Source: Amphibalanus amphitrite
Lineage: Eukaryota
Assembly (NCBI RefSeq): GCF_019059575.1
Contig: NW_024881521.1
Coordinates: 601,297 to 665,296, forward strand
Direction of reading: 5' to 3'
Length of the DNA: 64,000 nucleotides
How positions within the stretch are numbered: the stretch's first letter is position 1; each line of letters begins with the position of its first letter. Positions 1-64,000 of this stretch are shown here, in pieces. Under the pieces are notes generated by a model. It was not told the origin of the DNA and made no database searches. It saw only the letters and a program-made list of their open reading frames with translations. A program made the translations under genes and the position numbers.

Positions 1-440
1 AACGTGTCCCGCGGCGCGCCGTTTGCACGATTTCAATTCCTGTTGTCCGATATATTTCGGTAAATGATGTTATTATCGGCCTGCTCAGCCGGCCTGTCAC
101 TATCCCGATGTATTATGCATACGGGCTGCATACCAGTGAGCTCCAATCGGGGCCGCCGGGGCGGGGCGCCGACAGTACATCCCGAGAGAGGTCCTCGGTG
201 CGGTGAGACGCCGCCGCCGCCGCCGCCCTGCTGACTGCTCAGGGACCGGCATGGATTAATATTGGAGTTGCAATCGGGGAATACTGTCGAGTACTACACC
301 GTGCCATCGCCGGTCAACTAGTGTGAGTCAGATGGGTGTAGTTAGGACTTAGGGGAGAATAGGGCGTCCTTTTCTTTATGCGAAGAGAGATGATTCCCTC
401 CTCGATTCACCAATGACACTCCCCTCCCCCTGATCCTCAG

Positions 441-540
441 GTGACCGGTGTGGTGGGTCGCGCCGAGCTGCTGTCTTCTGTCTTCTTTCTGGCTGCCTTC
501 ATGGCCTATGCTCGGGCTGCCTCCGCACGACAAACGACAG
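441..540 (+). CDS. TMTC-family (TPR O-mannosyltransferase-like) exon; encodes ..VTGVVGRAELLSSVFFLAAFMAYARAASARQTT
   Basis: cctcag acceptor at 438-440, gtacga donor at 541; peptide matches conserved TMTC motif (VVGRAELLSA.FFL.AFL.Y); ends phase 1. Confidence 0.7.
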
Positions 541-1977
541 GTACGAACATAACCAACCGTGTGCGGCAGCTCCTTATGATTCCCAGCGGTCCGTCACGTG
601 TATATCAGACACATATATATTCGTGTTGTAAACCGCACACGGTATGCATAGGTCCTCCGTAACGTATCTCCTCTCAGTAAATGATGCGACTATCAAACGA
701 GACCATTCCATTGCTCTCATCATAACGCAATTGGTGGTGTTGGATACATGTGCCTTCCCCTGGTGTTCCGTCGCTCCATAGCCTCGGCGCCCATCCCCCG
801 GCAGTTACTTCTCGTGTTCCTTCACTCGAACTGCCCTCCATCTGTCCAAAAAGTGACATCGAGCCGTGTCCCGCCCGGTTGTCACTCGACCAGCTTTCAA
901 TGTGCACCTCGTGTCTGTGTGAGAGATGCTGTTCAGGGCTGGTCGGCTGTAATGGACGGATGATGTTGATGGTGTTCGACGCAGTCACCGCTGGTGATGG
1001 CACGTATGTCACCTGGTGACCGCCACCGTATGGAGACGAGTTGGGGAAGATATGTATCATGCGACTGTCTCAATACGGAAACAGTTGTGTCATGACTTGC
1101 TAGCAGGTTGATCGGACGCGCACTGTGTATTACCGGACAGTGGCTGTAAATATTATTATCGATCACTTTGGATGACTCCTTGACCTTCATGAGATTCTAG
1201 AGCTCGTAATCATGCACTTGTGTTTTTGGTGAGTGAGCCACTGATGTGCGACAGTACCTATGTCATCCTCTCGCGTCAGTCTGACGTCTGTGCCGTGCTC
1301 GTGTTATCAATTAAATCCGACTAATTAGTGATGTTCACGAGTCGGTGGCGGCGTAAGCAGATTGCAAGCGATCCTCTCTAGGCCCCATGCCCAGGTATCC
1401 TGTGTTGAACGTGCTTACAAACATGTACAAGGTCACTTTGGGAGCCCCGCTCTAAACTGGCCGGGCCGGGCGCCACGTATGGGCGGCCGGTCCCGACCCA
1501 GCCGCGCTCCTGCTCCGCGGATTAGTGTTTTCATGGCGCCTAATCTGATTTGGAAATTCAAAGCAGATAAGGTGTCTGTGCGGGGTCGTGTAGGCGAGAC
1601 TAGACCGGAGTGGGGCCCGCGGAATGTGCTGGCTGGGCTGCATCAGAGGAACTTGACTGAATGCAAACATGTGCAGCTCCTCAGGATAGTAGGAACTGGT
1701 AAGGGTGGCATGCCGGAAAGTGCAGAGGAAGAGAAAATAGACAGCCAAAGGAAACGCCGGATGTAATTAGGTGCGGAATGGAACATTCAACGTGAGGAAA
1801 CCAGCATTTAATGCTTAAAAAATACTTTTTCCAATCTGTTGTTACACTGCTCGCAACTGATAGGTATTCACGACTGTATGTATTGACTTTTTTTTTTTTT
1901 TGCTCTCTCAGACTGGCGGTGACTTGGGAGGACTGTGTTGTAGTGTGTAACATGTCCGTTACGTTGTGTTTCCTCAG

Positions 1978-2093
1978 ACTGGCGCTGGCTGGGGACGACA
2001 GTGCTGTGTATCACAGCAGCCATGTTGTGCAAGGAGCAGGGCATCACAGTGGTCGGCGTCTGCGGCGTCTACGAAGTCTTCGTTGTCAGAAAG
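1978..2093 (+). CDS. TMTC-family exon (..WRWLGTTVLCITAAMLCKEQGITVVGVCGVYEVFVVRK)
   Basis: tcctcag acceptor, aag|gtgagtc donor; phase-consistent with previous exon; MLCKEQGITV motif typical of TMTC. Confidence 0.7.
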
Positions 2094-2752
2094 GTGAGTC
2101 CGTAAAACATCTGGAAGAAAAATCTCAGCATTCTATGGTGTTGTAACGGTAAATGATACTAACCATTATTAGTTCCTGCTCTCTTTTCCTGCTCCCCGAC
2201 TCGACTTTTTACGCTGTTATCCTGAGTCTAAGCCACTGACGTTCCTCTCACTACTCGCAGTAAAGTACACATTTCAAATTACTAAGGTCCCCGATCCTGT
2301 CTGTATGTCGGAGTTGTCCGGCCCAGATCAGTTCAGTTGTCCGGCCCAGATCAGCTGGGAGCACGGCGGCTCAGCGGCCGAGCCACCGCCCTGATTGGGG
2401 CTTGCCGCACGTCCCTCTGTAATTGGCCGGTGTCGCCCGGGCGTGGCACTAAATCGCCGGCTCTAGACACTCTGTCACCGCGGCTCACGACAGACAGAGT
2501 TCCGAACTGGCCGGATCATCGCGGACTAGTGGAGAGCGCTGGTGCTGCTCTGTATTTGAAGCGCGAGACATGGCTAATTTCCCAGCTGAGCGTTGTTACC
2601 CGTCTGTAGTGTCTAGTGTCGTCATGCGCTTGTGACCGATCGTGACCCTATCGTTTGTGAGTGGTGACCTTAGTGAGAATCTCAATGACTTAAGATCTAT
2701 AAGCCCTCCTGTGACCCTGTATGACCCCATGTCCCCGTGCGTGCTGTTCCAG

Positions 2753-2928
2753 CTGCGCCTGAATTCTCTCCGGGCCGCTGTGGCCGGACTGAGCAGGGCC
2801 GGTAAGGCTCAGCCGCCGGACTGGCTGGGTGCCACCGTCGGCCGGCTGGCTACACTCGCCGTGGCCACCCTGTGTCTGCTCATCGGACGGGTGAAGATCA
2901 TGGGGGCACAGCTGCCCGTGTTTACTAG
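2753..2928 (+). CDS. TMTC-family exon (LRLNSLRAAVAGLSRAGKAQPPDWLGATVGRLATLAVATLCLLIGRVKIMGAQLPVFT)
   Basis: ttccag acceptor, ag|gttagt donor, phase 0 to 2; RAKIMGAQLPVFT is a conserved TMTC motif. Confidence 0.7.
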
Positions 2929-3243
2929 GTTAGTGGTCTACTGATTGTTCGTCGGCTGGTTTGGGGTTGTGTCGGCCGTCACTTTGATTAGAATTGAGAA
3001 TATTTGTTTGATGAATTTGTGAATGCTGACGGACGTTCTGTTGCTGCTAGGAGATATCATATGGAATATGTCTAGGGAAATATTTTGATCGTCCCACTTT
3101 TCAGCGTTGTTTAATCTGAAGTCTTTAATCCGAAGTCTAGCTTGCACGTTTATTTTAGTCAATCTCTATCGTCGCTTACGCCGTTGCGATAGCTCCACCT
3201 AGCCTGACCTGACCTGACCTGACCCTACCGCCTCTCTCCCCAG

Positions 3244-3496
3244 GTTCGACAACCCGGCGTCCACGTCTGACACGGCGACCCGGTGGCTGACCTACAACTA
3301 CCTGTTGGGTCTGAACACGGCCCTACTACTGGCTCCCGAGCCGCTCTGCTGTGACTGGACCATGGGCACCGTGCCGCTGCTGACATCTATCGGTGACCCG
3401 CGCAACCTGGCCACCCTGGCGACCTATGCTGGGCTGGCACTGCTGGTGTGGCGCGCCCTGGCCTCAGAGGATCGTGGATCCGATGTGGTTATCATG
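3244..3496 (+). CDS. TMTC-family exon (RFDNPASTSDTATRWLTYNYLLGLNTALLLAPEPLCCDWTMGTVPLLTSIGDPRNLATLATYAGLALLVWRALASEDRGSDVVIM)
   Basis: ccccag acceptor, atg|gtgaga donor; completes AG+G=Arg from previous exon; FDNPA..DWTMG..DPRNLAT is TMTC-like. Confidence 0.75.
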
Positions 3497-4166
3497 GTGA
3501 GAGCTGGGGATAGTTGTCGGGAAGGGAGAAGGGTGATCATAGCTAAGGTTTGCCCTCGGGTGGGTACTCGGTAGTAGGTGAAATGTGGATTGACTCGGTC
3601 AAAGTTTGTCCGTGTTTGTTGGGTAAGTGCTGTGGGGACGCTATGAAGACACTGAGTGAGTTATTTCAGCGGCGCTAGCGGAAACTTGTCACTGGTGATC
3701 TGATACCGGGGTAGTATGTCAGCGTGACCGACAGTCACTTGGCAGAGTTGTCGGGACCTTCCGCTGCTTTGTCGGTATGGTGACTGGACAGTCCATGCGT
3801 CAGCTAGTGTCATTCCTTCCTCAACATGTCAGGGTTTGCTCCCAGGCGGTCAACGCGGTTAGGCTCCCACGGCTCATCCAGTGTCCCACCAGCCAATAAT
3901 GAAATTGATTGACGATTTCAGCCATGGGAGGATTAGTGATTACTGAATGTTCTACCCTGTGGGAACTAATAATTCCGGGAACTAGCGCATGGTGCTTCTC
4001 AGTTCCCCATACTATTTAAAATTTAGGAGGGAGCCGGGAGACCTACAGACTGGAGCAACTCCCAGTAACGTGGACGGCTGTTGCGACGGTTGTGAACTGT
4101 GAGGTGGGATTCATTTTATCACAGTCTGCGGCACGCACCTAACGGTCTGATCCACCGGAGGAGGGG

Positions 4167-4232
4167 GGAATCGGTCCTGGTTTGGGGAATCGGTCCTGGT
4201 TTGGGGAATCGGTCCTGGTTTGGGGAATCGGT
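4167..4232. repeat. tandem ~20-bp repeat (ggggaatcggtcctggtttg) x4, intronic
   Basis: direct reading of sequence. Confidence 0.9.
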
Positions 4233-4882
4233 CCCGGTCCTGGCCTGACAGCTGGTCTGGTCCGCTAGTGACTGCTGGTGTTGAGGGGAGATAAGACTGC
4301 TGTTGGCAGCTGCCCGGGTGATATCACTGTCACAGACGTGTCAGTGCCTCCCTATCGTCCGATCGTCTGCGGTTGGTGCGGTCAGCTCGGTATTACCGGG
4401 CCGAATATCGCCTCACCAACTGACCGTCTGAGTGGGCTCCAGTTGGACCGAGTACCGTCTCAGATTGGTCCGCGGTGAGGTGGCAGGACGGCTGCGGGAT
4501 TAGTTCCGTACCGGTTATTGATCGGGTGGTGATGGCTGGGGTTCGGTAGTCACTGCTGAGCGAGGCTTGTGAATGATCCGTCCTGCCGTGGACGGCGACG
4601 AAGACGGTGTTATCACCATGGTTATGTGACCCAGATGTACTTGGTCAAAATGTTCCTGCTCGCCTGGCATCGCGTTGCTTTGGTATCGTGTCGTCTAGCG
4701 ACAGTATTTTTTTTAGGCTGATCGAAATTTATAGTAGAGTTTTCCGTTTGGTGGTGATATGTCTTCCTCTCTAGTCTGGTGCTGGCGACTCTCTCCTGGC
4801 TAATAGCCTGTCCCCAGTGTGACTATGACCCCGAGTGTACTGTCTGAGTGTCGCTGTAATTGACTCCGTCCGTCTGTTTCAG

Positions 4883-5031
4883 AGTCTGGCTCTGGTGGCA
4901 CTGCCGTTCCTGCCCGCCTCCAACCTGTTCTTCCCGGTGGGGTTCGTCGTGGCCGAGCGGGTCCTCTACATGCCCTCCATGGGCTTCTGCCTGCTAGTGG
5001 CCGCGGGCTGTCAGCGGCTGGTACAGACCGG
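4883..5031 (+). CDS. TMTC-family exon ([49 protein letters not shown])
   Basis: tttcag acceptor, gg|gtgagt donor; in-frame ORF track 4835..5035; AERVLYMPS motif conserved in TMTC. Confidence 0.7.
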
Positions 5032-5876
5032 GTGAGTACAGCTGACGTTCGGCCCCGCTGCACTGGTTAGCTGGTGGTGACCGGCCGGCCGGGTCCCTGT
5101 GTTTGAACTCGGCGGCGGCCAGCGGCCCTCTGTCCAATTAGCCCCCTGTTTGCCGTTCTCTCTGTCGGGCTGTGTGTCTGTTTGTCTGGGTGTGGGAGGA
5201 TGACAGACGGTCTGTCCGCTTCCTGTTGCCCGGCCGCGCCATTAACCACTCAACCCAGCCCACTACCGATTAAATTCCGCACGACCAAACCCAGCTCTGC
5301 TCTCGTCCATTTGCGGCAGTGCTCGGTCACAGAGCGTCACCGAGCGGTGTAGAGTGCACTCCGTTAATAAGTCACCGCGTCACCGCAGTCGGCGTGTCAC
5401 GTGCGTCGGAAACGACCCCCGCGCGGCCCATTCGTCCCGTCACTGTCCGACCCCCCCCCCCCCCCTCTCTCTACTGTCGCCCCTCAGCTGAACGGGCCGA
5501 TGGGATGATTTGTCGTCGCGCTAGTATCCCGCTGCCGGTAGTAAACTTGGGTATTCGGTGGTATTTTTGGACTCGAGTTGCCAAGAACCCGGAGGTCCAT
5601 CGGGATTCTTCTGGTGCAATGACTGGCCATAAGCGTCTCAAGAGCCCAATTTATCCAATATCGTTGATGGACGAATCCGCGAGATTGACTTACAATTCAG
5701 TATACTCGGATACTGTCAAAGTGGTAGCGCTTTCAGAGCCATTTCATTTAATAATCGTTTAGGACATACCCCATTACGTCTCTGCAGACCTCTTTTTCTT
5801 TGGTTATTTCAGCAGAACTGTTTAACGTGGGTAGTTCCTTGTGCACTGACCCCATTATCATCCATTCTCTCTCCAG

Positions 5877-6098
5877 TCGTCACCGGACGGCTGTCTGGCT
5901 CGGAATGTCCGTTCTGCTGATATCACACGGTCTGAAGACCCACTGGCGTAACTGGGACTGGAGGGACGAGTACTCCATCTTCACAGCCGGCCTGCGCGTC
6001 AACAGGAACAACGCCAAGCTGTATAACAACGTGGGCCACGCGCTGGAGGGCCGGCAGGAGTACGAGCGGGCGCTGGTCTTCTTCCAGCATGCCGTCAG
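5877..6098 (+). CDS. TMTC-family exon, first TPR region (..RHRTAVWLGMSVLLISHGLKTHWRNWDWRDEYSIFTAGLRVNRNNAKLYNNVGHALEGRQEYERALVFFQHAV)
   Basis: ctccag acceptor, cag|gtagga donor; ORF track 5800..6102; phase-consistent. Confidence 0.7.
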
Positions 6099-6963
6099 GT
6101 AGGAATCGTGCCAATGGGGCTGGGTCGCTGCGGATAGGGGATGGGGGGGGGGGTGGACTTGACTGATAGGAGTTGGAAAGTTCACAATGTGATGGATTGG
6201 CTCGTCTTTTATCACGACAGCCTGCCATGAGTGGTTTGAGTCGTAGTCGCTCGCTGAATCGGCCATTTGTCGCTCGCGTTGTGAGTTGCGCCGCTACTGC
6301 GCTCCGCTCTGGCCGTTCGTTTTCATTGAGTCGGAGCGGCGGGCGCGAATATTGCCGAATGAATGGGCGGCCGACAGTGACAAACGGAAACCGATGTGCC
6401 GAATCCCGGCTCGTTGTGATCCAATGCAACACGACGTCGGCGCCGCTGGACCGAAACCATGAATAATCAATGGGTGGCCACATGCATATGCATCATGGTT
6501 TGGCCCATTTCGGCTCGGCGCTGCGACCACTGCGCTGAGTAATGACGGTTGCCACCTCTGAAAACGGCCGCTCATTCACTGGCAGCACCGGGTGTCTGTC
6601 ATTGGTCGCCGCCAGTAATCGGGCACTGTAGTCAGGCATACTGGCCGCTGGTATGTCGGGGAGGGGAATAAGTGCATCGTCTGAATTAGTTATACACACA
6701 TGGGCGAATAGTTGGTTTACAAAGCGTCTCTCGGGCCCCTGTTCGACTGATTCCCGGTTGTGCAGTCTATTCGATGCGGTTGATTGTATTGAATTGTTAT
6801 TTGTGTGAACGCAGACCTATTATTTGAGAACTGTTGCTTTTCTCGATATCATAGTCCCTTGGATTGCCATCGTCGGCTGGTACTGTCTGTAATTGTACTG
6901 CATTTGTACCAGACGATACGGAGACCTATAATTTGTAACGCCGCTCTCGTCCTTCCGTTACAG

Positions 6964-7057
6964 AGTGCAGGAGGACGATATCGGAGCGCATATTAACGTG
7001 GGCCGGACCTACACCAGTCTGCATATGTACGACAAGGCCGAACAGGCGTATCGCACG
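6964..7057 (+). CDS. TMTC-family exon (RVQEDDIGAHINVGRTYTSLHMYDKAEQAYRT), TPR
   Basis: gttacag acceptor, acg|gtaagt donor; phase-consistent. Confidence 0.65.
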
Positions 7058-8358
7058 GTAAGTTCGATCAACTAAGACCGACCGTGGAAGGAGGCGGTGG
7101 GCTGTTCATAGTTTGTCACCATGCTGATTGCTGGGTCTGGGCGGGGTGGACGTGGGGGGTGGGGTCACTCAACCCAGTACTCTTGGGCTCTGGGCGTTAA
7201 ACTCACAATGATGGGCTGTGAGCTAGATGTGGACAGAACGTTGGTGCGAGTCTAAAAGTGGCGCCGGCGTCCCAGATTTCCGAGCTCAGCCTGCGATCCG
7301 CGTTGAAACTTTGGGCGTATCTGAGACAGATCCCGGAGCCGATTAAAGCGACTGCGCCGGCTGCAGCGGCCCGGGTCCCGTATCTCGGCAGCTGGGTCTA
7401 GGAACTGAGCCTCCCCGCCTCTCACCCGGGGCAGACTCGTGGCCGGTCCAAAAGCAGTGGAGCGAATCTCTCCCCCCCCCCCCCCCCATTCCTGACTGAA
7501 GTTTGGTCCAACCGGCCATCCTCAGATGTCCACAGTACATTGACGCCCGCATTGAGATATCGTCAGAAAACTGCCTCGGGTGGCTGACTGCGCAGGGATT
7601 CCTGAGACTCGGACCCGCGAGTTGCCCCTTCCCCACGGCGGTACCCCCACCTCCCCTCCCGCCCCGTTCCTCGGGCGGTGGCCCTGGAGACAGACAGCCG
7701 CGGGTGGTGATTTCAAAGTTGAATGGACGACCACCGATGCCGAGTTTACAGTGTCTTGCTTGGCTGTATTTGCAATGTCAGCTGGGCTCATCACACTATA
7801 TTTGTAACTGGCGCTGGGCATTCATTGCCGGTGGAAGGCCCTACGTAGTTTGCTACAACGGGTCTCTAATAAACGGGTACTTTGCTCAATGACGGATACG
7901 GCGTTAGTGCTTTCCCACTTAAGTAAATCAAAATTAGATATATGTAGCAGCAAAATTATTTGTGGCGTTGATCAGGGTCGTATCGTTGACAATGTCCTCA
8001 TAGTTATATCATAGGTTATTCCGCCATCTCTCGTCCCGGGTAACGGTATAGTAGGCACGCCGAGCTACTCTTCGCCGCGGTTTGTGGTCGTACCGTGCTA
8101 ACTCTGAGCTACAACACGGACGTAAAGTTCTGTAGGTGATGGAACGGCAAGCCGGCGCGGCTGAGGGATGGCTCCAATTTGGTCCGGATTGGTGGCGCCG
8201 GACTGAAGGCTGATCCATCACTGGACGCGCGGCGGTCGGAGCGTGTGCTGCCAATGTGTGTTCAGTGACCGGAAGTTTGTTTTTAGTTTTAGTGTGATTA
8301 GTATTCCTATCTGGTGTTCCCTGCAACAGTGTGTGACTTGCCCCTCTCCTTTTCACAG

Positions 8359-8649
8359 GCGAAGTCGCTGCTGCCTCGCGCCCGGCCCGGCCAAGTGTAC
8401 CAGGCACGTATCGCGCCCAACCACCTGAACGTGTTTCTGAACCTGGCGAACCTCCTGGCGCGCAACCACAGCCGCCTGGAGGAGGCGGACGCTCTCTACC
8501 GACAGGCGATCGGCATGAGGGCCGACTACACTCAGGCCTACATCAACAGGGGTGATGTGCTCATCAAGCTGAACCGTACACAGGAGGCGCGCCGGGTCTA
8601 TGAGACGGCGCTCACATACGATAGCCACAACCCGGACATCTACTATAAC
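8359..8649 (+). CDS. TMTC-family exon, TPRs (AKSLLPRARPGQVYQARIAPNHLNVFLNLANLLARNHSRLEEADALYRQAIGMRADYTQAYINRGDVLIKLNRTQEARRVYETALTYDSHNPDIYYN)
   Basis: tttcacag acceptor, aac|gtgagt donor; 97 codons in frame (ORF 8314..8673). Confidence 0.75.
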
Positions 8650-9705
8650 GTGAGTCAACGGGTCTGTCGGTGATACATTGATCAATGGGTGTTGCTGATT
8701 TTCCCGGCCTCTTCTTTTTCATCAGTCATTTTCCGTGAGTCAGTCCGTTGTTCATTTAGTCGGGTAGTTATTTCAGCCAACCGGTGAGCTAGCCTGCCAG
8801 TCATTCACCGTGTCATTTACCTACCCATTCCCGGCGGCCCAACCCCACCCCTCCATATTCTGGCTGTTGGAGCCTGTTGTGGCTGGGGTTATGTAGACAG
8901 TATACACACTGTCGTTGCGGCGTTCGGTCAGTTGCCGGGCGGTGTCCGGTGGTAGTATTTCCTTTACCACCCTGTTGTGTGCAGTGTGGGCCGATGGCCT
9001 GTCGGCCCGCGATACGGCGTCGGGCGCCGTGTTACCATCCGGGCCGCCATGGCGACTGGGACGGGGTGTGGGGGCCGCCGACCATCCGATTCCCGAGACA
9101 AGGATGTGAGATGGGGTGGCCGCCTGGCGCACACGGCGTGGGCTTATCTTCACTGACGGGCTGTGTGCCAGACGCTATGTTGTGTAGCTCGCAACAGAAC
9201 AAAACGTGATTGATTAGTAAACGTAATGATAACATCCTCCTCTCCGTCTTCGCTTCTTCCTGGGCTCATTTCGCTGTGAAACTACCGCAGTATTTGGTTG
9301 TCTAACACACCATCTCCTCTCCCTTCCTCAGCTGGGCGTGGTGTGTCTGGAGCAGGGCCTCCAGGCCCAGGGACTGGAGTTGTATGCTCTAACACCCCTC
9401 CCTCCCCCTTCTCTCCTCTCTGTTACAGCTGGGCGTGGTGTGTCTGGAGCAGGGCCTCCAGGCCCAGGAACTGGAGTTGCGTACTCTAACACCCCTCCCC
9501 CTCTCTCCTCTGTTACAGCTGGGCGTGGTGTGTCTGGAGCAGGGCCTCCAGGCCGAGGAACTGGAGTTGTATGCTCTAACACCCCTCCCTCCCCCTTCTC
9601 TCCTCTCTGTTACAGCTGGGCGTGGTGTGTCTGGAGCAGGGCCTCCAGGCCCAGGAACTGGAGTTGCGTACTCTAACACCCCTCCCCCGCTCTCCTCTAT
9701 TGCAG

Positions 9706-9987
9706 CTGGGCGTGGTGTGTCTGGAGCAGGGCCTCCAGGCCGAGGCGCAGGCCTACCTGGACAGAGCGCTCGAGCACGACCCCGACCACCAGCAGGCGCT
9801 GCTCAACTCGGCGGTGATTATCCAGGAGGAGGGGCCCCCGGAGCGGCGGCCGCTCGCCTACCAGCGGCTCCACCGGCTCATCGCGCTCCGACCGTCGGCC
9901 GTCGGACTCGACAGGGTCTACTTCAACCTGGGCATGCTGGCCATGGACGACCACGACCTGGTGCCCGCCGAGGCCTGGCTCAAAAAG
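9706..9987 (+). CDS. TMTC-family exon, TPRs (LGVVCLEQGLQAEAQAYLDRALEHDPDHQQALLNSAVIIQEEGPPERRPLAYQRLHRLIALRPSAVGLDRVYFNLGMLAMDDHDLVPAEAWLKK)
   Basis: ttgcag acceptor at 9700-9705, aag|gtgagt donor; this is the last of five tandem acceptor+exon-start copies, and which copy is used in vivo cannot be told from sequence. Confidence 0.65.
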
Positions 9988-10217
9988 GTGAGTAATGCGA
10001 GCCAAGGACTAGAGTGACTGTTCAAACTGTGACTGAGCTCATTTCGGCACCCCGCGTCCATCGTGTAAGTGGTTTAGCGGCGCGGGCTGGTCGGCCAAGC
10101 GGGCAGTTCGAAGTTGAGGTAGCCTTAGTGTTGATGCGTGCCTAGTATGCTCAGTTTCCTCTGTAAAGCCGCGCTGTGTGTTCTCAGTAGGCTGATTCCC
10201 GCCGGTCCCCTCTCCAG

Positions 10218-10412
10218 GCGGTGGAGGTGCGTCCCGAGTTCCGTTCGGCGCTGTTTAACCTGGCGCTGCTGCTGAGTGACGCCGGCCGGCCGCTGGAGGC
10301 CGTGCCCTTCCTCACCCGGCTGGTACAACATCACCCGGACCACGTCAAGGCGCTCATCCTGCTCGGAGACATCTACATCAACAACATCGAGGACCTGGAC
10401 GAGGCGCAAAAG
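10218..10412 (+). CDS. TMTC-family exon (AVEVRPEFRSALFNLALLLSDAGRPLEAVPFLTRLVQHHPDHVKALILLGDIYINNIEDLDEAQK)
   Basis: ctccag acceptor, aag|gtgggc donor; 65 codons. Confidence 0.7.
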
Positions 10413-10692
10413 GTGGGCTGCGTGGGTACGGCAAACCGGTAGGAGGCGTTCTCAGGCTGTCTATGGGTCCCGAATCGGCAGCTTGGTGGCGTGATCAAAA
10501 GTAATGCTGTATGGCTTAATGTATGGCTTAATGAGTGATCAACTATTGCTTGCGTTGCACTGTTTCCGTGGTCGGTCAGTTTTGAACGCCTGAGTGGTTA
10601 GCGGCCGGCGGCGGTGGCCGGTGGATGGCGCTCATTTCCCCCGCGCTCTATCGTTCATTCTCTTACCTGCTCCCTCGCTCTGTCGCCCGCAG

Positions 10693-10917
10693 TGTTACGA
10701 GCAGATTCTGCGCGTGGATCCGGATCACGTGCAGGGATTGCACAACCTCTGCGTAGTCCACGTGAAGCGGGACGACCTGGAGCGCGCCCAGCAGTGTCTG
10801 GAGCGGGCAGCTCGGCTGGCGCCCGACGAAGACTACATACAGCGACATCTACAGATTGTCCGAGCGCGCCGCCAGGCGGCCAAATCGGCAACTAGGCGGC
10901 CCGAGCCGGGCGCATAA
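10693..10917 (+). CDS. TMTC-family terminal coding exon (CYEQILRVDPDHVQGLHNLCVVHVKRDDLERAQQCLERAARLAPDEDYIQRHLQIVRARRQAAKSATRRPEPGA*)
   Basis: cccgcag acceptor; TAA stop at 10915-10917; matches ORF 10594..10917. Confidence 0.75.
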   Translation, partial: CYEQILRVDPDHVQGLHNLCVVHVKRDDLERAQQCLERAARLAPDEDYIQRHLQIVRARRQAAKSATRRPEPGA

Positions 10918-12159
10918 CAGCCGACCGTGGGTGTTGGCTGAACTCTTGGCGCTGTGATAACCCGCGACGCTCCCCGCCCGGGCCTGCGGTACTTTTCGCG
11001 TGTCTGAGACCGCGCGGGCCAGTGGTCGCCCCGCCGGCTCGGAGCGTCGTCCTGCTTTAATCTGTGTAAATCCGCCGGGCCCTGGGGGCATCGGCGGACG
11101 GTCATACGACATGGTATTGTCAGGAACTGTCCTCTGTGAACTCTGTGTCCTAATGACGAGCTGTAATGAGAGCGTTATCACCGGGCTATTTTGATGCTGT
11201 TGTGCTCAATATTTTATGTAAGCTTGCGAGATGATTGTTATTTCTGTGCGAACTGCGATACGTGTTGTGGTAGCACGGTTGACGTGTCGACTGCGGGTGC
11301 TTGTGACAACTGTTGTTCGGTATGGATTGGCACGGTGGTTTTTGTTGTGCACTGTAACAGGGTACATCAGATCAGGAGCTGGTCCCTGAGGGTGACTCCT
11401 CGGCTGGGCGCCGGACCCTGGAGGTCCCGCAGATCGGGCACCGAGGCGCGGCGGGCCCCGTCGGAGCCGATATTGACTGTGATAAAATACATACAGTATA
11501 CATTCCGCTTAATGTGTGGTTCGGGTGTGTGCCCCAGAAAATCCACGATTCTTCCAGTTCATCACATAAGATAAGGAACAACGTTGTATCTTCGCGAACA
11601 ATCAAAGCACAATCAACACACCGTGCACAGACACTCGATGCCGTGAAAGCTCAGGTACAAGCGAGGACGAAGCCGCTAGAGCGCCCGGACGAGCTATGGC
11701 TTTTCCGTCCGAAAGTCCGAATCGGGTGCGTTGATCACGGACGCAGCCGGGGCAACATGTGATGAGTGAGTGTGGTCCATATGGTGGACAAATCCAGGCA
11801 CAAGCGAAAACCCCGGGGATAGTCGGGTGGCAGTTATGAAAATGACATCGAATGCAACGTAATTGTTCAGTATGAGGCGCTACTTTGACAAGCCTGTCAT
11901 CGGTACATCAGAACCACCTCGGTATCAAATCTCACACAATAATCTCATGACGTTGGGCTTAGACAGAAGGTCTGAAGCACCTCTTCGCCAACTGATTCCG
12001 AACTTCAAGCACCGTCCGCGCTCCCAGCACAAAGTCCCGGGTCGAACACTCTCCACCTCGCGGCGCTACCCGCGTTACCTTCCACAGCTTACCAGTTTGT
12101 ACTGCAGGCTCCTCTCACACTCTGAGCCGCGGGGCGCCCGTGGCACGGACCGCGGGCCG

Positions 12160-12267
12160 TCACTGCTGCTGCCGAGCCTGTTCGCGCTGCTCGCGGGCCT
12201 CCTGCAGCTGCAGCGCGCGCTCATACTGCTCCTGCCACTGCTCTGGCTCCACCTCGTCACCCCAGAT
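12160..12267 (-). CDS. NSMCE3: NSMCE3 / MAGE-homology-domain protein, last coding exon (IWGDEVEPEQWQEQYERALQLQEAREQREQARQQQ*)
   Basis: rc translation; ccccacag acceptor; TGA stop at 12160-12162 (minus strand). Confidence 0.7.
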   Translation of the reverse strand: MWGDEVEPEQWQEQYERALQLQEAREQREQARQQQ

Positions 12268-12535
12268 CTGTGGGGAGGGGGGGGGGGAGACGGGACGATC
12301 AACGGCGCTCGCAGGGCAACTAGAATACATTTAGTGATATCGGTGATAATATACACACCCTCTTCGGGACTCTGGAGTTTCTCACTCAACTCCTCCCTCT
12401 AAGCGTCCCGCTTACGTAACTTCCCTTGTGTAGAGTTCCTAAATCAACCCACCACTCGTTAGCTTACCATTCATACTTCCATTACTTTCGAATGCTTCCC
12501 CAATTTCCGTTCACTCAGCTCGAAGAGTGTCTCAC

Positions 12536-12667
12536 CGTACAGACGAACTTGAGCAGGTCGACGGCGTCGACACCCACAGAAGCGGCGTCTCCCCAGAAGA
12601 ACCGTAGCACCGTGACACCCTTCACCACCTCCTCCTCTTTACGCAGGTAGCCGGCGCGACAAAACTC
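12536..12667 (-). CDS. NSMCE3: NSMCE3/MAGE-like exon (EFCRAGYLRKEEEVVKGVTVLRFFWGDAASVGVDAVDLLKFVCT)
   Basis: matches MAGE homology domain C-terminus (..YLEYRQVP..YEFLWGPRA..KMKVLEFVAK pattern); gacag acceptor, acg|gtgaga donor. Confidence 0.75.
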
Positions 12668-13031
12668 CTGTCGACGTCAGAAGCCAGTTAGTCAAATCAT
12701 AGCCGGCGCGACAGAAATCCTGTCGACGTTAGACAAACTACACATTATAGCTGTCGCGACAAAACTCCTGCCAGCGTCAAACACGAAAGATCATAGCCGG
12801 CGTGACAGAACTCCAGTAACACCTCAGTGAGGCGTTCAGCTGCCGTGACAACAGTCATATCAGTCACTTATCAGTCATCAGTCACACCAGTCATTACTCG
12901 TCAGCACGGTCCGCCACCCCTGGTAAAAACCTCGGTCATACGTTCCTGACTAGCCTAATGCACTTCTCACCGGCCTCATAATTAATGGTAGTGTGAAGAG
13001 GCTGACTAGCCTCACAGCCCCATTGACTTAC

Positions 13032-13120
13032 CTCGGTCACCAGTTTCCTCACGTTGCCGAAACACTCGTGCTTATGGTCCTTGTGGACGCCCAGCTTTGA
13101 CAGGAACCTCCACAGCGTAT
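13032..13120 (-). CDS. NSMCE3: NSMCE3/MAGE-like exon (D-TLWRFLSKLGVHKDHKHECFGNVRKLVTE)
   Basis: aligns with human NSMCE3 ..[29 protein letters not shown]; gggtag acceptor, gag|gtaagt donor. Confidence 0.75.
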
Positions 13121-13544
13121 CTACCCGGCGGAATAGGGACGGGGAATCGCTCCCGTTAGTCACACAAATACAGATCCACGGCGGCGCAGCACCAGCGCTC
13201 GGAGCTCAGACTTAAACTAATGAGATTACTGACGGAACCGGTCGTCATGTCGCTCTACCACAGCTGCGGGGAGCGCATCGGTTTCTGTGGCTCATCACCG
13301 CTCCGAACATGTCGGATTCAAAACCGCAGGGGTTCTGTCTATACCCGTTGCCACAGATCCTGATACCTGGAGACGCTAAGTTACACAGGGCCACCATACA
13401 GGACAATGATACTCTTTATTCTTTGATCATTGATTCTATTGTGATACGCAATTCTAACAGCAAAAATAACCCGCATCTGACAGATAACAATGCCACGTAC
13501 CGCGTACGTCCGTCCGCCGCAGTCGCTCTGATTTATCTACGTAC

Positions 13545-13722
13545 CCTCATCCACGCCGGCGTCCCCACTCATGAAGATGAGCGCCAGTATGGCGACGAGC
13601 AGGCCGTGCTTCTGAAGCTCGGACTCTGCGAGCAGTGGCGGCGCATTTTCCACCACGGGGAGCTGGTTAACTAGCAGCAGGTCCCGCTTGTTGGGCAACA
13701 CCTCCAGCGACATACCAAACAC
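13545..13722 (-). CDS. NSMCE3: NSMCE3/MAGE-like exon (VFGMSLEVLPNKRDLLLVNQLPVVENAPPLLAESELQKHGLLVAILALIFMSGDAGVDE)
   Basis: aligns with ..[42 protein letters not shown] of NSMCE3; ccccag acceptor, g|gtacgt donor. Confidence 0.75.
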
Positions 13723-13904
13723 CTGGGGATGACGATGTTAGAGTTAGCACGGCGGGGAGGGAGGGGTAGCTCAGCTGGATAAACCAGCGAAGGGTCCAGT
13801 GATGTCGGATAAGACTTACATTTAGTTAGGGAGAACGAACACTGGTAGCAACGGGAAGCGTACCAACATGTGCCTACAGTGAGAAAGCGAAGTGGGGAGG
13901 GCCG

Positions 13905-13945
13905 AAGGGAGGAGAGAGAGAGAGAGAGAGAGAAAAAGGGAGGGG

Positions 13946-14006
<61 letters not shown>

Positions 14007-14032
14007 GGGGGGAGAGAGAGAGAGAGAGAAAG
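13905..14032. repeat. (GA)n/(CT)n microsatellite, ~125 bp, in NSMCE3-like intron 1
   Basis: direct reading. Confidence 0.95.
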
Positions 14033-14141
14033 GGATGACACACAGGCATAAATCCCAATCTATTACGCCTCATCCGCTCCCCCCAGTTAGCTCAGTTCCC
14101 TACCCGGTCGGCCCAGAGAGGACACACGCCGCCCCACTCAC

Positions 14142-14489
14142 GTCTCTCAGTTTGACGTCGGCCGCCTGCAGCACCTGGTTCACGTAGCCGCCGTGCTGCG
14201 GCTCCAGCGCCAGGCGGCGCACCTTCTCTCGGCGCAGCGGCTCGCCGCGGCCGTGCGCCGCCAGCACGTAGCGCACCACGCGGGCGGCCAGCCGCTCCTC
14301 CTCGACCGGAGACAGGCGCCGCTGAGAGCGCCGCTGGGTCTGCGACTGCGACTGCGAGAGTGACTGCGACAGCGGCCCGTCCTGGCGGCGGAGAGGGAGT
14401 CGCACAGACGGGTTACAGGCGGTGAACGGGTTATCAGGCGGGGAACGGGAGTGACACATAGGTGTTATATGTGGGGGAACGGAAATCAC
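14142..14489 (-). CDS. NSMCE3: NSMCE3/MAGE-like first coding exon (..RLSPVEEERLAARVVRYVLAAHGRGEPLRREKVRRLALEPQHGGYVNQVLQAADVKLRD); start codon uncertain (ATG at 14489 or downstream ATG)
   Basis: ORF 14100..14489 read to gac|gtgagtgg donor; low-complexity SQ-rich N-terminus followed by MAGE winged-helix start. Confidence 0.55.
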
Positions 14490-14683
14490 ACAAAAGCGTT
14501 ACATAGGTATGGGGAACGAGAAGCGTACATAAGCGTCACAGACGGGAAACGGATTTGAACATAGGGGTTATTGACAGGGAGCGGGATCATTTACCTTCAC
14601 AGGTTATACACGGGAAACGATAGCCGCACTCTTGGGTCACCCAGTGCCTGGGCCATTGGGACCGAGGCATCGTCCATAATATA

Positions 14684-16040
14684 CAGGGTGTCCCATAAGT
14701 TCGTTCTCACATTATGTTTGCATGTGAAACAGAGTACATTGCGTTTTGGTATATTTATGACCCCTCAATGTGCTCCCCATTTAATAGGCAAACACATGAA
14801 TGCATGCTGCGGCATGCCAACCGGCATGTTTGGCTGCATAGCAGGCTTAAAGTTAACCCAGACTGACTTGACATGCGCCGTGAGCTCCTCGAGGCTGGAA
14901 CAGCGCTACGCTTCGACGAGCCTCAACTTGAGCATAACCAACAAATTTTTATGAAATTTTGATCCGATGAGGTGCCTGGCATGTGATCTTGCCACAAACG
15001 CCTGTCACAGTCTGCTTGCACCGCTTTTAAGCTTTGCTTGACCTGTGCACTGATGCACTGTCTTGCCTGAAGATGGGCCTACGACCTCCCGGATGCCATT
15101 TTCTCCTCTATAAATGTGTTCATACTCGCGGTTCGAGTTCAGCTTGAGGGCTGAAATTCCTCCTGGATGTTCTTGGAAAAGCACTCTGCTTCCCAAAACT
15201 GTTTCTGGGTTGCCACTTGTAACTTGATCAACTCCAGAACGCCTATAACCCCACAACACAGTGACCCTGGCCTCTTGCATAGGAACATAACGGGACGAAA
15301 TGAAGGCCTCCTCCTTCGCCCTTATGGGGTTGTTTTCGGGTTTGGACGGGTGTTTCATCTCGAACGTGGACTAGTTAGTCCAGATGACCTGGCTGATGTC
15401 ATCAGCCCCCTAGTTTTGTTTAGCCTCAGGCATAACGAAACTCATGTTTGGCCATTTTAAGACGTTTTTGACTGTTTTGTGCCCTCCGGTAAGCAAAGCT
15501 TAAGTCACCTTGAGTTATGTACCCCGAAAGAACACTCTTAGACAGCTGGTAATCCATCCTGAAAAGTATGTTTACCAACTTTCTAACCCTTTGACCTTTT
15601 TGATGGCCACTTTGGCGCCACACAGTTTTGGCCACTTGGCTCATTCCTGAGGGCTGGCTAGAAAGAGGATAAACTTGCAGTGATTGACTCCCAACAAATC
15701 ATCGGCGTCACTTGCTGACTGTGCGTCCAGTTAGCGATGGATATTGGCTACAGACTGGTAGGCCTCAATCACCCTCAATCGTCGCGAATGGTCACGTGCT
15801 GACTAAATACTGAGACGTACCCGTATCGGAGACCTCTATGTTGCGGCGTTAGCCGTGTCTGTAGGAAGCGGGCTCTCTAGCAAAAACTATTTTGTCTACA
15901 GAAATTAGCTACTGTGGAGCATATTTCTACCACCCATGGCAACCATGTAAGCTCAGTTACGAACCAATTTCAGCGTGCCTTTAAGCAAGAAAGCCTAAAA
16001 ACGTAAAATTTAGGTGAGAACGAACTTATGGGACACCCTG
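14684..16040. mobile_element. non-autonomous Tc1/mariner-like DNA transposon (~1.36 kb), 27-bp TIR CAGGGTGTCCCATAAGTTCGTTCTCAC, TA TSD
   Basis: perfect 27-bp inverted termini at 14684-14710 and 16014-16040, each abutted by TA (14682-83, 16041-42); no intact transposase ORF. Confidence 0.8.
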
Positions 16041-17579
16041 TAGATAACATAGACCGTTACAGACGGGATAGGGACGGACAAGACCGTCAGTATTAGACTG
16101 TCGCACCAGCTGTCGTCAGCGGATAATCAGTTGGATGCCCGGTGAGTCAGTATTGGGGACGACCGTCACTCACGTCATCATCCTGCGTGGCTCTGGTCCC
16201 ATTCTGAGACTGTCTCGGTCTTCCTCGCGGCATTCTTAGAAGCCTGCAAACAAAACAGGTGAGATGAAATCACACGCATGGGTTGTCACCCATTTCCAAT
16301 AAAAATGAACTCAATTATACTGGGTGATTCATTGGCCAATAAGGAAAGAAGTTTACAGCTAAAGCTACGCAACATAAGTTAAAAAAACACACACACATGT
16401 GCATGGACACTGGACAGTAGAGTCGCAACATTAATTGACAAGGGTGAGTTCGTCGTGCAGCACCATCGAAAAAAAAAATCGTTTTCATCTGAGAATCATA
16501 CCGTGAATAAAAGATGCATGCTAAAATAAATGCAAAGCACACTTCTTAAAAATGGCAAACATTCATCCACACACACACCAATGAGCCCACTTACAGACAC
16601 ACACAACCGTCCCTCGCAAAGATAAAGCAAAGTCCGTACCGAATAAAATCGTGTGGCATGGCATACAGGACTAACTAGGCAGTTCACGGATCCAAAGTGC
16701 AGAGCGATCAAGCTGCGAGGTGCGAACCATATTGCCCAGGAAGCCAAACTCGGTTGCATCTCCCCACGCCGAGGGGCAGAGCACTCAACGTGAACGTGAA
16801 CAGCGTCCCACCAAAGCGTCTGGAGTGTAATGTAGAAATTATTATTAGACCAAAAGATGGAAAGGCTTTCGCCGTGATTCCCCGATGTAACAGACTACCG
16901 GTCCCTTATGACGACCCTGCACATGAAATGACTGAAGCCACTGTGCTCAAAAGTTATCTGCATCGCAGCAGCTCTGCAGCCACGGGCGTCACTTTATTGA
17001 TGAAATTTTAGGATAGGGCTCTAATGGTTAACTTTAGGATACAAAAGCCATTCTCACCATGCAGCACCCTGGGGATAAGGTTAAAATTGTGAAATATTTG
17101 GTACGGCTCGGGTCCTACCAAGCCTATACCATAGAGCACCCATGTCTGCAGCCATGTGAAGGTGATGCCCATAAGTGAAATCAAGCAGCTGGAGGTGCAG
17201 GAAGCCCGTGAGGAATGCGATCATAAACTTACCCACGTGGTATATTCCAAGCATTGGTACCAGTGGTCCCTGACTGAGACTCACCAGATGGGCCAGCAGG
17301 ATGGAGTTGCTGGTTATGAGATGAGCTACGCTTAGGAGGCATCTGGTGGGTGTGTATACTATAAACAGTAGGTGTTGGCAGCTTATGGTGGTAATAGTAT
17401 GACTATAGGTAAGACAGCTAACAATAGACCTAGCCAATGCCACACTCAACTGACAGTACCTTTTCTGTATTTGACTATATTTAATCCAATTCCAACAGTA
17501 GGTATTGTTGACCAGGGGTCACCAATAGAAAACCAAACAGCAAACTCCAGAATCTGGCAGTGCACATAATACATATTAC

Positions 17580-18100
17580 TGAGAGCTGTTCACGGGTCCT
17601 CTGTGCGGTCGGATCGTACACAGCCTCCAAACTCCGCCCACCGCGTCCCTACGTCATCCCTCCGTCACCGCACACAGCGACCGCTGTGGTCGGTCGGAAC
17701 ACGGAGGGGTGTTCATGGGAACTGCAAACTGCTGAGGGAGGTGTGTGCGGTGTGTGCAGCAGGCGTGGGGGTAGGGGATGGGTAGGCGGTTCTGTTCTGA
17801 CGTCACGGCTGCGTGCGGTGACAGTCCGCTGTGGCCAGTCCTGACCGGCCACAGCGGTCGCTGTGTGCGGTGACGGAAAGCTGATGCAGGGACGCAGTGG
17901 GCGGAGCTTGGAGGCTGTGTACGGTCCGATCGCACACAGGGCCCGTGAACAGCCCTCGGGACCGGCCACAGGGGACCGTCCACCGAACGCAGCCGTGACG
18001 TCAGAACCGCCTACCCATCCCTTACCCCCACGCCTGCTGCACACACCGCACACACCGCCCTCAGCAGTTTGCGGTGCCCGTGAACACCCCCTGGTCCAAT
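17580..18100. repeat. complex inverted-repeat element: segments X(17580-17690) Y(17715-17815) X'(17845-17955) Y'(17985-18090), where X' and Y' are reverse complements of X and Y
   Basis: direct comparison of the four segments; the long 'ORFs' here on both strands are artefacts of the palindromic GC-rich repeat. Confidence 0.75.
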
Positions 18101-19519
18101 CAATAAATTTTTGAATGACCGCCTTCCCACTGAGCTAGACTGGAAAAATCTATACACTACGCCGGACGCCTAAGGGACCCTCAAGCGCCGAAATTCGGCG
18201 CAAGCGGTTTTGCGTAGAAATTTTAGCACAATTCGTGCCGAAAGTTGAAGCTTATTCGTGTCATATTGTGTCTACCTTTTTACCATTCACGCACCTACAC
18301 ATGCTTATCTATGCCACCAACGTTAAAAAGTTAGATAACAAATAACAAAGAGACTGGATAAAAAGCATTGAACAAGAATGCTTTCCCGACAAGAATGTTT
18401 TTCTGTCGCTATAGTCACGGCTCAAAGTACGGCTCTAGCGAGATTAAGCGGTAGGTTTTGCACTTTTACATTTCCGGTTATATCTCAGAAACTAAACGAT
18501 CTACCATGAAGCCATTTTACACGATCATGGCCGGCTTGTTACCCAACAAGTCGATCGCATCTTCAACACTTAAAAGCTTAGAACGACGAAGATATAGTCT
18601 GAAGTACACTAAATTTTCTAGGTGCAAAACCTACCGTTAAACCCGCGAGACCTGTACCTACTTCCAAAATGAAATGAGAGATGACATGAGCCTGCGATAT
18701 GGATATGGCACTTATAAAACCATGACATTTTCGCGAGCAGCCCGTAGGGCGGTATTGTCTCATTCATTCCAGGACATAAAAGACATAAAGCTCGGGAATA
18801 TCACTCGACATAGCAACAGCACTGGATAATAGACAATCATCCAGAGCACTGAACATTGATCATCAAACTGAACTGCATGCAAAACTTCTGAATGTATCTT
18901 CAGACGACTCAGCGAACAAGCTTCCTCCTAATGTAATTGCACCCCACATTACAGGGCATGGACAGGAACCTTAGGTCTAGTAGTTTGACAAGTCTTCTTG
19001 GGCCCTGTGAAACCCCACTTATAGACTGTTTACTATGGCTGCAGACACAACTTCAGCAATTAGGAGCCTGAAGATCAACCAGCCCAGTCTGCATTTTAGC
19101 TCCAATCATCTGACAGCTGTCACAAATGCAAACCCAGGGGGCTTGGGCAGGGGCAGACCCAGTCACCGATCAGTACTTGACCTGGGCTAATGATTTGAAA
19201 GTAGAGTGCAGCAATTGAAGTGAGCTAAGGTTGGTCTAAGGTAAGTTCTTGCCATCTTGCACAGAAATTTCTAATATCATCTGTTAGTGGCTAGTGCCAA
19301 AATTTCTTTGTCCACCCATGTGCCAGAATTTTTGTGCAAAATTACACCAGAAGCTGCACCAAAATTTCAGCGCATTCTGTCCATCACTCAAAACATGTCA
19401 AAGGCAACATGGATCATCTGGTCACTAAAATGGCTAATGCAACTTCTGCAGAGATGTTCAAGCCATGCTTGACAAATGCTAGGCTGACTCCTTAACCTTG
19501 GGCAGCCTGAGTGATGAGC

Positions 19520-19720
19520 AAGAGGGTTGTTCACGGGCACCGCAAACTGCTGAGTGCAGTGGCCGGTGTGTGCAGCAGGCGTGGGGTTTAGGGGATGGGT
19601 AGGTGGCTATGACATCACAGTGTGGTGAACGATTCCATGTGGCCAGTCCCGATCGACCACAGCGGTTGCTGTGTGTGGTGACGGAAGGCTGACGTAGGGA
19701 TGCGGTGGGTGGAGCTTAGT
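19520..19720. repeat. second copy (Y-X' arrangement) of the 17.6-18.1 kb inverted-repeat family
   Basis: gttcacgggcaccgcaaactgctgag...ggagcttag shares about 85% identity with 17715-17910. Confidence 0.7.
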
Positions 19721-20879
19721 TCTTAGCTGCTACTTCTTGGCTCCTCATTGGTCGAATTCAACTTATTCAGCCGGTGGTCTATTCGTTAGACCAATGACTA
19801 ATGAGACGAGGCCAAGAAGCGCCAGCAATAATTTCCTTGTATGGGGAACGCTGACAGCATGCTGATATAAAAACAGCGACCAAACAGAGCTAAGACTGAC
19901 TGAACAAATCTAATCCAACTACAAGGTTATACTGATACTACCAGTTCATCACTCAATAACTACACTCAAGGCCACTTCACTTTAAATTTATGATTATTTC
20001 TATACTGCTTTCTAATCCATTGGCCTTGCCTGAGATTTTTTGCTCCTCTTTTTAGCTCAATGGCAGCTCAATGGCTCATAGTCACCGTGAATGGCTCACT
20101 TGAGTTGTTGTTGTTGTTGTTGGAATAGGACGCCGGCTCACTTGAGCTCCTACCTAAAAGTTTCATTTAACGTGCTAAAGACGCTCATGGCGCAGGGCGT
20201 ATTATGTTCGCTCACAGGATTTGCAGTTATATTGCATTCGCTAAGTATCTTCTAAGCCAATTGTATGCGAGAAATGTTACAATTCAAACAAACTGCTAGG
20301 CAACAGGTTGCTACTACTTTATCTTCTGAACAGCGACGCTTACCACATACCCGTCAATACCGTTGGCCTTGGTTCAACTCGTTCAACTTGGGTTCAACGG
20401 CTAAAGCGAGAGAAGGAATTCGGAATTTTTCTTATTTTTTTTTTAAATCAGTGTGTACATTTCAATTTCAATTGCTTGAGTTACCTCAGGAAGTCAGGAC
20501 TTCTAAGCTTTTTGAACTGCCAGCCCAAGCCGGCCCGGGGATAAAGCACTATTTGAATATTTTGCTGGATATTTTTCTTCCAAGCTCAAATTGTCTTAAG
20601 TGTTTACCTAAAAGTGTGTTTGTGTGTGTTTGTTCATGTAGACCAAGATGGGTTATGAGTGAACATTGCTTTTTTACAGTACCTACCTACCTATTGGGCG
20701 ATGAGCCTTGCTGGATGTTTTACCTTAACTATAACAGTTGCAAGTGGGTTGCGCTGATGTGGGCTGTGGCCTTGTCATTGACAATTACCTTACCTACCTT
20801 ACCTTCAAGGTGTTCGGGTTAAAGAAGGCCACTTGGCCTGAGGATCCCGCTCTCATCAAGCTCGTGAGGATGTACATAC

Positions 20880-21720
20880 TGGACTCTTAGGGTAAAGGGA
20901 TGTCATACATCTTGTTCTTCCAGAGTTTGTCCAGTCGCGCCTTGAATTGGTTCACCGACGTCGCTGACACCACAGAGTCTGGAAGTGTGTTCCAGTCGTT
21001 GACTATTCTGATACTAAAGGAGTTTCTGCTCACAAGTTTTCTAGCATGTGGTTTGCCCAGCTTCCATCTGTGTCCTCTTGTCCGGTCAGACTCGTTCAAT
21101 GTCAGAAACTTCTCCGGTGTCAGCGCCATGCCTCCGTGCAACAGCTGGTACGCGGTGATCATATCTCTTCGGCGGCGGCGGCAGAACAGTGAAGGCATTC
21201 CGAGGCTATGTAGTCTTTCTCGATATGGCAAGTGTCTCACGGACGAGACCATTCGGGTCGCCCGGCGCTGAACTCGTTCCAGCCTCTTCTGGCTGCCTAT
21301 AGGTACTGAATGGTCCCCATATCGTGTTACCGTATTCCAACAACGGCCTGACCATAGCATTAAAAAGCAATGGTAGCGTGGACTCGTTGATGTTCGCAAA
21401 AGAGCGTCTCAGTACAGCCAGGGTTTGACGAGCTTTTGACACGGCCGCTGATGCCTGTTTCTTGAAGTTCAGGTCGCTGTCGATCACGATCCCAAGGTCC
21501 TTTTCCTCGTCGCTCGCTTCAATCGGGGTACCGTGCAGCGTGTAGGTCAGGTTTGGATGGTGATGGCCAGTGTGCATTACCTTGCATTTCGCGACATTGA
21601 GCGGAAGCATCCATTTCCGAGACCACTCACCAAGCGCATCGATATCGGCTTGCAGGCCCACGTCATCCCGGTTGCCCACCATCCGACGGTAAATCTTCGT
21701 GTCGTCGGCGAAGAGCTTGC
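20880..21720 (-). mobile_element. 5'-truncated, frameshifted CR1/L2-like non-LTR retrotransposon fragment (RT C-terminal thumb plus tail)
   Basis: rc ORFs 21206..21682 and 20887..21399 encode ..FADDTKIY..GLQADIDALGEWSRKWMLPLNVAKCKVMH.. and ..LERVQRRATRMV..LPYRERL..RTRGH..RIVNDWNTLP, typical CR1/L2-clade RT 3' region. Confidence 0.85.
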
Positions 21721-22187
21721 ATCAAATTTGCATGCTGTTAAATGATTTTAAGCCTTTACCTACCTAACCTACCTACTTGAAGTTGCATATAACAGCAGCG
21801 AGAGGTACACAGACTATAATGCACAACATTGTATTACCTGACGACTGTCAGTGAGGTGGGGCTATGCCTAATTTATGATGTGATGCCTCTGCAGTTTTGC
21901 TGCTGTGTCAGGAAGCTGTTGCATATCTTATTTGGAGCTGTGCTAGCCTTACCTCAGTGCAGTGCTTATCGAGGTTATGGTGGCTGGTGCAACATGGCCA
22001 AAGATAATGGTCATTGGGACACAGCATGAGCACACTGCAGTCTGCTGTCCCCTCAGGAAGCTATTGGTCTTTTAGCACTCTTAGATATCTTCCAAGCTTT
22101 GGGGACCAAATTCAAGGCCACATTGAGGTTGGTTTTATTTTCTTAGTTTTCCTAGATGTATTCTCTGAGTAGAGGCATGTGATGCAT

Positions 22188-23534
22188 ACAGCGTGTCCCA
22201 GAGTTGACCGAACGCTGTTAATCAGTGCATAAGTTAAGGGAAAAATAATTGCAGTTTTTTTTTCTTTTTATCGTCCGATATAGCCAGTGAGGGTAGCTTC
22301 GAAATGGCACATGCAATAGACACGCTAGCTACAACATTAGCCGACAATTGTAGCTAAATGCCAGACGATGATGGCTTCAGTCGTTTTACGGGTCTCCCGA
22401 AACTGGTTGTAAGACGGTTTTCATTGACCTCTTGCCGGTGGATACTATAAATATTTTCAATTAACTTTGCATCCAAACTGTTCTCAGGCCATGAGGCATT
22501 TTCTCTCAAAACCAAAAACTCTGCCTACACCACTGTTGCGCTGTTTTTTGACATCTGAAGTGGAGAGCCTCCATGCCTGAACATGACGTGACCTTTGGCT
22601 TCCAACAGATTTGGTTTCCAAAACAAACCCGTTTATGGCCATTCAGTTCACGACAACCAGTTTTTGTAATGCGTGAATATTACCGCAGTAGCAATATGTG
22701 TTAACGGTCGTCTTTGGGGCATCGTATCAAGCTGAATGAGTGCACCGTGGCTCAAAATGCCTCACACTTTGATTTTCGACGAGTTCCTGGCCGTCTCCGC
22801 TGTTGGGGCGTTGTCACCATCTGACGTCCACACACGACTTTTTATGTCGCTTCAAAGGGCAGAATACCTTCGTAGGACCACAAAGTGTGTTTCCATTCAC
22901 TTTTTTGTTGCATATGTTATGATTTATGGCTGCTTTGTAGTGATTTGCGCTGTCTTTCCGTTAGTTTTGGCATATTTTTCAGATGAGGGGCCCCAAATTC
23001 CAAAATTTTGTCGAAGATAGTGGTCAAAAGTAGACTGATGTTTCGTAGCTAACCCTGATCTGTCGTTTAGCTTGTTTTTGGGTAGATGGGTGACGTTTGT
23101 TGTCCATGACATGGCAACCACCCGCTTGACGACTGGTGCATGCTCTTTTTTGGTCGCGGCCCAGGCTTGACGATCAGCTTATCTCTTGCTCTCTTTGGCT
23201 TCGCTCGCTGATATAACTGCAGTTTGCTCACCCCTGCCTGCTTGCAAATGAGCTACTGGAGCTCTGCAGCAAGAACCATGCCGAAAGTCCGTTTACGAAC
23301 TTCAGAATTATTCACCATGAATTTTTTTTTGGTTGCTGAGGCTGAAAACGAAAAAGGACTAGTCTTTGCTGACTCTGGATAATAACTGACTCGAGTCGTG
23401 ACCGGTCACCAAAAACACACAGTCTCCAAGCTCGATAGCTAAGGCATGTCTTATAAAAGTATATCTAATTAGAATCGAGCGCAATCGTACTTTTAGCCAG
23501 GAAATGAATGTTCGCTCAATTCTGGGACACCCTG
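22188..23534. mobile_element. non-autonomous Tc1/mariner-like element copy A (~1.35 kb), TIR CAG(C/G)GTGTCCCAGA(G/A)TT.., TA-flanked
   Basis: termini cagcgtgtcccagagttgacc / caattctgggacaccctg with TA at 22186-87 and 23535-36. Confidence 0.8.
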
Positions 23535-23548
23535 TACATTGTCATCTA

Positions 23549-24900
23549 CAGGGTGTCCCAGAATTACCCGGACATTGTTAATTAGCGTATAAAATAAGGC
23601 AAACATGATTGCGCTTTTTTCTTTTTGTCGTCCTATATAGTCAACTAGGGTGGCTGTGAAATAGCACATGCAATAGATACGCTTGTTACAAGATCAGCCG
23701 ACAATGATTGAAAATGCCAGCCATTGCTGGTCTCAGTTGTTTTACGGCTCTCCCGAAACTGGGCGAAGGCCTGTTTTCTTTGACCTGTTGCCGGAGGATA
23801 ATACGATCATATAAGATAAACTTAACATCAAAGTGTTCCCGGGTCATAAGGCTTTATCCCCCAAAACAAAAATTGCTGCCTACACCACTTTTGCCGCGTT
23901 TTTTACATCTGAAGTGGAGAAGCTCCATGTCTGAACATGGCGGGACCTTTGGCTTCCAATAGATTTGATTTCCAAAACAAACCCGTTCATGGCCATTTGG
24001 TTTACGGCATCCAGTTTTTTTACTGGTAGAATATTACCGCAGTAGCACTTTGTGCTAACGGCTGTCGTTGGGCCATCATATCAAGCCCAATGAGTGCACG
24101 GTGGCTCAAAATGTCTCACAATTTGATTTTCGACGGGTGCCTGGCCGTCTCTGCTGTTGGGGCGTTGTAGCCATCTGACGTTCACACAAGCCTTTTTCGG
24201 GCGGTTCAAATGACAGAATACCTTCGTTAGACCACAAAGTGTGCTTCAATATAATTTTTGTTGTATATGTTATATTTTTGGGATGAATTGTAGTGATTTT
24301 CGCTGCTTTTCCCGTAGTTTTCGCATCTTTTTCAGGCGAGGGACCCCAAATTCCAAAATTTTGCGAAGATAGTGGTGGAAAGTAGACTGATGTTCTTTAG
24401 ATAATCCTGATCTATCGTTTTGCTAGTTTTTAGCTAGATCAGTGACGTTTGTTGTCCATGACAAGCAACCACCCGTTTGACAACTGGTGCATGGCCCTTT
24501 ATGGCCGAGCCCAAGCTTGTCAATCAGGTTTATCTCTTGCTCTCTCTGGCTTCGTTAGCTGATATAATTGCGCTTTGCTCAATCCTAACTGCTTGCAGAT
24601 GAGCTGCTGAAGCTCTCCAGCGAAAACCATGCCGAAAGTCCGTTTACAAAGTTGAAAACGGGAGTTGATTGACCATCGTTGCCTATAAGTGGCTTAAGCT
24701 GAAAACGGAAAAGGACTACTCTTACTTGACTCTAGATAATACTTGACTCGAGTTGTTACCGGCCACCAAAAGCACACAGTCCCCAAGCTTGATAGCTTAG
24801 GGATATCTTATAAAAGTATGATGCTTGTATATCATTAGAATCGAGCGCAATCGTACTTTTAGCCAGAAAATAAATGTCCGGGTAATTCTGGGACACCCTG
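23549..24900. mobile_element. non-autonomous Tc1/mariner-like element copy B (~1.35 kb), direct tandem neighbour of copy A, 10-bp spacer
   Basis: termini cagggtgtcccagaattacccggacatt / aatgtccgggtaattctgggacaccctg, TA at 23547-48 and 24901-02; internal sequence about 80% identical to copy A. Confidence 0.8.
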
Positions 24901-25326
24901 TAGCTTCATGTCCAATTTATCGTGTTAAAGGTTGCATTATCATGCAGAAGCCTTCACTTTCATCACCTGGCTTCTGCATGTACTCACCCTAACAATAGAC
25001 CAACCAACCAGGCCCTGTGTACCAGGCCAGCCTTGTTGAGGTCACATGCTATTCATGTAGGTATTTAGATTTAACACTGAAGAAACTGGGGTTGTTTTGG
25101 AATCGTCATTATGGCCAGGCTCCAAGTTCCACCACAGGCTAAGGTGGATCAAATGTTTTGTAATCCAATATACCTACCTAATCTATGGGACAAATGATAA
25201 ACTAGTTGACAGTCAGTCTGACTGAATGTGAAATGCCCATTTAGAGAATTGTATAATATTTTTACCTGTCAATGCCCAGTAGCTGAATGTTAACTTTTGT
25301 TTCAGAATTGAAAAGGAGACTGCAAA

Positions 25327-25410
25327 ATGATCATCCGGTCCTGCTGGAGTCCTTGGATGTTTTATGACAACACCAGACAAGGAAGCCATGCTGTGGCCGC
25401 ATACTGCTTG
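25327..25410 (+). CDS. LAPTM4/5-family (lysosomal-associated 4-TM protein) exon 1 (MIIRSCWSPWMFYDNTRQGSHAVAAYCL)
   Basis: ATG at 25327, ttg|gtgagt donor; ..R.G....Y.VMN.LA.. resembles LAPTM4 N-terminus ([23 protein letters not shown]). Confidence 0.6.
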
Positions 25411-25816
25411 GTGAGTGTCTGGAGCACTAGTTTCCTGTCTAGGAGCTTCTGGTGATCCATTTTTTTAATATATTGTCCTTTGTACATTGAATATGAATTA
25501 TGCATTGCTATTTGGTACTAATACAGGTAGGTACCCAATGAGCAGAAGAACTGCATTTATTCAATATTCGTGACTATCCTGCTTCTATCCATCCTAAACT
25601 ATTTCTGCGTCACCTATTTTATGTGTAGTTGATTACCGCTCATTCCTTGGCTGACAATGGCCACCATGTGACTGACTTCTTTTTTATAACTTAGGTACTG
25701 ATGTTGTGCATCGATACCCCGTGATGACTTAATTATTCACTTTATCATTATCAGCCTATGCTGTGGATCCGCTCGCTTCATGTCTCACACCGTCCGTCCA
25801 CTGTCTGTGTTCCCAG

Positions 25817-25925
25817 GTGATGAACATCCTGGCGATTGTGTTCGTCATCTACCAGATGGCCGGCGGAGAGTCGTCCCAGTTCTACCTGCCGCTCTTCGAG
25901 AGCAACAACGGCGGATATAGTAACT
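25817..25925 (+). CDS. LAPTM4/5-like exon 2 (VMNILAIVFVIYQMAGGESSQFYLPLFESNNGGYSN)
   Basis: tcccag acceptor, aact|gtgagt donor. Confidence 0.65.
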
Positions 25926-26211
25926 GTGAGTGCTGGGACGGCGGCTGAGGCTGGATTGCTGGGCGGCAGCGGAGGCGGGATAGATGAGGCTAGGCCGACT
26001 GGCTTTTAGTTTGGGTCTTTATTATATATGTTTGACTCTGTGACTTGGCTGTGTCTCGGCAACCGCGCCTCCGTCTGTTCTTGTCGACTTTCAAGATTCG
26101 TTTGCTCTTATCTTATTTGATAGGTAGTTAATATGCAGTCAATAAATGACCAGTCAGCTCACGATCGCTATCTCTGAGCCGTTTCTTACCTGACCGTCTG
26201 TCTACCCACAG

Positions 26212-26399
26212 CGACGTTGGGCTGGGGCCTCGGTCTTATCCTGTACTTTGTGATTTTCGCCTCGCTCACGCTGATGATGTCGTCGGGCGTAAAGCGCGAG
26301 CTGCGCTTCATGCTGCTGCCGTGGATCATCTACAACTTCCTGTTCGTGCTGCTGATGCTCGTGTTCGGTGGCTGGCTCGTCTACACGTACTACTCACTG
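26212..26399 (+). CDS. LAPTM4/5-like exon 3 (STLGWGLGLILYFVIFASLTLMMSSGVKRELRFMLLPWIIYNFLFVLLMLVFGGWLVYTYYSL), TM2-TM3
   Basis: cccacag acceptor, ctg|gtgggt donor; phase-consistent. Confidence 0.65.
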
Positions 26400-26536
26400 G
26401 TGGGTATACACATACTGCATCGCGGATCGTTGCGTTGGTAGTGGTGGACTGATTTGACTCTCTCGGTGTGAACGTGTATTATTCATATAAGCTCAGAATG
26501 GGTCAGACGGTTTTATTTGGTGACCGTGCCGGTTAA

Positions 26537-27436
26537 CCCTCGCCCGCACATGGGGGGGGTGGTTGCCACCCCCCCCCCAGGTAGTCTTTCTGCTCTGCAC
26601 TCAACATTTTTAGAGCTAGAAGGCTGATTTTTGGTATAGCTGCTCCTCTATTCTTTCTTGATGTCCACTGAAAATTTCAAGTTTCTGTGATTTTTGGTTT
26701 CGGAGATATGACCTTGTTTTTCAGGTCATGTCATGACCCAAATGGCCAATTCTCAACATCTTGCGTTTGCCATGGGCCTTATGAGCTTTTGACACCCTGA
26801 TTTCGGCCTTTTTTGCCAGTCTTACCTCCTACCTATCATGGAACATGTTGTTCGACGATGTACAGGGGTCAAGGTCAGGGTCAAGGTCAACCTAGGTCAC
26901 CTAAGATAATTGCGTTTTAGGCAAGCTGAATTTACTTTTTTTGAAGTTTTTTGACTGCATTTTTGGTAAAAGCTTCTCAGATCATGATTTTATGTAATAT
27001 GGACCCAAAAACAATCGGTGCACACATCAGTATACACACAGACACACACAGACATACAAACACATATAATTGACCTTGACCTAACTTGACCTGAAATGAC
27101 CTCAGCAGCAAAATTCTGGTCGGGTAGTGTGACAAAGAGGTTCTAGCTGGCTTGGCACCAGAAAACAGCATCGTCATCGGTATTTGATAAGCAGCACACT
27201 TGATATCCAACGGTGACCCAAAACAGCAACATTTTTTAGTTTGACCTGACCTGGAAGGTCAATGACTGACCTGAGAAGGTAAAACTGGGTATCATTGGAT
27301 TCGTCTCTTCCCAAAGAATCTTTTTGGTCTTTACTGCTAAGCTCTATCTCCAACAGGAACGAAATGGCGCGGGGGGGTGGCAACCACCCCCCCCATGTGC
27401 GTTCTAGGATGGGAAAATGGCATGTGCGGGCGAGGG
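26537..27436. mobile_element. piggyBac-like non-autonomous element (MITE, ~900 bp) in LAPTM4-like intron 3; 16-bp TIR CCCTCGCCCGCACATG, TTAA TSD
   Basis: ggTTAAccctcgcccgcacatg at 26531-26552 and catgtgcgggcgagggTTAAgt at 27421-27442; additional subterminal inverted G-rich motif. Confidence 0.8.
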
Positions 27437-27650
27437 TTAAGTCAAGGGTGCCGACATGTGTGAATTAAATTGTTTCAGTATTAGATCGGACGGCACTTCG
27501 GTTGTAGCGTCCAATCGATGACATACTGCTAACGTAACGCCTATATACGACTGGCTGATGGACCACTGATGTACCGTAGACGCTACACATTGATTGTGTA
27601 CCTCTTGATTACCTACTGCGCCGCTGACACTACTACCACTGTCGTTTCAG

Positions 27651-27791
27651 CTGTACTCGGTGATGGCGCTCGTCATCCTGTACCTGTTCGCGGCGCTGCA
27701 CTTTTACTGCCACCTGTGCGTCTACTCGCAGTACCAGCTCATCAAGTTCAACCAGATGCCCATCATCGAGGTGTACTACCCGCAGCTGTGA
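27651..27791 (+). CDS. LAPTM4/5-like terminal exon (LYSVMALVILYLFAALHFYCHLCVYSQYQLIKFNQMPIIEVYYPQL*)
   Basis: tttcag acceptor, TGA at 27789-91; C-terminus resembles LAPTM4 ..CYKYINNRNVPEIAVYP. Confidence 0.65.
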   Translation: MYSVMALVILYLFAALHFYCHLCVYSQYQLIKFNQMPIIEVYYPQL

Positions 27792-29299
27792 GCGCCGAGT
27801 GCGGTCATGGTTTCGAGTGCTCATCGGTGGCACGCGGCGCTAGCGCTGGGTGCCCGAGGCAGTGATGGGTATTACGGTCACCAGTTGGGACTCGGCCTGC
27901 CCTGCCGCCGTTGGGAGAGATGTGGTAGCGGCTGGGTCTACTGCTTTTAGTGATCGGTTGCTGATGAGTGCTCTGGTCGTCGCTGCTACTTTCAGACGAT
28001 CGGGATAGGTGTTGACTGTTGACCGATCCACAGAACGTGTTCTGAGGAAACGGAGTTTTCTCTCCCTCATGTATCTACCTGCCCGTTCTGCGCAGTGTTG
28101 AGGCTTGTATCGAGGCGGGCAACAGGCTCGCGCCTCCGTCCGTCCGTCCGTCCGTTTGTTGTCTCCAGCGCTGTGTAAATACGTCCGTCCATCGGCTTTC
28201 TGCCGAACATCCATTTTGTCTGAATCTCCCCGGCAGTCAGCGTTATCGAGACTGTTTGTAACATTCCAACTTGTCGGGTTGCTTCTGATAGCCGAGGTAT
28301 TACTGCTGGTATGTAATTGATGTCACCAAATGTGTCGACTCTGGAAGCGTGCTGGGACGTAGCTAGCTGTTTGTGTAATCCATTCGCAACTCGCATGCTT
28401 GCGAGTTCATCTGGAGTGCTGGTGGCTGCTGATTTAGTCCGTCCAATGCACCCGCAGTGAATCAATAATTGATGTGCGTTGTTTTTTAATTAAGCTCGTA
28501 CGTTGCACACCCCGTTCGTAGTTCTGTTTTAGATTTGCACGCTGAGCTTTTTGGCTAAATATCGCTTACCATTCCCCGTGAAATACGCTGGGATTGCTAG
28601 AGAATCTCATCGCTTATCATATTTCATCGTAGTTTTCTACGCAGTACGCGTATTTTTGGAATATACTGCCTATTATACAATCGGCGTTTGCGTCGGTCTA
28701 CAACTTTTGTGGAAGAATCCGAGTGGAGAACACACGCGGGATATATGATCGGTTGAGCTTTCACCGTTGTCCTAGCACTTCGACAAGCGTAATCTGAAGA
28801 GAATGAAACTAACCTCTGGTGATGAGAGCTTTCAAAAGCTGCGTGGCTTTTCCCTGGTTCTGGATTTTGTTGTGAAAATTCAAATAGGCAAAGCACGCAA
28901 TTTTATTCAACTGAGTAAATGCGGCGTTGTTGGTCCAAGGACAAAAGACAAGCAGACAAAACGACAATTGCTTGGCATGGAATACACGATTTTGCAGGAT
29001 ATCTATCAGCATGATATTTACTACACCAGCAGAGATGCCACAATACACCCCTCCAAAATAACGAGAGACCGCCAACGCAAGCGCCAAACCCGTGCATTAT
29101 ATCACCTGGCACAAACATGCAGCCACAGACACCGATTTACATGACTAGTCAGATCTCTCGACTACGTTCGCTTCGTTCGAGCCCGGCCTGACGTGGCGCT
29201 AATTTATCACAAGGCGCGTCGGAGCGGTGCGTTGTCCGTGCCGCCCGGTTTTCTCCGTCAGCTGGAGGTCCCGGGTGGCGGTGGTGGCCTCTCGGCAGG

Positions 29300-29470
29300 T
29301 CAGGCGGGCGCGGCGGCCGGCCGGCGGCAGGCGCCCGGTGACGGCGGCCCCGTCTCGCGCTCCGTGAGCCCGGCCTCCAGGCGGGCCACCATGGCCGGCA
29401 GGTGGCAGAAGTAGCGACTGGCGGCCACGTGCCGCAGACGCACCCGCTGACACAGCTCCGGCCCGTACCG
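29300..29470 (-). CDS. terminal coding exon of IQ-motif gene (RYGPELCQRVRLRHVAASRYFCHLPAMVARLEAGLTERETGPPSPGACRRPAAAPA*)
   Basis: ccccggcag acceptor; TGA at 29300-02 (minus strand); phase-consistent with upstream exon. Confidence 0.55.
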   Translation of the reverse strand, partial: RYGPELCQRVRLRHVAASRYFCHLPAMVARLEAGLTERETGPPSPGACRRPAAAPA

Positions 29471-29756
29471 CTGCCGGGGAAGAGGAGTACAGCCACAAAA
29501 CGGTCAGTACCGCTGTGAGGGAGATGAGGTACGGTCACACTCGTCAGTACCGCTACTGGGAAGAAAGGAGAGGAGCACACCGGTACCTGATACATATATT
29601 ACAGGCCGTACTGCTAGCTGGAGGTGGGAGAGTTTGGACAAAGCACACACTGGTCACGCGAGAAGTATAACGAGACACTGAAATCATGATTGGTATAGCC
29701 GTCTCGTTCCTGGATCGTCATCCACTTTAAGAACGCACGCGCACCTCCAGGTGTGT

Positions 29757-29942
29757 CATCACTGACCTGCTGCGGCTTTCCGAGCTTGTAGTGCGCCTCG
29801 GTCTCGTCTCTGGTGAGCAGGACGCAGTTCCAAGGCGTCCAGGGCTGTTCCACGTCCCAGCGGCAGAGCAGCAGCTCATAGAGGTCCGGATCGGCGCTCA
29901 GGCAGGACTGGCCGCCCCACAGCGACAGCACCAGGTGACGGA
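29757..29942 (-). CDS. IQ-motif gene exon (ESDFRHLVLSLWGGQSCLSADPDLYELLLCRWDVEQPWTPWNCVLLTRDETEAHYKLGKPQQ)
   Basis: tgttacag acceptor, cag|gtcagt donor; ORF 29614..29961. Confidence 0.65.
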
Positions 29943-30361
29943 AATCAGACTCCTGTAACACATGAAAGACAGAGGTGGTATGTCAGACAGGACTGACCGC
30001 CCCACAGCGACAGCACCAGGTGACGGAAGTCAGACTCCTGTAACACACAGACAGAGGTGGTATGTCAGACAGGACTGGCCGCCCCACAGCGACAGCACCA
30101 GGTGGCGGAAGTCAGACTCCTGTCACAGAAACAAATACATGTGTCAGACTCATTAACCTGTCCCATACCCAGATCATAAGTCACACGTAGGCCTCGCACA
30201 CACATGGGTAGCGAAAGTCGTACACCTTTCTCACACCGTATGTAGCGAGGAAAGACTTGCCAGTGACCAAACCCCACGCACGCTCCCCGTACTTCGACTG
30301 CAGGCTGTCCTCTCTCACATATACTAGAGTACCACTGACCCGTCAGTAATCCTCCGCTGAC

Positions 30362-30497
30362 CTGTATGAGGCAGACGGCTGCCGAGCCCGGTGACCGGTT
30401 CTGTTCGTCACGGCGCAGCTCTTCCAGCATCTTCCCGAGCACGTTGTTGTCGTGACGCCGCAGCGCCCAGTTCTGCAGCTGTTCACACATACGGCAC
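30362..30497 (-). CDS. IQ-motif gene exon (R-CRMCEQLQNWALRRHDNNVLGKMLEELRRDEQNRSPGSAAVCLIQ)
   Basis: ccctcag acceptor, cag|gtcagc donor. Confidence 0.6.
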
Positions 30498-30777
30498 CTG
30501 AGGGAAAGTAGCGGGACGGAGCGGTAAGGATGGTTGGTGGTTAGTGGTTACACATCTAACTAGAGTTGAAGCCAACGACAGAGGCACTCTGTACTGCGCA
30601 CAAGTCACCACTAGGCTGTAAAAAATAAGACAATAATGGCATTCGCTAGCTGCATTATTTATGACGGCATAAGTCCTTAAGTCTGATATGGGACATCAGT
30701 TCATTCACGACCCCTAAATCAATATCCATCCCACTGCACTTTCCCACACCCACCAATTCCCCGCCGCTCTGACGTAC

Positions 30778-30890
30778 CTCCTCAGGGTAACGTCGCTGGC
30801 GTCCACCTGGAACTGGTGTCTCGGCAGACAGCGGTGGCACGAGGTGCACGTGTTGACGTCACCGCGGATCGACTCTGGGTCCAGCGGTAC
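30778..30890 (-). CDS. IQ-motif gene exon, Cys-rich (VPLDPESIRGDVNTCTSCHRCLPRHQFQVDASDVTLR)
   Basis: gtgcgtcag acceptor, ag|gtacgt donor. Confidence 0.6.
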
Positions 30891-31155
30891 CTGACGCACG
30901 TCAAAACAAGGCACACGTCAGTCGGGGACAGTGATGGTGACGGCAGACATCATCCAAAAGCAATAAGGCGAGATGAGGAAAATTTACAGGCAGTGAAGCA
31001 ACATGTGTAAGCATCATAGAGTATTAGCAAACATCATGAAAAAACGCGGTAAATTATGTACATTTTTATCAGCCAGGATAGTATCAAAAGTGGACCCTGT
31101 TAGCTAGCCATGCCAGACCCAGCAGAACTCCTAGCCACTGTGGCCTAGGACGCAC

Positions 31156-31341
31156 CTTCTGGCATTTGGCCGAGGCCGGGTTGAAGTTGACATCCCTCAG
31201 CAGTCGCCAGAAGAGCTGCAGGGAGCGGTGTCTCAGGCCGGCCAGGTGCCGCGGCGTCACCCCGCGCGACAGCAGGTCCATCTCGCGCTTACAGAGGTCC
31301 CGCAGCTCGTGGTTATCGGCCGAGAACGGCAGGCCGGCGAT
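31156..31341 (-). CDS. IQ-motif gene exon (IAGLPFSADNHELRDLCKREMDLLSRGVTPRHLAGLRHRSLQLFWRLLRDVNFNPASAKCQK)
   Basis: tccgcag acceptor, aag|gtgcgt donor; 62 codons. Confidence 0.65.
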
Positions 31342-31682
31342 CTGCGGACGGATGGGCGTTAGAAGCCGAATAGGAGGGAGAAGCGCGGATATGTCGCACA
31401 TCTGACTGGCTAACAATCGACCGAATAAAATGATGGTTACCAAACTCACTCCGCATGATAACGTATTACTCCTCTTATAATATGAACACCAAAACAGATT
31501 CAACAGTGCTCACGGTAACCGAAACAACACATTTTAACAAAAAGATGCCCACCATATGGTCCCACCCCCCAAAACCTGACAACTTCCATAACTCAACGTA
31601 TTGACACCTGTCACATGATTGCGCAAAATACACGTAATCGTGCGCTGATTTTCTCACCCTCCCAAGTCCGATCCAGTCTCAC

Positions 31683-31847
31683 CAGGTCGGCCAGCGTGGC
31701 CAAGATGTCTGACCGCTCGTCGGCGCTCAGCCCGGGCAGGGTCAGCGAGGTGTGAATGTCGCGCAGCTGACGCGCCCACAGCGTCACTGAGTTGTCCACC
31801 GAAATGGGCTCGCCGTCACGGCCCTTCCAGCGCAGAGGTGCCTGCGT
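31683..31847 (-). CDS. IQ-motif gene exon (TQAPLRWKGRDGEPISVDNSVTLWARQLRDIHTSLTLPGLSADERSDILATLADL)
   Basis: cttgacag acceptor, ctg|gtgaga donor. Confidence 0.65.
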
Positions 31848-32159
31848 CTGTCAAGAGAGGGGAGTAAAGGGCTTAGACACAGTGTAACTGCTGATACAGG
31901 CACAGCATAGGCGACTCGCTGTCATAGAGAGGAGTAGGCAGCAACACAAAGTACGTATGCCTGACCCTGCTTTAAACGACGCAATGCAAGTTTGATTTGA
32001 CGAGCCGGCCTGTGGTAGGCAGTGCCATTCAAAAGTGTCCATGCAACGTCGACTTATGATTCGATAACTATTTTCCCGAACCAAGAGCGTTGATCTGAAA
32101 TATCATTACATGTTGAGTTCAATCATAGTACCTATTAGACCAATCCAAACTTCACGTAC

Positions 32160-32426
32160 CTTCTCCAGCAGCCGGTGTATGCGTTTGGCCTGTCCGCAGG
32201 CGGCCGCGCGGCTCTGATGGCCGTTGATGGCCTTCAGCATCTCCGCCTCCTGTTCCAGCAGCTGACACAGCGCCGCCTTCAGCTCACCACCCGACTTGGT
32301 GGAGTAACAGTAGGCGATGGCCTTCTTCCGCCAGGCCTCCAGCGAGCTGAACAGAATGTCGAAGTCGTTCTTGCTCTTGGGGTCCATCTTCCGCTCGACG
32401 ACTCCGGCGCGACGCTTCAGCCGAGC
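32160..32426 (-). CDS. IQ-motif gene exon (ARLKRRAGVVERKMDPKSKNDFDILFSSLEAWRKKAIAYCYSTKSGGELKAALCQLLEQEAEMLKAINGHQSRAAACGQAKRIHRLLEK)
   Basis: ORF 32106..32462; gtcccag acceptor (one of several possible), aag|gtacgt donor. Confidence 0.6.
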
Positions 32427-32669
32427 CTGGGACCCAGGCCGAATACAGGTCAGCGTCGGCAATAACGAACAGAATTACAGCAACAGCTGCAGATAAGAGG
32501 AGGAAATGATCGCCATGAGAGAGATAAGCTACAAAGAAAACATTAACAACACTAAATCTAAGATAGGTCAATTAGTGTTCAGTGTGAGCGTTGGTCACTC
32601 GACTAACGTTGCAATGCCGCACTCCGGAGTCTCTGGTGACCTCCGATGACCCAATGACCCGTATCTGAC

Positions 32670-32789
32670 CTGTTTGCGCCGTTCTGCGTCGTCCACAATC
32701 CACTGGAGCACGACATCCCGCTCCCTGGCCATCCGCTGTACCCGGCGACGGGCCAGCCAGCGGCGCCAGTACTTCTGTAGAAGAATCGC
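32670..32789 (-). CDS. IQ-motif exon (AILLQKYWRRWLARRRVQRMARERDVVLQWIVDDAERRKQ)
   Basis: IQxxxRGxxxR-like calmodulin-binding motif (LQKYWRRWLARRR); ccaccacag acceptor, cag|gtcaga donor. Confidence 0.65.
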
Positions 32790-32904
32790 CTGTGGTGGAG
32801 AGCGTGAATATCGTCAGACAGGGGAGTAACACGGGCCAACCAGCGGCGCCAGTATTTTTGTAGAACGATCGCCTGTGGTGGAGAGGGAACATCGTCAGAC
32901 AATT

Positions 32905-35450
32905 GGGGCCTATTGTTGTTGTTGTTGTTGTTCCCCCTGGGACCTCCTTACGGAGGACCATAGCCGAGAGGCTCCCTATGGCGAAGGTAGCCGGCCTCCA
33001 AGGCAGCCACCAGGTCGGCGTCCCGCAGCCGCGACGGGTCGACGTGAATGCTGCCAGTTAGCCGCAGGCGGGCGCCAGCGAGGGCCGGGCAGCGGAGCAA
33101 CACGTGCTCCGGCACGTCCGCCTCTTCCCGGCACACGGCGCAGAGCGCCGTGGGGCACCGCTTATCGGGGCACTGCAGGCATGCCACGGAGGGGTGGCGG
33201 CCGATCCGGTGCAGGTATTGGAGCGAGCGGCCCCAGTGGCCCACCCTCCACTGGTGCACCGAGATGGCGGCCTCTCGGTCCTCTCCGGGGATGGGGAGCG
33301 GCAGGGTGCTCCCGAAGATAGCCTTGAAAAAGGAGTCGGGCCAGTTTTCGCGCCACTGACGTGTGGTCGTCCGATGAACTGCCCGTGTCAGGGGCCGAGC
33401 GTCCGAGGGCACGGCGCCCTGGGGCAGGGTGGCCGCTTGCTTGGCCAGGGCGTCAGCGCGCTCGTTCTCCGCCAGCCCGCAGTGAGCAGGGACCCACTGC
33501 AGGGTCACCTGCCGGCGCTCGGCAATGTCCAGCAGCGTCCTCCAGATCGCCGCGCCGAAAGTGGAGGTCTGGGCGGCCGCTCCCGCGCTGAGGAGGCTCA
33601 GGGCGGCTCGTGAGTCAGAGCACGCCACCAGCGGGGCGGGGGACGGCTCATCCCGGACCCGCTCCAGCGCCGCCCTCAGGGCGAACAGCTCCGCACGGGT
33701 GCTGGAGCAGAGGTCTCCCGCCACCACCTCAACCTCGAGAGTCTCCCCCGACGCGGTAAAGATGATGGCGCCGCCCCCTCGCCTCGCCTGACCCCAGCGT
33801 CCGCAGAGCCGTCGGACCAAATCCACGTGGCCTGGGCTGGGAGCGCCGCCAGGTGCTGCCGCGCGGCCTCTCGTCGCGTCTCGTTGGAGGAGGCTCGACG
33901 ACCGCCGGGTCCCACGTCCAGATTGAAGGCGATCGGGCGGCAGGTTGTCCACGGGAGGAGGGGAACCTCGAGGCGCGGCTCCACCGTCACTCCCTCGGCG
34001 CCCGCCTCGATCAGCGCCGATCGCCCCAGTTGTCGCCAGCCGGTGGTAGACCGCAGTCGAGTGGGTGGGTCGGCCTCCGCGACGCGGCGAAGAGGGTCGT
34101 CCTCCGGCAGGGCGAGCGCTCGGCAGAGCGTTCGCGCGGCCAGCGTCTTCCTGGTGGACCATGCTGAAGGGATGCCAGCCTCGGCCAGCAGGGGATCCCT
34201 GGGGGTGGACCTTGGGCATCCGGTCACCACCCGGGCTGCCGCCAGCAGCTCGCGCTCCACCAGCTGAACGTGTGACGGGGACGCGGCCGGGAGCCAGGCA
34301 CCCGCTGCGTATTCAAGGGCTCCCCGGACATACCCGTTCGCGACTGTCCTGAGCTGCGCCTCGCGGAGACCCCAGGCCCGGCCGGTCATCCTCCGCAGCT
34401 GTGCCGTCCGCGGCCGGACCTTCCGCCGCAGCAGAGAGTCGCAGTGGTCTTTAAAGTGTAGAAGTCTGTCGAAGGTCACCCCCAGAAGATGTAGGCTGGT
34501 GCCACCGGTGACCTGCGTGCCGTTCGCCAGGAGTTGCACGCCGCGCTCGTCCCTGCTCCGCTGAGTCAGCAGCAGCGCCTGGGTCTTCTGTCCGGCGATG
34601 GACATCTTCCAGTGCCTTGCCCATCGGGCCAGGGCGTCGGCCGACTTCTGGGCGCGAGCCACCGCAAGCTCTACGGTGGCTCCAGCGCTCAGTGTGGCCC
34701 TGTCGTCCGCATACATCAGGACGTCCGTGCGGTCCGAGGCGTTCCGCAGGGTCTCGATAAGGTCCGCCGCCCAGAGCGTGTAGATGGTCGGTGCCAGGAC
34801 CGAGCCCTGCGGCAGGCCCGCGCGGAACACGCGCTCGCTGCTGTGCGCGCCGTTGACCTCTACGCGGGCCCGCCTGCCGCGAAGGAACCGGAATTTCCAG
34901 GTCGCGAGACATCTGGGGAGGAGCTTGAGGAGCTTCAGGTGCAACATCCGGTGATCGATCGTGTCATAGGCACGGGAGAAGTCGAACGCCAGGAGGACAA
35001 AGCGGTCCGCCGTCACGCCATCCTCCGGGCCTCGTCTCGGCTTGGGGCGATTCCAGCCATCTTGAACCGTTTGGACCAAGCGGGCCAGACTGTCCTCCGC
35101 CGACCTCCCGCGGCGGAACCCGACCTGTTCGGGGGGCACCAGTCGGTCTCGCTCGATGAGGTAGGTCGTCCGGGCCGCGATCATCCGCTCCGCTAGCTTG
35201 GCGATGTGACTCGTGAGCGCGATCGGGCGGTAGCTGCCCACTTGTTTGGGGTCTTTGCCGGCCTTAAAGATAGGGATGATGGTCGCCCGTCGCCATGAGG
35301 CGGGCGTCTCGAGGTTGGACCACGATCTGTTGATGAGTGCCAGAAGGGTCCGGTAGGCCGTCGGTCCGAAGTGCCGCAGGTGTTCGGTGCATACCCGGTC
35401 CGGTCCTGGCGCCTTCTTCGTCCCGAGGTGTCGGATTTGGTCGTCGGATT
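32905..35450 (-). mobile_element. 5'-truncated, frameshifted RNase-H-containing non-LTR retrotransposon (I/R1/LOA-type): RT, RNase H, C-terminal CCHC finger
   Basis: rc ORF 33676..35676: RT motifs (GPD.., FADD-equivalent YADDRA..); rc ORF 32948..34219: RNase H (..WVPAHCGLAENERADALAK) and C..C..H..C finger; (CAA)n 3' tail at 32918-32936; ~70% GC, unlike the host introns. Confidence 0.85.
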
Positions 35451-35883
35451 GGGGCCTGTCTGTGGGAGAGACACACAGCCCAACAAACGACGCCAGTACT
35501 TCTGCAGAACGATCGCCTGCAGAGACAGCGGGAGCATAGTCAGACGCGGGGAGACAGTCACACGGGCCAGCCAGCGACGCCAGTGCTTGTGAGGAACGAC
35601 TACCTGTGAGGGCGAGGGGAAGACTGTTGGTGCGTGTGGGGGGGGGGGGGGGGCACGGCATATCAGCGAGAGGCACAGATTGTCGCTGATATGGACCAGA
35701 CCACTGTCAAGTGTCAAAATAAATTATTTTTACAAGCTAAGCGAAATATGTGAGGGTACTTGATTGTTTATGAATGGTTAAACATAGCGAAGCTAGTTAT
35801 AATTTCCAAAATCCCACACCATGGCTGTAATACTGTTTGTGAGCATGCCGCCAGTGCAAGACCCAGCGCGGCGCCGCTCTCAC

Positions 35884-36065
35884 CTTATCGGTTCGCAGCT
35901 GGAGCAGTTCGTCAGCCGTCTGGTAGGCGCCGCTGTAGGACAGCACCCGCTCGCGCCGGTGGTCCTGCCACACACCCGGTTTGGGCATCTGGGTGCACGT
36001 GTCGCGGTTCGTCTGCACGGCCGCCGGCAGGCCCCATGCTGTCTGCGCGTCCCGCTCGTGGCGCT
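35884..36065 (-). CDS. probable upstream exon of the IQ-motif gene (..RHERDAQTAWGLPAAVQTNRDTCTQMPKPGVWQDHRRERVLSYSGAYQTADELLQLRTDK)
   Basis: tcgtccag acceptor, aag|gtgaga donor; phase-compatible with exons at 36.5, 37.1 and 37.5 kb and with the IQ exon. Confidence 0.5.
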
Positions 36066-36428
36066 CTGGACGAACGGACGGTTAAGATCAATGGCGCTGA
36101 CAATTCACGACCTGACACGAGTTGCGAACAGGCGTGGGTCGAGGACAGGCCCGTTGGGTCGAGATTTCGAGAATATGGGTCAAAGATCACGATAGCACAT
36201 GGTTCACGGACAACGGTCACAGACGCGGATCACAGAAAAATGGCACGGACACGGTCCTGAACACGGATCACAGTCTAGCACGAGGTTCACAGAGGGTTAA
36301 AGACACGGATAGTGGGAACCAGTCAGGGACACGGGCCACCGACGGTTTAACACGCGATAAGCATAACTTCAACGTAGCTGCCGGTAGAGTCCGCGGCACT
36401 CCGCGCTGCTCCGAACTGAAAGACTCAC

Positions 36429-36587
36429 CATAGGCGTAGTTTCTGAAGGGCCGAGTGTAGGTCTGCGCGGTGGCGTGCAGGTACTCGGTGCCGTCCCGTT
36501 TGTCCCGGTATCCGCCTAAGAACGGTTTCTCGCCGTCTCCCGGCTCGATAGCCACCGAAATGGTCCGCCGTCCGCCGTCCTCCCCCT
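36429..36587 (-). CDS. probable exon (..GEDGGRRTISVAIEPGDGEKPFLGGYRDKRDGTEYLHATAQTYTRPFRNYAY)
   Basis: ctgtgcag acceptor, g|gtgagt donor; ORF 36268..36555. Confidence 0.5.
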
Positions 36588-37079
36588 CTGCACAGGACAG
36601 AGTGGCGAATAGGTCAGATATGTCACGCTGAACTCAGGGCAAGGTATTGGTTCAGTTCGTAAGGTATAGCTGATACCCTAGGAAGTGTCATTAAACTGTC
36701 GTTGAGAGGCACCCCAAGTAGCCAGCACCATGAATGAACAACATTCGCGTTTGCATAAGGCTTACCTTTACCAGGAGGCATGAATGGGGAATGCTTAGTC
36801 ATTAATTGAGCAAATCAAACCATCTAGAACGGTCAATAGACTGAGACACCAACTTGAAGTGTCCGGTATGACTCCACGCTTCTACGGTACAATTCTACGG
36901 TATTTCATGTGCAGATCTACCAAAAAGTAGTAAAAGATTGGGCAAAGACCATGCAACTACAAAGGACTAATCCCAAAACATAGCTCACAACCGAGTCTAC
37001 GAGAGGGGACCCTAAGACCTACCCTCCACAAGGCAGCTCACTGTGACTAACCTGCACGGCGGAAGCTCCGGGGACCGAC

Positions 37080-37257
37080 CTGTGTGCACGGTGACGGTCC
37101 GCACGCCGCCGCCGCCCGCTCCCGGGCCGTCAGACGAGGACGGTCGCCGGCGCACGATCCTCTCCAGCACATTCAGCACGAACCCGGGCTGTTCGAGGTC
37201 CAGTCCGGCCAGCACCAGACTGTCCGAGACCGGCTCCGTGCCAAGGTAGATCTCCAG
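37080..37257 (-). CDS. probable exon (LEIYLGTEPVSDSLVLAGLDLEQPGFVLNVLERIVRRRPSSSDGPGAGGGGVRTVTVHT); donor position uncertain
   Basis: tctcacag acceptor; weak gtcggt donor chosen for phase compatibility (alternative gttagt donor 27 nt downstream). Confidence 0.4.
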
Positions 37258-37454
37258 CTGTGAGACAATCACAAACGAGGATGGAAGGTCACAAGCAGAC
37301 TAAGACGATCTGACAAGTAACCTCACATCACTGTCTACGTAGAATTGCACAAACAACCACAATCGTAACATTTTTAACTGTAACATTGACTGTCACCGAA
37401 CAGTGGCTGTATTTATCCCGTTTAGCCGCCGTCCTGTGCCCCCACGCCACTCAC

Positions 37455-37622
37455 ATCATCCGGATGGTAGTTGAGGTCGCCAGCCAGCACGGCCAGCACC
37501 TCGCGCATGTTGTAGTTGATGTGGAGCTCCTTCACGAGGCGCCGGCCACCGGCCACCACGAACGGAATGGCAACCTTGGGCGCAGAGTTGGTCCGCTGCA
37601 GACTTCGGTGCACCCCAATACC
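37455..37622 (-). CDS. probable exon (GIGVHRSLQRTNSAPKVAIPFVVAGGRRLVKELHINYNMREVLAVLAGDLNYHPDD)
   Basis: cctccag acceptor, gat|gtgagt donor; 56 codons; looks like an enzyme/Rossmann-like segment, family not recognised. Confidence 0.5.
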
Positions 37623-40099
37623 CTGGAGGCGGGGACATGGAACTGAATGGTAAATAGGCTACTGAGGATGAGCCAGCTTCACTGCCTACTGCACAGATTG
37701 GCCTGGCACCATCCTGCCTGAACGGCAGTGACATGCAATTTGTATGTAATATTAATTCATTATGGCCAGTCACTGCAATTAAATTTTGAAAATTAGCAGA
37801 AGAATGGGTTAAGTTTGACTTTTACAAAAAGTTCACACTGAAAGCAGAATGGAACTCCTGGTCATATGTGAGAGGAATAACCTCAAACCACATTTTGAAA
37901 AATCCAGAGTATGCAGTATAAATGAATTGTCGTTCACAAAACGAGAAAAGTGCAAATGCATGGATCAATTTATAAAATATGATAGTGAAAGACAACAAAA
38001 CAATTATTACTGCATTCACAAAACCACAAAACTTACATTACGGTCTTGGTGAGTTGAGTTGACCGCCATCGTCACCCTCAGTCAGCTGGAATGTTGATCT
38101 CCAGATGGTTCACACTCTCCCTGAAAAGGATATTACAATCAATAACAAAGCTAAAGCTTAAGAGTCAAGTGTTAATTTTTTTTCAGCCCGGCAGGGTGGT
38201 CCATTAACTGATTTTTATCATGGCTAATCTTAGTCTCTACAGGCTGTCGCACGCAATACTGCTGGTCTTTGAATGATGGCCCACCAAGCCGATCCCGGGA
38301 CACGTCAGTCGTCCAAGCCCGCCAGTATTGGGGCGCGTCATTCGTCCCATCCCACCTGTCCCCGAGCCAGCACACGTCATTCGTTCCACCCTGAGGCCTG
38401 ACCTGACCCCAACGACACCGGGGCAAGTTATTCGTCCTCCGCCTATTGAACATTGGAGTTCGTAGGTTTGGGGCTTTCTGAGAAAATATGAAATTCATTT
38501 TTTTTAAAGGAGCGATAAATGAGATCCCATTGCAGGAAGCAGACAACAGGACCCAATCGCGTCCCCGCATCAGATACTTTTTCTCAAATCACGTCAGTCC
38601 CGCAGCTCAGTTGGTGGAGCGTTGAGCTCAACGGGTGACAGCCCGGTTTGTTCACATTCGCTTTTTGGATCGCGCGAGCGCTCCGTTCCTATGAAAGCAT
38701 CGCGCGACGCCTCACCCCACCATTGGAGACGCCATTTCTGGCGAATACGCGGCCGGGAGGCGAGGACGGAGCCAAACGCTCCATCGGTGCAGAGTCCACC
38801 GAGCAGCCCCAGCCGATTTCGGCGATATCGGCTAGCTGGCTGCAGTTTCGAGTAGTACCAGGCAAAGAAGCTAAACAGTATGATCATATTCATGCTGGAC
38901 ACCCAAAATGGAATGTGAGAGAGGATTTACATGCCTAACCAGAACAAACCCATTTGGGTCTTGACCCATTTGGGTCTTGATCAGCTTCCACATAATCAGT
39001 GCCCTACACTAGAGCTATCTTCCACTCTGACAGGATCCCCAAAATCTGCCCCACTGGCAGGAAGCCATGAAACTGTCTAGTGTCACTTGTCAGCATTCAT
39101 GAGTCAAGTGCACCAATGCCAATACCATTGAGCCCCAGTGTGTAAACCAGTACTTGCTGTGATATTATGCATGCTGGGTGCTGGCAGGGTAAGGGATAAG
39201 GGCTATGTTCAGCAGGGACATTGGCAATTGACAGTGTGAGGATACACTTTAGATTAATCAGTGCACTGCAGATCCAGACTGCAAAGCATGGCAATGTTAA
39301 TTGTTAATAGGATCTTGTCAGTGCACAGGCAAACAGGTGGTGCATGGTGCTGTGCTGATTTCCAATGTTGGAGTGTGGATTTTGCTTGGAGCTGTACAGC
39401 TGGCCCCAATGTGCCACTATACTGAACTGCTGTCCTTGCACATTCACGCCCACGGGCATCACTTTTCCAAAATTGGTAGGGCTCTAATGATCAATTATAG
39501 ATCAAAAACTCTTACTCTGACTCTGGGCAAAAGCAAAACTGCTGACTCCAACTGACTCAGACCCCGGCCCCTAGCGGCCATCCCTGACCCTGCAGTTGAT
39601 GACTCTGACTCCAACTCTGCAGCACTAGTTTTGATATCATAAGTGCATATATCTCGTGCATTTGGGGGCAAAAATTAATGGGTCCTGTTGGGTACAGCCT
39701 GGTGTGGCTTTCTGGTGTTTGGCATGGGCTGGTGCAGATTTGTCGAATGAGCTTGTGAGTGTCATTGTCTCTGTTGTCTCACTTTGCAGTGCAGGTGCAG
39801 TCTGCCCGGGCCCTGGAGAGTGGTCAACAGAACAGCCCAATTAACCATGAATCACAATGAAAATGCGGTATCGGTAAAGCTGGCGTCACCCTCACCTCGT
39901 TTACTCTTCTCGTTGGTTCCTGCATATCTTTGGAGTGGTTTCAAAGGACAGTCAGAGAGGAAATGAGGAACCCGCACTGCTCGAGACGCGCCAGTCATCA
40001 ACGGAAACAATGCACATGTTAACATTCGCTAAGAGAATGACTGGTATAGTGCGCCTCCGGTGACATTATTACCAAAACATTGTCAGGCTTTCTGGAGTT

Positions 40100-41100
40100 A
40101 TGCCTAGTTACATTGTTAGGTTACACAATTACAAAAGAAAACAATGTGTGTACATAGTCACAACATGGCATGATTCAGTCAACGTAAGAAAACAGTACAT
40201 CTGGAATGCAGGCATCCAACATTTTTTTTAAAGTTCTGTATACTTTGGGCATTCACCACATAATCTGGCAGCGAGTTCCACGTATCAATCACCCTCACTG
40301 AGAAAAAACGTTGTCTGGTGGACGTGTTACCGTGTGTGCGATGAATCTTGAAACTATGGCCTCTGGTGCGGTTCAAGGGAGTGGTAAGGAAAAGATCATC
40401 TGGAGAGATGAAGGACTGTCCATGGAAGATTTTCCAGCACAGGAGAAGATCGGCCCGCTTCAGTCTGCCCTGGACAGAGTACAATTGCAATGACTGGAGA
40501 CGATTAGCATAACTGAGAGTTTCAAGTCCAGAGATCCGTTTAGTCCAGCGTCGCTGCACCCTTTCCAGTAGCCGGAGGTCCTGCAGGTAACCTGTGTTCC
40601 AAAGGCTTGAACAATAGTCTAAGATAGGTCGGATGTGTGTTTTGAGCAAAAACAACATAAACTCCGGAGAGCGGCTTACCGTTGATCTGAGAAAGTTCTG
40701 AGCAAGACCGCCAGCTTTGTGGCACACGTTTTGAATATGGGTGTGAAATTTCAAATCAGTATCGACCGTGACTCCCAAATCTTTAGCTGAATTGGCCCGA
40801 GGGATTTCTCTGCCATTCAAGAAGTAAGCTGGAGCATCGCTATTGCGCCTCCTAGAAAAACTAAGGACTGCACATTTTGAGACATTCATATGAAGACCCC
40901 AAGATAGAGCAGTGTCGTGGAGTGAGTTGATGTCATCCTGGACACATTGGTGGGATACCGCTGGCGTCTCAGACAGTCGTGTATGATTCACGCATGCGTA
41001 AATCTTGAGGTCGTCAGTGAAAATTTTGTATTGGCACTTGAGGGTGGACGCCACACTATTAATATTGATATACACCAGGAAGAGTAAGGGCCCCAGGACA
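40100..41100 (-). mobile_element. 5'-truncated CR1/L2-like non-LTR retrotransposon fragment (RT C-terminus plus 3' UTR), same clade as 20.9-21.7 kb
   Basis: rc ORF 40179..41075: ..FTDDLKIYA..LSWGLHMNVSKCAVL..LERVQRRWTKRI..RTRGHSFKI..RVIDTWNSLP. Confidence 0.85.
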
Positions 41101-41243
41101 GAGCCCCACCATCACCACTAACAGCTAAATGTGTAGATGAAGTTAGAGTAAAACACATAATCTAACCTGACCTAGCCTTACCTACTTACCTACAACCTAC
41201 CAGCCTACACACTTTGAACCAACCAGCCTACAACCTACAAACC

Positions 41244-44200
41244 CAGTAGGCGGAACTATGGTCAAGCGTACCCATTTTCGGGAACGCATTTTCGTTCCCA
41301 TGTTTGGGAACGATAAACCCAAATATGGGAACGCCATGTAGGCATTATTTAAAACAAGAAAAAGAACCGTTAAATGACGTCCAAAAAAAAAAAAAAACGA
41401 TCGTGAACCGCCTGATATTTGTCCCAATATTGTTGGGAAAGAGTTTGATATTGTAAGGCCCATCGTAGTTTCAAATCGTTCCCCTATTTCTAAAGCAGTC
41501 CATCATCCGGGCCGCGAGCCCAAATTTGGGAACGCTCTCGTACACTGGCGCTGCAAGCGTTCCTTATTATGGGAACGGCGTACCCAAAATTGGGAACGAT
41601 TTCACCGACGCCTTTCAGGGGCTCTTTTCATTAACAAGCATCACGTCCAACGCCGCAAATTATTGTTAACGCAACAATCATCAGATGACCTTTCCGGCAA
41701 GACCGTCGCATGTTACGCCCGGTCTTCTGCGCTTTTATTCCCGTCGATCTCGCAGCGGGCACGCCCCCCTCTGCAGGATTACGTAGTTCACAACGCTCAG
41801 CGATGTTCAACAAGGTCTTCCATACCTATATCCACCGTCCGCGCCGAGGGTGGAGACATGTCAAGCACCTGTCTGTTTATCACCGATAGTTGACGAGCAC
41901 AAGGAAGTATCCAAAAATGGGAACGCTGAATATGTTACACCCTCAAAACACCTAGTCCCAATGAAAATCTAGTTTTTTCCTTTCTTGATGGGTGTAAGTG
42001 GCAAAAGGCCTGGTAGGATGGGCACGAGGAATGATCGAGATCAGCATAAAAATTATAAATAAGCCACACAAAGCGACCTATATAAGAGAAATTCCCCCAA
42101 AACGATCGTGCTTAGAAACACGGAAGACAAAAATCACGCTCATGACGCTCCTTATAAAACAACGCTTAAAGGGACTGTCCCACCTTAACATTAGATTTGA
42201 GTTGAGATAGCCATCTTGATGGACGTTCTTTGAAAATCAGTGCCGTGAAAACCGTTTCTCCAGCAATTACTTCATCGCAAAGAAATTTGAGTTTGATTTT
42301 GACATCTGTGCAAATAAGTGCCACAATGTATTGGTATAGGCACTTAAATCTGATGACGTCATCAGGCTTTCGAACGTCCGTTAAATGTTTGACTAAAACG
42401 TTTTGTAGCACGCGGTGGTATATGCTGCGTTGCGCGCAACAAATGCCGCACTTTTAAATAAAGTCGCTAGGAACAGCGGAGATCCCAAAAAGTAAACAAA
42501 AGTAAAAGTCTAATATCTTCAAAACCGGTGAATATTTTTCGGTGAAATTTGGTAGATATTCGTTTTCGCTCTTTCTGAACCGAGCGACATCACTTTCATG
42601 CCAATTCATAAACTTTTTTAAAGGTGGGAGGGTCCCTTTAACAGCTAGCATCCAAATAAAATATGTCTTTCCGGGATGATAAAATACAGCTGAATAATTT
42701 TAAACCACTGAAACCGAGTTTACAACAGTAGTTCGGTAAAATCACTGACGTTCCACGCGGTCGTGCGCCCCGACACCAAAAGTCAACAATATTACCTCGG
42801 GACTGTCCGCGTGTTCGCTTGCATATGTCAGCATCTGGTGTCGCTAGTATGAAACTTCATAACCAGGCGAAAATTATTGTACTTGACCTCAAAATGTAAA
42901 AAACGCTTCATTTTCCTTAAAATTGCAAGTTAAATGTAGTATAACCCATGTTTTCACCATTCCGTCATTTCAAAAAATCATTAAAAATATCATTCGACGG
43001 TCAATTTCCTTGTGCAACGGTCAGATTAAAGATAATTTTATAGAGACTTAGTACGTAACCGGACAAATCTTCGTATGGCAATTCTTCGTCGCGCAATTCC
43101 TCGTCCGCATTTCTTCGTCCGCAAATCTTCGTCGGCGCATTTATTCGTGTCGCATAACTTCGTCTCGCATTTCTTCGTAAGCGCAAATATTCGTAGCGCA
43201 TTTTTTCGTATCCGCATTTCTTCGTACGCGCATTTCTTCGTCAAGCATTTTTTCGTCCACGCATTTCTTCGTCTACGCAAATCTTCGTCCGCATTTCTTC
43301 GTCCACGCAAATCTTCGTCTGCGCATATCTTCGTCCGCAAATCTTCGTCCCCGCAAATCTTCGTCCGCAAATCTTCGTCCGCATTTTTTCGTCCACGCAT
43401 TTCTTCGTCTACGCAAATCTTCGTCCGCATTTCTTCGTCCAGCAAATCTTCGTCCCGGCAAATCTTCGTCCGCAAATCTTCGTCCGCCAAACTTCGTCCG
43501 CAAATCTTCGTCCGCAAATCTTCGTCCGCATTTTTCGTCCACGCATTTCTTCGTCCACGCAAATCTTCGTCCGCAAATCTTTGTCTGCGCATATTTTCGT
43601 CCGCAAACCTTTGTCTCCGCTATCTTCGTCTCCGCAAACATTCGTCCACAAATGTGGTTCAATAAAACCATGAAGAAATATCAGACCATCAAGTGATTGA
43701 CGAATTTAATGCATGGAATGGATGATCGAAACTTTTGAAGTCAGGTAGATGGGGTCTGTCCGGTGAAGCTATTGTATTTGGGAGCCGAGAATTGAAACAT
43801 TCCATATCATGTGTCCCGGACATTCTTTTTTCGCGGTCGATGAATGACAATACAATCTCTTGTACCCTCGCCGGCATAGGCGGCGGAACGGGGAGGGCAC
43901 CGGGGCACCGTTCCCCTCTTTAATTTTGGCCTTTTAACAGTAGCCCTATGGGCGTTGCATGGAAAGAATGGGACTAAAAGTCGGCAGTGCCGTGCCCCCC
44001 CCCCCCCCCTAATTGAATGTGTTCCGCCGCTACTGCTCGCCGGACCTATTTGTTTTCTACATATACGCCGGCCGAGGGGGGCGGGTACGACCCCCCCCCC
44101 CCCCCATCGCCGTTTCGCCACTGGTGGAGCTAGCGCGTCGCGGAAAAAACGAGCGTGTGCGCCGTTACGAGACGCAGAGGTTAATACCCGATTTTAAGGC

Positions 44201-45925
44201 CTTCTAGGTCAGGGGTCGGCTTACAGCCCGCGGGCCGGATCCGGCCAGGAGGGTGACGGTTGGATCCGGCCCGCGACCATCTGACGTCCGGCCCGCGCAA
44301 GTTTTGTCTAGAAGTAGAATTAGACAAAAACACCCGCAAATGGTGTTTATAAACTCATGAAGTGTGCGAAGGAAGAACTATTGTGCCAAAGCACATTTAA
44401 GTCACTTTTATATCGGAGTCGATTTCTGAAGGAACCGCGGGCCGGAACACGATGTAAGTCGATGATACCAGCCGCGGGCCGGACGTCAGATGGTCGCGGG
44501 CCGGATCGAACCGTCACCCTCCTGGCCGGATCCGGCCCGCGGGCCGTAAGCCGACCCCTGACCTAGAAGGCCTTAAAATCGGGTATTAATCTCTGCGTCT
44601 CGTAACGGCGCACACGCTCGTTTTTTTCCGCGACGCGCTAGCTCCACCAGTGGCGAAACGGCGATGGGGGGAAGGGGGGGGGGGTCGTGCCCGCCCCCCC
44701 CCCTCGGCCGGCGTATATGTAGAAAACAAATAGGTCCGGCGACGGCGAGCAGTAGCGGCGGAACACATTCAATTAGGGGGGGGGGGGGCTTGGCACTGCC
44801 GACTTTTAGTCCCATTCTTTCCATGCAACGCCCATAGGGCTACTGTTAAAAGGCCAAATTAAAGAGGGGAACGGTGCCCCGGTGCCCTCCCCGTTCCGCC
44901 GCCTATGCCGGCGAGGGTACAAGAGATTGTATTGTCATTCATCGACCGCGAAAAAAGAATGTCCGGGACACAAATGATATGGAATGTTTCAATTCTCGGC
45001 TCCCAAATACAATAGCTTCACCTGACAGACCTCATCTACCTGACTTCAAAAGTTTCGATCATCCATTCCATGCATTAAATTCGTCAATCACTTGATGGTC
45101 TGATATTTCTTCATGGTTTTATTGAACCACATTTGTGGACGAATGTTTGCGGAGACGAAGATAGCGGAGACAAAGGTTTGCGGACGAAAATATGCGCAGA
45201 CAAAGATTTGCGGACGAAGATTTGCGTGGACGAAGAAATGCGTGGACGAAAAATGCGGACGAAGATTTGCAGACGAAGATTTGCGGACGAAGTTTTGCGG
45301 ACGAAGATTTGCGGACGAAGATTTGCCGGGACGAAGATTTGCGTGGACGAAGAAATGCGGACGAAGATTTGCGTAGACGAAGAAATGCGTGGACGAAAAA
45401 ATGTGGACGAAGATTTGCGGACGAAGATTTGCGGGGACGAAGATTTGCGGACGAAGATATGCGCAGACGAAGATTTGCGTGGACGAAGAAATGCGGACGA
45501 AGATTTGCGTAGACGAAGAAATGCGTGGACGAAAAAATGCTTGACGAAGAAATGCGCGTACGAAGAAATGCGGATACGAAAAAATGCGCTACGAATATTT
45601 GCGCTTACTAAGAAATGCGAGACGAAGTTATGCGACACGAATAAATGCGCCGACGAAGATTTGCGGACGAAGAAATGCGGACGAAGAATTGCGCGACGAA
45701 GAAATGCCATACGAAGATTTGTCCTGGAATCGACTTAGTAGATACTTAAATTAGCGTGCACTTTTTTGAGACGTGATGCACTAATGAGTTTTAGTGGGCG
45801 AACGGCCGAAAAATTAACTTCCGTTCTCATAAATGGGAACGCCCGTTCCCATATTTGGGAACTCCGTTCCCAAAAATGGGAACGTTCCTATATTTGGGTA
45901 CTCATGACCATAGTTCCACCTACTG
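41244..45925. mobile_element. ~4.7 kb non-autonomous TIR DNA transposon; ~30-bp TIR CAGTAGG(C/T)GGAACTATGGTCA(A/T)G(C/A)GTACC and GGGAACG subterminal direct/inverted repeats
   Basis: left terminus 41244-41273 is the reverse complement of right terminus 45897-45925; multiple T(T/A)GGGAACG motifs at 41285-41620 and 45815-45890; no transposase ORF. Confidence 0.7.
43061..45735. repeat. Foldback-like long palindrome (~2.7 kb, arms ~1.3 kb, centre ~44390); arms consist of a minisatellite of ~12-13 bp units (cgcaaatcttcgtc / cgcatttcttcgtc); centre is itself a GC-rich hairpin
   Basis: 43061-44200 is the reverse complement of 44570-45735; the RKSSSA/ADEDLRTKICG 'ORFs' on both strands are translation artefacts of the tandem array. 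Confidence 0.85.
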
Positions 45926-48900
45926 AACCCACAACATAACCTACCTACCTACCGCCGACGGTGACGCCAGCTTTACCGATAGGTACCGAAAATGCTAGGA
46001 TACGTCAGCACCTCTGACCAGTCGTTAGATTTTTATCTACTTGGACTTCATCTTCACATTTAATAGTGTGTGCCCACAATTATCAATTCACACTTAACAC
46101 TGAAAATGTCATTGGTTAAAATCAAAATTGAAATAGACGCCAATCGCCATATCTACTCACCAGCCGCAGAGCGAGTGTAGGACGCCTCAGCAGTCAGCCT
46201 CCGTCGTCATCGTTATTTCGTCGAAGAAAACAAAGACGAAATGAGGGAAAACACCATTAATGCATTATGCATATTTAATGGAAAATATAAATATCCGGCA
46301 GTGTCTAGTACGTCCCCTCCCACTCTTTTTTCTCTCTTTGAAAAGACCAAGGCCCTATATGAAAAGACAAAAAATGTGTGAGCGCTCAGGGCCGAATACA
46401 ATGCAGTGTTCCAAATAAACTACAGAATAAATATGACGTCATAGGCTCGATCTTGTTTTGATCTGATATGACGTCACATAGAGTTTGGTACAAGACTGTG
46501 TAAACAGCATCGAGGCTATATAAACGATAAAGTTGATTTAAAGCTGACTAAAATATTTGACTTCTTAAGAAAAATTTAAAACTGTAGGCAGGCTTAAATT
46601 GATAACAGTTTTAAAAAAATGCATGCTGATCCTTAAACATCTCATTTGCCTTGCTACCTTTGCCATTTCAACGTTTTTTAAACAATTAAGCATAAGATAT
46701 CATAAACCAAGCTCTTTTTGGCAAAATAAGCAAAGCAAAGCATATCTATTCCATGATTTTTAACTTTCCAAAGAAATAACTTTTAAGTAATACGTCATTT
46801 ACAAAGGCTTATATTATCGTGATTGGCGCGATTTCTAAACTAATGCGCCATGGTCGTATAAATTTTCCCGCTGAGGATGCGCACACAACACACACATTTT
46901 GATATTTGCAATTGTGTAATTTGTTGATAATAAATGCACTATATTGATATAGTTATTGATCTGTATCCTTTCTTATATTATTGTTATTGTGCTATGTTAT
47001 TTATGTGCCTAGTACCTTCAGCAAAGGCTTTAAGCTGTTTCTGTGATGACATATGATCAGGGCCAGTGTTGGAAAAGTTGCCGTTTTCTGGTATCAGATG
47101 CGCCAGGAATTTTGTACTCCACTGGAAAATGACAATTTTTGTACTCCAATGACTACGCGTCCCACACAAATAAAAGGGTGTGAAATTTGACAATGAACTG
47201 CCCATACTCCCTTGTGTTACAGGTACCCAGTGGAAACACAGCTTCTGCAATAACTGCATCCCAGCCCGGGGGCCCAACCCAAGTCAGGGCAAAAACTACA
47301 AGTACAATGCACAGCATAATGAAGATCGAAGAGCCAAATATCCTGCATAACATCCACCAGCCGTGATGAACAACTACCAGAACTGATACTTGTACTGGTA
47401 CATTGCTGTGTTATGCTTAACAAATTTGAATTATGTGCTTACGTGGTCCTGTAGACAATGTACCTACATGAAATAAACATACATGCAAAGTGTTGTATTT
47501 TGTGAGCTTAATAACTAAGAATGACTTGCATTTGTGCCAAGTCCAAATCCAGGATGATGATGAGGTACAAAGTTATCAAAAACGCCATGGAGTACCTATT
47601 GGTCTGGACCAGGGTCTGGACTAAACGCTGCATGTGTACCTATCGTAATAGGGATCATAGGGATATCCGGATATCAACTCACAGGCCCGACCACAAAATG
47701 AATGAATATACGTCGCAAGGTATATAAAAACACTTTACTAATTACTATACAATAATACACTATACATCTCATTATGATGCGTCGTATATATTCCTATCTC
47801 CATGCCGCTACCTACCACAGCAAAAATAAGTGCGCAATGATTGTCTTTTTGTTAGAGATGATCAAGTCAGCACAGCTTCTGTGGAGTCGCTGATTCAGTT
47901 CTCCTAAGGATGGAATTTTAAATGGTTTATGATCGGGAGACGACTTGGAATCTTTCGACATTTGCATCGTAACTGTTGCTCAAATAATGATTGTTTGTGG
48001 TTTAAAAAAAGGAGAAAAATACAACCTTTCAAAATATGACCAATTTTTTCCAAATGAAATGCCGTAACTGTTAATATTGAAGATTTTCTGAACTGGAAAC
48101 TCGATGATAAAACTTAAAGTGCAGATCCAGTACTCCTTTGCCAATTGTATGCTCCACACAGCTCCGTTTCTCATGGCCCGGCTATGACAGATACAAAATT
48201 GAGCCTGCTTTCTGATGGTAGGCAGTTTTTGGCCAGAGGACCTATGGTTATTGTGAAATTGGTGTTCAAAGGCTGTACTCCGACCTCTGTCTCCGGGTCC
48301 TGTTGCCGTAGCGTAATCGCGATTCCGTGGTATGTGCTGTGCCAACTCTATCGGGCCGCTTATTTCGCCGCGCCGATATTTGTGCCGCTGGTGCCGCCGG
48401 CGGCGTTTTCCACATTTTCGAAGCTGGCTGAAGTAATTATATTTTCGTTTGTTTTCCATTGTTGCCTGTTTTCCATGCTATGAGTATAGTTGTAAGAACA
48501 ACCTAACAGGTTTTGTCTTTTGTAATTGTAATCAAGCGTGGGCCGTGGCCGTGGGCATTGGCATTAGCGGTGGGGTAAGTGAACGTTCCACTTTGATTTT
48601 GGTCTGGTTCCTTTCATGATAGTAAATAATAAATATGTACTATGATGACTATGATGATTGATTGATAATTTGACTGTTACCTGGAGTGGAGTTAATATCA
48701 CTATCATTAACCTCCCAATTGTCTTTGCTGATCTAGGTACTATCATTTCTCTGACCCTGAATCAGAATATTCATTCTTATTTTAAGTCATAAGCATGATT
48801 CAACAAAGTGAAGTCCTATACATAAGTTGTCTAACAAATTCAGATAATCTTGCTTTCAGTTATAGCTTGCATTTCATTATATTGCATGACTAAGTAGTGC

Positions 48901-49257
48901 TTCCTGGTGCATACGAGAGCACCAATTTTTGGTTCCAGACTCTCGTCCCTACTTCTAGCTGCTAACCTAATCCTTACTATGACCACTAACCACTCAGTTA
49001 TGATCACATGATACTTGCCACTCTCAACAAAAAAGTTCTAGTTGATCGTCTTGCTGCGTCACTCGATAAACATTGTTTTCCACACTGTATTGTTTATTCA
49101 CATGCTTACAATTCTACATACATAGGTACAAAGAAAAACACTGCACAAAAAAATACACTATGCAGACGCAATTGACCACCCCAACGCTGTACAGTTGTAC
49201 TCCACTGGCCCAAAAATTTTGTACTCCACTACCAGAACAAAAAAGTGAAATTCCAAC

Positions 49258-49560
49258 CCTGATCAGGGCTGCGGAGTCGATGGATTTTCGGCGACTCCGA
49301 CTCCGACTCCGGCTTTCAAAAACCAGCTCCGACTCCGACTCCGACTCCGGGCAGAATTGTCAACTCCGACCGACTCCAACTCCCAACTCCGACTCTGCAG
49401 ACCTAGCAGGGCTGCGGAGTCGACAGATTTTCGGTGACTCCGACTCCGGCTCGGGTTTCTAAAATCGACTCCGACTCCGACTCCGACTCTGGTCACAACT
49501 GTCGACTCCGACCGACTCCGACTCCGACTCCGACTCCGCAGCCCTGCATATGATCATGAC
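49258..49560. repeat. two tandem ~150-bp units, each bounded by inverted CAGGGCTGCGGAGTCG / CGACTCCGCAGCCCTG termini and filled with (GACTCC)n hexamer repeats
   Basis: direct reading; hairpin-forming minisatellite or MITE pair. Confidence 0.8.
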
Positions 49561-50900
49561 AATCAACCATTCCTGAGTAATTGCCTCCACCTATGACCGA
49601 TGTGGACATCAAATAGACCATCGTCTAATCCTAGTCCACTGAACCTATACCTATACCTATTCCTATCTCGAGACCAAGACAAGGCAAATAGCCGCGTTGT
49701 TTGGATAAGATCATAAGATAAGCCCTAGTTGCATCACATTTTTCAAAATGAATGAATTTGATTAGCATTATTAAATTACAATCCAATCATCCCAAATTGA
49801 TCAGTGCATTAGTCAAGGGAGAGTAGGCATTTCAACTTAGATAACAGGATCTAAGTTTGACAAGGGATCTTGATCTAAGAGATCTAAGAGGATCCAAGGA
49901 TCTAAGAGACAAAGGTCGACCTTTGTGCAGTATTAAGTATATATGCTGAAAGAAATAAACAGATGGCCTGATACAGATAGCCAGGTGATAACACTCAATC
50001 ACAATCATGGGGCTCAACAGTTTTGACTTGTGATGACCAAATATTGATTGATATTGACACTGTGTTTGTTCCAATGTCACAGGTTTTTTTTTACTTAATT
50101 CTTGGTGCCCTTTTGCTTTGGTTCTGTCCCAAAAAAGTGCTAAAAGTTTATAAAGTAAAGCTAGGTATTTCTATTTGCTTTTATGTGACCCAGTCATGAT
50201 CCAGCCATTTGTTGGGTGCTTATTATCTTTTTATGATTATCTGCTTTCTTCTAAATGCTGCACATTTTCATGTGTGCAAGACTAAGGCATTATTTTAATT
50301 GCATTTGCAGATAACTTGTGGCATTTCATTCTTAGAGGATGTCAAGCTGAGGTGCAATAATTGAATGGATAAGATTAATGTAAGAGGAAGAAAGAATTCA
50401 AATTGCTGTGTTAGATACACTAGAACTTCTGTATTTTGCACCAGTTGCTACTTGATATATTCACTTAGAAATGGTAAGTTTCTTCTTGTAAATAAAATTA
50501 CTTGTCCTGCTACTATTGTATTAGGCATGTTCACCACCTTGAATGTTCTCAGGTTACCTTGTTTATCATAAAAGCTGCCTAGATTTATTGTTTGATGGGG
50601 ATCAATGAGTGATGCTTAGATTGTAAGCATGCATATAACATCAATTTTAACTGCAGGTGATGGTAATGCCAGCTCCATAGTCCATGCTCATAATATTAGC
50701 ATGTGAGAATGGCAAATGCTTTTTCATGTGTGGCTTTCAAAAGCCTTTTGTCTTTCAGAATTTAGAGAGTCCATCAGCCCCACAGCTGTTGTGGCCTGTG
50801 CTCATGCAATATATACATTCAAATCATGGTCAATACCAGAGTAGGGTCATTTTTAGTTATGCTTCATGTATTAGCTGACACCGATGCCCGCTCTCTGCAG

Positions 50901-51083
50901 CGTCGGAGTCTGGCGCCGAGTCAGTTCTCGGCGCTGAAGCGGCGCTCGGACGAGTCCTGCTCCCGGGCATCTGGCAGGAAGCAGCCGGCGCTGGAAGAGG
51001 ATGGCGCCGCCGTGGTCCGCTCCCCGCTGCAGCCCATTAACGTGCCGCTCGGCGCGTCGCCCACCGGACCCGTCTCTGACTAT
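50901..51083 (+). CDS. RAD54L: RAD54L first recognisable coding exon (RRSLAPSQFSALKRRSDESCSRASGRKQPALEEDGAAVVRSPLQPINVPLGASPTGPVSDY); initiator is either the in-frame ATG at 50859 (unspliced) or lies in an upstream exon
   Basis: human RAD54L begins MRRSLAPSQLAKRK..; tctgcag acceptor at 50900, tat|gtgagt donor. Confidence 0.7.
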
Positions 51084-51407
51084 GTGAGTCGCCCTCGCGG
51101 AACCGTAACACACTAAACCCGTATGTTAATTAAACGTCAGTCGCTTGCTTGACGTGTCTGGGACACGGTGAGTCACCGATTATCTGAATCGTCCACCGGG
51201 CCCTTCTCCGTATGTGAGTCGGCGACTGGTCCCGGACGCGATGTTTAGCGCCGCCGGACCAAAGCTACGCGTAGCACACGGCAGCACACCGTAGCTACGG
51301 TTTGCTGCATGGACGTCTGTAAAGGTACACACCCATCCTGTCCCAACGGACGGGTGAGACACCCCACATCGCCCTCTCACTGCTCAATGTTCCCACTCTG
51401 TCTCCAG

Positions 51408-51611
51408 GAGGCCCGTCTGCGTCAGATCCTGTCTCGACCGTTCAAGATCCCGATCCCGAGTTACAACGGCGCGCGACTGGCGGACCGCCGACTGGGGGTG
51501 CGGCGCACGGGTGCGCGTCAGCCGCTGCACGACCCCGACGAGCCGGGCGCGCTGGTGCTCTACAGTCCGCCGCAGCTCAGCCAACACGAGCAGCTCACCA
51601 TGCAGGCGTCA
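51408..51611 (+). CDS. RAD54L: RAD54L exon (EARLRQILSRPFKIPIPSYNGARLADRRLGVRRTGARQPLHDPDEPGALVLYSPPQLSQHEQLTMQAS)
   Basis: matches human ..[61 protein letters not shown]; 3' boundary (gtgatg donor) uncertain. Confidence 0.75.
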
Positions 51612-51932
51612 GTGATGGGGAGGGAGAGGTCGGGGCTGGGGAAGCCGGAAAGGGGAAACTAGTCTGGGTCATGAGCTCCTATTCAAAAGAGAATGTTGAT
51701 GGCTGACTCGTACTTAACTCTGCCTGAGTCACTTTTGGAGTGATGGGGCAATCACTCGTTTTGACCTCGTTGATTCAGTTACACATACCCTTCCTGTCTC
51801 TTTTTTTATACAATCATTTCATTCCAGTTTTTTTACGATAGCATTTTGGAGTTTTGCAATTTTTCCGAATGTGCACTGCTGAACTCTGCTGCTGAATTGT
51901 GCGTGCCCGCCCCCTGTTTCAGTGACAAGCAG

Positions 51933-51992
51933 CTGGTACACGTGGTGGTGGATCCGGCGCTAAGTAATGTGCTGCGGCCCCATCAGCGGGAG
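51933..51992 (+). CDS. RAD54L: RAD54L exon ([20 protein letters not shown])
   Basis: matches [21 protein letters not shown]; acceptor aagcag (alternative tttcag 10 nt upstream), gag|gtgagt donor. Confidence 0.75.
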
Positions 51993-52248
51993 GTGAGTCG
52001 CCCTGTCTTCTCTCCTCCCCCTCTCCCAGAGTCGGTTTTGTAAGGAAGTACGTTACGTCCCAATCCCTCACAGGGCTGGAATTATTAGGGGTCGTATAAA
52101 GTTTGTCCGCCTGTTCGTCGGTGACAAAGCATGAGTCAGCTTTTGTCCATGATAGGATTTGTCTGCATGATCTGTTTCTGCTCATCGCCGTGCCCTACTG
52201 CTCACAACAATCCCCGCGGCATCACGTTCACCTGTCCGTCTCCTCCAG

Positions 52249-52443
52249 GGCGTCAAGTTCATGTACGACTGCGTGACCGGGCGCCGGATCGAGGGCAGCT
52301 TCGGCTGCATCATGGGCGACGAGATGGGTCTGGGCAAGACGCTGCAGTGCATCACCCTCATGTGGACACTGCTGCGACAGAGTCCCGACTGCCGGCCCGA
52401 GATCGATCGCTGCATTGTCGTCACACCCAGCAGCCTGGTCAAG
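52249..52443 (+). CDS. RAD54L: RAD54L exon, SNF2 ATPase motif I ([65 protein letters not shown])
   Basis: near-identical to human [65 protein letters not shown]; ctccag acceptor, aag|gtcggt donor. Confidence 0.9.
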
Positions 52444-52715
52444 GTCGGTGGCAGGGCGACGTGGATCTCGCGAGATGCTGCATTACGTACCGGTAGATAG
52501 CTAGTGACGATTTTCATCGGCTGTTCCTAGTTCTTTTCGAAGATGTTCTGCCTATAACAGAGCTTCGGTCAGTTTGCTATAGAAAGCCCAACTCAGGTCA
52601 TTTTTCATTTGCGACTCGTCTGTATCAAATGTGATGCCAGTCTGTTGTGATTACGTTTTTGCACCTATCATAATATGTCCTTACGATGTCTTTCTATGCC
52701 CGCGTTTTCCACCAG

Positions 52716-52934
52716 AACTGGTACAACGAGATCAGCAAGTGGCTGTCGGGCCGGGTCTCGGCGCTGGCGATGGACGGCGGCGGACGGACGGAGGTGGTCC
52801 GACAGCTCGAGGGGTTCATGACGCGCACCGGCCGCCGGCCCGTCAACCCCATCCTCATCATCTCCTACGAGACGTTCCGCATCCACGCGGCGCTGCTGCA
52901 CCGCGGAGAGATCGGACTCGTGCTCTGTGACGAG
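52716..52934 (+). CDS. RAD54L: RAD54L exon ([73 protein letters not shown])
   Basis: matches [73 protein letters not shown]. Confidence 0.9.
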
Positions 52935-53186
52935 GTGAGAGGGTGATGAGAGGACTGGCGAGACTAGGGGTCGATGGCAGGATGTGAGAGTCGGTGCAAG
53001 AGCTGGGACTCTGTAATGGAGTGAGAACGGTGGTGAGATATTTGGTGATTGTCAGATTGGGATGTCGAGTGGGTTAGTGAGAGGGCTGGTGCTCTTGTAG
53101 TAGTGGCAAATGTCAAATTTATTTTATCGTCTTACATCGATGGATGATGGCCTGATCAGGTGTCTTCCTCCCTTCCCTGACAATAG

Positions 53187-53327
53187 GGTCACCGTCTGAA
53201 AAACCACGAGAACCAGACGTACTCGGCACTGATGAGTCTCAACTGCCGACGGCGTGTCCTGCTCTCCGGCACACCCATCCAGAACGATCTGCTCGAGTAC
53301 TTCAGTCTGGTGCACTTCGTCAATGAG
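53187..53327 (+). CDS. RAD54L: RAD54L exon ([47 protein letters not shown])
   Basis: matches [47 protein letters not shown]. Confidence 0.9.
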
Positions 53328-53577
53328 GTAAGGCTGGGTGTGGCGACAGCATATTGCACTTGATGTGTCACGAGCAGCAGATGGCTCTTGGTTTGGCGAA
53401 ACCCCGATAAACAAACGGCGATAACATAATGCGACAGTGAGTGGGTGTGGCGACCATAGTGGCGACAGCATAGTACGGCTGACCGACGCGGCATATGGCT
53501 GGTGATATCTCCAATTCTCACTCGCATGTTGGAGCCTTTCACAGCGACCTCTCTCGACCCTCTTCGTCCCTCCACAG

Positions 53578-53714
53578 GGCATTCTGGGCACTGCGAGCGA
53601 GTTTAAGCGTAAGTTCGAGACGCCGATCCTGCGGGGTCGTGATGCTGACGCCACCGATGACGAGCATAAGAAGGGCAACGAGCGCCTCCAGGAGCTGCTG
53701 TCTATCGTCAACAG
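53578..53714 (+). CDS. RAD54L: RAD54L exon ([45 protein letters not shown]-)
   Basis: matches [46 protein letters not shown]; ends phase 2. Confidence 0.9.
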
Positions 53715-54113
53715 GTGGGCGAGACTGGGAGGCGGTCGGTAGAGGAAAGGATATTTTAGGTGGGGTGGCTTACGAGCAGTTTTCAAAGGATAGGCATTCT
53801 TATTCAAAGAAATCAAATGAGTTCTCTGCATCTGTTATGGTAGCTATGACACAGTAATCTTACCATCTTGACACAAATATCTGGGATCGAATCCTAATTA
53901 CAGAAGCTGCTTGGCTTTTGGGGTTGTATTATGCTCATTTCGTTGACTGATAGCAAAAAGGCGCTCTTCGAGCATCTACCCAATTTTCCCGACGATCATT
54001 GACATCGGATCAACCGTCAATCATCAAACGACCAATCAGCCATTTTCCGGTTTATTTTCTCTATCAGTGAAGCGTTTTCACCATGACTGACATGCAACTG
54101 TCGCTGCCCTCAG

Positions 54114-54274
54114 GTGTATCATCCGCCGCACGGCAGCGATTCTCTCCAAGTACCTGCCGGTGAAACAGGAGCTGGTGGTGTCCTGTCGTCTCACCGACTG
54201 CCAACTGGCGCTCTATGACGCCTTTATACGCTCGGACGCCGTGCGTCGGAGTCTGATGGGACAGAAGGGCAGCG
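54114..54274 (+). CDS. RAD54L: RAD54L exon ([54 protein letters not shown])
   Basis: matches [40 protein letters not shown].. Confidence 0.85.
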
Positions 54275-54703
54275 GTACGTACAGGGTGCTGAGATGCAGA
54301 TAACGATGCGCGGGGAGAGAGTCGTGATTTGGGCGTGACTTCTGCGTCGATTGACACTGATGTATGGACTTACTTAGCTCTATTATTTAGATAATACGAG
54401 GGTCAGTGCTTGTCTGAAACTAAAACTGACTACCACCGCGAGTCGCGAATGCTTATAAACATAAGTGTCGATTTCTGCTGAGTTGCGGGTGCCCGTACAC
54501 TACAGATCCTCCGCGACCCTAGCAGTGACCTTGACCCGCACCGTCTGTTATGGCTCAAAAAGTCAAGCCGGAGTTGAATTGGGAGAGCTTGGCCACCTCC
54601 AGTTCAGCAAAAATCGTTACCTATGCCTAAGAATGTGGAGTGGATTAAATGGCGCGGGCTGGTAGCGATTCTAGCCTATCATTTCACTTTTCTGCACCGC
54701 CAG

Positions 54704-54854
54704 GTCACGGCAAATCGACTCAGTCGGCGCTGTCCGCCATCACCAGTCTGAAGAAGCTGTGCAACCACCCGGACCTGATCTACGAGAAGGTCACTGAGCC
54801 GGGCAGTGAGCTGCGCCATCTGCTGCAGCTCTATCCAGACGGACACTCGACAAA
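54704..54854 (+). CDS. RAD54L: RAD54L exon (GHGKSTQSALSAITSLKKLCNHPDLIYEKVTEPGSELRHLLQLYPDGHST-)
   Basis: matches ..SSITSLKKLCNHPALIYDK..; cgccag acceptor, aa|gtgagt donor. Confidence 0.85.
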
Positions 54855-55396
54855 GTGAGTCGGGGACTCGGGAGGCAGAGCTAACTCAGACAGTCAGACG
54901 GACACTCGACAGAGTGAGTTAGAGAGTCAAGACGAACTCAGACAGATACTCCGTGAGTTTGTCAGGGATGACAGTCCTGCCCAGACGGACTCGCGATATT
55001 AGAGGCTGTCGGAAACTAGCAAGGTCCGTATAGGTTACAAAGTAGGGGCATCCCGTGAAGCAACTGAATGACTAACCTGCAAACACCACCACAGTATATC
55101 ATTCTCCCCTCCTGTGTCCACCAGGCGTGTCCGCGTCCACTCGTATCTGAAATTCCGCAGTCCGCACCCGCCTGTCCGCCAGACGAGTCCGTCCGGAGCT
55201 GTCCGGCAGCTGGGTGTCTGTGTCAATATCTACCCGCCCCTGTCCTCCAGGAGAGTCCGTCCGGACCTGTCCGGCAGGGTGTCTTTGTCCTCTAATATCT
55301 ACCCGCCCCTGTCCTCCAGGCGAGTCCGTCCGGAGTTGTCCGGCAGGGTGTCTGTGTCTTCTGATGTGTCTAATACCCCCTCCCTGTGTCCACTAG

Positions 55397-55595
55397 ACGC
55401 GTCCGTCCGGAGCTCTCCGGCAAGGTGTCGGTGCTGGACTACCTGCTGGCCCTGGTGAAGACGCAGACCAGCGACAAGGTGGTGCTCGTCTCCAACTACA
55501 CGCAGACACTCGACCTGTTCGAGACCCTCTGCCAGATGCGCAGCTACTGCTTCGTCCGGCTCGACGGCAGCATGACCATCAAAAAACGCGCCAAG
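55397..55595 (+). CDS. RAD54L: RAD54L exon ([67 protein letters not shown])
   Basis: matches [65 protein letters not shown]; acceptor (cactag) is the last of four tandem copies. Confidence 0.85.
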
Positions 55596-55847
55596 GTGGG
55601 CGATCGCCCCACAAGGGTTAGATACATATTTGTTTGAGGTCGTTTGTGTTGGTGGTATCGCCACACAAGCTATATGACTGGGTTTTGACGCTACTGTCGG
55701 TGTTGGAGCATAGGGCAACTGGCGAAACGCCCTAAGGTCCAATAATTATCATTGATCTTTGCACTCTCTTGGTTAGTTCGATAATATATTTTACCAATTT
55801 TCCGGCTTCCTCCCCACGACCGCCAATCCCGCTCTGCCCGTTTCCAG

Positions 55848-56054
55848 ATAGTGGACCGGTTTAACGACCCCTCGTCTCCCGAGTTTATCTTCATGCTGAG
55901 CAGCAAGGCGGGCGGCTGTGGGCTGAACCTGATCGGCGCCAACCGCCTGGTGATGTTCGACCCCGACTGGAACCCGGCCAACGACGACCAGGCCATGGCG
56001 CGCGTCTGGAGAGACGGACAGAAGAAGCCCTGCTTCGTCTACAGACTGCTGGCG
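55848..56054 (+). CDS. RAD54L: RAD54L exon, helicase C motifs ([69 protein letters not shown])
   Basis: near-identical to human [69 protein letters not shown]. Confidence 0.92.
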
Positions 56055-56321
56055 GTGAGCATAGAGCCGACGTTCAATGTGTCCATAACAGGCTGCATTT
56101 TCCTGTGTTGCATGTCGAGCGCCGATGTTTAATTAAGTCCAGGCGTATTTGCTTCGGTAGTACATAAACTGATCCACCTGGGACGGCGTAAATCAATACT
56201 CATAGTCATTGTCGTATGCGGCATCATGGTAAAGTGGTTCGACATGCAGCCCCTGTAGCATTTTCCCCAACCTCAACATGACTTTCTCGATCTGACGGAC
56301 CTCAATCGTTACTGCTGTCAG

Positions 56322-56482
56322 GCGGGCACCATCGAGGAGAAGATGTTCCAGCGTCAGACGCACAAGAAGGCGCTCAGCTCGTGTGTCGTTGATAACGAGG
56401 AAGACGTACAGAGACTGTTCAGCGTGGCGGAGCTGAAGGAGCTCTTCAAACGCGAGGACACCATCTGTGATACGCACGACAG
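56322..56482 (+). CDS. RAD54L: RAD54L exon ([53 protein letters not shown]-)
   Basis: matches [42 protein letters not shown].. Confidence 0.9.
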
Positions 56483-56948
56483 GTGAGCGAGAGGTGACGG
56501 TCGGTCCGGACTCCTGATGCACATGGCATAGGTCACGGACGGCCGTGGGCTATCCAGGCTGGGATTACAGCGTTCGTGAGACTTTCACAAATCGAAGGTC
56601 CGGCTGTCATGAAATCATGTTTCAGGCTTTGCCGTAAGTCATCGGTGAATATTTCAGCTGTGATGGCTGCATTCCAGTTGTGGGCCTATAGTCTGTTCCA
56701 ACTCAAGCTTGCGGTCGGAGTTTCTTCGGCAGATCGCTCCTCCGCTCAAGAATTTCGTCTTGAAATGTAAGAGCTGTAGTTATATACGGAATTCACGCAC
56801 TGCTTTCAGCAGGACACTTCGGCTGCAAGCTTGAAACGGAACAGAGTATAGTATCAGCAGTCTTATCTATATTTGCCGCTACTCTGCTTCCTCTAGCCAT
56901 GCACAAATCATCGCTTTACGGCCGACTGACCGCTCCCTCCCTCTCCAG

Positions 56949-57153
56949 GTTGAAGTGCACCCGATGCGTGAACGGTACCCAGTTCCGCCCGCCGCCCGAC
57001 GACGCCACCTGTAACGGCGACCTGTCCCAGTGGCACCACGCGGCCGCCGCCGGCCGCCGGCGCGTGCCCGACCCGCTGCTGAGGGCCGCCTGGGACGCCG
57101 GGGTACTGTTCGTGTTCCACCAGCGCAGCCACGACCAGCTGGTGACACCCTGA
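56949..57153 (+). CDS. RAD54L: RAD54L terminal coding exon ([68 protein letters not shown])
   Basis: matches [54 protein letters not shown]; TGA at 57151-53. Confidence 0.88.
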
Positions 57154-57844
57154 GGGGGGGAGGGTTCGCAGGGGGGAGGTGGGGACTGGGGATGTTGGAA
57201 AGGAAGGGACCATGGCTAATGTATGTTTCGGAGGCTTGATGAGGTAGCTTTGGCTGTGGAGACGGACAAACGTGAAGACAGACGCATTTGTGAGACTTCG
57301 TAGATTATGATGAGTTTACCGAGCATGAGCTCGTCTGAGGTCGTGGGTGCCTGAAATCTCTAAATGACTGTTGCACTTGAGGAACGTCTTTTGTGATGTG
57401 TGGGGGATGGGAGGGTCGGAATGCTTGTGTCTTGTGGGTGACCGTCAGTCATTACCTTATGACGAGTAGTCTAGAGTAAATGGTGAGCGAATTCTTTTGT
57501 AACTGCGCAACGTGTCTCATGTCTGAATGAAACGACATGCCCATCGCCTAGTTCGAGTATCATTGGTCCATGACGCCGAGAAGGCGAGAAGTAATCGAGT
57601 CCATCGTGCGACGCTAAGCGTATCGAATCGTCGAAGCAGGTGTCGTCGCTAACTGAACCGCAACACTGCCGTCTGTTGGCTGGCTCAACACTCAACAGGT
57701 CATTGTTTTTGTTCTGTGCATACCGTCTGTGTCACGCCATTTATTTGGACCACTCAGAAGCAAGTATTTGTCTAGATATGTAGTGACGATATGTGTAAAG
57801 CTGCCATTGAGACTGTGAAGCGGCACAAATCTCATGTGATATTT

Positions 57845-57850
57845 AATAAA
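57845..57850 (+). promoter_or_regulatory. RAD54L: candidate AATAAA polyadenylation signal for RAD54L (~700 nt 3' UTR)
   Basis: only canonical AATAAA in the AT-richer stretch downstream of the stop. Confidence 0.3.
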
Positions 57851-58205
57851 TGCTGTGTGTGATGAACTGATAGTTTTAGTTCTAACTCCAGAAGCGTGAG
57901 GGCCGCCTATTCCGTGTTCCACGAAACTGAGGTCGATGAATTACCCACTCTAGATCCATCCAATTCAGAGTCGGGATTGTTTTGCAACAAAATAACATGT
58001 ATTGCATCATGTATAAACAGTTGTATAGATGACGCAGGGATGGCGGACGGCGGGTGGGCGTACCGGGCCCTCCCTTCCCGCCGCGGCTGGCACTGGGCTG
58101 CGGCCGACGCGGCCGGCTACACACGTTCAAAAACTGTCTGGTCGGCTCACACACACACACGGACATACTGTACAGGCAGGAGGCGCCGCGGGGAGCGTCA
58201 GAACG

Positions 58206-58238
58206 GGTACTGCTGCCGCTGCTGCTGCTGCTGCTCCT
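58206..58238. repeat. (GCT)n microsatellite
   Basis: direct reading. Confidence 0.9.
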
Positions 58239-59714
58239 GCTGCAACCGCTGCCGCCGACGCAGCTGGTCTGGAACAGGCGACAAGTCACTGTCAAACAAA
58301 GCTGTTGCCATGGTTACGGTAACAGCCATCACAGTCTGGCATGGTAGTTGGGCAACTCGGGTATGGTTACAGCATTTGGCAAGATAGGTTGCAAATGCAG
58401 ACTGAGTTTAGAACGTGTGCAAGCAGCTGACCGTTTATCTCTCTCGCCACGTACCGGCCTGACTGAGGTGCTGGGCGCCATACTCTCCCAATTGGTCCAG
58501 GAACTGCTGGTGGTACAGGCCCGACGGCTGGCGAGACTGAAAGGAGCGAGAGACATGGTAAGTAACGGTCAAGACAGGGCGCACTGGGTTCCAGCGAACG
58601 AATATGTGAAGTGGCATTCGAGGATGACCTGGTTAGTTCGCATTTCTGGTTGAGCATACACACAAAAATACATAGGTGGAACTTTGTGCCAAGATTGGGG
58701 CTGCCCGAGCTCTCCCAATTCCACACCCGCTTGGCTTTGGAGCCGCAACAGACGGCGGAGGTCAAGGTCACCGCTAGGGCGGCGGCGGATTTGCTGCGCC
58801 CGGGCACCCCCAGCTCAGCACAAAGCCACCTATACAAAAGAATATAAAACACCATCGCTAGGGAACGAATGTCACCCAGTGTTCTAAAATTGGATATTGG
58901 TTGGGTGTGCCGATGAAGAAAAAAAACCTAGGATGAGAAAAAAAGAAGGAAAATAACTGCAGTATTTTTGTAAAATGGTGTAATGCCAATTTTTATGCTA
59001 ACTGATAAACCAGGATTTCATGTCAGGATCTTGACAGGGTGTGGAACAAAAGGATGCGGGTGCATCAACTGTCAAGTGACAAGTGAACTGGCTGTTGGGA
59101 ATACATGAAACTCTTTTCAGAGATGAAGTAAAGTCGGTCATTCATATTTTAGGGATGAAAATATTTTCCCCATTAGGTGTGATTTGCCACCAAAAAGGCT
59201 GAAAAATGAAACACTGCCATAAGCAGGCTGAAATTCCCACCCCACTCCCCTACTGACCAGATCTGGCAGTGCAGCCGCGCCTCGGAACTGCTGCGGCTGC
59301 GAGGTGACCGCCGTCTGGAACTGCGGCAGCAGACCGGCCGCTGCATAGTCGCGCTGCTGGGAGAGCAGTGCCGCCGCCGCGGCCGAGGAAGGGACGACGC
59401 CCGTCCGGCCGGCCAGCAGCGCGTCGGAAGCCGACGGACGCCGAGGGGACACTGCGGAGGAGACACGGGCAACGTCAGGTGGGAAGACGGAGGACGTTAG
59501 ATTGGCCGCTATCGTCGAGCGTATACGGAGTAAGAAAGCCGATCAGTGAGAACCGTAGACAAAAACGTCTTAAGTGCAGCATATTGGTTCAAAAATGTCA
59601 TGTAGCAAGGCCCAACGCATTGAAATAACAACCTATCTCCAAATCACGGAGCGGGAGATATGCGCCTGCCATATATTGTCTCATGACCGTGACCGAAGCA
59701 ATGTGTTGACGTGT

Positions 59715-62700
59715 TTATGTCATTGCTCTCCCTCGTCCGACACTCCAGCGGACCAACTCACCGTCCGCAGTGTAGTACGAAGGCATCCGCTGAGCAGCAC
59801 TCGCTGCCGCACTACTCCTCTCTGGCGCGGCTGGGGAGCCGTCCACAATCCGTCGCTGCTGCTGCTGCTGCGGTGCCGGCCGCGCCGCCGCCGGGGCTGC
59901 CGGCCGGCCGCCGAGCGCCGCACTCAGCGCTGCACTGAGCACATCCCTCGCCGGCTCACCAGCCGCGTACAGTCCCGACTGACCGCTGGTTGGGGCCGAG
60001 TCCTGACGGGGCAGCGAGCTGCGGCGGCCCGCCGACCCGGCAGATACACCCGGGTAGTGGGGCTGCGCGCGGCCTGCCGCCTGGCTCAGCTGGGCCAGGG
60101 GGTCGGTCCGGGAGGCGGCCGAATCGTGACGAGACACGGCGTGACCGAGCAGGTCGTGACGTGACGACGCCGAGCCGAGATCTCGAGACAGATGACCAAG
60201 GGCGGGGTCATGTCTGGAGGTGGGCTGACTCAGGGAGTCACGCCGGCCGCCGGACTGACTCGGGAGCGACTCTGGGCGGAGAGTCGACTGACCGAACGAG
60301 TCCCGCCGTGAGCTGAGTCCCAGTGGTGGCTCCTGTCGTGGCGAGCCATGTGAGAGCTGAGAGTCGGAGCGGGAAAGGCGACTCTCCTGGCGGGGACTCT
60401 GGTGAGAGAGCAGGTGGGGGTCCTGACGGGAGCTCTGATGGGTGAGATGGGGGTCCTGGCGGAGTCCCTGGTGAGAAAGGTGGGGCTCCTGCCGAGGACT
60501 GGGGTGATTCAAATGGGAATCCTGCCGAGGGCTGGGATGATTCAAATGATGATCTTGGCGAGGACTAGGATGATTCAAATGATGGTCCTGACGGGGACTA
60601 GGGTGATTCATATGGGAATCCTGGCGGGGACTGGGATGGTTCAAATGATGATCTTGCCGGGGACTCGGGTGATTCAAGTGGGGATCCTGGCGGGGACTGG
60701 GCTGGTTCATGTAGGACTCCTGCCGTGGACTCGGATGGCCCGCATGAGGCTCTTGCCGCGGACTCCTCTGAATAAGCTGCGGCTCCTGCCGCGGACTGCG
60801 ATGGCTGAAATGCGTCTCTTGGCGAGCACTGGGCTGGCTAAAATGCGACTCCTGCCGTGCACTGGGTTGGCTGAAGTGTGGCTCCTGCCGCGGACTTGGC
60901 TGGCTGAAGTGAGGTTCTTGTCGCGGGCTCGGCTGACTGAAATGAGGTTCTTGCCTCGGACTGGGCTGGTTGAAGTGCGGTTCTTGCCTGGGGCTGGGCT
61001 GACTGAAGGTGGAGTCCCGCCGCCCGCTTTGTTGGCTGACCGCCTGCTCATGTCTCGAGCCGAACCCACCCGTCAGCTGGGGGTCCGCGCGGCCCACGCC
61101 GTGCTGCGCGAACACCGGCGGGCGGTGGTGTGGCGAGGCCGGTGACGGCGGGTTGGGCGCCGGCGGCGGCGGCGCCGGGTCAGCGCGCGGCGCAAAGTGC
61201 GCCATCAGACCCTCGGCCTGCTCAATCCTGGAGCGGGGCGCCGGATCGGCGCGGGCCCCGCCGCCACCCGGCCGGTGTCCGCCGCCGTACGGGTCCGGAC
61301 TGAAGGCTGAGCGGGATACAGCCGGCTGCTGCTGCTGCGGCTGCTGACGGGTCGGCTGCTGAGGCGCCGAGCCGCCCTCAAACGCTGCCAGAACCGCAGA
61401 ACGGGACGGCGCAAAACCGCTCTGAAGATTGGTGGCCACAGATCGTGCCGGCGATACTGGCTGCATCTCCGGCGAGAACGGCGACGAATGGGTGCCACTG
61501 AACGGCGAGCCCACTGACGTGCCCTCCGGGGAGAAAATGTCCGCCTGGCGCGCCGCCAGCTGGAGAATGCTGCTGCGTGCCGGCGGAGAGGCTGCCTCCT
61601 TCAGCTGGTTGAAGCTCATCAGGTCCTTGATCACACAGTCGAGCTCCTCGTTCAGCTGGCCACCGCCACCAGACAGGTCCAGACCCTGGTCGGCGGGCGG
61701 CTCGGGCGGCGGCGGGGGCGGCTGGGGCGGGGGCGGCGGCGGGGGCGGCGGCTCGGCGGGCGGCTCTGGCACCGGTGGCTGCCGGCGGGAGTCTCCGCCG
61801 CCCCGACCGTCCGTCAGACTGGAGCGCCGGCCGGCTCTGGCGGTCTCAGCCGGCTCCGACCAGCACTCACCACTGGGGCGGCGCTCCCCGTCCGTCAGCG
61901 GCGAGAAGAAACTGTTTGTGATACTGTCCGTGCTCGCCTGCCGACCGCTCAGGATCGCATCCATGGCGGCCGCTCCCACACTGTCCGCACTGGCTGTCCG
62001 GGCCCGCTCGGGCGCCTCGTCCCTGACACCACTGTCCTCCCCGCCCCCTCTGCTGATCACCGAGCCGCCGCGGTCGCCCCCGACAGTCCGTCCCCCTATC
62101 ACCTCCTCCTCCCAGGGTGCTGATACACGGCCGTCACCGGCGCTGTCCAGCGCCGCCAGCCGCTCCGTCAGACTGTCCGTGCTCGGCCGGCGCACAGACA
62201 GGTCGGCCGCAGCCGTGGTCGGAGTGCCAGACTCCGAGCTGGTGCGTCGCCGGCCCACCGTCGGCTCCGGGCTCACACACAGCGAGAAGTCTGCCTCGCT
62301 GCCACCCATGATGGAAGCCACCGCGTCGTTCATTTCGGCTTCATTGATCTCCCGGAAGCGTTTCTTTTTCTCTGCCTCCGCGGCGGCGGTTGCAGCTGCG
62401 GCTGCTGTCGCTGCCTCGTCGTCCGTCGGCTCGACCCCGGCCGCAGCCGTCGGCTGGCTCTGAGATCTGCCATACAGGTGGATCTTCTTGGGGCTGTGGT
62501 GACGGTCGGCGGCGGGCTGCTGCGGCGCGGCCGGCGCGCGAGGCTCGGCGGCCCGCAGCTGCTCCGGGGACGGCAGCAGCGGCGGCCCGCCGGCGCCACT
62601 GAGACTGGCGCGGCGCGGTGGCGACCGATCGGCGGGGGTGGCGGCGGGAGCGGCAGATGAGGCGTTAGCAGCGGCAGCGGCGGCGGAGGCATTAGCAGCG

Positions 62701-63249
62701 GCAGCCGCCTCCTGCTGTCGTTGCTCGTGAGAACGCTGAGCCGAGCTGCTCATCCCCTGCCGCAGTTTCTCCAGCTCCAGCTGAAATCCTGACGTCACCG
62801 CCGGAGTTTCCACCGGAGGTACTGTTGCGGCAGGGGGCGCCGCCGCGGCCACCGGCGCAGCGGGCACGGCGCTCGGGGCAGAGGTGACGGCAGGACTGGC
62901 TGCAGCCGGATCCCTGGCCGGCGCGGCGGGAGGGGTGGCAGCGGGCGCAGAAGGCGCCGCCGCAGCCGCCGGCGGGGTCCCACCGTTCTGGAGCCGGTGT
63001 TTCGGGCTGGTAGGCCGGGTCGTCTGATGAGCGGCCTGATGGGCGGCTGGAGGTGCAGAGCTCCGCTCAGATCCGCCGCTTGAGGGATGCGAGTGCTTTG
63101 GTCGCTTCTCGCCTGGTTTGCGGCCGGGCCCCGAAGGCTTTGAGCTATCAGACTCCGGCTTTGGACTGCGCTTCTTCTTCATCGTCTTTCGTTGTAAGTT
63201 GGTGGCGTCATCAAAGGCAGTCTGGAGCCGTTTCAACTCCGCCTTATAC
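59715..63249 (-). CDS. 3.5-kb terminal coding exon of a Pro/Ser/Ala-rich low-complexity protein (~1178 aa from this exon); contains tandem 11-aa coding repeats (QPSPRQEPHFS x~7, then NHPSPRQDHHL x~7)
   Basis: rc ORF 59715..63263 with no stop across 3.5 kb of 70% GC sequence; upstream tttgtctgtttacag acceptor at 63250-63264 implies the exon begins at about 63249 (phase 2); stop at 59715-17. Confidence 0.7.
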
Positions 63250-63462
63250 CTGTAAACAGACAAACACGGAACCCGTCAACTAATGAAGAATCATCAGGCA
63301 AAACATGCCCATGTGCGATATCATCAACATTCGCGACGCGTAGTGTTTCCCTCTCGTTCTCTTCTTCCCCTTCCCTCTAACTACCTGACGACCTCAGTAC
63401 TGCTGTCCTCCGGTACCCGCGCCCTCCCTCACTCACTCTCTCCAATCTAGGCATCCACCCAC

Positions 63463-64000
63463 CTGACGATCTCTGGACTGCTCTGGCCTCCAGTATCGGC
63501 CATTTTCCGTGCCAGATGTGAGCGCATTTCTCGAATCTGCTCCTGTAACAGCAGCGCCATCATTTCCACGGACATAGACGGCGTGAACGACTTCCAGAGC
63601 TGGTCGAGTGGCGGAGGACCGGCCACCATCACGGGTTTCTCGTCGGCAGGCAGTTTGGTCTCCGCCGCCGCGGCTGGCGTGGGGGTTGGGCCAGTTGCGG
63701 TAGGTGACGCCCCGTTGGCCGCCGAGGCTGCCGGCGCCTTGCCCGGGTCAGACTGGCCGGCGGTGGTGGGTGTTTTACTCGGAGAGGCTGCCCGTTTGAC
63801 GGGGGCGGCTAGAGGTGGCGCCGGCGCCGGCGGTGCGGCAGCGGGAGCCGGGGCCGCCGGCCGGTCAGGGCTGCTCGGCAGGATGCGGGCAGCGGCCGGA
63901 GGCGGCGGCGCCGGCTGTGGGGAGGCGACGCGGGCCGCCTTGGCCGCCGGACTGGTCGGTCGTGGTCGTGGCGAGGCCGTGCGCGCTGCGTGCCTGGAGC
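63463..64000 (-). CDS. upstream coding exon(s) of the same low-complexity gene (..AAAETKLPADEKPVMVAGPPPLDQLWKSFTPSMSVEMMALLLQEQIREMRSHLARKMADTGGQSSPEIV-); open to the window edge, 5' end not in window
   Basis: rc reading frame is open from window end to the ag|gtgggt donor at 63462; phase 2 matches the downstream exon. Confidence 0.5.

Follow-up and report, generated by a model that had tools for sequence, protein, structure and literature searches.

Tandem copies of a 3' splice site in a Tmtc3-like gene of the barnacle Amphibalanus amphitrite: a probable minisatellite of variable copy number

At the locus described here, one splice donor faces a series of almost identical 3' splice sites. 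This raises the question of which of these acceptors is used, and whether the additional copies serve alternative splicing or are a product of tandem duplication with little bearing on the messenger RNA. The array was pointed out in an earlier note made from the letters of the sequence alone. We analyzed it within a 64-kb stretch of genomic DNA, which we call the window and to whose positions all coordinates refer.

The host gene was identified through its protein product. The translation of the repeat-bearing exon matched TPR/TMTC3-type proteins in a protein search, and the top match of the concatenated open frames of the window was XP_043246017.1, annotated as 'protein O-mannosyl-transferase Tmtc3-like isoform X1' (860 aa) of Amphibalanus amphitrite. 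Eleven exons on the + strand, located between 441 and 10914, encode residues 161-860 of this protein with 0 mismatches, and all of their junctions are GT-AG. The precomputed Pfam matches of the host protein include PF08409 and many TPR families, and the arrangement by which TMTC3 members are recognized, a DUF1736 transmembrane region followed by TPR repeats, is present. Judged by these matches, the host gene is the Tmtc3-like gene of the striped acorn barnacle A. amphitrite and encodes a predicted O-mannosyltransferase. The exon that the earlier note had called TMTC-like thus matches Tmtc3-like XP_043246017.1 exactly. The features of the locus are listed below, with a slash marking splice junctions.

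8359-8649, + strand: upstream coding exon of the Tmtc3-like gene, ending ...PDIYYN (exact spliced mapping of XP_043246017.1)
8650, + strand: donor of the upstream exon, AAC/gtgagt, phase 0, 8/9 of the consensus
8650-9705, + strand: annotated intron, 1056 nt, phase 0, whose last ~400 nt are the array; 8649/9706 is the sole GT-AG join that reproduces the protein
9302-9371, + strand: edge copy, consisting of the native intron end (gtCTAACac, pyrimidine tract, cctcag) and exon-like copy 1 (9332-9371)
9331/9332, + strand: pseudo-acceptor 1, pyrimidine fraction 0.90 over -23..-4
9372-9468, + strand: unit A1, 97 nt, with filler GACTGGAGTTG, GTT/gtatgc at 9382, the CTCTAACAC branch motif, a 27-nt pyrimidine run and ttacag
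9428/9429, + strand: pseudo-acceptor 2, followed by exon-like copy 2 (in unit A1)
9469-9558, + strand: unit B2, 90 nt, with AACTGGAGTTGCGTA and then the branch motif; its pyrimidine tract has 7 nt fewer than that of the A units
9518/9519, + strand: pseudo-acceptor 3, followed by exon-like copy 3 (in unit B2)
9559-9655, + strand: unit A3, 97 nt, 1 substitution relative to A1, with a weak GT at 9569
9615/9616, + strand: pseudo-acceptor 4, followed by exon-like copy 4 (in unit A3); the sole frame-keeping pseudo-acceptor
9656-9705, + strand: intronic part of unit B4, with the CTCTAACAC branch motif, a pyrimidine tract and attgcag
9705/9706, + strand: annotated (authentic) 3' splice site in unit B4, placed by spliced protein mapping
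9706-9987, + strand: authentic exon, 282 nt, LGVVCLEQGLQAEAQAYLD...AWLKK, in the TPR region; its first 40 nt are repeat copy 5
9988, + strand: donor of the authentic exon, AAG/gtgagt
9382-9387 and again 9569-9574, + strand: candidate internal donor GTATGC, weak (4/9 vs MAG/GTRAGT)

The repeated core is a 36-nt sequence, CTGGGCGTGGTGTGTCTGGAGCAGGGCCTCCAGGCC, with which the exon begins, and it is present in five exact copies starting at 9332, 9429, 9519, 9616 and 9706. No further copy was found in the 64-kb window on either strand with 3 mismatches allowed, and the number of matches expected by chance was 0 (100 shuffles). TRF reported the array at 9329-9745 with a period of 97 (4.5 copies, 88% matches) and, with a better score, with a period of 187 (2.2 copies, 97% matches, score 799), the scores for the two periods being 644-799. 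A second, independent repeat finder recovered the same five in-register copies together with the 187-nt higher-order period. The unit lengths of 97, 90, 97 and 90 nt correspond to an A-B-A-B higher-order repeat in the order flank-copy1 / A-copy2 / B-copy3 / A-copy4 / B-exon. Units A1 and A3 differ by 1 substitution and units B2 and B4 by 3, while the A and B types are separated by 4-5 substitutions and a 7-nt indel in the pyrimidine tract. The pyrimidine tract of the edge copy (copy 1) is the most divergent of the array, as is usual at array edges. The units are arranged head to tail and fall in the size range of minisatellites (about 10-100+ bp). The tandem-repeat feature is real, non-random and well delimited.

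Each unit has a branch-point motif (CTAAC), an extended pyrimidine tract and an acceptor of the form CAG. All of the sites read CAG/CTGGGC..., with the same 36 nt and the same CTAAC, and the tracts vary by a few indels or substitutions. The acceptor is cctcag in copy 1, ttacag in copies 2-4 and ttgcag at the real exon. The copies match the real exon over 40 nt, of which 36 are exact and are followed by SAGG (C/G-AGG). After position +40 come 11 nt, (A/G)ACTGGAGTTG, which are junction sequence and non-exonic, whereas the real exon reads on as CGCAGGCCTAC. The motif CTCTAACACCCCTCCC is present once per spacer, in four exact copies, each followed by a long pyrimidine run and CAG, and it was found nowhere else in the 64-kb window. 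An origin from a transposable element or dispersed repeat was rejected, since neither the core nor the spacer motif occurs anywhere else in the window. Copies 2-5 have 0 variable sites in the 36-nt core vs ~5-7 events in ~50 spacer columns. We do not claim selection on the core from this difference, which is marginal (our own estimate is roughly p = 0.02-0.07, depending on how the clustered TATG/CGTA is counted) and is further confounded by the tendency of pyrimidine tracts to slip and by possible gene conversion.

Most of what the earlier note had read from the array agrees with these results. The tandem copies of a 3' splice site with adjoining exon sequence that it described correspond to the five exact cores of the array, each copy being a complete module of this kind, and the AG acceptor that it saw intact in every copy is CAG/ throughout. 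Its starting positions of about 9331, 9429, 9518 and 9614 are correct for the second copy and shift to 9332, 9519 and 9616 for the others, and its periods of 89-98 bp approximate the exact values of 97, 90, 97 and 90. The ttacag that it placed before each copy precedes copies 2-4, but neither copy 1 nor the real exon, and the ~36-50 nt of exon that it assigned to each copy extend to 40 nt, the next 11 nt being junction sequence.

The earlier note had also suggested a comparison of copy number between haplotypes, and this comparison, when run, gave 2 copies in GCA_009805615.1 vs 5 in the window. The GenBank model KAF0307377.1 was traced to contig VIIS01000581.1 of this assembly, which is collinear with the window and matches it with 97.0% identity and 39 gap openings over window positions 1-9468, and with 99.6% identity over 9613-12917. 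The 2 copies of VIIS01000581.1 are the flank copy and one A-type unit directly before the exon. Its flank copy has a private G>C, and 1 substitution and 1 indel separate its 96-nt A unit from A3. The window allele is longer by about 280 nt, which equals 3 units (B, A, B). Because it carries its own substitutions and flank indels, the array of VIIS01000581.1 is not a simple assembler collapse. Copy number therefore varies within the species, as it does in a VNTR, at the level of assemblies and between two alleles with one assembly each. A difference of 2 vs 5 copies is exactly what unequal exchange between identical cores would give.

About a dozen other minisatellite arrays lie within the 64-kb window, from which it follows that repeats of this type are common in the genome. 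In addition, the congener A. improvisus is known as hyperdiverse (PMC8270832). Given these many other arrays and the hyperdiverse congener, a variable minisatellite is unremarkable here, and it is the position of the array that is unusual.

Related barnacle or crustacean Tmtc3-like exons were found on three marine-metagenome contigs, at 62-63% identity. In all three contigs the intron has the same position, YYN/LG, in phase 0, with a single acceptor; two of these introns measure about 620 nt and about 55 nt, and the third contig is truncated. The shared position combined with a single acceptor in the relatives indicates that the intron is old and the duplication lineage-restricted. Scans of the metagenome contigs with the exact 36-mer and with the degenerate back-translation of LGVVCLEQG.LQA gave 0 matches each. 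When exact products were looked up as a source of further alleles or transcripts, there was no record for XP_043246017.1, for P0128 or for the Pollicipes orthologue P0009, nor for two window ORFs of 131 aa and 112 aa whose frames run through the array.

With regard to the acceptor used, a 90% cluster contains five annotated products from three loci or assemblies, namely RefSeq X1 and X2 on two contigs and GenBank KAF0307377.1. All five read DIYYNLGVVCLEQGLQAEAQAYLD, that is, ...DIYYN joined to LGVVCLEQGLQAEAQAYLD, and hence all of them use the last acceptor, 9706. Repeat-derived sequence is absent from these products (0/5), in an annotation that consists of protein-guided gene models and in which NMD isoforms would go unreported. 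The X1 and X2 isoforms differ from each other at the N-terminus only.

We consider it probable, at roughly 75%, that the array is a copy-number-variable tandem duplication (a minisatellite) lying across the 3' splice site of the Tmtc3-like gene, with pseudo-acceptors that are intronic and productive splicing to 9706. The duplicated segment of about 90-97 bp would comprise the branch-point motif, the pyrimidine tract, the AG and the first 40 nt of the exon. We infer that a first duplication, of a segment that began in the intron (around ...AACT...GTTGT.CTAACAC...) and ended at exon position +40, gave a 2-copy state like that of VIIS01000581.1, and that the new unit was then duplicated, its copies diverging into the A and B types. 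A duplication of the 187-nt A-B dimer would have completed the present order of flank-c1 / A-c2 / B-c3 / A-c4 / B-exon. The dimer copies are now about 2% diverged, which is close to how far the alleles of the locus differ. Alleles could subsequently move between 2 and 5 copies by unequal exchange within the identical cores of 36-40 nt. In the productive mRNA, donor 8650 would be joined to the exon-proximal acceptor 9706, and the four upstream copies would stay in the intron.

We compared the acceptors in order to see what might set the last one apart. The pseudo-acceptors have a pyrimidine fraction of 0.90 (-23..-4), uninterrupted runs of 16-27 nt and CAG/CT, and the branch A of CTAAC lies 27-37 nt upstream of each of them. 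The authentic acceptor, which shares CTAAC and CAG/CT, has a pyrimidine fraction of 0.85 and a 10-nt run, and the other nine acceptors of the gene range from 0.70 to 0.85. By these measures no pseudo-acceptor is inferior to the authentic site, so that acceptor sequence alone leaves the choice of the last site unexplained. The surroundings do differ. The downstream donor AAG/GTGAGT is 282 nt from the authentic acceptor and 372-656 nt from the pseudo-acceptors, and the purine fraction beyond +40 is 0.52 in the real exon vs 0.24-0.34 in the pseudo-exons, which run into the pyrimidine tract of the next unit. With the nearest downstream donor and the purine-richer sequence on its side, the last acceptor would be favoured by exon definition. 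The outcome of each choice, computed over the full downstream reading frame, is as follows.

Acceptor 9706 (annotated), + strand: +0 nt, normal protein
Acceptor 9616, + strand: +90 nt, +30 aa, in frame and stop-free; the insert LGVVCLEQGLQAQELELRTLTPLPRSPLLQ repeats half a TPR and adds a proline-rich linker
Acceptor 9519, + strand: +187 nt, frameshift and premature stop
Acceptor 9429, + strand: +277 nt, frameshift and premature stop
Acceptor 9332, + strand: +374 nt, frameshift and premature stop

The premature stops sit 154-506 nt upstream of the last exon junction, which is the classical NMD configuration. If acceptors 1-3 were used, the resulting frameshifted transcripts with premature stops would be removed by nonsense-mediated decay, and the use of acceptor 4 would add 30 residues inside a TPR motif.

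These outcomes also suit another explanation, in which the pseudo-acceptors are appreciably used as decoys, copy number tunes the level of Tmtc3 mRNA through NMD or intron retention, and acceptor 4 gives rise to a +30-aa isoform. As 3' splice-site modules the pseudo-acceptors are complete and strong, three of them would lead to NMD-type stops and the fourth would keep the frame without a stop, and any effect would be allele-specific since the alleles vary in copy number. However, the annotated isoforms vary at the N-terminus only, and both the pyrimidine-rich pseudo-exons and the longer distance to the donor would favour the last acceptor. Identical pseudo-sites are silent in the mirror-image case of the human F7 gene (PMC1557585), and a polymorphic, lineage-restricted array is an improbable candidate for an evolved regulator. 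We therefore regard appreciable use of the decoys as unlikely. For the intronic minisatellite that we prefer, we infer that the pseudo-acceptors are silent or used unproductively and that the array is nearly neutral. As they are intronic and would mostly lead to NMD if used, the array most likely represents a structural polymorphism with an effect between neutral and mildly deleterious, rather than an alternative-splicing device.

It is very improbable that an assembly error accounts for the copy number or for the array as such, through over-expansion in the assembly of the window or collapse in the other one. Tandem repeats are error-prone in assemblies, and each copy-number state was seen in a single assembly. 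Nevertheless, the units are non-identical (1 substitution between A1 and A3, 3 between B2 and B4, and distinct A and B types), as is typical of diverged copies, and the entire array of about 410 nt fits within single long reads. The 2-copy allele has its private G>C, its 96-nt A unit and its own flank indels on a haplotype that is 3% diverged upstream. Moreover, even in this minimal allele the acceptor is duplicated.

The earlier note had gone further and had read the units as mini-exon/mini-intron cassettes, after observing a GT right after 50 exon-like nt in two of the copies. Such a GT does exist in two copies, the first and the third, at a distance of 50 nt from the AG (GTT/GTATGC at 9382 and 9569), and it scores 4/9 vs MAG/GTRAGT. 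Copies 2 and 4, which precede B units, offer GTT/GCGTAC (2/9) or TGC/GTACTC (3/9), and the ten real donors of the gene score 7-9/9. In the 47-nt 'mini-intron' at 9382-9428 the only branch-type motif is CTAAC, whose branch A is at intron position 11, and the remainder is an A-free pyrimidine tract down to ttacag. The shortest genuine intron of this gene region measures 230 nt. A branch A located 11 nt from the donor is far under the spacing between 5' splice site and branch point that arthropod or vertebrate spliceosomes tolerate. Any single cassette of 50 or 52 nt would shift the frame, with a stop at least 53 codons after the junction that would precede the last exon junction by 154 nt or more. 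The frame is restored only by contrived combinations (50+52 = 102 nt, 3x50 = 150 nt, or all four), which encode an unrelated peptide, for example ...EFWAWCVWSRASRPRNWSC.... The array thus lacks the competent donors and the preserved frame that go with an acceptor in an array of cassette or mutually exclusive exons.

Although the AG...50 nt...GT arrangement exists in copies 1 and 3 and the 50+52 and 3x50 nt combinations restore the frame, it is scarcely credible that the units are functional 50-nt cassettes whose inclusion or skipping would diversify or regulate Tmtc3 mRNA, and we reject them as a functional design, because the internal donors reach at most 4/9 against 7-9/9 in the ten real ones, a 47-nt unit intron would have its branch A just 11 nt from the GT, each single cassette leads to a premature stop while the in-frame combinations encode junk, no annotated product contains such sequence, and the other allele (VIIS01000581.1) has one spare copy only, the copy number being unfixed in the species. 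Rare aberrant products of the cassette type may occur.

Nucleic acid structure was considered as a further explanation and was rejected. As RNA the array folds no better than shuffled sequences (z = +1.7), and one unit as single-stranded DNA gave z = +0.3. A search for Rfam families anywhere in the 64-kb window found none.

The direct importance of the array is modest, because it is a polymorphism in the structure of a single intron, in a non-model crustacean. It does, however, constitute a natural experiment, in which five almost identical 3' splice-site modules face one donor and their number depends on the allele. One may speculate that alleles of 2-5 copies form a natural competition series in which the use of pseudo-acceptors depends on copy number, so that the VNTR would act as an allele-specific dial through NMD, with an occasional isoform carrying the +30-aa TPR insertion. 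We consider this quite unlikely, but if it were true, the locus would be the 3' splice-site counterpart of the F7 model for the choice among identical sites. The locus also calls for caution in junction mapping. Since the first 36-40 exon nt are identical at the five acceptors, short junction reads cannot distinguish between them; short RNA-seq reads and protein-guided gene models alike cannot tell which acceptor is used here, and standard annotation would not reveal any mis-splicing of this gene region.

Among known systems with more than one acceptor, NAGNAG sites resemble the barnacle array in that more than one AG is available to one intron. In NAGNAG acceptors, however, the AGs are 3 nt apart, in frame, and share a branch point and tract, whereas the barnacle sites are 90-97 nt apart, mostly out of frame, and have their own branch motif and tract each. 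With this spacing and these separate branch motifs, the array does not belong to the NAGNAG class. A second parallel is provided by the classical cis-competition experiments on engineered globin minigenes with tandem 3' splice sites (cited in PMC1557585), in which the acceptors compete for one donor and in which position and exon context decide, but site sequence does not. These constructs are artificial, contain two copies and were studied in mammalian cells, reportedly with conflicting outcomes. They share near-identical tandem acceptors with the barnacle array, which is a natural five-copy allele of an arthropod.

Local duplication has also been connected with the origin of introns. A 2007 report by Zhuo et al. 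(PNAS 104:882) is said to describe introns created or multiplied by tandem arrays or duplications. Introns derived from tandem arrays or duplications have been described by Hellsten et al. 2011 (PMC3265369) and Lehmann et al. 2010 (PMC2891723), and NMD is expected to clear unspliced or mis-spliced forms when the duplicated unit is not a multiple of three (PMC2891723). The array resembles intron gain of the Rogers type in that a local tandem duplication copies splice signals and the material between them can act as an intron. In the Rogers model, an exonic proto-splice site AG/GT is duplicated, which leads to a novel intron position. The barnacle intron, in contrast, is old, since its YYN/LG position is shared with three loci, and the duplication includes this pre-existing intron. 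The unit junction ...CAGG/RACT contains no AGGT, and with splicing to the last acceptor the existing intron simply becomes longer. Intron gain by tandem duplication was accordingly rejected, given the old intron position and the missing AGGT.

In humans, isolated duplications of intron/exon junctions are known as causes of disease. Our search of the open-access literature found no natural acceptor-side VNTR analogue. The closest described system is the donor-side minisatellite of human F7, where intron 7 (IVS7) contains a polymorphic 37-bp VNTR whose first unit spans the exon 7/intron 7 boundary (Borensztajn et al. 2006, PMC1557585). There, 5-9 identical 5' pseudo-sites come after the authentic donor. 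They are functional when tested but, as experiments showed, silent in vivo, and the exon-proximal site is always chosen, which served as an argument for positional (scanning) splice-site selection (PMC1557585). Judging from its sequence, the barnacle array appears to be the acceptor-side mirror image of this minisatellite. In both cases the terminal unit holds the authentic junction (in the barnacle, unit B4 at 9656-9745 with the junction 9705/9706), pseudo-sites of the same sequence lie on the intron side, and the barnacle annotation likewise uses the exon-proximal site. Unlike the F7 array, which duplicates a donor in 5-9 copies of 37 bp, the barnacle array duplicates an acceptor together with its branch point and tract, in 2-5 copies of 90-97 bp. 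The silence of the pseudo-sites was shown by experiment for F7, whereas for the barnacle it is a prediction that agrees with the gene models.

Immediately downstream of the Tmtc3-like gene, in a tail-to-tail arrangement, is a MAGE-domain gene occupying window positions ~11900-14500 on the minus strand. The features recorded for this neighbouring region are the following:

L004 (VIIS01000581.1, the second A. amphitrite assembly) 51444-52201, MAGE-domain gene call, Pfam PF01454
Window 14100-14489, open reading frame resembling the N-terminal part of the MAGE-domain gene
Window 13912-14029, (GA)60 microsatellite

The GenBank model encoded on L004, KAF0307377.1 (P0131, GCA_009805615.1; 871 aa), departs from the RefSeq models in two places: NGLTTWSMWRCTRSS looks like the product of a frameshift, and 11 aa (ARSQSVTERF) are inserted. 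Both differences probably reflect errors of annotation or splice-site choice, not biology. In L001, a Tara metagenome contig with a related Tmtc3-like locus, the homologous intron contains a direct duplication of ~110 nt (970-1190), which is unrelated to the window array and lies well upstream of the single acceptor of that locus.

The Tmtc3-like acceptor array is to be seen against a genome in which tandem arrays are common. Further minisatellites in the window, with periods of 19-142 nt, were located at 4165-4238, 12648-12814, 29898-30131, 32748-32901, 49264-49545, and 55171-55362. At 60385-61008 and in the 60-64 kb region, there is a very GC-rich stretch (68%) that carries nested tandem repeats of 33, 66, and 99 nt and is possibly a repetitive coding exon.

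Long open frames on the minus strand at 20890-21721 contain reverse-transcriptase-like sequence (...FADDTKIYR...) and probably represent a non-LTR retrotransposon fragment. Positions 43046-45739 form an almost perfect palindrome of ~2.7 kb. Its arms (~43046-44297 and ~44473-45739) are 97-99% complementary and are separated by a loop of ~175 nt. In both arms, the distal ~590 nt consist of tandem subrepeats of 14-16/30 nt (CAAATCTTCGTCCG...). This palindrome resembles a Foldback-type transposable element.

What the first reader, a model, noticed from the sequence alone, without database searches (positions are those of the whole stretch)
9308..55396. Window-wide pattern: intronic tandem arrays anchored on splice junctions at seven loci in four genes
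Seven exon boundaries in this 64-kb window (in the TMTC-like, NSMCE3-like, IQ and RAD54L genes) show the same architecture. The boundaries are at 9706, 12667, 29942, 32789/35455, 51083, 54854 and 55397. In each case 2-5 direct degenerate repeats lie in the intron and reiterate the junction plus the first or last 25-60 nt of the exon. The lengths are not multiples of 3, and the repeats are always on the intron side. The density of such arrays looks too high for random minisatellites, though I cannot quantify that here. It suggests a locus-independent process such as replication slippage or unequal exchange seeded at junctions, or serial duplication of AG|GT-bearing exon ends as in tandem-duplication models of intron gain and splice-site creep. 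It also creates ladders of cryptic splice sites.
Basis: inference. Interest (0 to 1): 0.85.

Follow-up and report, generated by a model that had tools for sequence, protein, structure and literature searches.

The report
Splice-junction-spanning minisatellites ("mirages") in barnacle genes
In this barnacle (Amphibalanus amphitrite) region, eight exon-intron junctions in four genes sit at the edge of short tandem repeats that copy the junction and leave intact decoy splice sites in the intron; this kind of repeat is already known from amphioxus and a few human genes, and here it is unusually dense but only about three-fold commoner at junctions than chance predicts.

Summary
The window is from the barnacle Amphibalanus amphitrite. 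It carries TMTC3-like, NSMCE3/MAGE, IQUB and RAD54L genes.

Corrections to the finding:
- The IQUB acceptor is at 29952, not 29942.
- 35455 is not an exon boundary. It lies in the target-site duplication of a retrotransposon that split the 32789 array.
- Repeat spacings are multiples of 3 as often as chance predicts.
- "Always on the intron side" follows from how the exon is defined.

The decoy splice sites are intact and score as high as the real ones. One array is copy-number polymorphic (5 versus 2 copies). The gooseneck barnacle Pollicipes has its own arrays at non-orthologous junctions.

Under a random-origin model, junction-spanning arrays are about 3-fold enriched. In the window, 8 were observed against 2.6 expected. 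In independent loci, 8-9 were observed against 2.7 expected (P about 0.001-0.004). Unit boundaries show no fixed offset from the junction.

These are "mirage" minisatellites, as described in amphioxus and in human F7, CBS and IFI6. They are ordinary tandem duplications that are tolerated when the copy contiguous with the exon is spliced. This is a new member of a known kind, of moderate interest.

The parts
1907..2007 (+). TMTC3-like acceptor 1978: two-copy duplication with 66-bp spacing. The pseudo-acceptor is at 1912 (ctctctcag|ACTGGCGGTG) and the real one at 1978.
   Evidence: Junction-probe score 40 against a null maximum of 23. Self-scan. Sequence. PWM 9.1 for the pseudo-site and 7.5 for the real site. 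Identical in GCA_009805615.1.
9301..9745 (+). TMTC3-like acceptor 9706: four pseudo-copies with acceptors at 9332, 9429, 9519 and 9616, plus the real junction. Units alternate 97 and 90 bp, each made of 50-57 nt of intron tail (CTAAC branch-site-like motif and pyrimidine tract) plus 40 nt of exon head. Copy-number polymorphic.
   Evidence: TRF 97 bp x4.5, and 187 bp x2.2 at 97%. Exon map. Probe score 100. PWM 13.0-14.8 for pseudo-sites and 13.4 for the real site. The other assembly has only one pseudo-copy.
12648..12817 (-). NSMCE3/MAGE acceptor 12667: three older pseudo-copies at 12719, 12767 and 12813, with spacings of 52, 48 and 46 bp. Each unit has about 20 nt of exon head plus about 30 nt of intron tail. 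The pseudo-acceptors have decayed.
   Evidence: TRF. The MAGE domain is contiguous across the stitched exons. Exon coordinates. Self-scan score 53. PWM 4.7, 2.0 and -3.1 for pseudo-sites and 7.9 for the real site.
29898..30131 (-). IQUB acceptor 29952 (not 29942): two pseudo-copies at 30037 and 30119. Each unit is about 82-85 bp, made of about 30 nt of intron tail plus 55 nt of exon head.
   Evidence: TRF 82 bp x2.8 at 91%. Exon map from Pollicipes IQUB. Probe score 95. The single Pollicipes exon end matches all three copies. PWM 10.7 and 8.2 for pseudo-sites and 9.2 for the real site.
32748..32901 (-). IQUB acceptor 32789: the proximal pseudo-copy (acceptor at 32872, spacing 83 bp) repeats the start of the IQ-motif exon.
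   Evidence: TRF 83 bp x1.9. Probe score 81. PWM 12.1 for the pseudo-site and 11.6 for the real site.
32902..35457 (-). Non-LTR retroelement inserted into the IQUB array. The body is 32912-35447, with an (AAC)n tail at the low-coordinate end. It is flanked by the 10-bp target-site duplication attggggcct (32902-32911 and 35448-35457).
   Evidence: Sequence. ORFs of 666 aa (RVT_1, E=4e-24) and 423 aa (RNase_H, E=5e-13).
35458..35610 (-). Distal, older part of the IQUB 32789 array. It has two further diverged copies with pseudo-acceptors at 35516 and 35603. The retroelement separates it from the rest of the array.
   Evidence: Sequence. Weak tblastn hits to IQUB residues 266-306. PWM 9.6 and 11.0. 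Self-scan.
51057..51221 (+). RAD54L donor 51083: weak two-copy duplication of about 27 nt of exon tail plus GTGAGT. The best-aligning copy lies 132 bp downstream. The PWM scan also reports a second GTGAGT-containing partial match 84 bp downstream at 51167.
   Evidence: Sequence. Probe score 39 against a null maximum of 27. Self-scan. Not found by TRF.
54836..54919 (+). RAD54L donor 54854: two-copy duplication with 59-bp spacing, made of 19 nt of exon tail plus GTGAGT. The pseudo-donor is at 54913.
   Evidence: Sequence. Probe score 45. PWM 7.0 for the pseudo-site and 10.1 for the real site. Identical in GCA_009805615.1.
55106..55433 (+). RAD54L acceptor 55397: four pseudo-copies with acceptors at 55125, 55183, 55251 and 55320, at spacings of 58-77 bp. 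Each unit has about 40 nt of intron tail (with CTAAT) plus about 37 nt of exon head. The pseudo-acceptors score higher than the real one.
   Evidence: TRF 69 bp x2.8. Exon map. Probe score 55. PWM 11.6-13.1 for pseudo-sites and 9.5 for the real site.

Best explanation
These are "mirage"-type minisatellites. A short segment of 30-130 bp that happened to straddle a splice junction was duplicated in tandem. The array then grew and shrank by the usual minisatellite processes, replication slippage and unequal exchange.

The gene keeps working because the copy still joined to the rest of the exon is the one spliced. For a donor this is the first copy, and for an acceptor the last. All other copies, with their exon fragments and intact pseudo-splice sites, are left inside the intron.

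Survival acts as a filter. Acceptor-type units always carry at least 30 nt of intron, so the real acceptor keeps a branch site and a pyrimidine tract.

The arrays are frequent here because barnacle introns generate many minisatellites and these genes are compact, with about one junction per 150-500 bp. A founder unit therefore often overlaps a junction.

Shown: the anatomy, intact pseudo-sites, use of the exon-proximal site in all gene models, copy-number polymorphism, lineage-specific turnover and about 3-fold enrichment.

Inferred: the slippage or unequal-exchange mechanism, near-neutrality and the branch-site filter.
For: - Anatomy and exon maps.
- Junction probes score 39-100 against a null maximum of 18-27.
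- Allelic copy number is 5 versus 2 at TMTC3 9706, and the array lies inside a divergent haplotype block.
- The TMTC3 array has a higher-order 187-bp unit at 97% identity.
- RefSeq isoforms X1 and X2 and the GenBank model of TMTC3 all use acceptor 9706. The RAD54L protein is identical in both annotations and maps to the exon-proximal sites.
- Pollicipes and an unlinked A. amphitrite paralogue have their own arrays. None lies at a junction orthologous to a window array. Examples are RAD54L_Pp donors 14265 and 14782, IQUB_Pp 6084 and 4858, TMTC loci 30483, 38341, 75583 and 79823, and L003 donor 28688.
- The exonic share of units is spread over 2-62 nt with no fixed offset.
- Acceptor-type units carry 30-59 nt of intron in 8 of 8 cases. 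I estimated P about 0.017 under a uniform offset by hand from the values.
- Pollicipes introns hold about 45 ordinary arrays in 62 kb, so junction arrays are the tail of a general process.
- The same structure is described as "mirages" in amphioxus and as VNTRs in human F7, CBS, IFI6, LMNB2 and PDGF, with normal splicing at the exon-proximal site.
Against: - Junction-spanning loci are about 3-fold commoner than a uniform-origin model predicts. The window has 8 against 2.64 expected, and independent loci 8-9 against 2.7 (P=1e-3 to 4e-3). Pure chance overlap therefore does not fully account for them. GC-rich exon ends or a bias towards compact genes might, but this was not tested.
- Within the four window genes only two tandem duplications are purely intronic.
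- Pseudo-acceptors upstream of RAD54L 55397 score higher than the real site. Why they are not used is unexplained, and no RNA data were available to check.
- The two A. amphitrite assemblies are 100% identical over most of the region. Apart from the divergent block, they do not confirm each other independently.
Confidence: 0.8

Rival explanations
1. A junction-targeted mutational process creates the duplications preferentially at exon-intron boundaries. Candidates are transcription- or splicing-coupled DNA breaks, R-loop-associated repair, and reverse-transcribed splicing intermediates re-inserted at the locus.
For: About 3-fold excess of junction-spanning loci over a uniform-origin model, in the window and in independent loci. 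In the compact RAD54L and IQUB genes of both barnacles, 9 of 10 tandem-duplication loci span junctions (5 of 5 in the window genes and 4 of 5 in Pollicipes, treating the split 32789 array as one locus). RAD54L orthologues in amphioxus, Daphnia and a crab show 0, 0 and 1 weak junction arrays.
Against: Unit boundaries have no fixed relation to the junction. The exonic part is 2-62 nt and the intronic part 17-105 nt. Acceptor units start 0-20 nt upstream of the likely branch motif rather than at it, which argues against cDNA from lariat intermediates (my reading of the sequence). In long-intron Pollicipes genes the count is close to expectation, with 3-4 junction arrays among 56. The independent A. 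amphitrite loci show no excess, with 1 observed against 0.76 expected. The difference from non-barnacle controls is weak (P=0.048, or 0.16 without the window).
Confidence: 0.12
2. The arrays are kept by selection because the extra splice-site copies do something useful. They might act as splicing enhancers or decoys, provide U1/U2AF loading sites, or serve as alternative sites that tune expression through nonsense-mediated decay.
For: Pseudo-sites in the younger arrays are intact and as strong as the real sites. Use of pseudo-acceptor 9616 would add 30 codons in frame without a stop (ORF 9580-10014).
Against: No array is conserved between the two barnacles at orthologous junctions. The older NSMCE3 array has decayed pseudo-sites. 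Copy number varies between alleles. No annotated isoform uses a pseudo-site. Intact sites in young arrays are expected from recent duplication alone.
Confidence: 0.04
3. The arrays are intermediates of intron gain or intron sliding by tandem duplication of AG|GT-bearing exon ends (Rogers-type model).
For: The structure supplies the raw material such models need. The amphioxus authors proposed this for mirages.
Against: All junctions involved belong to introns already present in both barnacles. RAD54L has 13 exons of the same lengths except for the first and ninth, which differ by 3 nt, and the IQUB junctions align. No new intron or shifted junction is seen, and all gene models use the ancestral junction.
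Confidence: 0.03
4. The arrays are assembly artefacts, that is spurious local duplications.
For: The two A. amphitrite assemblies are identical over most of the region and so are not independent. The amphioxus paper reports one mis-assembled mirage.
Against: Copies are degenerate (72-97% identity) with indels, unlike artefactual duplicates. A retroelement with a target-site duplication is inserted into one array. The divergent haplotype still carries a pseudo-copy. The same architecture occurs in an independent chromosome-level assembly of another species.
Confidence: 0.01

Closest known systems
Amphioxus "mirage" minisatellites (Adh3: Canestro et al. 2002, cited in PMC3087553; globin genes BflGb6 and BflGb9: PMC3087553)
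   Same: Both are tandem repeats whose unit spans an exon-intron boundary. Both 5' and 3' boundaries are affected. Units are tens to about 160 bp. Many copies keep AG/GT. Copy number differs between haplotypes, and normal splicing uses the authentic junction. The authors suspected a general phenomenon in that genome.
   Different: The phylum differs (arthropod, Cirripedia). The density is quantified here as 17 of 208 junctions in about 300 kb from two barnacles, with a formal random-origin test. Somatic instability was not testable. The amphioxus RAD54L orthologue itself has none.
Human junction-spanning VNTRs: F7 IVS7 (37 bp), IFI6/6-16 intron 2, CBS IVS13, LMNB2, PDGF intron 4 (PMC1557585)
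   Same: The first monomer spans the exon-intron boundary, so identical pseudo-5' splice sites follow the authentic one. Only, or mainly, the most exon-proximal site is used. The arrays are polymorphic in copy number.
   Different: The human cases are isolated loci, and the cases listed in PMC1557585 are all on the donor side. In A. amphitrite most multi-copy arrays are on the acceptor side, and several occur within one 64-kb window.
Intron gain by tandem genomic duplication (Rogers model; Gao and Lynch internal gene duplications; potato RdRp case, PMC4974935)
   Same: A tandem duplication of a segment carrying splice signals leaves the mRNA unchanged if the outer sites are used.
   Different: In that model an exonic AGGT segment is duplicated and a new intron is born. 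Here a pre-existing junction is duplicated and no intron is gained.
Ordinary intronic minisatellites (VNTRs)
   Same: Unit size, degeneracy, higher-order units and copy-number variation are the same. In Pollicipes they fill the introns, with about 45 arrays in 62 kb.
   Different: The founder unit includes a splice junction, so each copy carries a pseudo-exon end and a competent-looking splice site.

Membership tests
Mirage minisatellite (junction-spanning VNTR) | Head-to-tail tandem repeats with a minisatellite-size unit (about 10-160 bp) | tested here: met
   TRF periods are 48-97 bp with 1.9-4.5 copies. The self-scan gives periods of 52-132 bp.
Mirage minisatellite (junction-spanning VNTR) | The repeat unit contains an authentic exon-intron boundary, with exonic and intronic sequence in each copy | tested here: met
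   Protein-anchored exon maps. The exonic part is 19-55 nt in the window arrays. Junction probes score 39-100 against a null of 27 or less.
Mirage minisatellite (junction-spanning VNTR) | Both donor and acceptor boundaries can be affected | tested here: met
   The window has 6 acceptor and 2 donor cases. Pollicipes has 6 donor and 2 acceptor cases.
Mirage minisatellite (junction-spanning VNTR) | Copy-number (length) polymorphism between haplotypes | tested here: met
   TMTC3 9706 has 5 copies in the window and 2 in GCA_009805615.1. The other five arrays checked are identical, but the assemblies are not independent there.
Mirage minisatellite (junction-spanning VNTR) | Normal splicing uses the authentic, exon-contiguous site | tested here: inconclusive
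   All RefSeq and GenBank protein models use the exon-proximal junctions. No RNA reads were available.
Mirage minisatellite (junction-spanning VNTR) | Somatic instability (reported for amphioxus Adh3) | not testable with these tools
   This needs PCR or long reads from several tissues.
Intron gain by tandem duplication (Rogers model) | A new intron, absent from relatives, bounded by the duplicated AG|GT copies | tested here: not met
   All affected junctions bound introns shared with Pollicipes, and the RAD54L exon lengths match.
Introner or transposon-derived intron sequence | Dispersed copies elsewhere in the genome, with terminal repeats or target-site duplications | tested here: not met
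   Junction probes find nothing above score 27 in about 150 other introns of the same species, apart from one unrelated score of 48. The copies are strictly local and tandem.
Coding tandem repeat (in-frame exon repeat) | Copies lie inside the exon and are translated | tested here: not met
   Annotated proteins contain a single copy of each duplicated segment.

The most novel reading that the evidence does not exclude
Barnacle genomes may have a tandem-duplication process biased towards splice junctions, for example coupled to transcription or splicing. Under this reading roughly 8% of junctions carry ladders of fully competent pseudo-splice sites. The spliceosome would then have to ignore upstream acceptors that look stronger than the real one. 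That would make these genomes a natural large-scale experiment on splice-site choice and a standing source of intron sliding or gain.
Probability: 0.12. Interest if true: 0.8.

Novelty: new member of a known kind. Interest (0 to 1): 0.45.

Why it matters
If the density seen here holds genome-wide, barnacles would carry thousands of natural splice-site duplications. Here 17 of 208 junctions, about 8%, were affected in about 300 kb from two species.

That would be a ready-made resource for asking how the spliceosome picks the exon-proximal site among identical or stronger competitors, and how much mis-splicing and nonsense-mediated decay this costs. It would also show how often such arrays seed intron sliding or new exons.

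There is a practical side too. Gene predictors and short-read aligners can place junctions on the wrong copy, and VNTR alleles at junctions are potential splicing variants.

None of the 11 papers returned by a full-text search for "barnacle", "genome assembly", "tandem repeats" and "intron" is a barnacle genome study. Term searches inside two barnacle genome papers found no mention of tandem repeats or minisatellites. The observation extends "mirages" from amphioxus to arthropods.

Tried and rejected
- **First combined IQUB+TMTC homologue search.** It returned only Pollicipes IQUB, because TPR words saturated the candidate list. I repeated it without the TPR part.
- **Look-ups of RefSeq-only A. 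amphitrite and Pollicipes isoforms.** They failed. The GenBank and longest isoforms found through cluster members worked.
- **TRF-boundary classification with a whole-array-length null.** It mislabelled the RAD54L 55397 array as intronic and gave inflated junction probabilities (P=0.19 for the window). I replaced it with a uniform self-scan and a founder-unit null.
- **Per-probe comparison of junction and intronic probes.** The rates were 7.3% and 5.6%. The comparison is not informative as it stands. Most intronic hits lie inside the junction arrays themselves, and some are (CT)n microsatellite.
- **Exhaustive GT-AG reconstruction of the 268-aa MAGE protein.** It gave too many solutions. I used Pfam-validated exon pieces instead.
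- **Idea: units come from cDNA of lariat intermediates that stops at the branch point.** Rejected, because units extend 0-20 nt upstream of the likely branch motif and donor-side arrays cannot arise that way.
- **Idea: the haplotype switch coincides with the VNTR, marking a crossover.** Rejected, because the divergent block spans 7501-10112 and the array lies inside it.
- **Pollicipes arrays at L002 1906-1985 and L004 26450-26612.** They lie about 30 nt from a donor but do not include the junction, so I counted them as intronic.

Full report
**Source and genes.** The RAD54L exons of the window are 99% identical to Amphibalanus amphitrite RAD54L and 88% identical to that of the gooseneck barnacle Pollicipes pollicipes. 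The window is therefore from the acorn barnacle A. amphitrite.

I built exon maps by tblastn of the species' own or the sister species' proteins, then refined them to GT/AG boundaries. They cover these genes:
- TMTC3-like, + strand, exons 441-10914 in the window.
- An NSMCE3/MAGE gene, - strand. The stitched exons match the MAGE domain over 1-202 of 207 positions at E=6e-26.
- IQUB, - strand, 29357-37595.
- RAD54L, + strand, 50901-57150.

TRF reports arrays at 9329-9745, 12648-12814, 29898-30131, 32748-32901 and 55171-55362. Each one abuts or contains an authentic junction: 9706, 12667, 29952, 32789 and 55397.

I tested every junction with a probe of 40 nt of exon plus 15 nt of intron, aligned to the adjacent intron. 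The null was the same probe against about 150 other introns. An eighth case, TMTC3 acceptor 1978, scored 40.

Corrections to the finding:
- The IQUB acceptor is 29952, not 29942.
- 35455 is not an exon boundary. It lies in the 10-bp target-site duplication of a 2.5-kb non-LTR retroelement with RVT_1 and RNase H domains and an (AAC)n tail. The element inserted into the 32789 array, whose older copies continue at 35458-35610.
- The 51083 and 54854 cases are two-copy and partly degenerate.
- Seven of 18 spacings between successive copies are multiples of three, which is about the chance rate.
- "Always on the intron side" is true by definition, because only the copy contiguous with the rest of the exon can be the exon.

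**Anatomy.** Acceptor-side units consist of 30-59 nt of intron tail plus 20-55 nt of exon head. Donor-side units consist of 2-62 nt of exon tail plus 17-105 nt of intron head.

The exonic share has no preferred value. All eight acceptor-type units across the loci studied carry at least 30 nt of intron. I estimated P about 0.017 under a uniform offset by hand from the values. I read this as a survival filter: the real acceptor must keep its branch site and pyrimidine tract. That reading is an inference.

I built a position weight matrix from 53 authentic A. amphitrite sites. It shows that pseudo-sites in the younger arrays are intact and as strong as the real ones:

| Junction | Real site | Pseudo-sites |
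|---|---|---|
| TMTC3 9706 | 13.4 | 13.0-14.8 |
| IQUB 32789 | 11.6 | 9.6-12.1 |
| RAD54L 55397 | 9.5 | 11.6-13.1 |
| NSMCE3 12667 (older array) | 7.9 | 4.7, 2.0, -3.1 (decayed) |

. The "ladder of cryptic splice sites" is therefore real. All available protein models use the exon-contiguous junctions. These are RefSeq X1 and X2 and the GenBank model for TMTC3, and the single RAD54L protein shared by both annotations. No RNA reads could be examined.

**Dynamics.**
- The TMTC3 array has a 187-bp higher-order unit at 97% identity.
- It is allelic in copy number, with four pseudo-copies plus the real junction in the window and one pseudo-copy plus the real junction in GCA_009805615.1.
- The array lies inside a divergent haplotype block (7501-10112). 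The rest of the two assemblies is essentially identical.
- The other five arrays checked are exact copies in that assembly. Given the near-identity of the assemblies, that is not independent confirmation.
- An artefact is still very unlikely. Copies are degenerate, one array hosts a retroelement with a target-site duplication, and an independent assembly of another species shows the same architecture.

**Related loci.** I fetched six further loci:
- L001 and L005: the second A. amphitrite assembly.
- L003: an unlinked A. amphitrite TMTC paralogue.
- L002: the Pollicipes IQUB-RAD54L locus.
- L004 and L006: two Pollicipes TMTC loci.

Pollicipes has its own junction arrays:
- RAD54L donors 14265 and 14782. 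The latter has nine copies of a 44-bp unit made of the last 14 nt of the exon plus GTGGGT...CCTCAG.
- IQUB donor 6084 and acceptor 4858.
- TMTC acceptor 30483 and donors 38341, 75583 and 79823. The 75583 array has about 20 copies of CGCCCG|GTGAGTGAC.

The A. amphitrite paralogue has three pseudo-donors after 28688. None lies at a junction orthologous to a window array, and the window's arrays are absent from the Pollicipes orthologues. The arrays are young, lineage-specific and turning over, while the introns themselves are old. RAD54L has 13 exons in both barnacles, 11 of them of identical length and two differing by 3 nt.

**Is the junction association more than chance?** I ran a uniform self-similarity scan across all modelled genes and clustered the hits into loci. 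For each locus I computed the probability that a founder unit of that period, placed at random, would span a junction.

| Set | Loci | Junction-spanning, observed | Expected | P |
|---|---|---|---|---|
| Window (chosen for this pattern) | 10 | 8 | 2.64 | 2e-4 |
| Independent A. amphitrite loci | 14 | 1 | 0.76 | 0.55 |
| Pollicipes | 61 | 7-8 | 1.95 | 2e-3 to 4e-4 |
| All independent loci | 75 | 8-9 | 2.7 | 4e-3 to 1e-3 |

That is about a 3-fold excess, concentrated in the compact RAD54L and IQUB genes. Long Pollicipes introns are packed with ordinary minisatellites (about 45 in 62 kb), and the junction arrays are a small subset of them.

RAD54L orthologues in amphioxus, Daphnia and a crab show 0, 0 and 1 weak junction arrays among 82 junctions. 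The barnacles show 17 of 208 (P=0.048, or 0.16 without the window).

**What it is.** The structure matches "mirages" point for point. [quoted passage not shown] They occur at both 5' and 3' boundaries, differ in copy number between haplotypes and leave splicing undisturbed. It also matches human junction-spanning VNTRs such as F7 IVS7, IFI6, CBS, LMNB2 and PDGF, where the exon-proximal site is used.

The most economical mechanism has three steps. Ordinary tandem duplication gives a founder unit that overlaps a junction, which is likely in compact genes. The array then expands and contracts by slippage or unequal exchange. It is tolerated because the exon-contiguous site is spliced.

A junction-targeted mutational process is not excluded by the 3-fold excess. 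It finds no support in the unit boundaries. The Rogers-type intron-gain reading fails because no intron is new.

**Novelty.** A full-text search for barnacle, genome assembly, tandem repeats and intron returned 11 papers, none of them a barnacle genome study. Term searches inside two barnacle genome papers found no mention of tandem repeats or minisatellites. This is a new member of a known kind. It is notable for its density and for pseudo-acceptors that look stronger than the real site. It is not a new category.

Noticed in passing
window 43061-45724: Large inverted repeat with arms of about 1.25 kb, each carrying long arrays of 14-16/30-bp subrepeats (43064-43653 and 45131-45721, about 39 copies). 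It resembles a foldback-type element. The other A. amphitrite assembly carries it too, at 97-98% identity.
   Followed up: partly
window 47063-49260 and 14683-16041: Two segments of 2.2 kb and 1.36 kb are absent from the other A. amphitrite assembly (L001 and L005). They are insertion/deletion differences between haplotypes or assemblies.
   Followed up: partly
window 49264-49545; L003 13814-14107: A GACTCC-rich repeat of about 142-148 bp x2 occurs in the window's intergenic region and again in an intron of an unlinked TMTC paralogue. It is a dispersed repeat family, not a local minisatellite.
   Followed up: no
window 60385-61008 (within minus-strand ORF 59715-63263): 33/99-bp tandem repeats (period a multiple of 3) lie inside a 1182-aa open reading frame on the minus strand. 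They are probably a coding repeat in the gene next to RAD54L. The only Pfam hit is a sub-threshold TFIIA match.
   Followed up: partly
window 32912-35447: Apparently young non-LTR retroelement with open RT and RNase H reading frames, an (AAC)n tail and a 10-bp target-site duplication, sitting in an IQUB intron. The GenBank annotation of the other assembly fuses its RT domain to IQUB in a 1361-aa product.
   Followed up: yes
window 13912-14029: (GA)60 microsatellite in an NSMCE3/MAGE intron.
   Followed up: no
L006 10001-84036 and L004 10001-45850 (Pollicipes TMTC loci): Pollicipes introns are extraordinarily rich in GC-rich minisatellites with periods of about 28-80 bp and up to about 20 copies, at about 0.7 arrays per kb. 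L004 also has a 500-bp (CT)n tract at 37260-37790. The genome paper reports only 3.2% RepeatMasker repeats.
   Followed up: partly
window 1-22268 versus L005: The two A. amphitrite assemblies show no mismatches, and only occasional 1-7-nt gaps, over most of this region. They differ by 4-8% in two blocks (about 4501-5000 and 7501-10112). This suggests shared source material with different haplotype choices. The RefSeq assembly also carries the locus on two contigs (1.8 Mb and 777 kb).
   Followed up: partly
window 9580-10014: The reading frame stays open through the last TMTC3 pseudo-copy. Splicing at pseudo-acceptor 9616 would insert 30 in-frame codons that duplicate part of a TPR helix.
   Followed up: no

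Follow-up and report, generated by a model that had tools for sequence, protein, structure and literature searches.

A degenerate tandem array across a 3' splice junction of the barnacle NSMCE3 gene

The question raised by this locus is why the end of an intron should hold several copies of the beginning of the exon that follows it. The intron belongs to an NSMCE3-like gene within a 64-kb stretch of eukaryotic DNA from the barnacle Amphibalanus amphitrite (hereafter the window; G+C content 52.6%), and an earlier note on this DNA had described degenerate direct copies of the acceptor and exon start on its intron side. In this study, the copies, the gene that carries them and comparable repeats elsewhere in the window were analyzed; the observation is confirmed, and the reading that accompanied it is supported with small corrections.

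The identity of the gene was established from the minus-strand reading frames at about 12.5-14.5 kb. When concatenated, these match the Pfam MAGE family (PF01454, E = 2.7e-23), and the same translation is 99% identical to the A. amphitrite protein 'Non-structural maintenance of chromosomes element 3' (268 aa, P0001), so that the proposed assignment to NSMCE3 holds. The exons were placed by tblastn of this annotated protein, which gave six coding exons on the minus strand (Table 1). By this alignment the exon that follows the array (12667-12536), previously numbered exon 4, proves to be coding exon 5; it comprises 132 nt or 44 codons (EFCRAGYL...KFVCT), with both ends in phase 0. The array itself occupies the final ~150 nt of the intron that precedes it.

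Table 1. Coordinates of the NSMCE3 gene model, the array units and the other junction-spanning repeats in the window
Feature	Position	Strand	Basis or remarks
NSMCE3 coding exon 1	16233-16174	-	tblastn P0001
NSMCE3 coding exon 2	14381 to about 14135	-	tblastn P0001
NSMCE3 coding exon 3	13722 to about 13545	-	tblastn P0001
NSMCE3 coding exon 4	13032..13121	-	tblastn P0001; upstream splice partner, ..DTLWRFLSKLGVHKDHKHECFGNVRKLVTE
NSMCE3 intron between coding exons 4 and 5	12668..13031	-	364 nt, GTAAGT...GACAG
NSMCE3 coding exon 5	12536..12667	-	tblastn P0001, cross-junction translation
NSMCE3 coding exon 6	12267 onward	-	tblastn P0001
Unit 1, functional copy	12648..12699	-	head 12648-12667, 32-nt tail 12668-12699, AG 12669-12668
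Unit 2, intronic pseudo-acceptor	12700..12747	-	head 12700-12719 (18/20), AG kept 12721-12720
Unit 3, intronic pseudo-acceptor	12748..12793	-	head 12748-12767 (18/20), AG kept 12769-12768
Unit 4, outermost copy	12794..12829	-	head 12794-12813 (18/20), AG changed to TG 12815-12814
TMTC3-like acceptor array	9329-9745	+	five copies, 90 or 97 nt
IQ-motif gene (P0125) array, exon start 29952	29898-30131	-	three copies, 82 and 85 nt
IQ-motif gene (P0125) array, exon start 32789	32748-32901	-	two copies, 83 nt
RAD54-like acceptor array	55171-55429	+	four copies, 68-77 nt, intron tail + 37-nt exon head
RAD54 donor-side mirror duplicate	54836-54919	+	last 18 nt of exon + GTGAGT

The annotated protein, aligned by tblastn, and spliced transcript contigs of related barnacles both bear out the start of exon 5, proposed as gacag|GAGTTTTGTCGCGCCGGCTAC. 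NSMCE3 transcripts from two such species (L003, an ENA assembly, and L004, Logan run ERR6349740; P0002 and P0003) are intronless contigs, and both are spliced at the same point as A. amphitrite exon 5, reading ...GTGACGGAG|GAGTTCAAG... and ...CTGACACAG|GACTTTGTG..., with the junction letters ..GAG|GAGTT.. and ..CAG|GACTT... The annotated A. amphitrite protein and the proteins of the two orthologous contigs cross the exon 4/5 junction without insertion (..VTE|EF.. and ..LTQ|DF..). Since the junction is conserved and the proteins carry no insertion, the annotated acceptor is the conserved and productive one, and the mature NSMCE3 mRNA would thus contain one copy of the repeat, judging from the annotated protein and the two contigs. 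When the exon 5 peptide was used to look for genomic pieces of this junction in other barnacle species, the homologue search gave no match.

Other introns of the gene, and the DNA next to the array, contain further features. A 1357-bp insertion in intron 1 (14684-16040), missing from a second assembly of the species (L001; GCA_009805615.1, contig VIIS01000581.1), has perfect 27-bp terminal inverted repeats (CAGGGTGTCCCATAAGTTCGTTCTCAC) flanked on both sides by TA, and looks like a polymorphic Tc1/mariner-type DNA transposon. The intron between coding exons 2 and 3 holds a (GA)60 microsatellite (13912-14029), and a short repeat of 7-9 nt of the TGACTGA type, a branch-point-like motif, lies directly upstream of the array in gene orientation (12852-12894).

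The array consists of four head-to-tail units that start at 12648, 12700, 12748 and 12794 (plus-strand numbering). Each unit is 46-52 bp in length and is composed of a 20-nt exon head and an intron tail of 26-32 nt. In gene orientation, the units read ...GGTGTTACTG|GAGTTCTGTCACGCCGGCTA (unit 4), TGATCTTTCGTGTTTGACGCTGGCAG|GAGTTTTGTCGCGACAGCTA (unit 3), TAATGTGTAGTTTGTCTAACGTCGACAG|GATTTCTGTCGCGCCGGCTA (unit 2) and TGATTTGACTAACTGGCTTCTGACGTCGACAG|GAGTTTTGTCGCGCCGGCTA (unit 1), the last of these being followed by CCTGCGTAAAG..., the remainder of exon 5. The similarity to exon 5 ends exactly 20 nt inside the exon, and the rest of the exon adjoins only unit 1, the most downstream copy. The starts given for the copies in the earlier note (about 12649, 12703, 12749 and 12794, spaced about 45 bp) and the length of the duplicated exon part (~24 nt) had to be corrected. 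Likewise, the AG was said to be duplicated together with the exon start; two of the three intronic copies retain it (as CT on the plus strand at 12720-12721 and 12768-12769), but the farthest copy has TG (12814-12815). This outermost unit, the tail of which is scarcely recognisable, is the oldest copy. The locus therefore contains a junction-spanning duplication, in which the unit holds intron and exon sequence together with the splice junction.

That these are genuine copies follows from several searches. Tandem Repeats Finder reported a repeat at 12648-12770 (period 52, 2.5 copies, 78% matches, score 146) and another at 12696-12814 (period 48, 2.5 copies, 72%, score 126). A repeat-family search gave four 43-nt copies at 12641, 12693, 12741 and 12787, with a spacing of 52, 48 and 46 and identities to the reference copy of 72, 100, 74 and 63%, respectively. 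In the MAFFT alignment all three intronic heads match the true exon head at 18 of 20 positions. When the proximal 15-16 intron bases are included, the agreement with the real copy is 31/35, 28/35 and 27/36 (89, 80 and 75%), the matches in the proximal tail alone falling with distance from the exon (13/15, 10/15 and 9/16). The distal spacer can scarcely be aligned unless indels are allowed, and whole units including it are 58-69% identical to the real copy. The earlier note had set 70% identity as the line below which the copies should be regarded as unrelated; the core lies above this line, whereas entire units fall below it.

The low identity of whole units (50-69%) is the one point in favour of the view that the copies reflect chance similarity, low complexity or an assembly artefact, a view that is scarcely credible given the following results. 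A 34-nt core (20 exon and 14 intron bases) has two further matches in the real intron (31/34 and 28/34); among 20,000 shuffles of the intron, a single match of 22/34 or better occurred in 19 and a pair of such matches in none, and the sequence is not of low complexity. A blastn-short search of the whole 64-kb window returned local copies alone (E = 7e-7, 6e-4 and 3e-3), with none outside 12640-12850. Together, the shuffle test and the window-wide search exclude chance and a dispersed repeat family. Furthermore, the array is base-for-base identical in the second assembly and is shared by the two haplotypes compared; since this independent assembly differs from the window elsewhere (the 1357-bp transposon, a VNTR and 3.5% divergence further along), the array is genuine and not an artefact of assembly. 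It is, accordingly, a minisatellite in the ordinary sense of at least two head-to-tail units of 10-100 bp beyond chance expectation. An origin from a transposon or introner would leave dispersed copies and terminal inverted repeats or a target-site duplication; within the 64-kb window no dispersed copy of the array was found.

The anatomy of the array also bears on the possibility that the intron itself arose when an exonic AG|GT proto-splice site was duplicated in tandem, as in the Rogers model. This mechanism is documented elsewhere (PMC3265369, PMC2891723), and copies of the downstream exon start do lie inside the intron. However, the model predicts a single unit, with a 5' intron end resembling the downstream exon start and a 3' end resembling the upstream exon end. 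The intron begins with GTAAGTCAATGG, which has no similarity to the exon head, and a comparison of the exon 4 tail with the donor side of the intron was not significant (z = 0.6). In addition, the repeats are several, include intron tail and cover only the last ~150 of the 364 nt, and the exon head starts with GAG rather than GT. Such a birth of the intron is already largely refuted by this anatomy, and we regard a relic of this kind as very improbable indeed.

The consequences of using the copies for splicing were evaluated from the reading frame. Splicing to the AG of unit 2 would add 52 nt to the exon and lead to a premature stop after 26 codons, and splicing to that of unit 3 would add 100 nt, with a stop after nine codons; no AG lies between the unit 2 AG and the real acceptor. 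The same outcome applies to every further AG within 200 nt of the intron end, the real acceptor apart (10/10); these AGs would lengthen the exon by 52-199 nt (the extensions listed being 52, 70, 83, 97, 100, 143, 155, 172 and 199 nt) and reach a stop within 1-27 codons. Because every upstream AG shifts the frame or encounters a stop, the intronic copies cannot yield a productive isoform, and the array is devoid of productive alternative 3' splice sites. As regards other roles in splicing, a recursive splice site would read AG|GTRAGT; the copies read CAG|GAGTTT, CAG|GATTTC and CTG|GAGTTC, and the intron is just 364 nt long. Use of the copies as mini-exons was rejected, as no consistent GT follows the heads and the lengths are not multiples of three.

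Branch-point candidates were read off the sequence. Unit 1 has a putative CTAAC at 12691-12687, the A of which is separated from the exon by a normal branch distance of ~21 nt, and a second branch-like motif, CTGAC, at 12680-12676. In the AG-keeping copies, units 2 and 3, the corresponding motifs (CTAAC or TTGAC; CTAAC in unit 2) lie just ~10 nt before the AG. An AG located so near to the branch point is used poorly in 3' splice-site selection. The motifs of units 2 and 3 are thus probably too close for efficient use, and this short spacing may be a reason why the downstream site wins.

The explanation that we consider probable is that the array is a small, old and degenerate minisatellite, produced by serial tandem duplication over the NSMCE3 3' splice junction, the extra copies having become part of the intron. 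This account builds on the repeat and its register to the junction, the frame consequences, the conservation of the junction in related transcripts and the recurrence at other junctions described below. A segment of ~50 bp, comprising ~30 nt of intron tail with the branch region and AG and the first 20 nt of the exon, would have been tandem-duplicated repeatedly, possibly through slippage, unequal exchange or end-joining. Every unit would bring its own branch-point region and AG, and the most downstream unit would remain a self-sufficient acceptor; since the duplicated unit includes the branch region, the last copy is a complete acceptor and the duplication can be tolerated. The mRNA would be unaltered, the upstream units merely lengthening the intron. 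These units would then be decaying pseudo-acceptors, with no exon body behind them, a premature stop if used and, in the farthest copy, a lost AG. Such copies are presumably little used and close to neutral.

The suggestion that the same phenomenon occurs at other places in this DNA proved to be correct: matching anatomy was found at four other acceptors and one donor. A same-strand self-BLAST of the window (offset 20-320 nt, at least 32 bits) gave 12 clusters; control offsets gave 0-3 hits at 30 bits and none of at least 34 bits. Six clusters are readily accounted for [a (GA)n microsatellite, two palindrome arms of foldback-like type, one CGACTC low-complexity block and two parts of an in-frame 11-aa coding repeat], and the other six are located on exon-intron junctions, so that all of the local direct repeats left after filtering (6/6) straddle junctions. 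The exon starts of the arrays outside NSMCE3 were taken from homologue tblastn alignments and from P0125, the barnacle's own IQ-motif protein of 601 aa, the gene for which (37172-29303, minus strand) contains two exons with acceptor arrays. A chimeric query built from the exon starts of these four arrays retrieved TMTC3 and RAD54 homologues of other taxa and none of the barnacle's own proteins.

Five of the six junction clusters are acceptor arrays, in which intron tail and exon head are repeated and the last copy is continuous with the exon; in the TMTC3, IQ-gene and RAD54 arrays this copy runs into a homology-supported exon. The junction lies near mid-unit in all five, with the tail making up ~35-62% of the unit, and at TMTC3 and the IQ gene the units are separated by short filler-like stretches. 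The five sites of the TMTC3 array are near-identical and complete: all contain a branch motif (CTAAC), a pyrimidine tract and CAG, followed by 40 nt of exon head with 98-100% identity. The sixth cluster is a donor-side duplicate in the RAD54-like gene, the copy of which lies 59 nt downstream and is 24/25 identical, with a possible third partial copy. Roughly one in eight or nine acceptors in the window carries such an array.

Several observations stand beside these results. The next-upstream acceptor of the TMTC3 array would lengthen the exon by exactly 90 nt, in frame and stop-free. One RAD54-like intron is duplicated at both ends, by an acceptor array and a donor duplicate; in a junction-by-junction test, the latter ruled out a phenomenon confined to acceptors. 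Reverse transcription of a lariat-3'-exon intermediate, which would place the 5' ends of the units at the branch point, was rejected as a source of the duplications: the unit boundaries precede the branch-like motifs by ~8-15 nt, and one of the duplications is on the donor side. Elsewhere in the window, a near-perfect palindrome of ~2.7 kb (43046-45739) with arms 97-99% complementary, the outer ~600 nt of which on each side consist of 14-16-nt subrepeat arrays (CAAATCTTCGTCCG), resembles a foldback element. On the minus strand at 60373-61039, in-frame 33-nt repeats encode ~20 copies of an 11-residue unit (PSPRQEPHFSQ-like) within an Ala/Pro/Ser-rich open frame of >1158 aa (59802-63275), the sole Pfam signal of which is a weak TFIIA-like match under the family cut-off.

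The placement of the repeats would be explained directly if junctions were mutational hotspots, that is, if breaks or polymerase stalling occurred where transcription and splicing or nucleosome edges coincide and were repaired with short tandem duplications and filler; the NSMCE3 array would then be one old product. This would account for the location of all six filtered repeats on junctions against the few control hits (with uniform placement this has a probability of about 1e-4, a rough estimate that assumes a generous 80-100 junctions in 64 kb), for the central position of the junction in the units of the five acceptor arrays and for the filler-like stretches at TMTC3 and the IQ gene. However, the sample is a single 64-kb window, and the excess of acceptors over donors (5:1) is not significant (binomial p about 0.2). 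Survivorship can mimic a hotspot, since neutral duplicates soon become unrecognisable at high diversity, whereas exon-anchored ones diverge one-sidedly and are homogenised; the requirement that the tail hold a branch point is likewise a selective filter that would centre the junction. A hotspot is therefore an unlikely explanation, although an origin of this kind is compatible with the minisatellite account.

The behaviour of the arrays over time can be followed at two of the other loci. In the TMTC3 array, five exon-head copies are present in the window but two in the second assembly, and on the basis of this difference it is an active VNTR. Across this array the identity between the two assemblies changes abruptly, from 96.5% on one side (1852-9468) to 99.6-99.97% on the other (9613-26231), as would be expected if the haplotype switches, or a recombination boundary lies, at the VNTR. 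The IQ-gene array at 29898-30131 also occurs in a 628-bp TARA Oceans metagenome contig (L002) of a related barnacle, in which the exon is 93% identical at the protein level; this contig contains two copies with the same exon-side boundary. Head copies differ at 0-3 bases within a genome and at 4-7 between genomes, and since the heads are closer within than between genomes they appear to have been homogenised by gene conversion, re-duplication at the same point being less likely; the array thus shows concerted evolution.

Divergence within units is uneven. In NSMCE3, the exon-derived 20 nt are 90% identical in all three intronic copies, and the spacers are 66-69% identical; for all arrays pooled, the exon-derived parts are 92% identical versus 74% for the intron-derived parts (Fisher p = 5e-15). 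One-sided divergence, with the exon constrained, leads to an expectation of ~85%, which is below the observed identity of the heads; some extra force, gene conversion or constraint, must therefore act on the intronic heads. The excess fits a combination of conversion restricted to the head, which is free of indels, and pyrimidine tracts that are prone to them.

A rival proposal is that the copies are functional decoys, maintained as NMD-coupled alternative 3' sites for dosage control through regulated unproductive splicing or for tuning of the acceptor. The better conservation of the heads than of the spacers, the AG and branch-like motif retained in two intronic copies, the premature stops in all alternative products and the persistence of a similar array with homogenised copies between species are in line with this proposal. 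The array RNA also folds somewhat better than shuffled sequences, although the effect is weak (z = -2.5) and comes largely from CpG palindromes in the units (GTCGCGAC, GACGTC and GTCGAC); with an E cut-off of 1, neither strand of 12300-13300 matched any Rfam family. On the other hand, the conservation of the heads is largely expected from one-sided divergence and gene conversion, the outermost copy has no AG and the spacers vary in length and sequence. The variation of the TMTC3 array from two to five copies between haplotypes is the behaviour of a neutral VNTR, and the host genes (TMTC3, NSMCE3, the IQ-motif gene twice and RAD54) share no obvious need for such control. A decoy function is thus distinctly unlikely.

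Returning to serial duplication followed by decay, pure neutrality alone leaves the junction placement of all six local duplications unaccounted for. Survivorship is an economical answer: unconstrained copies fade rapidly, whereas exon-anchored, converted copies persist. Neutral diversity in this lineage is very high, with an intron pi of about 6.5% in the related barnacle Balanus glandula. It is rather unlikely, but would be of broader consequence, that a barnacle process focused on splice junctions, acting through a hotspot or through selection and gene conversion, makes or keeps arrays of near-identical 3' splice sites in many genes; such arrays would outlast species splits and could serve as decoy or competing acceptors, with NSMCE3 as an old member. 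Taken alone, the NSMCE3 array is probably a harmless relic, a junction duplication masked by splicing that leaves a longer intron. The context, six junction-spanning duplications in 64 kb, outweighs this single case: the arrays offer a series of natural experiments on spliceosomal choice between identical 3' splice sites, and they may be a sign that, in a species of very high diversity, exon edges are preferred places for duplications to arise or persist.

Comparable structures have been described in other systems. In human genes that lie in segmental duplications, exon-intron boundaries may carry internal tandem repeats (De Grassi & Ciccarelli, 2009; PMC2812944). As in these, the unit of the barnacle arrays spans the splice junction and repeats the splice signals, the copy number varies between alleles or paralogues (in the barnacle, at TMTC3) and the extra units are spliced out of the mRNA. 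The human cases often involve new introns or alternative transcripts that retain the repeat, whereas here an existing intron is simply lengthened, and the extra NSMCE3 units all lie upstream of the acceptor in use, with none giving an in-frame product. Work by Zhuo et al. is reportedly related to such boundary repeats, and intron creation by intragenic tandem duplication is said to be the subject of a paper by Gao & Lynch (2009) in PNAS.

The neutralization of intragenic tandem duplications by splicing is an accepted process (Hellsten et al., 2011, PMC3265369; Lehmann et al., 2010, PMC2891723; reviewed in PMC3443670). The protein is unchanged and the redundant copy is removed by the spliceosome, as in Rogers-type duplications; those, however, duplicate an exonic AGGT and create a new intron, whereas a functional 3' splice site was already part of the NSMCE3 segment, and the position of the intron is not new. 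Like minisatellites (VNTRs), the arrays of the window are composed of head-to-tail units (46-97 bp), differ in copy number between haplotypes (TMTC3), are homogenised within genomes (the IQ gene compared with L002) and have more diverged edge units. Unlike in ordinary VNTRs, one end of the array is pinned in a coding exon, and the unit under selection for the protein anchors the sequence of the others. The serial AGs before one exon resemble tandem alternative acceptors such as NAGNAG and other nearby 3' sites; the AGs of a NAGNAG site, however, are spaced by 3 nt and preserve the frame, whereas the NSMCE3 sites are 46-52 nt apart and out of frame or stop-containing, each with its own branch-like motif. 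The barnacle genome papers searched make no mention of junction-spanning arrays. Junction-spanning duplication is a known kind of event, with an unusually high frequency in this part of the genome, and to the junction-spanning tandem repeats already described the NSMCE3 array adds a case.

Follow-up and report, generated by a model that had tools for sequence, protein, structure and literature searches.

A probable mirage-type minisatellite at an intron-exon boundary of the IQUB gene in the barnacle Amphibalanus amphitrite

An intron-exon boundary of the gene IQUB is tandemly repeated in the barnacle Amphibalanus amphitrite. In the window (the whole 64-kb stretch of DNA that was analysed, 64,000 nt), the array consists of three head-to-tail units of 82-85 nt on the minus strand, and every unit comprises an intron tail of 27-30 nt, ending in AG, and an exon start of 55 nt. 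With a probability of about 0.8, we regard this array as a mirage-type minisatellite, a tolerated by-product of tandem duplication that is spliced at the last acceptor and is neutral or slightly deleterious. Mirage-type arrays appear to be common in barnacles and to be tolerated by splicing.

Gene identity and product

The assignment of the host gene to an IQ-motif gene, which an earlier note had made from the letters of the window, is borne out by profile and protein searches. Pfam recognises the neighbouring minus-strand exons as IQUB-like (PF25805, 56-58 bits, cut-off 27.8) and as containing an IQ motif (PF00612, 20.4 bits). A HMMER protein search returned a 601-aa protein that is 98% identical to the IQUB exons of the window, namely RefSeq XP_043230429.1 (IQ and ubiquitin-like domain-containing protein isoform X2, Amphibalanus amphitrite). 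The Rfam scan of the window gave no matches.

The protein product carries the repeated segment once. In XP_043230429.1 it occurs as a single ...AAVCLIQESDFRHLVLSLWGG..., with the junction ...AAVCLIQ/ESDFRHLV... (slashes mark junctions or breakpoints here and below), and the protein reads ...SPGSAAVCLIQ/ESDFRHLVLSLWGG...KPQQ/RYGPEL... across the exon. Isoform X1 likewise has a single copy, as do homologues at 35-50% identity, including full-length mRNA-like contigs, and the mRNA-like contigs at 51% identity found in a JGI metagenome scan. Because the RefSeq protein has one copy, the upstream exon at 30362-30497 must be joined to the last acceptor (AG 29954-29953). The RefSeq model is itself a prediction, and the use of decoy acceptors could be substantial.

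Anatomy of the array

A threefold tandem repeat of acceptor plus exon start, as first noticed in the letters, was recovered by three approaches. Tandem Repeats Finder (TRF) reports a single array at 29898-30131 with a period of 82, 2.8 copies, 91% matches, and a score of 394. A repeat search places three 79-nt copies in register (29882-29960, 29967-30045, and 30049-30127), which are spaced by 85 and 82 nt and are 82-96% identical. A 32-nt core, TTCCGTCACCTGGTGCTGTCGCTGTGGGGCGG, occurs three times in the 64-kb window with at most one mismatch, against an expectation of 0.00 from 100 dinucleotide shuffles. The true period is thus 82-85 nt; the earlier estimate of about 70 bp was too short, since the 71-nt string on which it relied is the conserved core and omits a variable 11-14 nt. 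The exon, formerly placed at 29757-29942, also has to be shifted by 10 nt. The features of the region are as follows.

30362-30497, minus strand: IQUB upstream coding exon (...CRMCEQLQNWALRRHDNNVLGKMLEELRRDEQNRSPGSAAVCLIQ), located from the sequence and by tblastn of the RefSeq isoform; ends in phase 0, with a GT donor at 30361-30360
30147-30065, minus strand: unit c1, the most upstream copy
30120-30147, minus strand: c1 intron tail, with a CTGAC branch-site motif (30147-30143), a T-rich tract, and AG 30121-30120; probably the original intron end
30065-30119, minus strand: c1 decoy exon start, 55 nt, with 3 differences from the authentic exon start
30064-29983, minus strand: unit c2, the middle copy
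30038-30064, minus strand: c2 intron-type spacer, with a pyrimidine tract and AG 30039-30038
29983-30037, minus strand: c2 decoy exon start, 55 nt, with 3 differences from the authentic copy
29982-29898, minus strand: unit c3, which runs on into the authentic exon
29953-29982, minus strand: authentic 3' splice-site region (c3), with CTGAC 29986-29982, the tract ...ctctgtctttcatgtgtt, and AG 29954-29953
29767-29952, minus strand: authentic IQUB exon, 186 nt and 62 codons, encoding ESDFRHLVLSLWGGQSCLSADPDLYELLLCRWDVEQPWTPWNCVLLTRDETEAHYKLGKPQQ; GT donor at 29766-29765

Units c1 and c2 lie inside the 409-nt intron (29953-30361), and the first 55 nt of the authentic exon (29898-29952) form the third copy. 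The repeated unit spans the intron-exon boundary, with an intron end, a splice signal, and an exon fragment joined head to tail, and the terminal unit c3 is continuous with the exon at 29767-29952 whereas c1 and c2 are intronic. The intron tails end in ...tgtg(a/tt)acag. The composition proposed earlier for the unit (a pyrimidine tract, a (t/g)(t/a)acag acceptor, and an exon start) stands except for the length of the exon part, which is 55 nt and not about 50 nt. The consensus of this part, GAGTCTGAyTTCCGyCACCTGGTGCTGTCGCTGTGGGGCGGyCAGTCCTGyCTGA, is identical or nearly identical to the true exon start.

The branch-site motif found in each unit, the mirage class, and the recurrence of such arrays in related species and at other junctions of the window go beyond the earlier description. 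The metazoan branch-site consensus is yUnAy. In each of the three copies, a CTGAC motif lies 28-34 nt upstream of the exon start; in c2 and c3 it arises at the unit junction, where an exon part ending in ...CTGA meets the C of the spacer, and in c1 the original intron flank reads ...gagtCTGACacatg.

The copies differ from each other at 2-3 positions per 55 nt, compared with 6 per 55 nt between the window and the related contig L003. At two synonymous sites c1 and c2 keep GAC and TGT, which the true exon has replaced by GAT and TGC; as other species too have GAC and TGT at these sites, the copies are not of very recent date. The edge copy of the window, c1, has the most divergent intron part.

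Predicted consequences for splicing

The single-copy RefSeq protein and homologues, together with the predicted reading frames, suggest that productive splicing uses the exon-proximal (last) acceptor and that the decoys are silent. Joining the upstream exon to c1 or c2 gives ESDFRHLVLSLWGGQSCLTYHLCL(C/S)... and leads to a premature TGA. From the c1 acceptor, 29 codons are followed by TGA at 30032-30030, and from the c2 acceptor, 30 codons are followed by TGA at 29947-29945, so that, as the first reading of the sequence had it, the open reading frame continues only from the copy nearest to the exon. Decoy-spliced RNA is presumably lost to nonsense-mediated decay.

The possibility that the units represent in-frame coding repeats or mutually exclusive exons was considered and rejected. 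The periods of 82, 85, and 79 nt are out of frame and result in stops, and only the related contig L001, with a period of 90 nt, stays in frame.

The same junction in related barnacles

Three relatives of the window (L001, L002, and L003) are contigs from ENA metagenome assemblies that were found by short-query protein searches. Their orthologous exons show about 88% nucleotide identity and 2-5 amino-acid differences in 62 residues, and are mutually equidistant. The junction is tandemly repeated in all three of them.

L001: 2 copies, period 90 nt, in frame
L002: at least 2 copies, period 83 nt; the contig starts inside a copy
L003 (long-read contig): 12 copies and a degenerate 13th, period 79 nt, 97% inter-copy identity

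The exon-side breakpoint, ...GTCTG/, ...GTCTGA/, or ...GTCTGAGCGCCG/, falls within 9 nt across the four lineages. Spacers are unrelated between lineages, except for those of the window and L002. Within a lineage, the copies share its own substitutions; at exon position 6, for instance, the base is T in the window and G, C, and A in L001, L002, and L003, respectively. This is the pattern of concerted evolution, and a recent independent origin in each lineage would give the same pattern. Strict yTnAy branch motifs were not found in the units of L001, L002, or Pollicipes, so a branch site in every unit is not universal.

The intron of Pollicipes lies at the same codon boundary and has one acceptor and no array; its IQUB gene is arranged head to head with RAD54, as in the window. 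The copy number of the junction therefore ranges between species from 1 (Pollicipes) through 2, at least 2, and 3 to 12-13. Either the array arose once after the Pollicipes split and was then homogenised, or it arose repeatedly at the same microhomology. Only one of the five IQUB junction arrays, that at 29898-30131, is common to the window and L003. Together with the shared breakpoint, this favours a single old origin, or a strong local propensity, over coincidence.

Other junction arrays in the window and in relatives

The array at 29898-30131 is one of five acceptor-type arrays in the 64-kb window. The four further ones are as follows.

1898-2007, plus strand: 2 copies, period 66; precedes a TMTC-like exon
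9307-9745, plus strand: 5 copies, period alternating between 90 and 97 (also a 187-nt period); TPR exon
32748-32901 and 35475-35616, minus strand: 2 good and 2 older copies; IQUB IQ-motif exon
55094-55440, plus strand: 4-5 copies, period 68-77; RAD54 exon 10

The two copies at 1898-2007 read tctctcag/ACTGGCGGTGAC... and ttcctcag/ACTGGCGCTGGC..., and the exon that follows them encodes ...AMLCKEQGITVVGVCGVYEVFVVRK, which we take to be TMTC-like. The unit at 9307-9745 consists of CTAAC, a pyrimidine tract, cag, and 43 nt of exon start, and its last copy runs into a TPR-repeat exon (LGVVCLEQGLQAEAQAYLDRALEHDPDH...). Both of these exons presumably belong to a TMTC gene.

In the IQ-motif exon array, the older copies are 69-76% identical. 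This array is split by a fragment of a non-LTR retrotransposon of about 2.5 kb (about 32913-35447), with an ORF at 32948-34219 and an (AAC)n tail. The occurrence of AGGCCCCAAT on both sides indicates that the element was inserted into the array. In the GenBank model of GCA_009805615.1, RVT_1 and IQUB are fused in a 1361-aa product, which is probably an annotation artefact.

The RAD54 gene occupies 50.9-57.2 kb, and the 591-aa reconstruction from its exons is 99% identical to the RAD54-like protein of Amphibalanus amphitrite, 92% to that of Pollicipes pollicipes, and 72% to that of Branchiostoma floridae. Dinoflagellates (with their introners), lamprey, and amphioxus, which GC3-rich coding sequence and a Tara metagenome match had brought into consideration as sources of the DNA, were rejected on these identities. 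The annotated RAD54 of Amphibalanus and Pollicipes (...HSTK/RVRPELSGK...) requires the last acceptor of the array, and this authentic site (ctag/A) looks weaker than the decoys (ccag/G). The independent A. amphitrite assembly GCA_009805615.1 (L006) matches the window at 99.2-99.9% over 38165-64000, the part to which the comparison applies, and there the RAD54 array is identical base for base.

Arrays of both kinds differ among relatives. L003 has two more acceptor arrays in IQUB, at 7045-7639 (74 nt x7) and 12159-12305 (53 nt x3), which are missing from the window, and thus this 17-kb orthologous contig has three acceptor arrays. The RAD54 exon of L004 is 99% identical in amino acids, yet it has no acceptor array; instead, L004 has a donor-side array at 593-1520 (75 nt x12.4) on the preceding RAD54 exon 9. 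Neither the RAD54 acceptor array nor the exon 9 donor-side array was found in L005. Pollicipes (L010) has donor-side arrays in IQUB and RAD54 at 5602-6090, 14265-14393, and 14769-15166, with 53 nt x9 in IQUB, and 41 nt x3 and 44 nt x9 in RAD54. The donor-side arrays of L004 and Pollicipes are not common to the window. These differences point to a quick turnover that affects both junction kinds.

Acceptors hold about 5 of the 8 arrays in the window with a period of at least 40 nt. Acceptor-spanning arrays look enriched beyond random placement in this sample, which is too small for a firm test, and the excess hints at a junction-directed mutational bias or at a function. In the RAD54 locus of Branchiostoma, which served as a positive control, the tandem arrays look like hairpin or MITE repeats, and none was found at a junction.

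Other repeats were also observed. Two inverted blocks at 43064-43653 and 45131-45721, about 1.5 kb apart, consist of 14-16/30-nt subrepeats (CAAATCTTCGTCCG...) and resemble the arrays of subterminal repeats in a TIR DNA transposon. L006, of the same species, lacks about 2.2 kb of the window (47063-49260), so that the two assemblies or haplotypes differ here by an insertion/deletion polymorphism; next to it, at 49264-49545, lies a GACTCC-rich repeat (142 nt x2). The IQUB introns of L003 contain long (GTCA)n/(TCAG)n microsatellites at 9595-9793 and 10157-10288, one of which starts about 25 nt past the donor CAG/GTCGGT and reiterates the donor-like GTCAGT.

Comparison with known systems

Mirages of amphioxus are tandem repeats of intron-exon boundaries that reportedly leave splicing undisturbed. 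Haplotypes differ in copy number, the units show concerted evolution with edge units less homogenised, and the arrays have been proposed as a route to new introns (PMC3087553, PMC3902484). Examples are the globins BflGb6/9 (PMC3087553), PGBD5 (PMC3902484), and troponin C; the work of Cañestro et al. 2002 (NAR 30:2871) is taken here as it is related in PMC3087553 and PMC3902484. Somatic instability has been reported for the amphioxus Adh3 mirage.

The barnacle arrays resemble these mirages in many respects. In both, the intron end, the splice signal, and an exon fragment are joined head to tail, and the terminal unit joins the real exon. Units range from tens to about 160 nt, copy number varies, units within an array evolve in concert, and acceptor-side and donor-side versions both exist. 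For amphioxus the mRNA has been reported to be normal, whereas the single-copy product of the barnacle gene is known from the predicted protein and from homologues. The hosts also differ, a cephalochordate in one case and a thoracican barnacle (Arthropoda) in the other. Compared with amphioxus, the barnacle arrays are dense, with five of the acceptor type in 64 kb and two in one gene, and the expansion of one junction extends over four lineages and reaches 12-13 near-identical acceptors.

The 37-bp VNTR in intron 7 of human F7 is another minisatellite that multiplies a functional splice site. The first unit of the VNTR covers the donor of exon 7; the pseudo-sites, although competent, stay silent, and scanning selects the first site (PMC1557585). 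The exon-proximal site is taken in F7 and presumably also in the barnacle. In F7, however, the array is on the donor side and the first, most upstream site is taken by 5'-to-3' scanning, whereas the barnacle array is on the acceptor side and the last site is needed, for which first-come scanning offers no obvious explanation.

Intron gain by tandem genomic duplication is well documented (Hellsten et al. 2011, PMC3265369; potato RdRp, PMC4974935). Gain according to the Rogers model is similar in that an intragenic tandem duplication copies splice signals, the extra copy is spliced out, and the mRNA is unchanged. It differs in that an exonic AGGT is duplicated and a new intron is formed, whereas the barnacle intron already existed and was merely lengthened. 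Internal gene duplications were reportedly treated by Gao and Lynch in 2009. Literature searches on barnacle minisatellites, tandem repeats, and introns returned nothing relevant, and within the literature searched mirage arrays of barnacles appear to have gone unreported.

Proposed origin and maintenance

A high local rate of tandem duplication would be the source of the array, which would not be an adaptive device. The duplicated segment would have started at the branch site of the IQUB intron and reached 55 nt into the following exon, and its head-to-tail copying may be due to replication slippage or to unequal exchange at a short homology, CTGA. This tetranucleotide is shared by the branch site CTGAC and the exon codons CTG-AGC. 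It is regenerated at the unit junctions, so the breakpoints lie in the 4-nt homology, and they are compatible with slippage or with microhomology-mediated duplication. After the first duplication, the copy number would have been altered further.

Each extra copy brings a full 3' splice-site module (CTGAC, pyrimidine tract, and AG) together with a truncated exon start. The last acceptor would be used because only there do the rest of the exon and a donor follow (exon definition). Selection may also act as a filter that sets the lower limit of the intron part at about 21-50 nt: if a duplication deprived the last acceptor of a branch site, splicing would have to fall back on the first acceptor and the frame would be lost.

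As part of an exon under selection, the terminal unit could not decay, and unequal exchange or gene conversion may hold the other units similar to it. Such homogenisation would result in copies that share lineage-specific substitutions. Anchoring and homogenisation together would keep the junction expanded, with differing copy numbers, in several barnacles.

The CTGA/C junction of the window and L003 also suggested another source, in which units bounded by the branch point are derived from the reverse transcription of lariat intermediates. A lariat origin does not hold generally: the intron part of the IQ-motif, TPR, and RAD54 arrays reaches 8-17 nt beyond the branch motif on its upstream side.

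Alternative explanations

The alternative that survives best is that the tandem acceptors are functional, either in regulated unproductive splicing or as kinetic decoys, and are maintained by selection across species. The decoys keep the AG and the pyrimidine tract, in the window and L003 also CTGAC 28-34 nt upstream, and in the sibling arrays the AG persists even in the older, diverged copies. The junction is expanded in four lineages, and use of a decoy predicts a premature termination codon (PTC), the usual design of AS-NMD. However, retention of the AG has no statistical weight, because the copies are 91-100% identical, and the 90-nt period of L001 is in frame and gives no PTC there. The copy number varies from 1, 2, and 3 to 12-13 with unrelated spacers, a pattern that shows neither a conserved dosage nor a conserved element. 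Unrelated genes (RAD54 and the TPR gene) also carry this design, and the presence of the RAD54 array in the window and its absence in L004 and L005 fit mutational turnover better. For these reasons we consider a selected function unlikely.

An assembly artefact, in which the assembler expanded a heterozygous or error-prone region with one real copy, is very improbable. Barnacle genomes are highly heterozygous, and the match to the second assembly covers 38165-64000, outside the array. Against this, the differences between the copies, at specific positions and in a 3-nt indel, are unlike stutter, and the repeat of the junction recurs in three independent assemblies from related species, among them a long-read contig with 12 copies. 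The sibling RAD54 array, moreover, is identical in two independent A. amphitrite assemblies.

The birth of an intron or exon deserves equally little credence. This would be a gain of the Rogers type or intron sliding, with a decoy recruited as a mini-exon or a splice site on the move. One change in c2 makes GGTCAGT, a donor-like sequence with GT at 29997-29996 that resembles the real donors of the gene (CAG/GTCAGT and CAG/GTCAGC), and mirages have been suggested as a starting point for new introns in the globins of amphioxus (PMC3087553). The resulting c2 mini-exon (AG 30038 to GT 29997-29996), however, would be 40 nt long, out of frame, and a duplicate of coding sequence, and the ancestral junction is the one seen in the RefSeq protein and in all homologues. 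No intron was gained here, because Pollicipes has its intron at the same codon boundary with a single copy and a single acceptor.

Repeated insertion of a mobile element with a splice acceptor, such as an introner or MITE, can practically be dismissed: other mobile DNA is present in the window (the retrotransposon at about 32.9-35.4 kb and the TIR arrays at 43-45.7 kb), but the unit combines the tail of the local intron with the start of the local exon, its core occurs at this one locus and nowhere else in the 64-kb window, and neither inverted repeats (29000-31000) nor target-site duplications were found.

Significance

A single array of this kind is a harmless-looking intronic repeat, and its value is that of an example of an apparently frequent barnacle feature. 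The arrays are natural competition experiments in splice-site choice, in which the last of 3-13 near-identical acceptors would be picked. They are also a trap for gene prediction, as tblastn aligns the decoys and ORF calls in metagenomes read through them.

A wider and more tentative proposition, which we hold to be possible rather than likely, is that thoracican barnacles have junction-anchored minisatellites throughout the genome. These would be over-represented at acceptors and donors, would persist through speciation by reseeding from the terminal unit, and would present up to a dozen identical competing 3' splice sites. If this is true, barnacles and amphioxus, both very heterozygous marine lineages, would have converged on one genomic syndrome, and the arrays could reflect a junction-directed mutational process. 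They could also be a standing source of intron sliding, intron gain, and unproductive isoforms. If enrichment and long persistence are confirmed, the parallel with amphioxus would suggest that both groups share a population-genetic or mutational cause.

Follow-up and report, generated by a model that had tools for sequence, protein, structure and literature searches.

A LINE-split tandem array at the IQ-exon acceptor of IQUB in the barnacle Amphibalanus amphitrite is probably a mirage-type minisatellite

The window analysed here, a 64-kb stretch of Amphibalanus amphitrite DNA, carries the gene IQUB on its minus strand, and the exon translation is 100% identical to the A. amphitrite RefSeq IQUB protein. 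RefSeq isoform X1 (P0010) could be threaded exactly onto the window. This places coding exon 5, the upstream neighbour of the array-bearing intron 5, at 35884..36065 (minus strand), where it ends in ...LQLRTDK/gtgaga (a slash marks the exon-intron junction here and below). Coding exon 6 (32670-32789, minus strand, 120 nt) reads AILLQKYWRRWLARRRVQRMARERDVVLQWIVDDAERRKQ and contains a single IQ motif. Both RefSeq isoforms, X1 and X2, use the acceptor of exon 6 at 32789, giving ...LQLRTDK/AILLQKYW... in the protein, and IQUB orthologues from sponge to fish likewise have a single IQ motif at this position (IVLQSYWRRWLA). The real IQ exon scores just under the curated Pfam cut-off for the IQ motif (PF00612, E=7e-4, 19.6 bits against 20.3), and the exons downstream of the motif encode the IQUB domain PF25805 (Pfam, 5.7e-38). 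With the LINE-bearing intron left out of the range, the IQUB introns span 197-492 nt (n=12), and G occupies +5 in every one of the 12 real donors. A scan of window positions 28000-39000 against Rfam gave no matches.

Where intron 5 meets exon 6, a junction unit of 83-98 nt is present four times, head to tail. Each unit joins 41-56 nt of the intron 3' end to the initial 42 nt of exon 6, and on the minus strand every copy reads as a pyrimidine tract, CAG and 42 nt. The unit comprises a branch-point-like CTGAC, a pyrimidine tract, the AG and the start of the exon, and the splice signals are themselves duplicated, with pyrimidine tract and CAG/G in 4/4 units and CTGAC 20-25 nt before the AG in 3/4. 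Unit 1 (32748..32830; all units lie on the minus strand) is the functional junction: the 41 nt with which intron 5 ends (32790-32830), followed by 42 nt of IQ exon that encode AILLQKYWRRWLAR. Unit 2 is in two parts. Its 3' portion (32831..32901) holds CTGAC, the pyrimidine tract, CAG and a pseudo-exon reading AIVLQKYWRRWLAR, which retains the ancestral Val found in orthologues; its 5' spacer portion (gtgtctctcccacagac, 35458..35474), located by empty-site reconstruction and alignment, is cut off by a LINE. Unit 3 (35475..35561, 87 nt) has an intron-derived part with CTGAC and CTGCAG at 35517-35561 and a pseudo-exon, AIVLQKYWRRLLGC, at 35475-35516. Unit 4 (35562..35640, upstream limit approximate), probably the oldest pseudo-junction, has a pyrimidine tract, CAG and the pseudo-exon VVVPHKHWRRWLAR at 35562-35603. 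The original prediction had described a four-copy repeat with two degenerate copies at about 35455-35625, and these copies are present as described; however, its unit length of ~73 bp has to be replaced by 83-98 nt, and the copy that it placed at 32818-32890 exists with its exact pseudo-exon at 32831-32872.

Computational searches recovered the repeat. A repeat search returned family D1 at 32748-32802, 32831-32885 (91%), 35475-35529 (69%) and 35562-35616 (76%), and TRF reported a period of 83 with 1.9 copies (score 248) over 32748-32901. The 30-mer at the exon start has three sites at <=3 mismatches compared with none in 100 shuffles, the fourth copy being more diverged. Identity between neighbouring units falls from 88% (exon-derived) and 79% (intron-derived) for units 1 and 2, through 81% and 61% for units 2 and 3, to 71% and 49% for units 3 and 4; the exon-derived part of unit 4 is 71-76% identical to those of the other units. 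Gene conversion or constraint could also produce the greater likeness of the exon-derived halves. Of 45 differences between real exons and their copies, 25 affect third codon positions (p=0.002), a bias that fits a constrained real exon and freely drifting copies.

The array is interrupted by a 5'-truncated non-LTR retrotransposon (LINE; 32912..35447, minus strand, GC ~70%) encoding reverse transcriptase and RNase H (Pfam RVT_1, 3.8e-24; RNase_H, 4.7e-13), a family called 'jockey' or 'BS' by different sources. It ends in a 3' tail of (AAC)6AAT (32912-32932) and has one frameshift in the RNase H region, near 33780. An A. amphitrite relative (P0132) matches it with 97% identity over 566 aa, covering P0132 residues 387-951 of 1061. 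The alignment begins at residue 387 and true identity at about residue 395, which indicates the 5' truncation, and members of the P0132 family carry an endonuclease domain (PF14529/PF03372) in a full-length structure whose 5' region is absent from the IQUB copy. Since it is both truncated and frameshifted, the insertion is by its sequence a dead copy, as is usual for LINEs; the 64-kb window contains no second copy. Alignment of the LINE flanks, by their longest common substring, gave a perfect (10/10) target-site duplication of 10 bp, ATTGGGGCCT as read on the plus strand, at 32902..32911 on the 3' side of the element and at 35448..35457 on the 5' side. In silico removal of the LINE and one copy of the duplication brought the four units back into one contiguous array, spaced 87, 98 and 83 nt apart. 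The limits of the RNase-H-type LINE predicted at 32905-35450 have to be adjusted, and its insertion into a pre-existing junction array, in the spacer of unit 2, is supported. The element also provides a relative date, in that the array already existed at a time of activity of a LINE family which remains 96-98% uniform. No LINE-free allele or orthologous IQUB locus was retrieved by exact look-ups of the two RefSeq isoforms, and a homology search gave no barnacle fragments of exon 6.

Arrays of this kind are not confined to IQUB exon 6, and the window contains at least four others. The second IQUB array (29898..30131, minus strand) has three copies with a period of 82-85, acag/GAGTCTGA.TTCCG.CACCTGGTGCTGTCGCTGTGGGGCGG.CAGTCCTG.CTGA, and its last copy alone runs on into exon 12 (29767-29952). 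A TMTC3-like TPR gene has five copies at 9301..9745 (plus strand; period ~97, higher-order 187; ...ctctgttacag/CTGGGCGTGGTGTGTCTGGAGCAGGGCCTCCAGGCC.AGG), with the real exon start at 9706. A RAD54-like gene has four acceptor copies at 55166..55433 (plus strand; period 66-69; ...cctgtcctccag/GCGAGTCCGTCCGGAG.TGTCCGGCAGGGTGTC), with the real exon start at 55397. In the same RAD54-like intron, donor-side copies occupy 54838..54955 (plus strand): the real donor, GACGGACACTCGACAAA/GTGAGTC, lies at 54838-54861, a copy at 54897-54920 matches it at 23/24 positions, and a degenerate third lies near 54936-54955. The arrays in this intron differ between the window and two related contigs, one (L001) with 12.4 donor units of 75 nt and the other (L002) with many units of ~45-60 nt; donor-side arrays are seen in related barnacle contigs. 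A second A. amphitrite assembly has five more junction arrays, at XPO4, HPS1 and RNF13, which brings the total for this species to 10 in ~174 kb; most of them are at acceptors. Junction arrays look common in this genome.

Other accounts of the repeat were weighed against these data. If copies 3 and 4 (35455-35625) were LINE sequence, either 5' transduced or element-internal, there would be no split array, and a single ORF (33676..35676) does run from the copies into the reverse transcriptase. However, homology to the full-length family member begins only at residue 79 of this read-through ORF (~35442), the preceding residues, which cover 35455-35625, have no LINE homology, the target-site duplication separates the LINE from the copies, and the bases can be aligned with copies 1 and 2 beyond the LINE. 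A host origin of copies 3 and 4, as originally proposed, follows, and a LINE origin, contradicted by homology start, duplication and unit alignment alike, retains almost no probability. An assembly artefact, from collapsed or expanded haplotypes or long-read stutter, might be expected in highly heterozygous barnacle genomes (pi ~0.05 in Balanus glandula), and one amphioxus mirage was reported to be mis-assembled in a draft genome. Yet divergence among the copies is 9-50%, one unit is interrupted by a LINE that has its own target-site duplication, and the same kind of array recurs in a second, independent A. amphitrite assembly and in metagenome contigs of related barnacles, which makes this explanation extremely improbable. 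The units could also be copies of intronless or spliced exon 5-exon 6 coding sequence, the array, and perhaps intron 5 itself, having arisen by exonic duplication (Rogers model). Tests for such an origin were weak or negative. The intron-derived part of unit 3 is colinear with the end of exon 5 (CGTCTGACTA--TGCTCCCGCTG vs CGGCTGACGAACTGCTCCAGCTG), a score reached by 3/1000 shuffles, units 1 and 2 both have the 7-mer CTGACGA, about equally far from the junction, and in the RAD54-like gene the alignment with an intronless relative (L004) extends beyond the donor by 10 nt and beyond the acceptor by 8 nt. However, non-cognate unit/exon pairs give similar shuffle values (~0.01), units 1, 2 and 4 fall short of significance, no cognate similarity is seen at the true ends of intron 5 (3/12 and 3/12, equal to the non-cognate mean) or at the ends of ordinary IQUB introns, and the ESDF and TMTC3 arrays give no such signal. 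The TMTC3 intron position, moreover, seems common to other arthropod contigs, and a leafhopper RAD54 intron lies one codon off in the same phase, so that the RAD54-like intron is probably old. An exonic origin of the array is thus improbable. A recent gain of the RAD54 intron, as the intronless L004 had suggested, was itself set aside in view of the leafhopper intron, and loss in the L004 lineage is therefore at least as likely; a naked-mole-rat match was a retrocopy and uninformative. Reverse transcription of a lariat intermediate, halting at the branch point, was considered because several unit boundaries lie near CTGAC, and was dropped because the branch point does not mark the boundaries consistently and because some arrays are on the donor side.

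The upstream copies might alternatively be real cassette micro-exons of 42 nt, phase 0-0 and bounded by AG and GT, each adding a 14-residue IQ-like motif and giving IQUB a variable number of calmodulin-binding sites. All three upstream copies are open and in frame between an intact CAG and a GT, so that in-frame inclusion would be possible. Copies 1 and 2 differ by four synonymous codon changes and one non-synonymous change, and inclusion of copy 3 or copy 4 by itself would leave flanking introns of normal size (367 nt upstream for copy 3 and 280 nt for copy 4, with ~2.7 kb downstream). Nevertheless, RefSeq isoforms X1 and X2 both lack the copies, and only one IQ motif is present in orthologues. 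The pseudo-donors (gttaCt, gtgtCt and gtgaCt) have T instead of G at -1 and no G at +5 (3/3), in contrast to the 12/12 real IQUB donors with +5 G, and the spacers of 45 nt between copies 4 and 3 and 41 nt between copies 2 and 1 compare with a minimum IQUB intron of 197 nt. The Q of the IQ core is missing from copy 4, and the terminal basic residue R from copy 3. In the other arrays, the segments up to the best candidate donors are 28, 40 or 50-52 nt long and out of frame, and constraint on the real exon alone explains the third-position bias. Use of the copies as cassette exons is accordingly very improbable. Splicing to the nearest upstream acceptor with read-through would add 83 nt and shift the frame, and both RefSeq isoforms and the orthologue proteins agree with the exon-proximal acceptor only. 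On the basis of the RefSeq models and these sequence arguments, the three upstream copies are best read as silent pseudo-acceptors. The upstream IQ-like ORFs noticed originally (35193..35717 and 32603..32902) do exist, and since orthologues carry a single IQ motif we judge them, as had been supposed, to be spurious read-through outside the annotated protein. Selection on the pseudo-acceptors was considered as well: AG is kept in 13/14 upstream copies, which is not informative because ~11 are expected to keep it at roughly 10% divergence.

We conclude that the IQUB array is most probably a 'mirage'-type minisatellite, generated by repeated tandem duplication of a segment spanning the 3' splice site of exon 6. 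Replication slippage or unequal exchange would have copied a complete acceptor module (CTGAC, pyrimidine tract and CAG) together with 42 nt of exon each time, leaving three extra units inside intron 5 to decay as pseudo-junctions. New units were most likely born beside the functional junction, since divergence rises with distance from the exon and the exon-derived halves are more alike than the intron-derived ones. Unit 2 would have formed before the 5'-truncated LINE integrated into its spacer by target-primed reverse transcription, an event that presumably created the 10-bp target-site duplication and stretched intron 5 from 548 to 3094 nt. The mRNA would have remained unchanged throughout, because a full exon with a good donor follows the exon-proximal acceptor only and the pseudo-exons have no usable donors.

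Arrays of this type lengthen introns that otherwise measure 200-500 nt by 150-450 nt, and they keep a record of what the exon once looked like, the ancestral Val of the IQ motif being one example. For annotation, they set decoy splice sites that look competent, and pseudo-exons that are open and in frame, beside the real exons, which gives rise to spurious ORFs; array copies can also trip simple exact-match threading of proteins onto the genome. That splice junctions are preferred seeds of minisatellites across the barnacle genome is a tentative idea that we consider rather unlikely at present. Behind such seeding there could be a duplication mechanism directed at exon-intron boundaries, or a trait shared with amphioxus, likewise a hyper-polymorphic marine invertebrate. 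If it were true, mirages would still be contributing heavily to intron growth in these lineages and would now and then give rise to new exons or introns. Genome-wide enrichment would also make barnacles tractable for asking how spliceosomes ignore tandem pseudo-sites and whether junction repeats seed new introns or exons.

Several known systems resemble the IQUB array in part. NAGNAG and other short tandem acceptors lie 3-9 nt apart, share one branch point and yield subtle in-frame isoforms. The IQUB array likewise has several acceptor AGs in tandem at one exon start, but its units are 83-98 nt long and, unlike NAGNAG sites, are each equipped with a separate branch-point-like motif and pyrimidine tract. 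The Rogers model explains intron gain or sliding through tandem duplications that cross proto-splice sites, with Drosophila cases described in PMC2891723. There, as in IQUB, a short intragenic tandem duplication pairs AG and GT and the duplicate becomes intron with the mRNA preserved; however, the Rogers model duplicates an exonic segment and gives birth to a new intron, whereas the IQUB unit includes an acceptor that was already there, and its duplication just makes a pre-existing intron longer. In human F7, the first unit of a 37-bp VNTR in intron 7 spans the exon 7 donor, and experiments showed that the choice of the first donor follows 5'-to-3' scanning (PMC1557585). Both are junction-seeded minisatellites in which the exon-adjacent site is used and pseudo-sites competent in sequence are silent, in IQUB probably so, but the F7 array is on the donor side and was tested by experiment, while the IQUB array is on the acceptor side, uses its last site and is known from sequence.

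The closest parallel is provided by the 'mirage' minisatellites of amphioxus, described for Adh3, troponin C, the globins BflGb6 and BflGb9, and PGBD5 (PMC3087553, PMC3902484, citing the original Adh3 report), a class described as leaving normal splicing undisturbed (PMC3087553, PMC3902484). The literature searched yielded no report of the class outside amphioxus, and our reading of the IQUB array would mean that mirage minisatellites are not restricted to that animal. In amphioxus mirages and barnacle arrays alike, a tandem unit of tens to ~160 nt, present in 2-6 or more copies, spans a 3' or 5' exon-intron boundary and duplicates its splice signals, the extra copies are intronic, and reports or annotation describe splicing as undisturbed. 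Fast turnover of copy number and units between haplotypes or taxa may be a further common trait. The hosts differ, an arthropod here and a cephalochordate there, and so does the age of the repeats: in contrast to the near-identical units of amphioxus mirages, the IQUB array consists of old, diverged units (49-88% identity) and is dated relative to a LINE insertion.

Threading of RefSeq isoform X1 onto the window placed the 13 coding exons of IQUB on the minus strand, and the joined local exons, which contain PF25805 (IQUB-like domain), were 100% identical to A. amphitrite IQUB. The IQ-motif exon (32670-32789, minus strand) is separated from exon 5 upstream of it (35884-36065, minus strand) by an intron of 3094 nt. 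Consistent with the original prediction that this acceptor is repeated within the intron, repeat search and TRF revealed four copies in register (32748-32802, 32831-32885, 35475-35529 and 35562-35616), two adjacent ones with a period of 83 nt. The exon-start 30-mer matched three copy sites at ≤3 mismatches and none in 100 shuffles. On the coding strand, each copy runs from a pyrimidine tract through CAG into 42 nt, which encode AILLQKYWRRWLAR in the real exon and AIVLQKYWRRWLAR, AIVLQKYWRRLLGC and VVVPHKHWRRWLAR in the others. Directly upstream of unit 4, the copy farthest from the live acceptor (unit 1), intron 5 carries a G16 tract, which is C16 when read on the coding strand, and after it a short inverted repeat able to form a hairpin, ATATCAGCGA...TCGCTGATAT (35638-35692).

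Copies 2 and 3 are separated by a 2536-nt stretch of ~70% GC, whose minus-strand ORFs match reverse transcriptase (3.8e-24) and RNase H (4.7e-13) and which ends in (AAC)6AAT. A perfect 10-bp direct repeat, ATTGGGGCCT, on both flanks (32902-32911 and 35448-35457) provides the target-site duplication. When the LINE is excised together with one duplication copy, the array becomes contiguous, its units spaced by 87, 98 and 83 nt, as expected had the element landed in a pre-existing array; it went into the spacer of unit 2, immediately upstream of the CTGAC of that unit. The alignment to a 1061-aa family member opens at its residue 387 and becomes truly identical from residue 395 onward (window ~35442), indicating a 5' truncation of this copy, whose RNase H region is additionally frameshifted. 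Against the same member, no LINE homology was found in the 78 read-through ORF residues upstream of ~35442 that span copies 3 and 4, which argues against a LINE origin of 35455-35625 and for these copies being host sequence, as had been supposed. At its 5' junction, the LINE starts with CCGACGA and the target has CTGACGA just past the other duplication copy (35443-35457, 32890-32911), a type of microhomology known from the junctions of 5'-truncated LINEs. Many copies of the family occur in A. amphitrite (96-98% protein identity), and reverse transcriptase or RNase H domains of LINEs lie inside several GenBank gene models of this species, i.e., SPAG6, HPS1, odd-skipped-related 2, exportin-4 and RNF13 (proteins P0135, P0183, P0212, P0221 and P0225), apparently LINE ORFs from introns that were taken for exons during annotation.

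Identity between units drops with distance from the exon, with exon-derived/intron-derived values of 88/79% (units 1-2), 81/61% (units 2-3) and 71/49% (units 3-4). The exon-derived half is thus more conserved even between two pseudo-copies, which fits a one-at-a-time birth of units from a functional junction whose exon half would be constrained and whose intron half would be free; gene conversion could produce the same pattern. Copies 2 and 3 share Val (AIVLQ) with the orthologues where the live exon has Leu, and they therefore preserve an earlier exon state. Since the LINE family is ~97% uniform and units 1 and 2 are already 12-21% apart, the array is older than the insertion. Together, these results support a junction minisatellite into which a young, dead LINE copy was later inserted, splitting it.

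Further junction arrays are present in the window. A second IQUB array of three copies (29898-30131, minus strand; period 82-85 nt) precedes exon 12, each unit comprising the acceptor and 55 nt of the exon (ESDFRHLVLSLWGGQSCL), and the protein continues only from the last copy. The copies show six differences from the live exon, each of them synonymous and at a third codon position; their exon-derived tail is the branch-point-like TGTCTGAC, compared to TGCCTGAG in the live exon. On the plus strand, a TMTC3-like TPR gene has five acceptor-junction copies (9301-9745) with a higher-order period of 187 nt at 97% identity, indicating recent growth by duplication of two-unit blocks. The RAD54-like intron (54855-55396, plus strand) is bordered by two to three donor-junction copies at its 5' end (54838-54955) and four acceptor copies at its 3' end (55166-55433). 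The same intron in two metagenome contigs of related barnacles has a single acceptor, together with 12.4 donor units of 75 nt in L001 (593-1520) and many shorter donor units (~45-60 nt) in L002 (1-450). An independent A. amphitrite assembly added five arrays at three loci: an acceptor and a donor array in XPO4 (L007, 4898-5034 and 13038-13184), an acceptor array in HPS1 (L008, 38279-38550) and two acceptor arrays at consecutive exons of RNF13 (L009, 16400-16499 and 16930-17092), one of which has GGCTGAC in a copy and GGCTCAC in the live exon. A 48-52-nt array of ~2.5 copies (TRF; 12648-12814) starts directly after ctttacgcag/GTAGCC and could be either one more boundary-associated array or part of a UTR exon.

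Because the IQUB pseudo-exons are in frame and each precedes a GT, the idea of cassette exons had to be taken seriously. Both RefSeq isoforms, however, join exon 5 straight to the proximal acceptor (LQLRTDK/AILLQKYW), and orthologues from a sponge, a fish and transcript assemblies have one IQ motif here, of the form (I/A/V)I(V/F)LQS(Y/F)(W/A)RRW(L/I); the upstream IQ-like ORFs therefore look spurious, as originally predicted. The pseudo-donors (T/gttaCt, T/gtgtCt, T/gtgaCt) differ from the real IQUB donors, which have G at +5 in 12/12 and at -1 in 10/12, two spacers out of three measure 41 and 45 nt, compared to a minimum IQUB intron of 197 nt, and copy 4 has lost the IQ-core glutamine. In the other junction arrays, segments up to the best candidate donors measure 28, 40 or 50-52 nt and are hence not in frame. 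Of the 45 differences that separate real exons from their copies, 25 are at third positions (p=0.002), an excess expected where the real exon accumulates synonymous changes only and the copies drift, and which can arise with no coding constraint on the latter. Cassette exons are thus extremely unlikely, and from their sequence the upstream ORFs are best regarded as putative pseudo-exons.

Units could instead have been copied from coding sequence without an intron, as the Rogers model of intron birth proposes. Among the three IQ units, one is colinear with the end of exon 5 (p ~0.003), but non-cognate controls come to ~0.01, and neither the other arrays nor true intron ends carry such a signal. 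The RAD54-like case appeared promising, as the intron is entirely absent from a related barnacle metagenome contig (L004), whose intronless sequence aligns 10 nt beyond the window donor and 8 nt beyond the window acceptor; in a leafhopper RAD54, however, an intron of identical phase lies one codon away. Overall, an exonic origin is very unlikely, and duplication of the functional junction remains our preferred explanation.

In total, 10 junction arrays occur in ~174 kb (the window and the three other loci). Within the window, junction arrays make up five of the ~8 arrays with periods of 40-150 nt, while by a rough rather than formal estimate only about one tenth of the sequence could seed a junction-spanning duplication. 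Exonic arrays in the window are in-frame only, e.g., a 33/99-nt minisatellite of ~25 SPRQEPHFSQP-like 11-residue repeats (60385-61039) in a low-complexity ORF of 1182 aa (59715-63263, minus strand); its L001 orthologue (7970-11812) contains 30-, 33-, 36-, 57- and 60-nt arrays, every one divisible by three. In a simple scenario, GC-rich genic DNA would often acquire short tandem duplications, of which selection would spare only those that are in frame in exons or hidden by splicing in introns; these counts do not separate this scenario from a junction-targeted duplication mechanism. Other repeats in the window include two inverted arrays of ~590 bp with 14-16/30-nt units, ~1.5 kb apart (43064-43653 and 45131-45721), which look like DNA transposon subterminal repeats, a tandemly duplicated ~1360-nt block (22187-24902; 81% identity) and a dispersed 200-nt repeat (17704-17909 and 19522-19717).

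In the human F7 intron 7 VNTR, donor-side pseudo-donors are competent yet silent (PMC1557585). Tandem repeats across exon-intron boundaries were named "mirages" in amphioxus, where PMC3087553 and PMC3902484 describe them in Adh3, troponin C, globins and PGBD5: units of 10-160 nt occur at either boundary, splicing is undisturbed and copy numbers vary between haplotypes. The IQUB array agrees with these mirages in structure, and its splicing is normal at the level of annotation only; a literature search of limited coverage returned no report of the class from barnacles or other arthropods. Nucleotide diversity is very high in barnacles (π ~0.05 in Balanus glandula). Heterozygosity in amphioxus is similar, a coincidence that is not evidence but is worth testing. 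Alone, the IQUB array would count as ordinary decay of a genome; what makes it interesting is how dense such arrays are in A. amphitrite and that the amphioxus class extends to an arthropod.

Follow-up and report, generated by a model that had tools for sequence, protein, structure and literature searches.

Foldback elements of Drosophila (FB) generate 9-bp target duplications and contain units of 10, 20 and 31 bp. Duplications of 8-10 bp are described for Tetris, and the majority of foldbacks have been placed in the Mutator superfamily by duplications of this length (PMC4079207). Tm1 of root-knot nematodes makes 9-bp duplications and has a Phantom-type MULE transposase (Gross & Williamson 2011; PMC3169594). 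Its ends combine asymmetric 7-bp motifs, positioned external to the inverted repeat, with a GGA triplet and tandem repeats of 13-15 bp (PMC3169594).

We analyzed a 64,000-nt stretch of DNA from the barnacle Amphibalanus amphitrite (the window). Judging from its sequence, the interval 41244-45925 very probably consists of three independent non-autonomous cut-and-paste DNA transposons, stacked by successive insertions. It is an ordinary accumulation of selfish DNA: a ~1.5-kb non-coding transposon, afterwards struck by two further transposons (Table 1). Nested transposition can be followed cleanly at this locus, in a crustacean genome with poor annotation.

Nested organization of the interval

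The order of insertions is dated by an empty-site paralogue, L010. This ~1.52-kb copy of the outer element lies at 3088-4609 of contig VIIS01001684.1 (A. amphitrite GCA_009805615.1), with ~97% identity to the window. It aligned to the window in three pieces (41244-42169, 42640-43053 and 45732-45926), the second and third sharing exactly 9 bp at the Foldback insertion point. Both inserts, a 468-bp MITE and the Foldback, are missing from L010, and each insertion site is single-copy there; that of the Foldback is a single GATTTAGTA at 4415-4423. Because the palindrome is absent from this paralogue and the empty site is intact with one 9-mer, we consider the palindrome a separate, later-inserted Foldback transposon. 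The absence of the 468-bp MITE from L010 likewise indicates a third, nested element.

In the proposed sequence of events, the ~1.52-kb host TIR element would have entered a degenerate (CCTAC/CCTAA)n tract, resulting in a 4-bp target duplication. The TTAA-targeting 468-bp MITE would have been the first insert, into 42166-42169, and the 2,678-bp Foldback element the second, into 43045-43053 with duplication of 9 bp. A low-complexity repeat in L007, compared as a proxy for the empty site of the outer element, was uninformative.

Table 1. Features of the nested interval, in window coordinates
Feature	Position	Strand	Remarks
Outer element, left target-site duplication, AACC	41240..41243	.	read from sequence; right copy 45926-45929
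Outer element, left TIR, CAGTAGGCGGAACTATGGTCA	41244..41264	+	identical TIR at L010 3088
Outer element, left subterminal zone, 7 palindromic dyads, GTTCCCAnnnnTGGGAAC type	41268..41924	.	putative transposase-binding sites
Outer element, left dyad starts	41268, 41294, 41315, 41516, 41559, 41580, 41907		
Outer element, segment 1, ends in TTAA target of MITE	41244..42169	+	97.2% identity to L010 3088-4010
Nested 468-bp MITE, TIRs AGGGACTGTCCCACC / AGGGACCCTCCCACC	42170..42637	.	without counterpart in L010
Outer element, segment 2, ends in 9-mer GACTTAGTA (43045-43053)	42638..43053	+	97.6% identity to L010 4009-4423
Foldback, left target-site duplication, GACTTAGTA, 9 bp	43045..43053	.	read from sequence
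Foldback, left tip, non-complementary 7-mer CGTAACC, then GGA	43054..43063	+	sequence, arm alignment
Foldback, left-arm tandem array, ~39 units, consensus CC(AC)GCAWWTCTTCGT	43064..43650	+	units 13-16 bp
Foldback, left inner arm, non-tandem, 56% GC, mosaic of other dispersed repeats	43651..44297	+	arm alignment
161-bp MITE, ends CATAGGCGGCGGAAC / CAGTAGCGGCGGAAC	43875..44035	.	mirrored in right arm, 44750-44907
Foldback, loop / middle domain, non-palindromic, 175 nt, 42% GC, non-coding	44298..44472	.	arm alignment, folding
Foldback, right inner arm, mirrors 43651-44297	44473..45130	-	arm alignment
Foldback, right-arm tandem array, in register with left array unit by unit	45131..45721	-	repeat-unit comparison
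Foldback, right tip, inward GATTCCA then GGA	45722..45731	-	sequence, arm alignment
Foldback, right target-site duplication, GACTTAGTA	45732..45740	.	sequence, L010 comparison
Outer element, segment 3	45741..45904	+	45732-45926 97.9% identical to L010 4415-4609
Outer element, segment 3 dyad starts (n=4)	45823, 45845, 45866, 45884		
Outer element, right TIR, read inward CAGTAGGTGGAACTATGGTCA	45905..45925	-	motif scan of window
Outer element, right target-site duplication, AACC	45926..45929	.	read from sequence

ORF inspection, Pfam and protein searches revealed no coding capacity in any of the three elements. Searches for a transposase were negative for all three, so that the superfamily assignments are based solely on duplication length and end structure. 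A pseudo-protein of 2,095 aa, assembled from every open stretch of the outer element in six frames, had no match among 5.8 billion proteins. Pfam likewise yielded no family, even at E <= 1, for the six-frame pieces of this element or of the inner arms and loop of the Foldback. Over the whole window, Rfam and tRNA scans gave no match, arguing against a SINE or tRNA origin. No further copies of the outer element or the Foldback were present within the 64-kb window.

The window also contains a reverse transcriptase ORF with 96-98% identity to A. amphitrite proteins, in line with a source in this species or a very close relative. Note that a search for this exact locus in another assembly retrieved A. 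amphitrite proteins at identities of only 96-98%, none of them encoded in the window.

Structure, relatives and origin of the Foldback palindrome

The Foldback element spans 43054-45731 (2,678 bp), with arms of ~1.24 kb each (43061-44297 and 44473-45724) that are 97.2% identical (14 mismatches, 21 gap bases). Folding as single-stranded DNA yielded -1725 kcal/mol, compared to about -390 for shuffles, with 1222 of 1281 predicted base pairs formed arm to arm. The sequence-only reading had described a near-perfect, Foldback-like palindrome, in agreement with the arm, array and loop structure determined here: long TIRs with tandem sub-repeats, a short non-coding middle domain and a mobile unit with target duplication, as in the Foldback class. 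The repeat units, which it had given as 12 bp, measure 13-16 bp (mostly 14 or 16; ~39 per arm). Its view of the arms as tandem arrays applies only to their outer ~600 bp; tandem repetition is absent from the ~650 bp towards the loop. What had been taken for a GC-rich hairpin centre (44200-44570) corresponds to the last 98 bp of both arms before the loop, which have 72-73% GC and include two palindromes of 14 bp, GGCCGGATCCGGCC and CGGCCCGCGGGCCG; the loop itself has 42% GC. Pieces of the left inner arm recur in L009, L011, L013, L014 and L015.

Both arms contain a 161-bp MITE, flanked in the left arm by the duplication CTCGCCGG (43867-43874 and 44036-44043) and termed hAT-like because this duplication is 8 bp long. 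Further copies were found in L014 at 17554-17707 (duplication 8/8) and 26479-26644 (7/8), and in L011 at 22914-23061 (6/8). The presence of this MITE at mirror positions with the same 8-bp duplication is direct evidence of foldback arms copied from each other, here after the MITE had landed. Copying may have occurred by inverted duplication or arm-to-arm conversion, and the whole palindrome would have transposed afterwards as one unit.

Related arrays and tips were detected in L001, L003, L004-6, L007 and L008. L003 contains a second complete foldback of ~1.6 kb, with tips (GATTCCT at the left end, CGTTACC + GGA at the right end) of the same types as in the window. The end tip of L007, CATTCCC + GGA, is of the same type as the Foldback right tip. 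At the unrelated locus L008, positions 108-437 are 97% identical to the outer 330 bp of the right-arm array, and the tip departs from that of the window in the last 7 bp. GGA was present at 6 of the 8 tips examined. With the translation of the array ORF as query, 10 metagenome ORFs were recovered, on contigs with arrays 74-82% similar and ending in conserved tips. An exact scan for the Foldback-unit dimer in metagenome, genome and viral contigs, which hold little eukaryotic DNA, gave no matches. A clean target duplication was seen only for the Foldback copy in the window; none was recognisable for the older L003 foldback.

The duplication of exactly 9 bp agrees with the 8-10 bp (typically 9) of Mutator/MULE elements, and the ends have the Tm1-type layout (CGTAACC and GATTCCA, each with GGA and then units of 13-16 bp). 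A Mutator-like DDE transposase (MULE, Phantom/Tm1-type) acting in trans probably mobilised the Foldback. The tips together with the repeated ~14-bp units would serve as recognition sites of such an enzyme, which would cut the target with a 9-bp stagger. No MULE or FLYWCH domain was detected in the genes predicted on the retrieved loci, and the window copy is non-coding.

Membership in a different superfamily (AcademH, Merlin or a Galileo-like P element), with convergent foldback shape, appears unlikely but deserves consideration, all the more as the Foldback yielded no transposase. Merlin duplications measure 8-9 bp. P and Galileo duplications measure 7-8 bp, which counts against these two. 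Foldback architecture is known to have more than one origin: Galileo has a P transposase (PMC3169594, PMC3688188). AcademH makes duplications of 9-10 bp, which include the 9 bp of the Foldback, and sometimes has long TIRs; however, Academ families, with few exceptions, start with a pyrimidine (5') and end with a purine (3') (PMC7165386), whereas the 3' terminus of the Foldback is C. Moreover, the layout of tip, GGA and ~14-bp repeats agrees with Mutator-type Tm1 point by point, and we favor assignment to Mutator.

It is very improbable that the interval is one composite transposon, the palindrome being its own internal part moving as cargo of the outer TIRs. The palindrome does lie entirely between these TIRs, and the outer element, if still mobile, would now carry the insert. 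To this extent the sequence-only reading was right in calling the structure composite, but not in making the palindrome a component of the transposon: the L010 copy (97% identity, 1.52 kb) exists without it and has the 9-mer single and uninterrupted. In addition, the palindrome is delimited by a 9-bp duplication and conserved tips of its own, and L001, L003, L004, L007 and L008 have related arrays unaccompanied by the outer element. We give equally little credence to formation in situ, by local inverted duplication within the outer element rather than transposition. The mirrored hAT-like MITE indicates that arm duplication or conversion occurred at some stage, but an in-situ event would neither yield a 9-bp direct host repeat at both ends nor import arrays and tips common to unrelated loci, and L010 contains nothing resembling half a palindrome.

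Because Foldback elements recombine readily and are difficult to assemble, the reality of this one matters in judging the assembly. An assembly artefact by chimeric inverted read duplication, a possibility raised earlier, can be excluded with near certainty: several arm differences are poly-C/poly-G run lengths typical of long-read errors, but the arms are 2.8% diverged with 14 substitutions scattered across them and a 175-nt unique loop in between, the two 7-bp tips differ, are non-complementary and are each found again at other loci, an exact 9-bp duplication around the whole palindrome matches the empty site in L010, and L008, an independent short-read assembly, is 97% identical to the outer array.

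The outer element and the TTAA MITE

The outer TIRs, CAGTAGG[C/T]GGAACTATGGTCA, are 21 bp long and agree at 20 of 21 positions; the C/T difference between the ends is also present in L010. This motif has its sole two matches in 64 kb at 41244-41264 and 45905-45925 (expected 0.00), beyond which inverted similarity continues for ~90 bp via ordered dyads. The window has 11 exact TGGGAACG sites, every one of them within 41293-41925 or 45834-45884 (expected 1.9), and they make up 11 palindromic 18-bp dyads of the GTTCCCAnnnnTGGGAAC type. Elsewhere in the window, no dyads with <=2 mismatches were found. The dyads are presumed binding sites of a transposase supplied in trans.

Inverted ends with clustered subterminal motifs had been recognized in the sequence-only reading, the ends with a length of ~30 bp. 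Its proposed test, recurrence of the termini at another genomic copy, gave a positive result with L010, and its non-autonomous assignment is supported by the lack of a notable ORF or Pfam domain. In contrast, the left ~1.8 kb, taken as unique, contains the nested 468-bp MITE. The outer family is known from two copies in ~420 kb of sampled barnacle-type DNA, and contigs of metagenomes and GTDB genomes, collections poor in eukaryotic DNA, gave no exact match to the outer TIR.

Consensus termini of CACTA/EnSpm-Chapaev (CMC) elements begin 5'-CAC(TA). CMC non-autonomous elements are the nearest candidate relatives of the outer element, membership being putative: likenesses are the short TIRs and the many subterminal repeats in both orientations, whereas the terminus CAGTAGG is one base off CACTA and no transposase was found linked to the element. 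The target duplication is 4 bp in both copies (AACC in the window, AGTT in L010), within the 2-4 bp of EnSpm/CACTA-Chapaev, and EnSpm is the animal superfamily for which such lengths are reported (PMC7165386).

hAT was weighed because of the CAG terminus and the similarity of the TIR to that of the 161-bp MITE. Target duplications of hAT elements are 8 bp, rarely 5 or 6 bp (PMC7165386); the 8-mers on either side of the outer element do not match in the window or in L010, and the 4-bp duplications in two copies rule out membership. For Sola/Ginger2 the length fits, but AACC and AGTT (n=2 sites) are neither AWWT (Sola1 and Sola2) nor TATA (Ginger2), the AT-rich 4-bp targets of these groups (PMC3845634, PMC3627910). 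With hAT-like CAG termini, 18-bp palindromic dyads and a 4-bp duplication neither TTAA nor AT-rich, the features fit no superfamily cleanly. The outer element might represent an undescribed cut-and-paste lineage, which we regard as doubtful and as one part of a joint reading. Its TIR core (CAGTAG-GCGGAAC) resembles that of the co-resident MITE making 8-bp duplications, so that related transposases with different target staggers are conceivable.

TIRs of piggyBac type start with CCC, and Kolobok likewise targets TTAA. The 468-bp MITE has the TTAA target-site duplication of piggyBac/Kolobok-type elements (42166-42169 and 42638-42641). TTAA-flanked copies of its family occur in L009, L011, L014 and L015 (identity up to 97%), with TTAA at 6 of 7 termini in a first survey and at 4 of 4 additional termini in L015. 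Nearly consistent TTAA flanks, short TIRs, small size and multiple copies are as in piggyBac-type MITEs; in contrast, the TIR starts AGGGAC, and kinship to an autonomous element is putative. A piggyBac-type transposase domain (PF13843) is present in the barnacle genome (protein P0052).

Comparison with known foldback systems

The elements are new representatives of already known kinds, and the locus leaves the current understanding of transposons unchanged. Repeat libraries would gain three or four new families of barnacle TEs whose ends and target duplications are defined.

With Drosophila FB/Tetris, the barnacle Foldback has in common long, internally tandem-repeated arms around a short middle domain that is non-coding, a modular mosaic build and the occurrence of arrays, solo or rearranged, at other genomic sites. 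It differs in host phylum and unit size (~220 bp in Tetris), and there is no sequence similarity.

The likeness to Tm1 extends to the 9-bp duplication, the asymmetric 7-bp tips outside the inverted repeat with adjoining 3-bp GGA, TIRs of 13-16-bp (mostly ~14-bp) tandem units, non-coding derivatives and nested insertions of other elements. In contrast, neither the tips (CGTAACC / GATTCCA in the barnacle, CGGTTAA / CCTACCC in Tm1) nor the units (GCAWWTCTTCGTCC and CGATTCAGTATCGC, respectively; unrelated or with faint similarity) are alignable. The barnacle arms contain ~39 units compared to 1-9 in Tm1 and, unlike Tm1, ~650 bp of additional mirrored sequence; a GA-rich motif D was not observed, and the loci examined contained no autonomous copy or MULE transposase. 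In the other part of the joint reading, held to be as doubtful as the first, the layout of tip, GGA and ~14-bp units common to crustacean and nematode could reflect ancient conserved end recognition by Phantom-type MULEs. The Tm1-like end architecture would carry the Mutator/Foldback design past nematodes.

Outer element and its insert-free copy

The outer transposon is bounded by terminal inverted repeats (TIRs), with CAGTAGGCGGAACTATGGTCA at 41244-41264 and its complement, carrying one C/T difference, at 45905-45925. With up to 3 mismatches permitted, the 64 kb contain no match besides these two (0.00 expected), which lie exactly where the sequence-only reading had placed the inverted ends. 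Aligned inward, the two ends share ~90 bp of ordered similarity, consisting of the TIR and then successive dyads. The window has 11 exact TGGGAACG sites (1.9 expected), all within 41293-41925 or 45834-45884; they are half-sites of a palindromic 18-bp dyad, GTTCCCAnnnnTGGGAAC. The outer element has 11 such dyads (7 left, 4 right), and none was detected elsewhere in the window with ≤2 mismatches. By analogy, these putative sites may be bound by a transposase. The element contains no ORF of note and no Pfam domain, and a search of 5.8 billion predicted proteins with its six-frame translation yielded no relative. It is non-autonomous, as previously proposed.

Direct pattern scans of public DNA collections found nothing. 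Barnacle DNA was therefore reached through A. amphitrite proteins, the genomic neighborhoods of which were retrieved. Among the loci obtained in this way, L010 (GCA_009805615.1, contig VIIS01001684.1) has at 3088-4608 a 1.52-kb copy of the outer element. The sequence-only reading had suggested a search for further copies of the termini; L010 has the same two TIRs as the window, with the C/T difference between them as well. The flanks are ..ACAAACC/CAGTAGG ... CCTACTG/AACCCAC in the window and ..ATCCAGTT/CAGTAGG ... CCTACTG/AGTTGCAG in L010. An exact 4-bp direct repeat therefore flanks both copies (AACC and AGTT, respectively; chance ~(1/256)^2), and flanking repeats of other lengths (2-10 bp tried) gave no match for the two copies.

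Two blocks of the window are absent from L010. Block 42170-42637 has TTAA on each side in the window, where L010 has a single TAAA. Block 43054-45731, the palindrome, has GACTTAGTA on each side, whereas GATTTAGTA occurs once at the corresponding site in L010 (4415-4423); the L010 matches on either side of it overlap by 9 bp, exactly the duplicated target. Thus, the palindrome and the 468-bp block both inserted later, into an outer element that already existed. A single composite transposon is contradicted by the L010 copy, which lacks the palindrome. Part of the 1.8 kb earlier described as unique is in fact another nested element, the 468-bp MITE, which is multi-copy, with identity of up to 97% and TTAA flanks in four other fetched loci (L009, L011, L014 and L015). 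The annotation of this genome includes a piggyBac-type transposase domain, PF13843 (protein P0052), but no link between it and the MITE emerged. In conclusion, several non-autonomous DNA transposons are nested in this region, namely a TIR host with 4-bp duplications, a TTAA MITE and a Tm1-like Foldback element, which itself contains a hAT-like MITE.

A GenBank model at L010 3801-6091 (271 residues, no Pfam domain) lies partly within the clean outer-element copy and is probably spurious or TE-derived.

Coordinates of the nested elements, their copies and related ends (window positions unless a locus is named)
Feature	Position	Ends, unit or sequence	Duplication or remark
Outer element	41244-45925	CAGTAGGYGGAACTATGG	4-bp duplication
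L010 match 1	41244-42169	L010 3088-4010	97.2%
L010 match 2	42640-43053	L010 4009-4423	97.6%
L010 match 3	45732-45926	L010 4415-4609	97.9%
468-bp MITE	42170-42637 (42166-42641 with flanks)	TIRs AGGGACTGTCCCACC / AGGGACCCTCCCACC	TTAA both sides; in outer element
Foldback element	43054-45731		2,678 bp, exact limits
Foldback tandem array		unit GCAWWTCTTCGTC	next to CGTAACC-GGA and GATTCCA-GGA tips
161-bp MITE	43875-44035	CATAGGCGGCGGAAC / CAGTAGCGGCGGAAC	8-bp duplication CTCGCCGG
Second dispersed repeat	44036-44211, 44559-44746	poly-G/poly-C runs	part of Foldback inner arms
Second repeat copies	L015 44826-45003, 30357-30530, 20032-20141, 39365-39476
Second repeat copies	L013 7710-7818, 14183-14256; L009 14507-14577
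Tip	L003 right end	CGTTACC + GGA
Tip	L003 left end	GATTCCT + TGA
Tip	L007	CATTCCC + GGA
Tip	L001	GGTATCC + GGA

Structure and origin of the Foldback palindrome

The palindrome noted earlier is real. A gapped alignment of its arms (43061-44297 and 44473-45724) gives 97.2% identity (1220 matches, 14 mismatches, 21 gap bases); the arms enclose a loop of 175 nt. As single-stranded DNA, the element has a predicted folding energy of -1725 kcal/mol, versus ~-390 in shuffles, and 1222 of 1281 predicted pairs join arm to arm. From the outside inward, each side consists of a 7-bp tip, GGA, a tandem array and ~650 bp of non-tandem sequence, with the loop in the center. The tips are non-complementary (left CGTAACC, right GATTCCA). 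Repeat units measure 13-16 bp, chiefly 14 and 16, rather than the 12 bp first given, and number ~39 per arm; their order is the same on both sides. The arms had been read as wholly tandem, but the arrays are confined to the outer ~600 bp of each. Of the proposed GC-rich hairpin center, the GC-richness belongs to the two arms, whose innermost 98 bp are 72-73% GC and contain 14-bp palindromes (GGCCGGATCCGGCC and CGGCCCGCGGGCCG), whereas the loop between them is non-palindromic with 42% GC.

The inner arms consist of further dispersed repeats. A 161-bp MITE lies at the beginning of the second repeat (44036-44211), and the right arm mirrors the MITE (at 44750-44907), its duplication and the second repeat. 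Further MITE copies, ~155-160 bp in length, occur at L014 17554-17707 and 26479-26644 and at L011 22914-23061, where the flanking 8-bp duplications match at 8/8, 7/8 and 6/8 positions. Based on these 8-bp target duplications, the MITE is hAT-like. Note that its TIR core, CAGTAGCGGCGGAAC, is similar to CAGTAGGCGGAAC of the outer element, the duplications of which are nonetheless 4 bp. Since the MITE and its duplication occupy mirror positions, one arm was made as a copy of the other once the MITE was in place, by inverted duplication or arm-to-arm conversion, and the finished palindrome then moved into the outer element by transposition. Divergence between the arms is 2.8%; the two outer copies differ by ~3%, as do the window array and an array at another locus, L008. 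These values are similar, and the underlying events are all fairly recent.

Relatives were sought with the translated long open frame through the array (45133-45738) against predicted proteins. Ten metagenome 'proteins' matched, and their contigs contain arrays of the same unit family (74-82% identity). L003, a 68-kb long-read contig, has a second complete foldback of ~1.6 kb, whose terminal units belong to the same family and whose inner repeat (20 bp) differs. At L008, 330 bp at an unrelated locus are 97% identical to the window's outer array, and single arrays occur in L001, L004-6 and L007. Arrays at these other loci end in recurring tips of both types, so the asymmetric 7-mers are genuine element ends. 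L002 comes from sample SAMN08714628 of a study on marine biofilm (PMC6355793), which could plausibly have yielded barnacle DNA.

Formation of the palindrome by in-situ duplication is excluded, as host sequence is duplicated at both ends and the arrays are of foreign origin. An assembly artefact, the doubt raised by the sequence-only reading, is excluded: the arms differ by substitutions and enclose a unique loop, the tips are asymmetric and conserved, the target duplication has a matching empty site, and L008 was assembled independently.

Surroundings of the nest

The window is repeat-rich eukaryotic DNA. The outer element lies in a degenerate (CCTAC/CCTAA)n tract (41100-41243 and 45926-45955), and a similar tract is found at L007 7345-7452. 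The L007 tract is enclosed by 23-bp inverted repeats (ACACGTGCTGCCATATCTGTCAC...), suggesting a MITE with a microsatellite core; L003 carries (AACCT)n at 8581-8609, corresponding to the arthropod TTAGG telomere-type unit. Adjoining the nest, a C-terminal non-LTR reverse transcriptase fragment at 40179-41111 (-) (reverse transcriptase tail at 40179-41075; FTDD motif, ...NRTRGHSFKI tail) stops immediately to the left of the low-complexity tract and had no Pfam match at E ≤ 0.01. Non-LTR reverse transcriptase/RNase H ORFs at 32948-35706 (-) (RVT_1 and RNase_H, two overlapping frames) are 96-98% identical to several A. amphitrite proteins, none encoded by the window itself. The DNA is accordingly that of A. 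amphitrite or of a very near relation. Some of the matching models are chimeric with the host genes SPAG6, RNF13, Exportin-4 and HPS1, TE exons having been merged into host gene predictions.

Host exons are distant on both sides, with TPR repeats at 5.7-10 kb on the left. An exon-like segment at 55785-56129 (+), ~10 kb right of the nest, belongs to a host gene (Helicase_C, E = 4e-13, SNF2/RAD54-like). At 9300-9750 (+), tandem ~90/97-bp repeats each resemble a splice acceptor and TPR-encoding exon (..CTCTGTTACAG/CTGGGCGTGGTGTGTCTGGAGCAGGGCCTCCAGGCC) and may reflect exon-level duplication in a TPR-repeat gene spanning ~5.7-10 kb. A 1,186-codon open frame at 59718-63275 (-), in 68% GC DNA, is Pro/Ser/Gln-rich with reiterated SPRQEPHFSQP units and a weak TFIIA match as its sole Pfam hit; it could represent a large exon of low complexity or a GC-content artefact. 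A ~1.35-kb segment is tandemly duplicated at 22258-24902 (22258-23536 versus 23615-24902, 75-89% identity).

Comparison with known transposon families

EnSpm/CACTA-Chapaev fits the outer element best, with 2-4-bp duplications and many subterminal repeats in both orientations, yet the terminus is CAGTA, not CACTA, and we left the element unclassified. AcademX has 3-4-bp duplications, but the 4-bp type is reported from a red alga only. Sola1/Sola2 and Ginger2 share the 4-bp duplication but prefer AWWT or TATA targets, unlike AACC/AGTT. The CAG start recalls hAT, the target duplications of which are, however, 5, 6 or 8 bp (PMC7165386).

The Foldback element resembles Tm1, a Mutator/Foldback family of root-knot nematodes (Meloidogyne), almost point for point in architecture. 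In Tm1, asymmetric 7-bp motifs (A1 and A2) lie beyond the inverted repeat, and the family shows the 3-bp motif GGA, 13-15-bp tandem units and 9-bp duplications; it includes non-coding derivatives with nested elements, and its autonomous member encodes a Phantom-type MULE transposase (PMC3169594). Foldbacks are mostly assigned to Mutator by their 8-10-bp duplications (PMC4079207). No transposase for the barnacle Foldback element was found. On the basis of this architecture and this criterion, a MULE-type transposase would probably mobilize it in trans. Less probably, the element belongs to another superfamily: AcademH duplications are also 9-10 bp, and foldback shapes have arisen in other superfamilies, e.g. 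Galileo with a P transposase. The elements of the nest are further members, in a little-studied genome, of known kinds of transposon; the mildly unusual points are limited to the outer element's superfamily placement and to how closely the Foldback architecture matches that of nematode Tm1.
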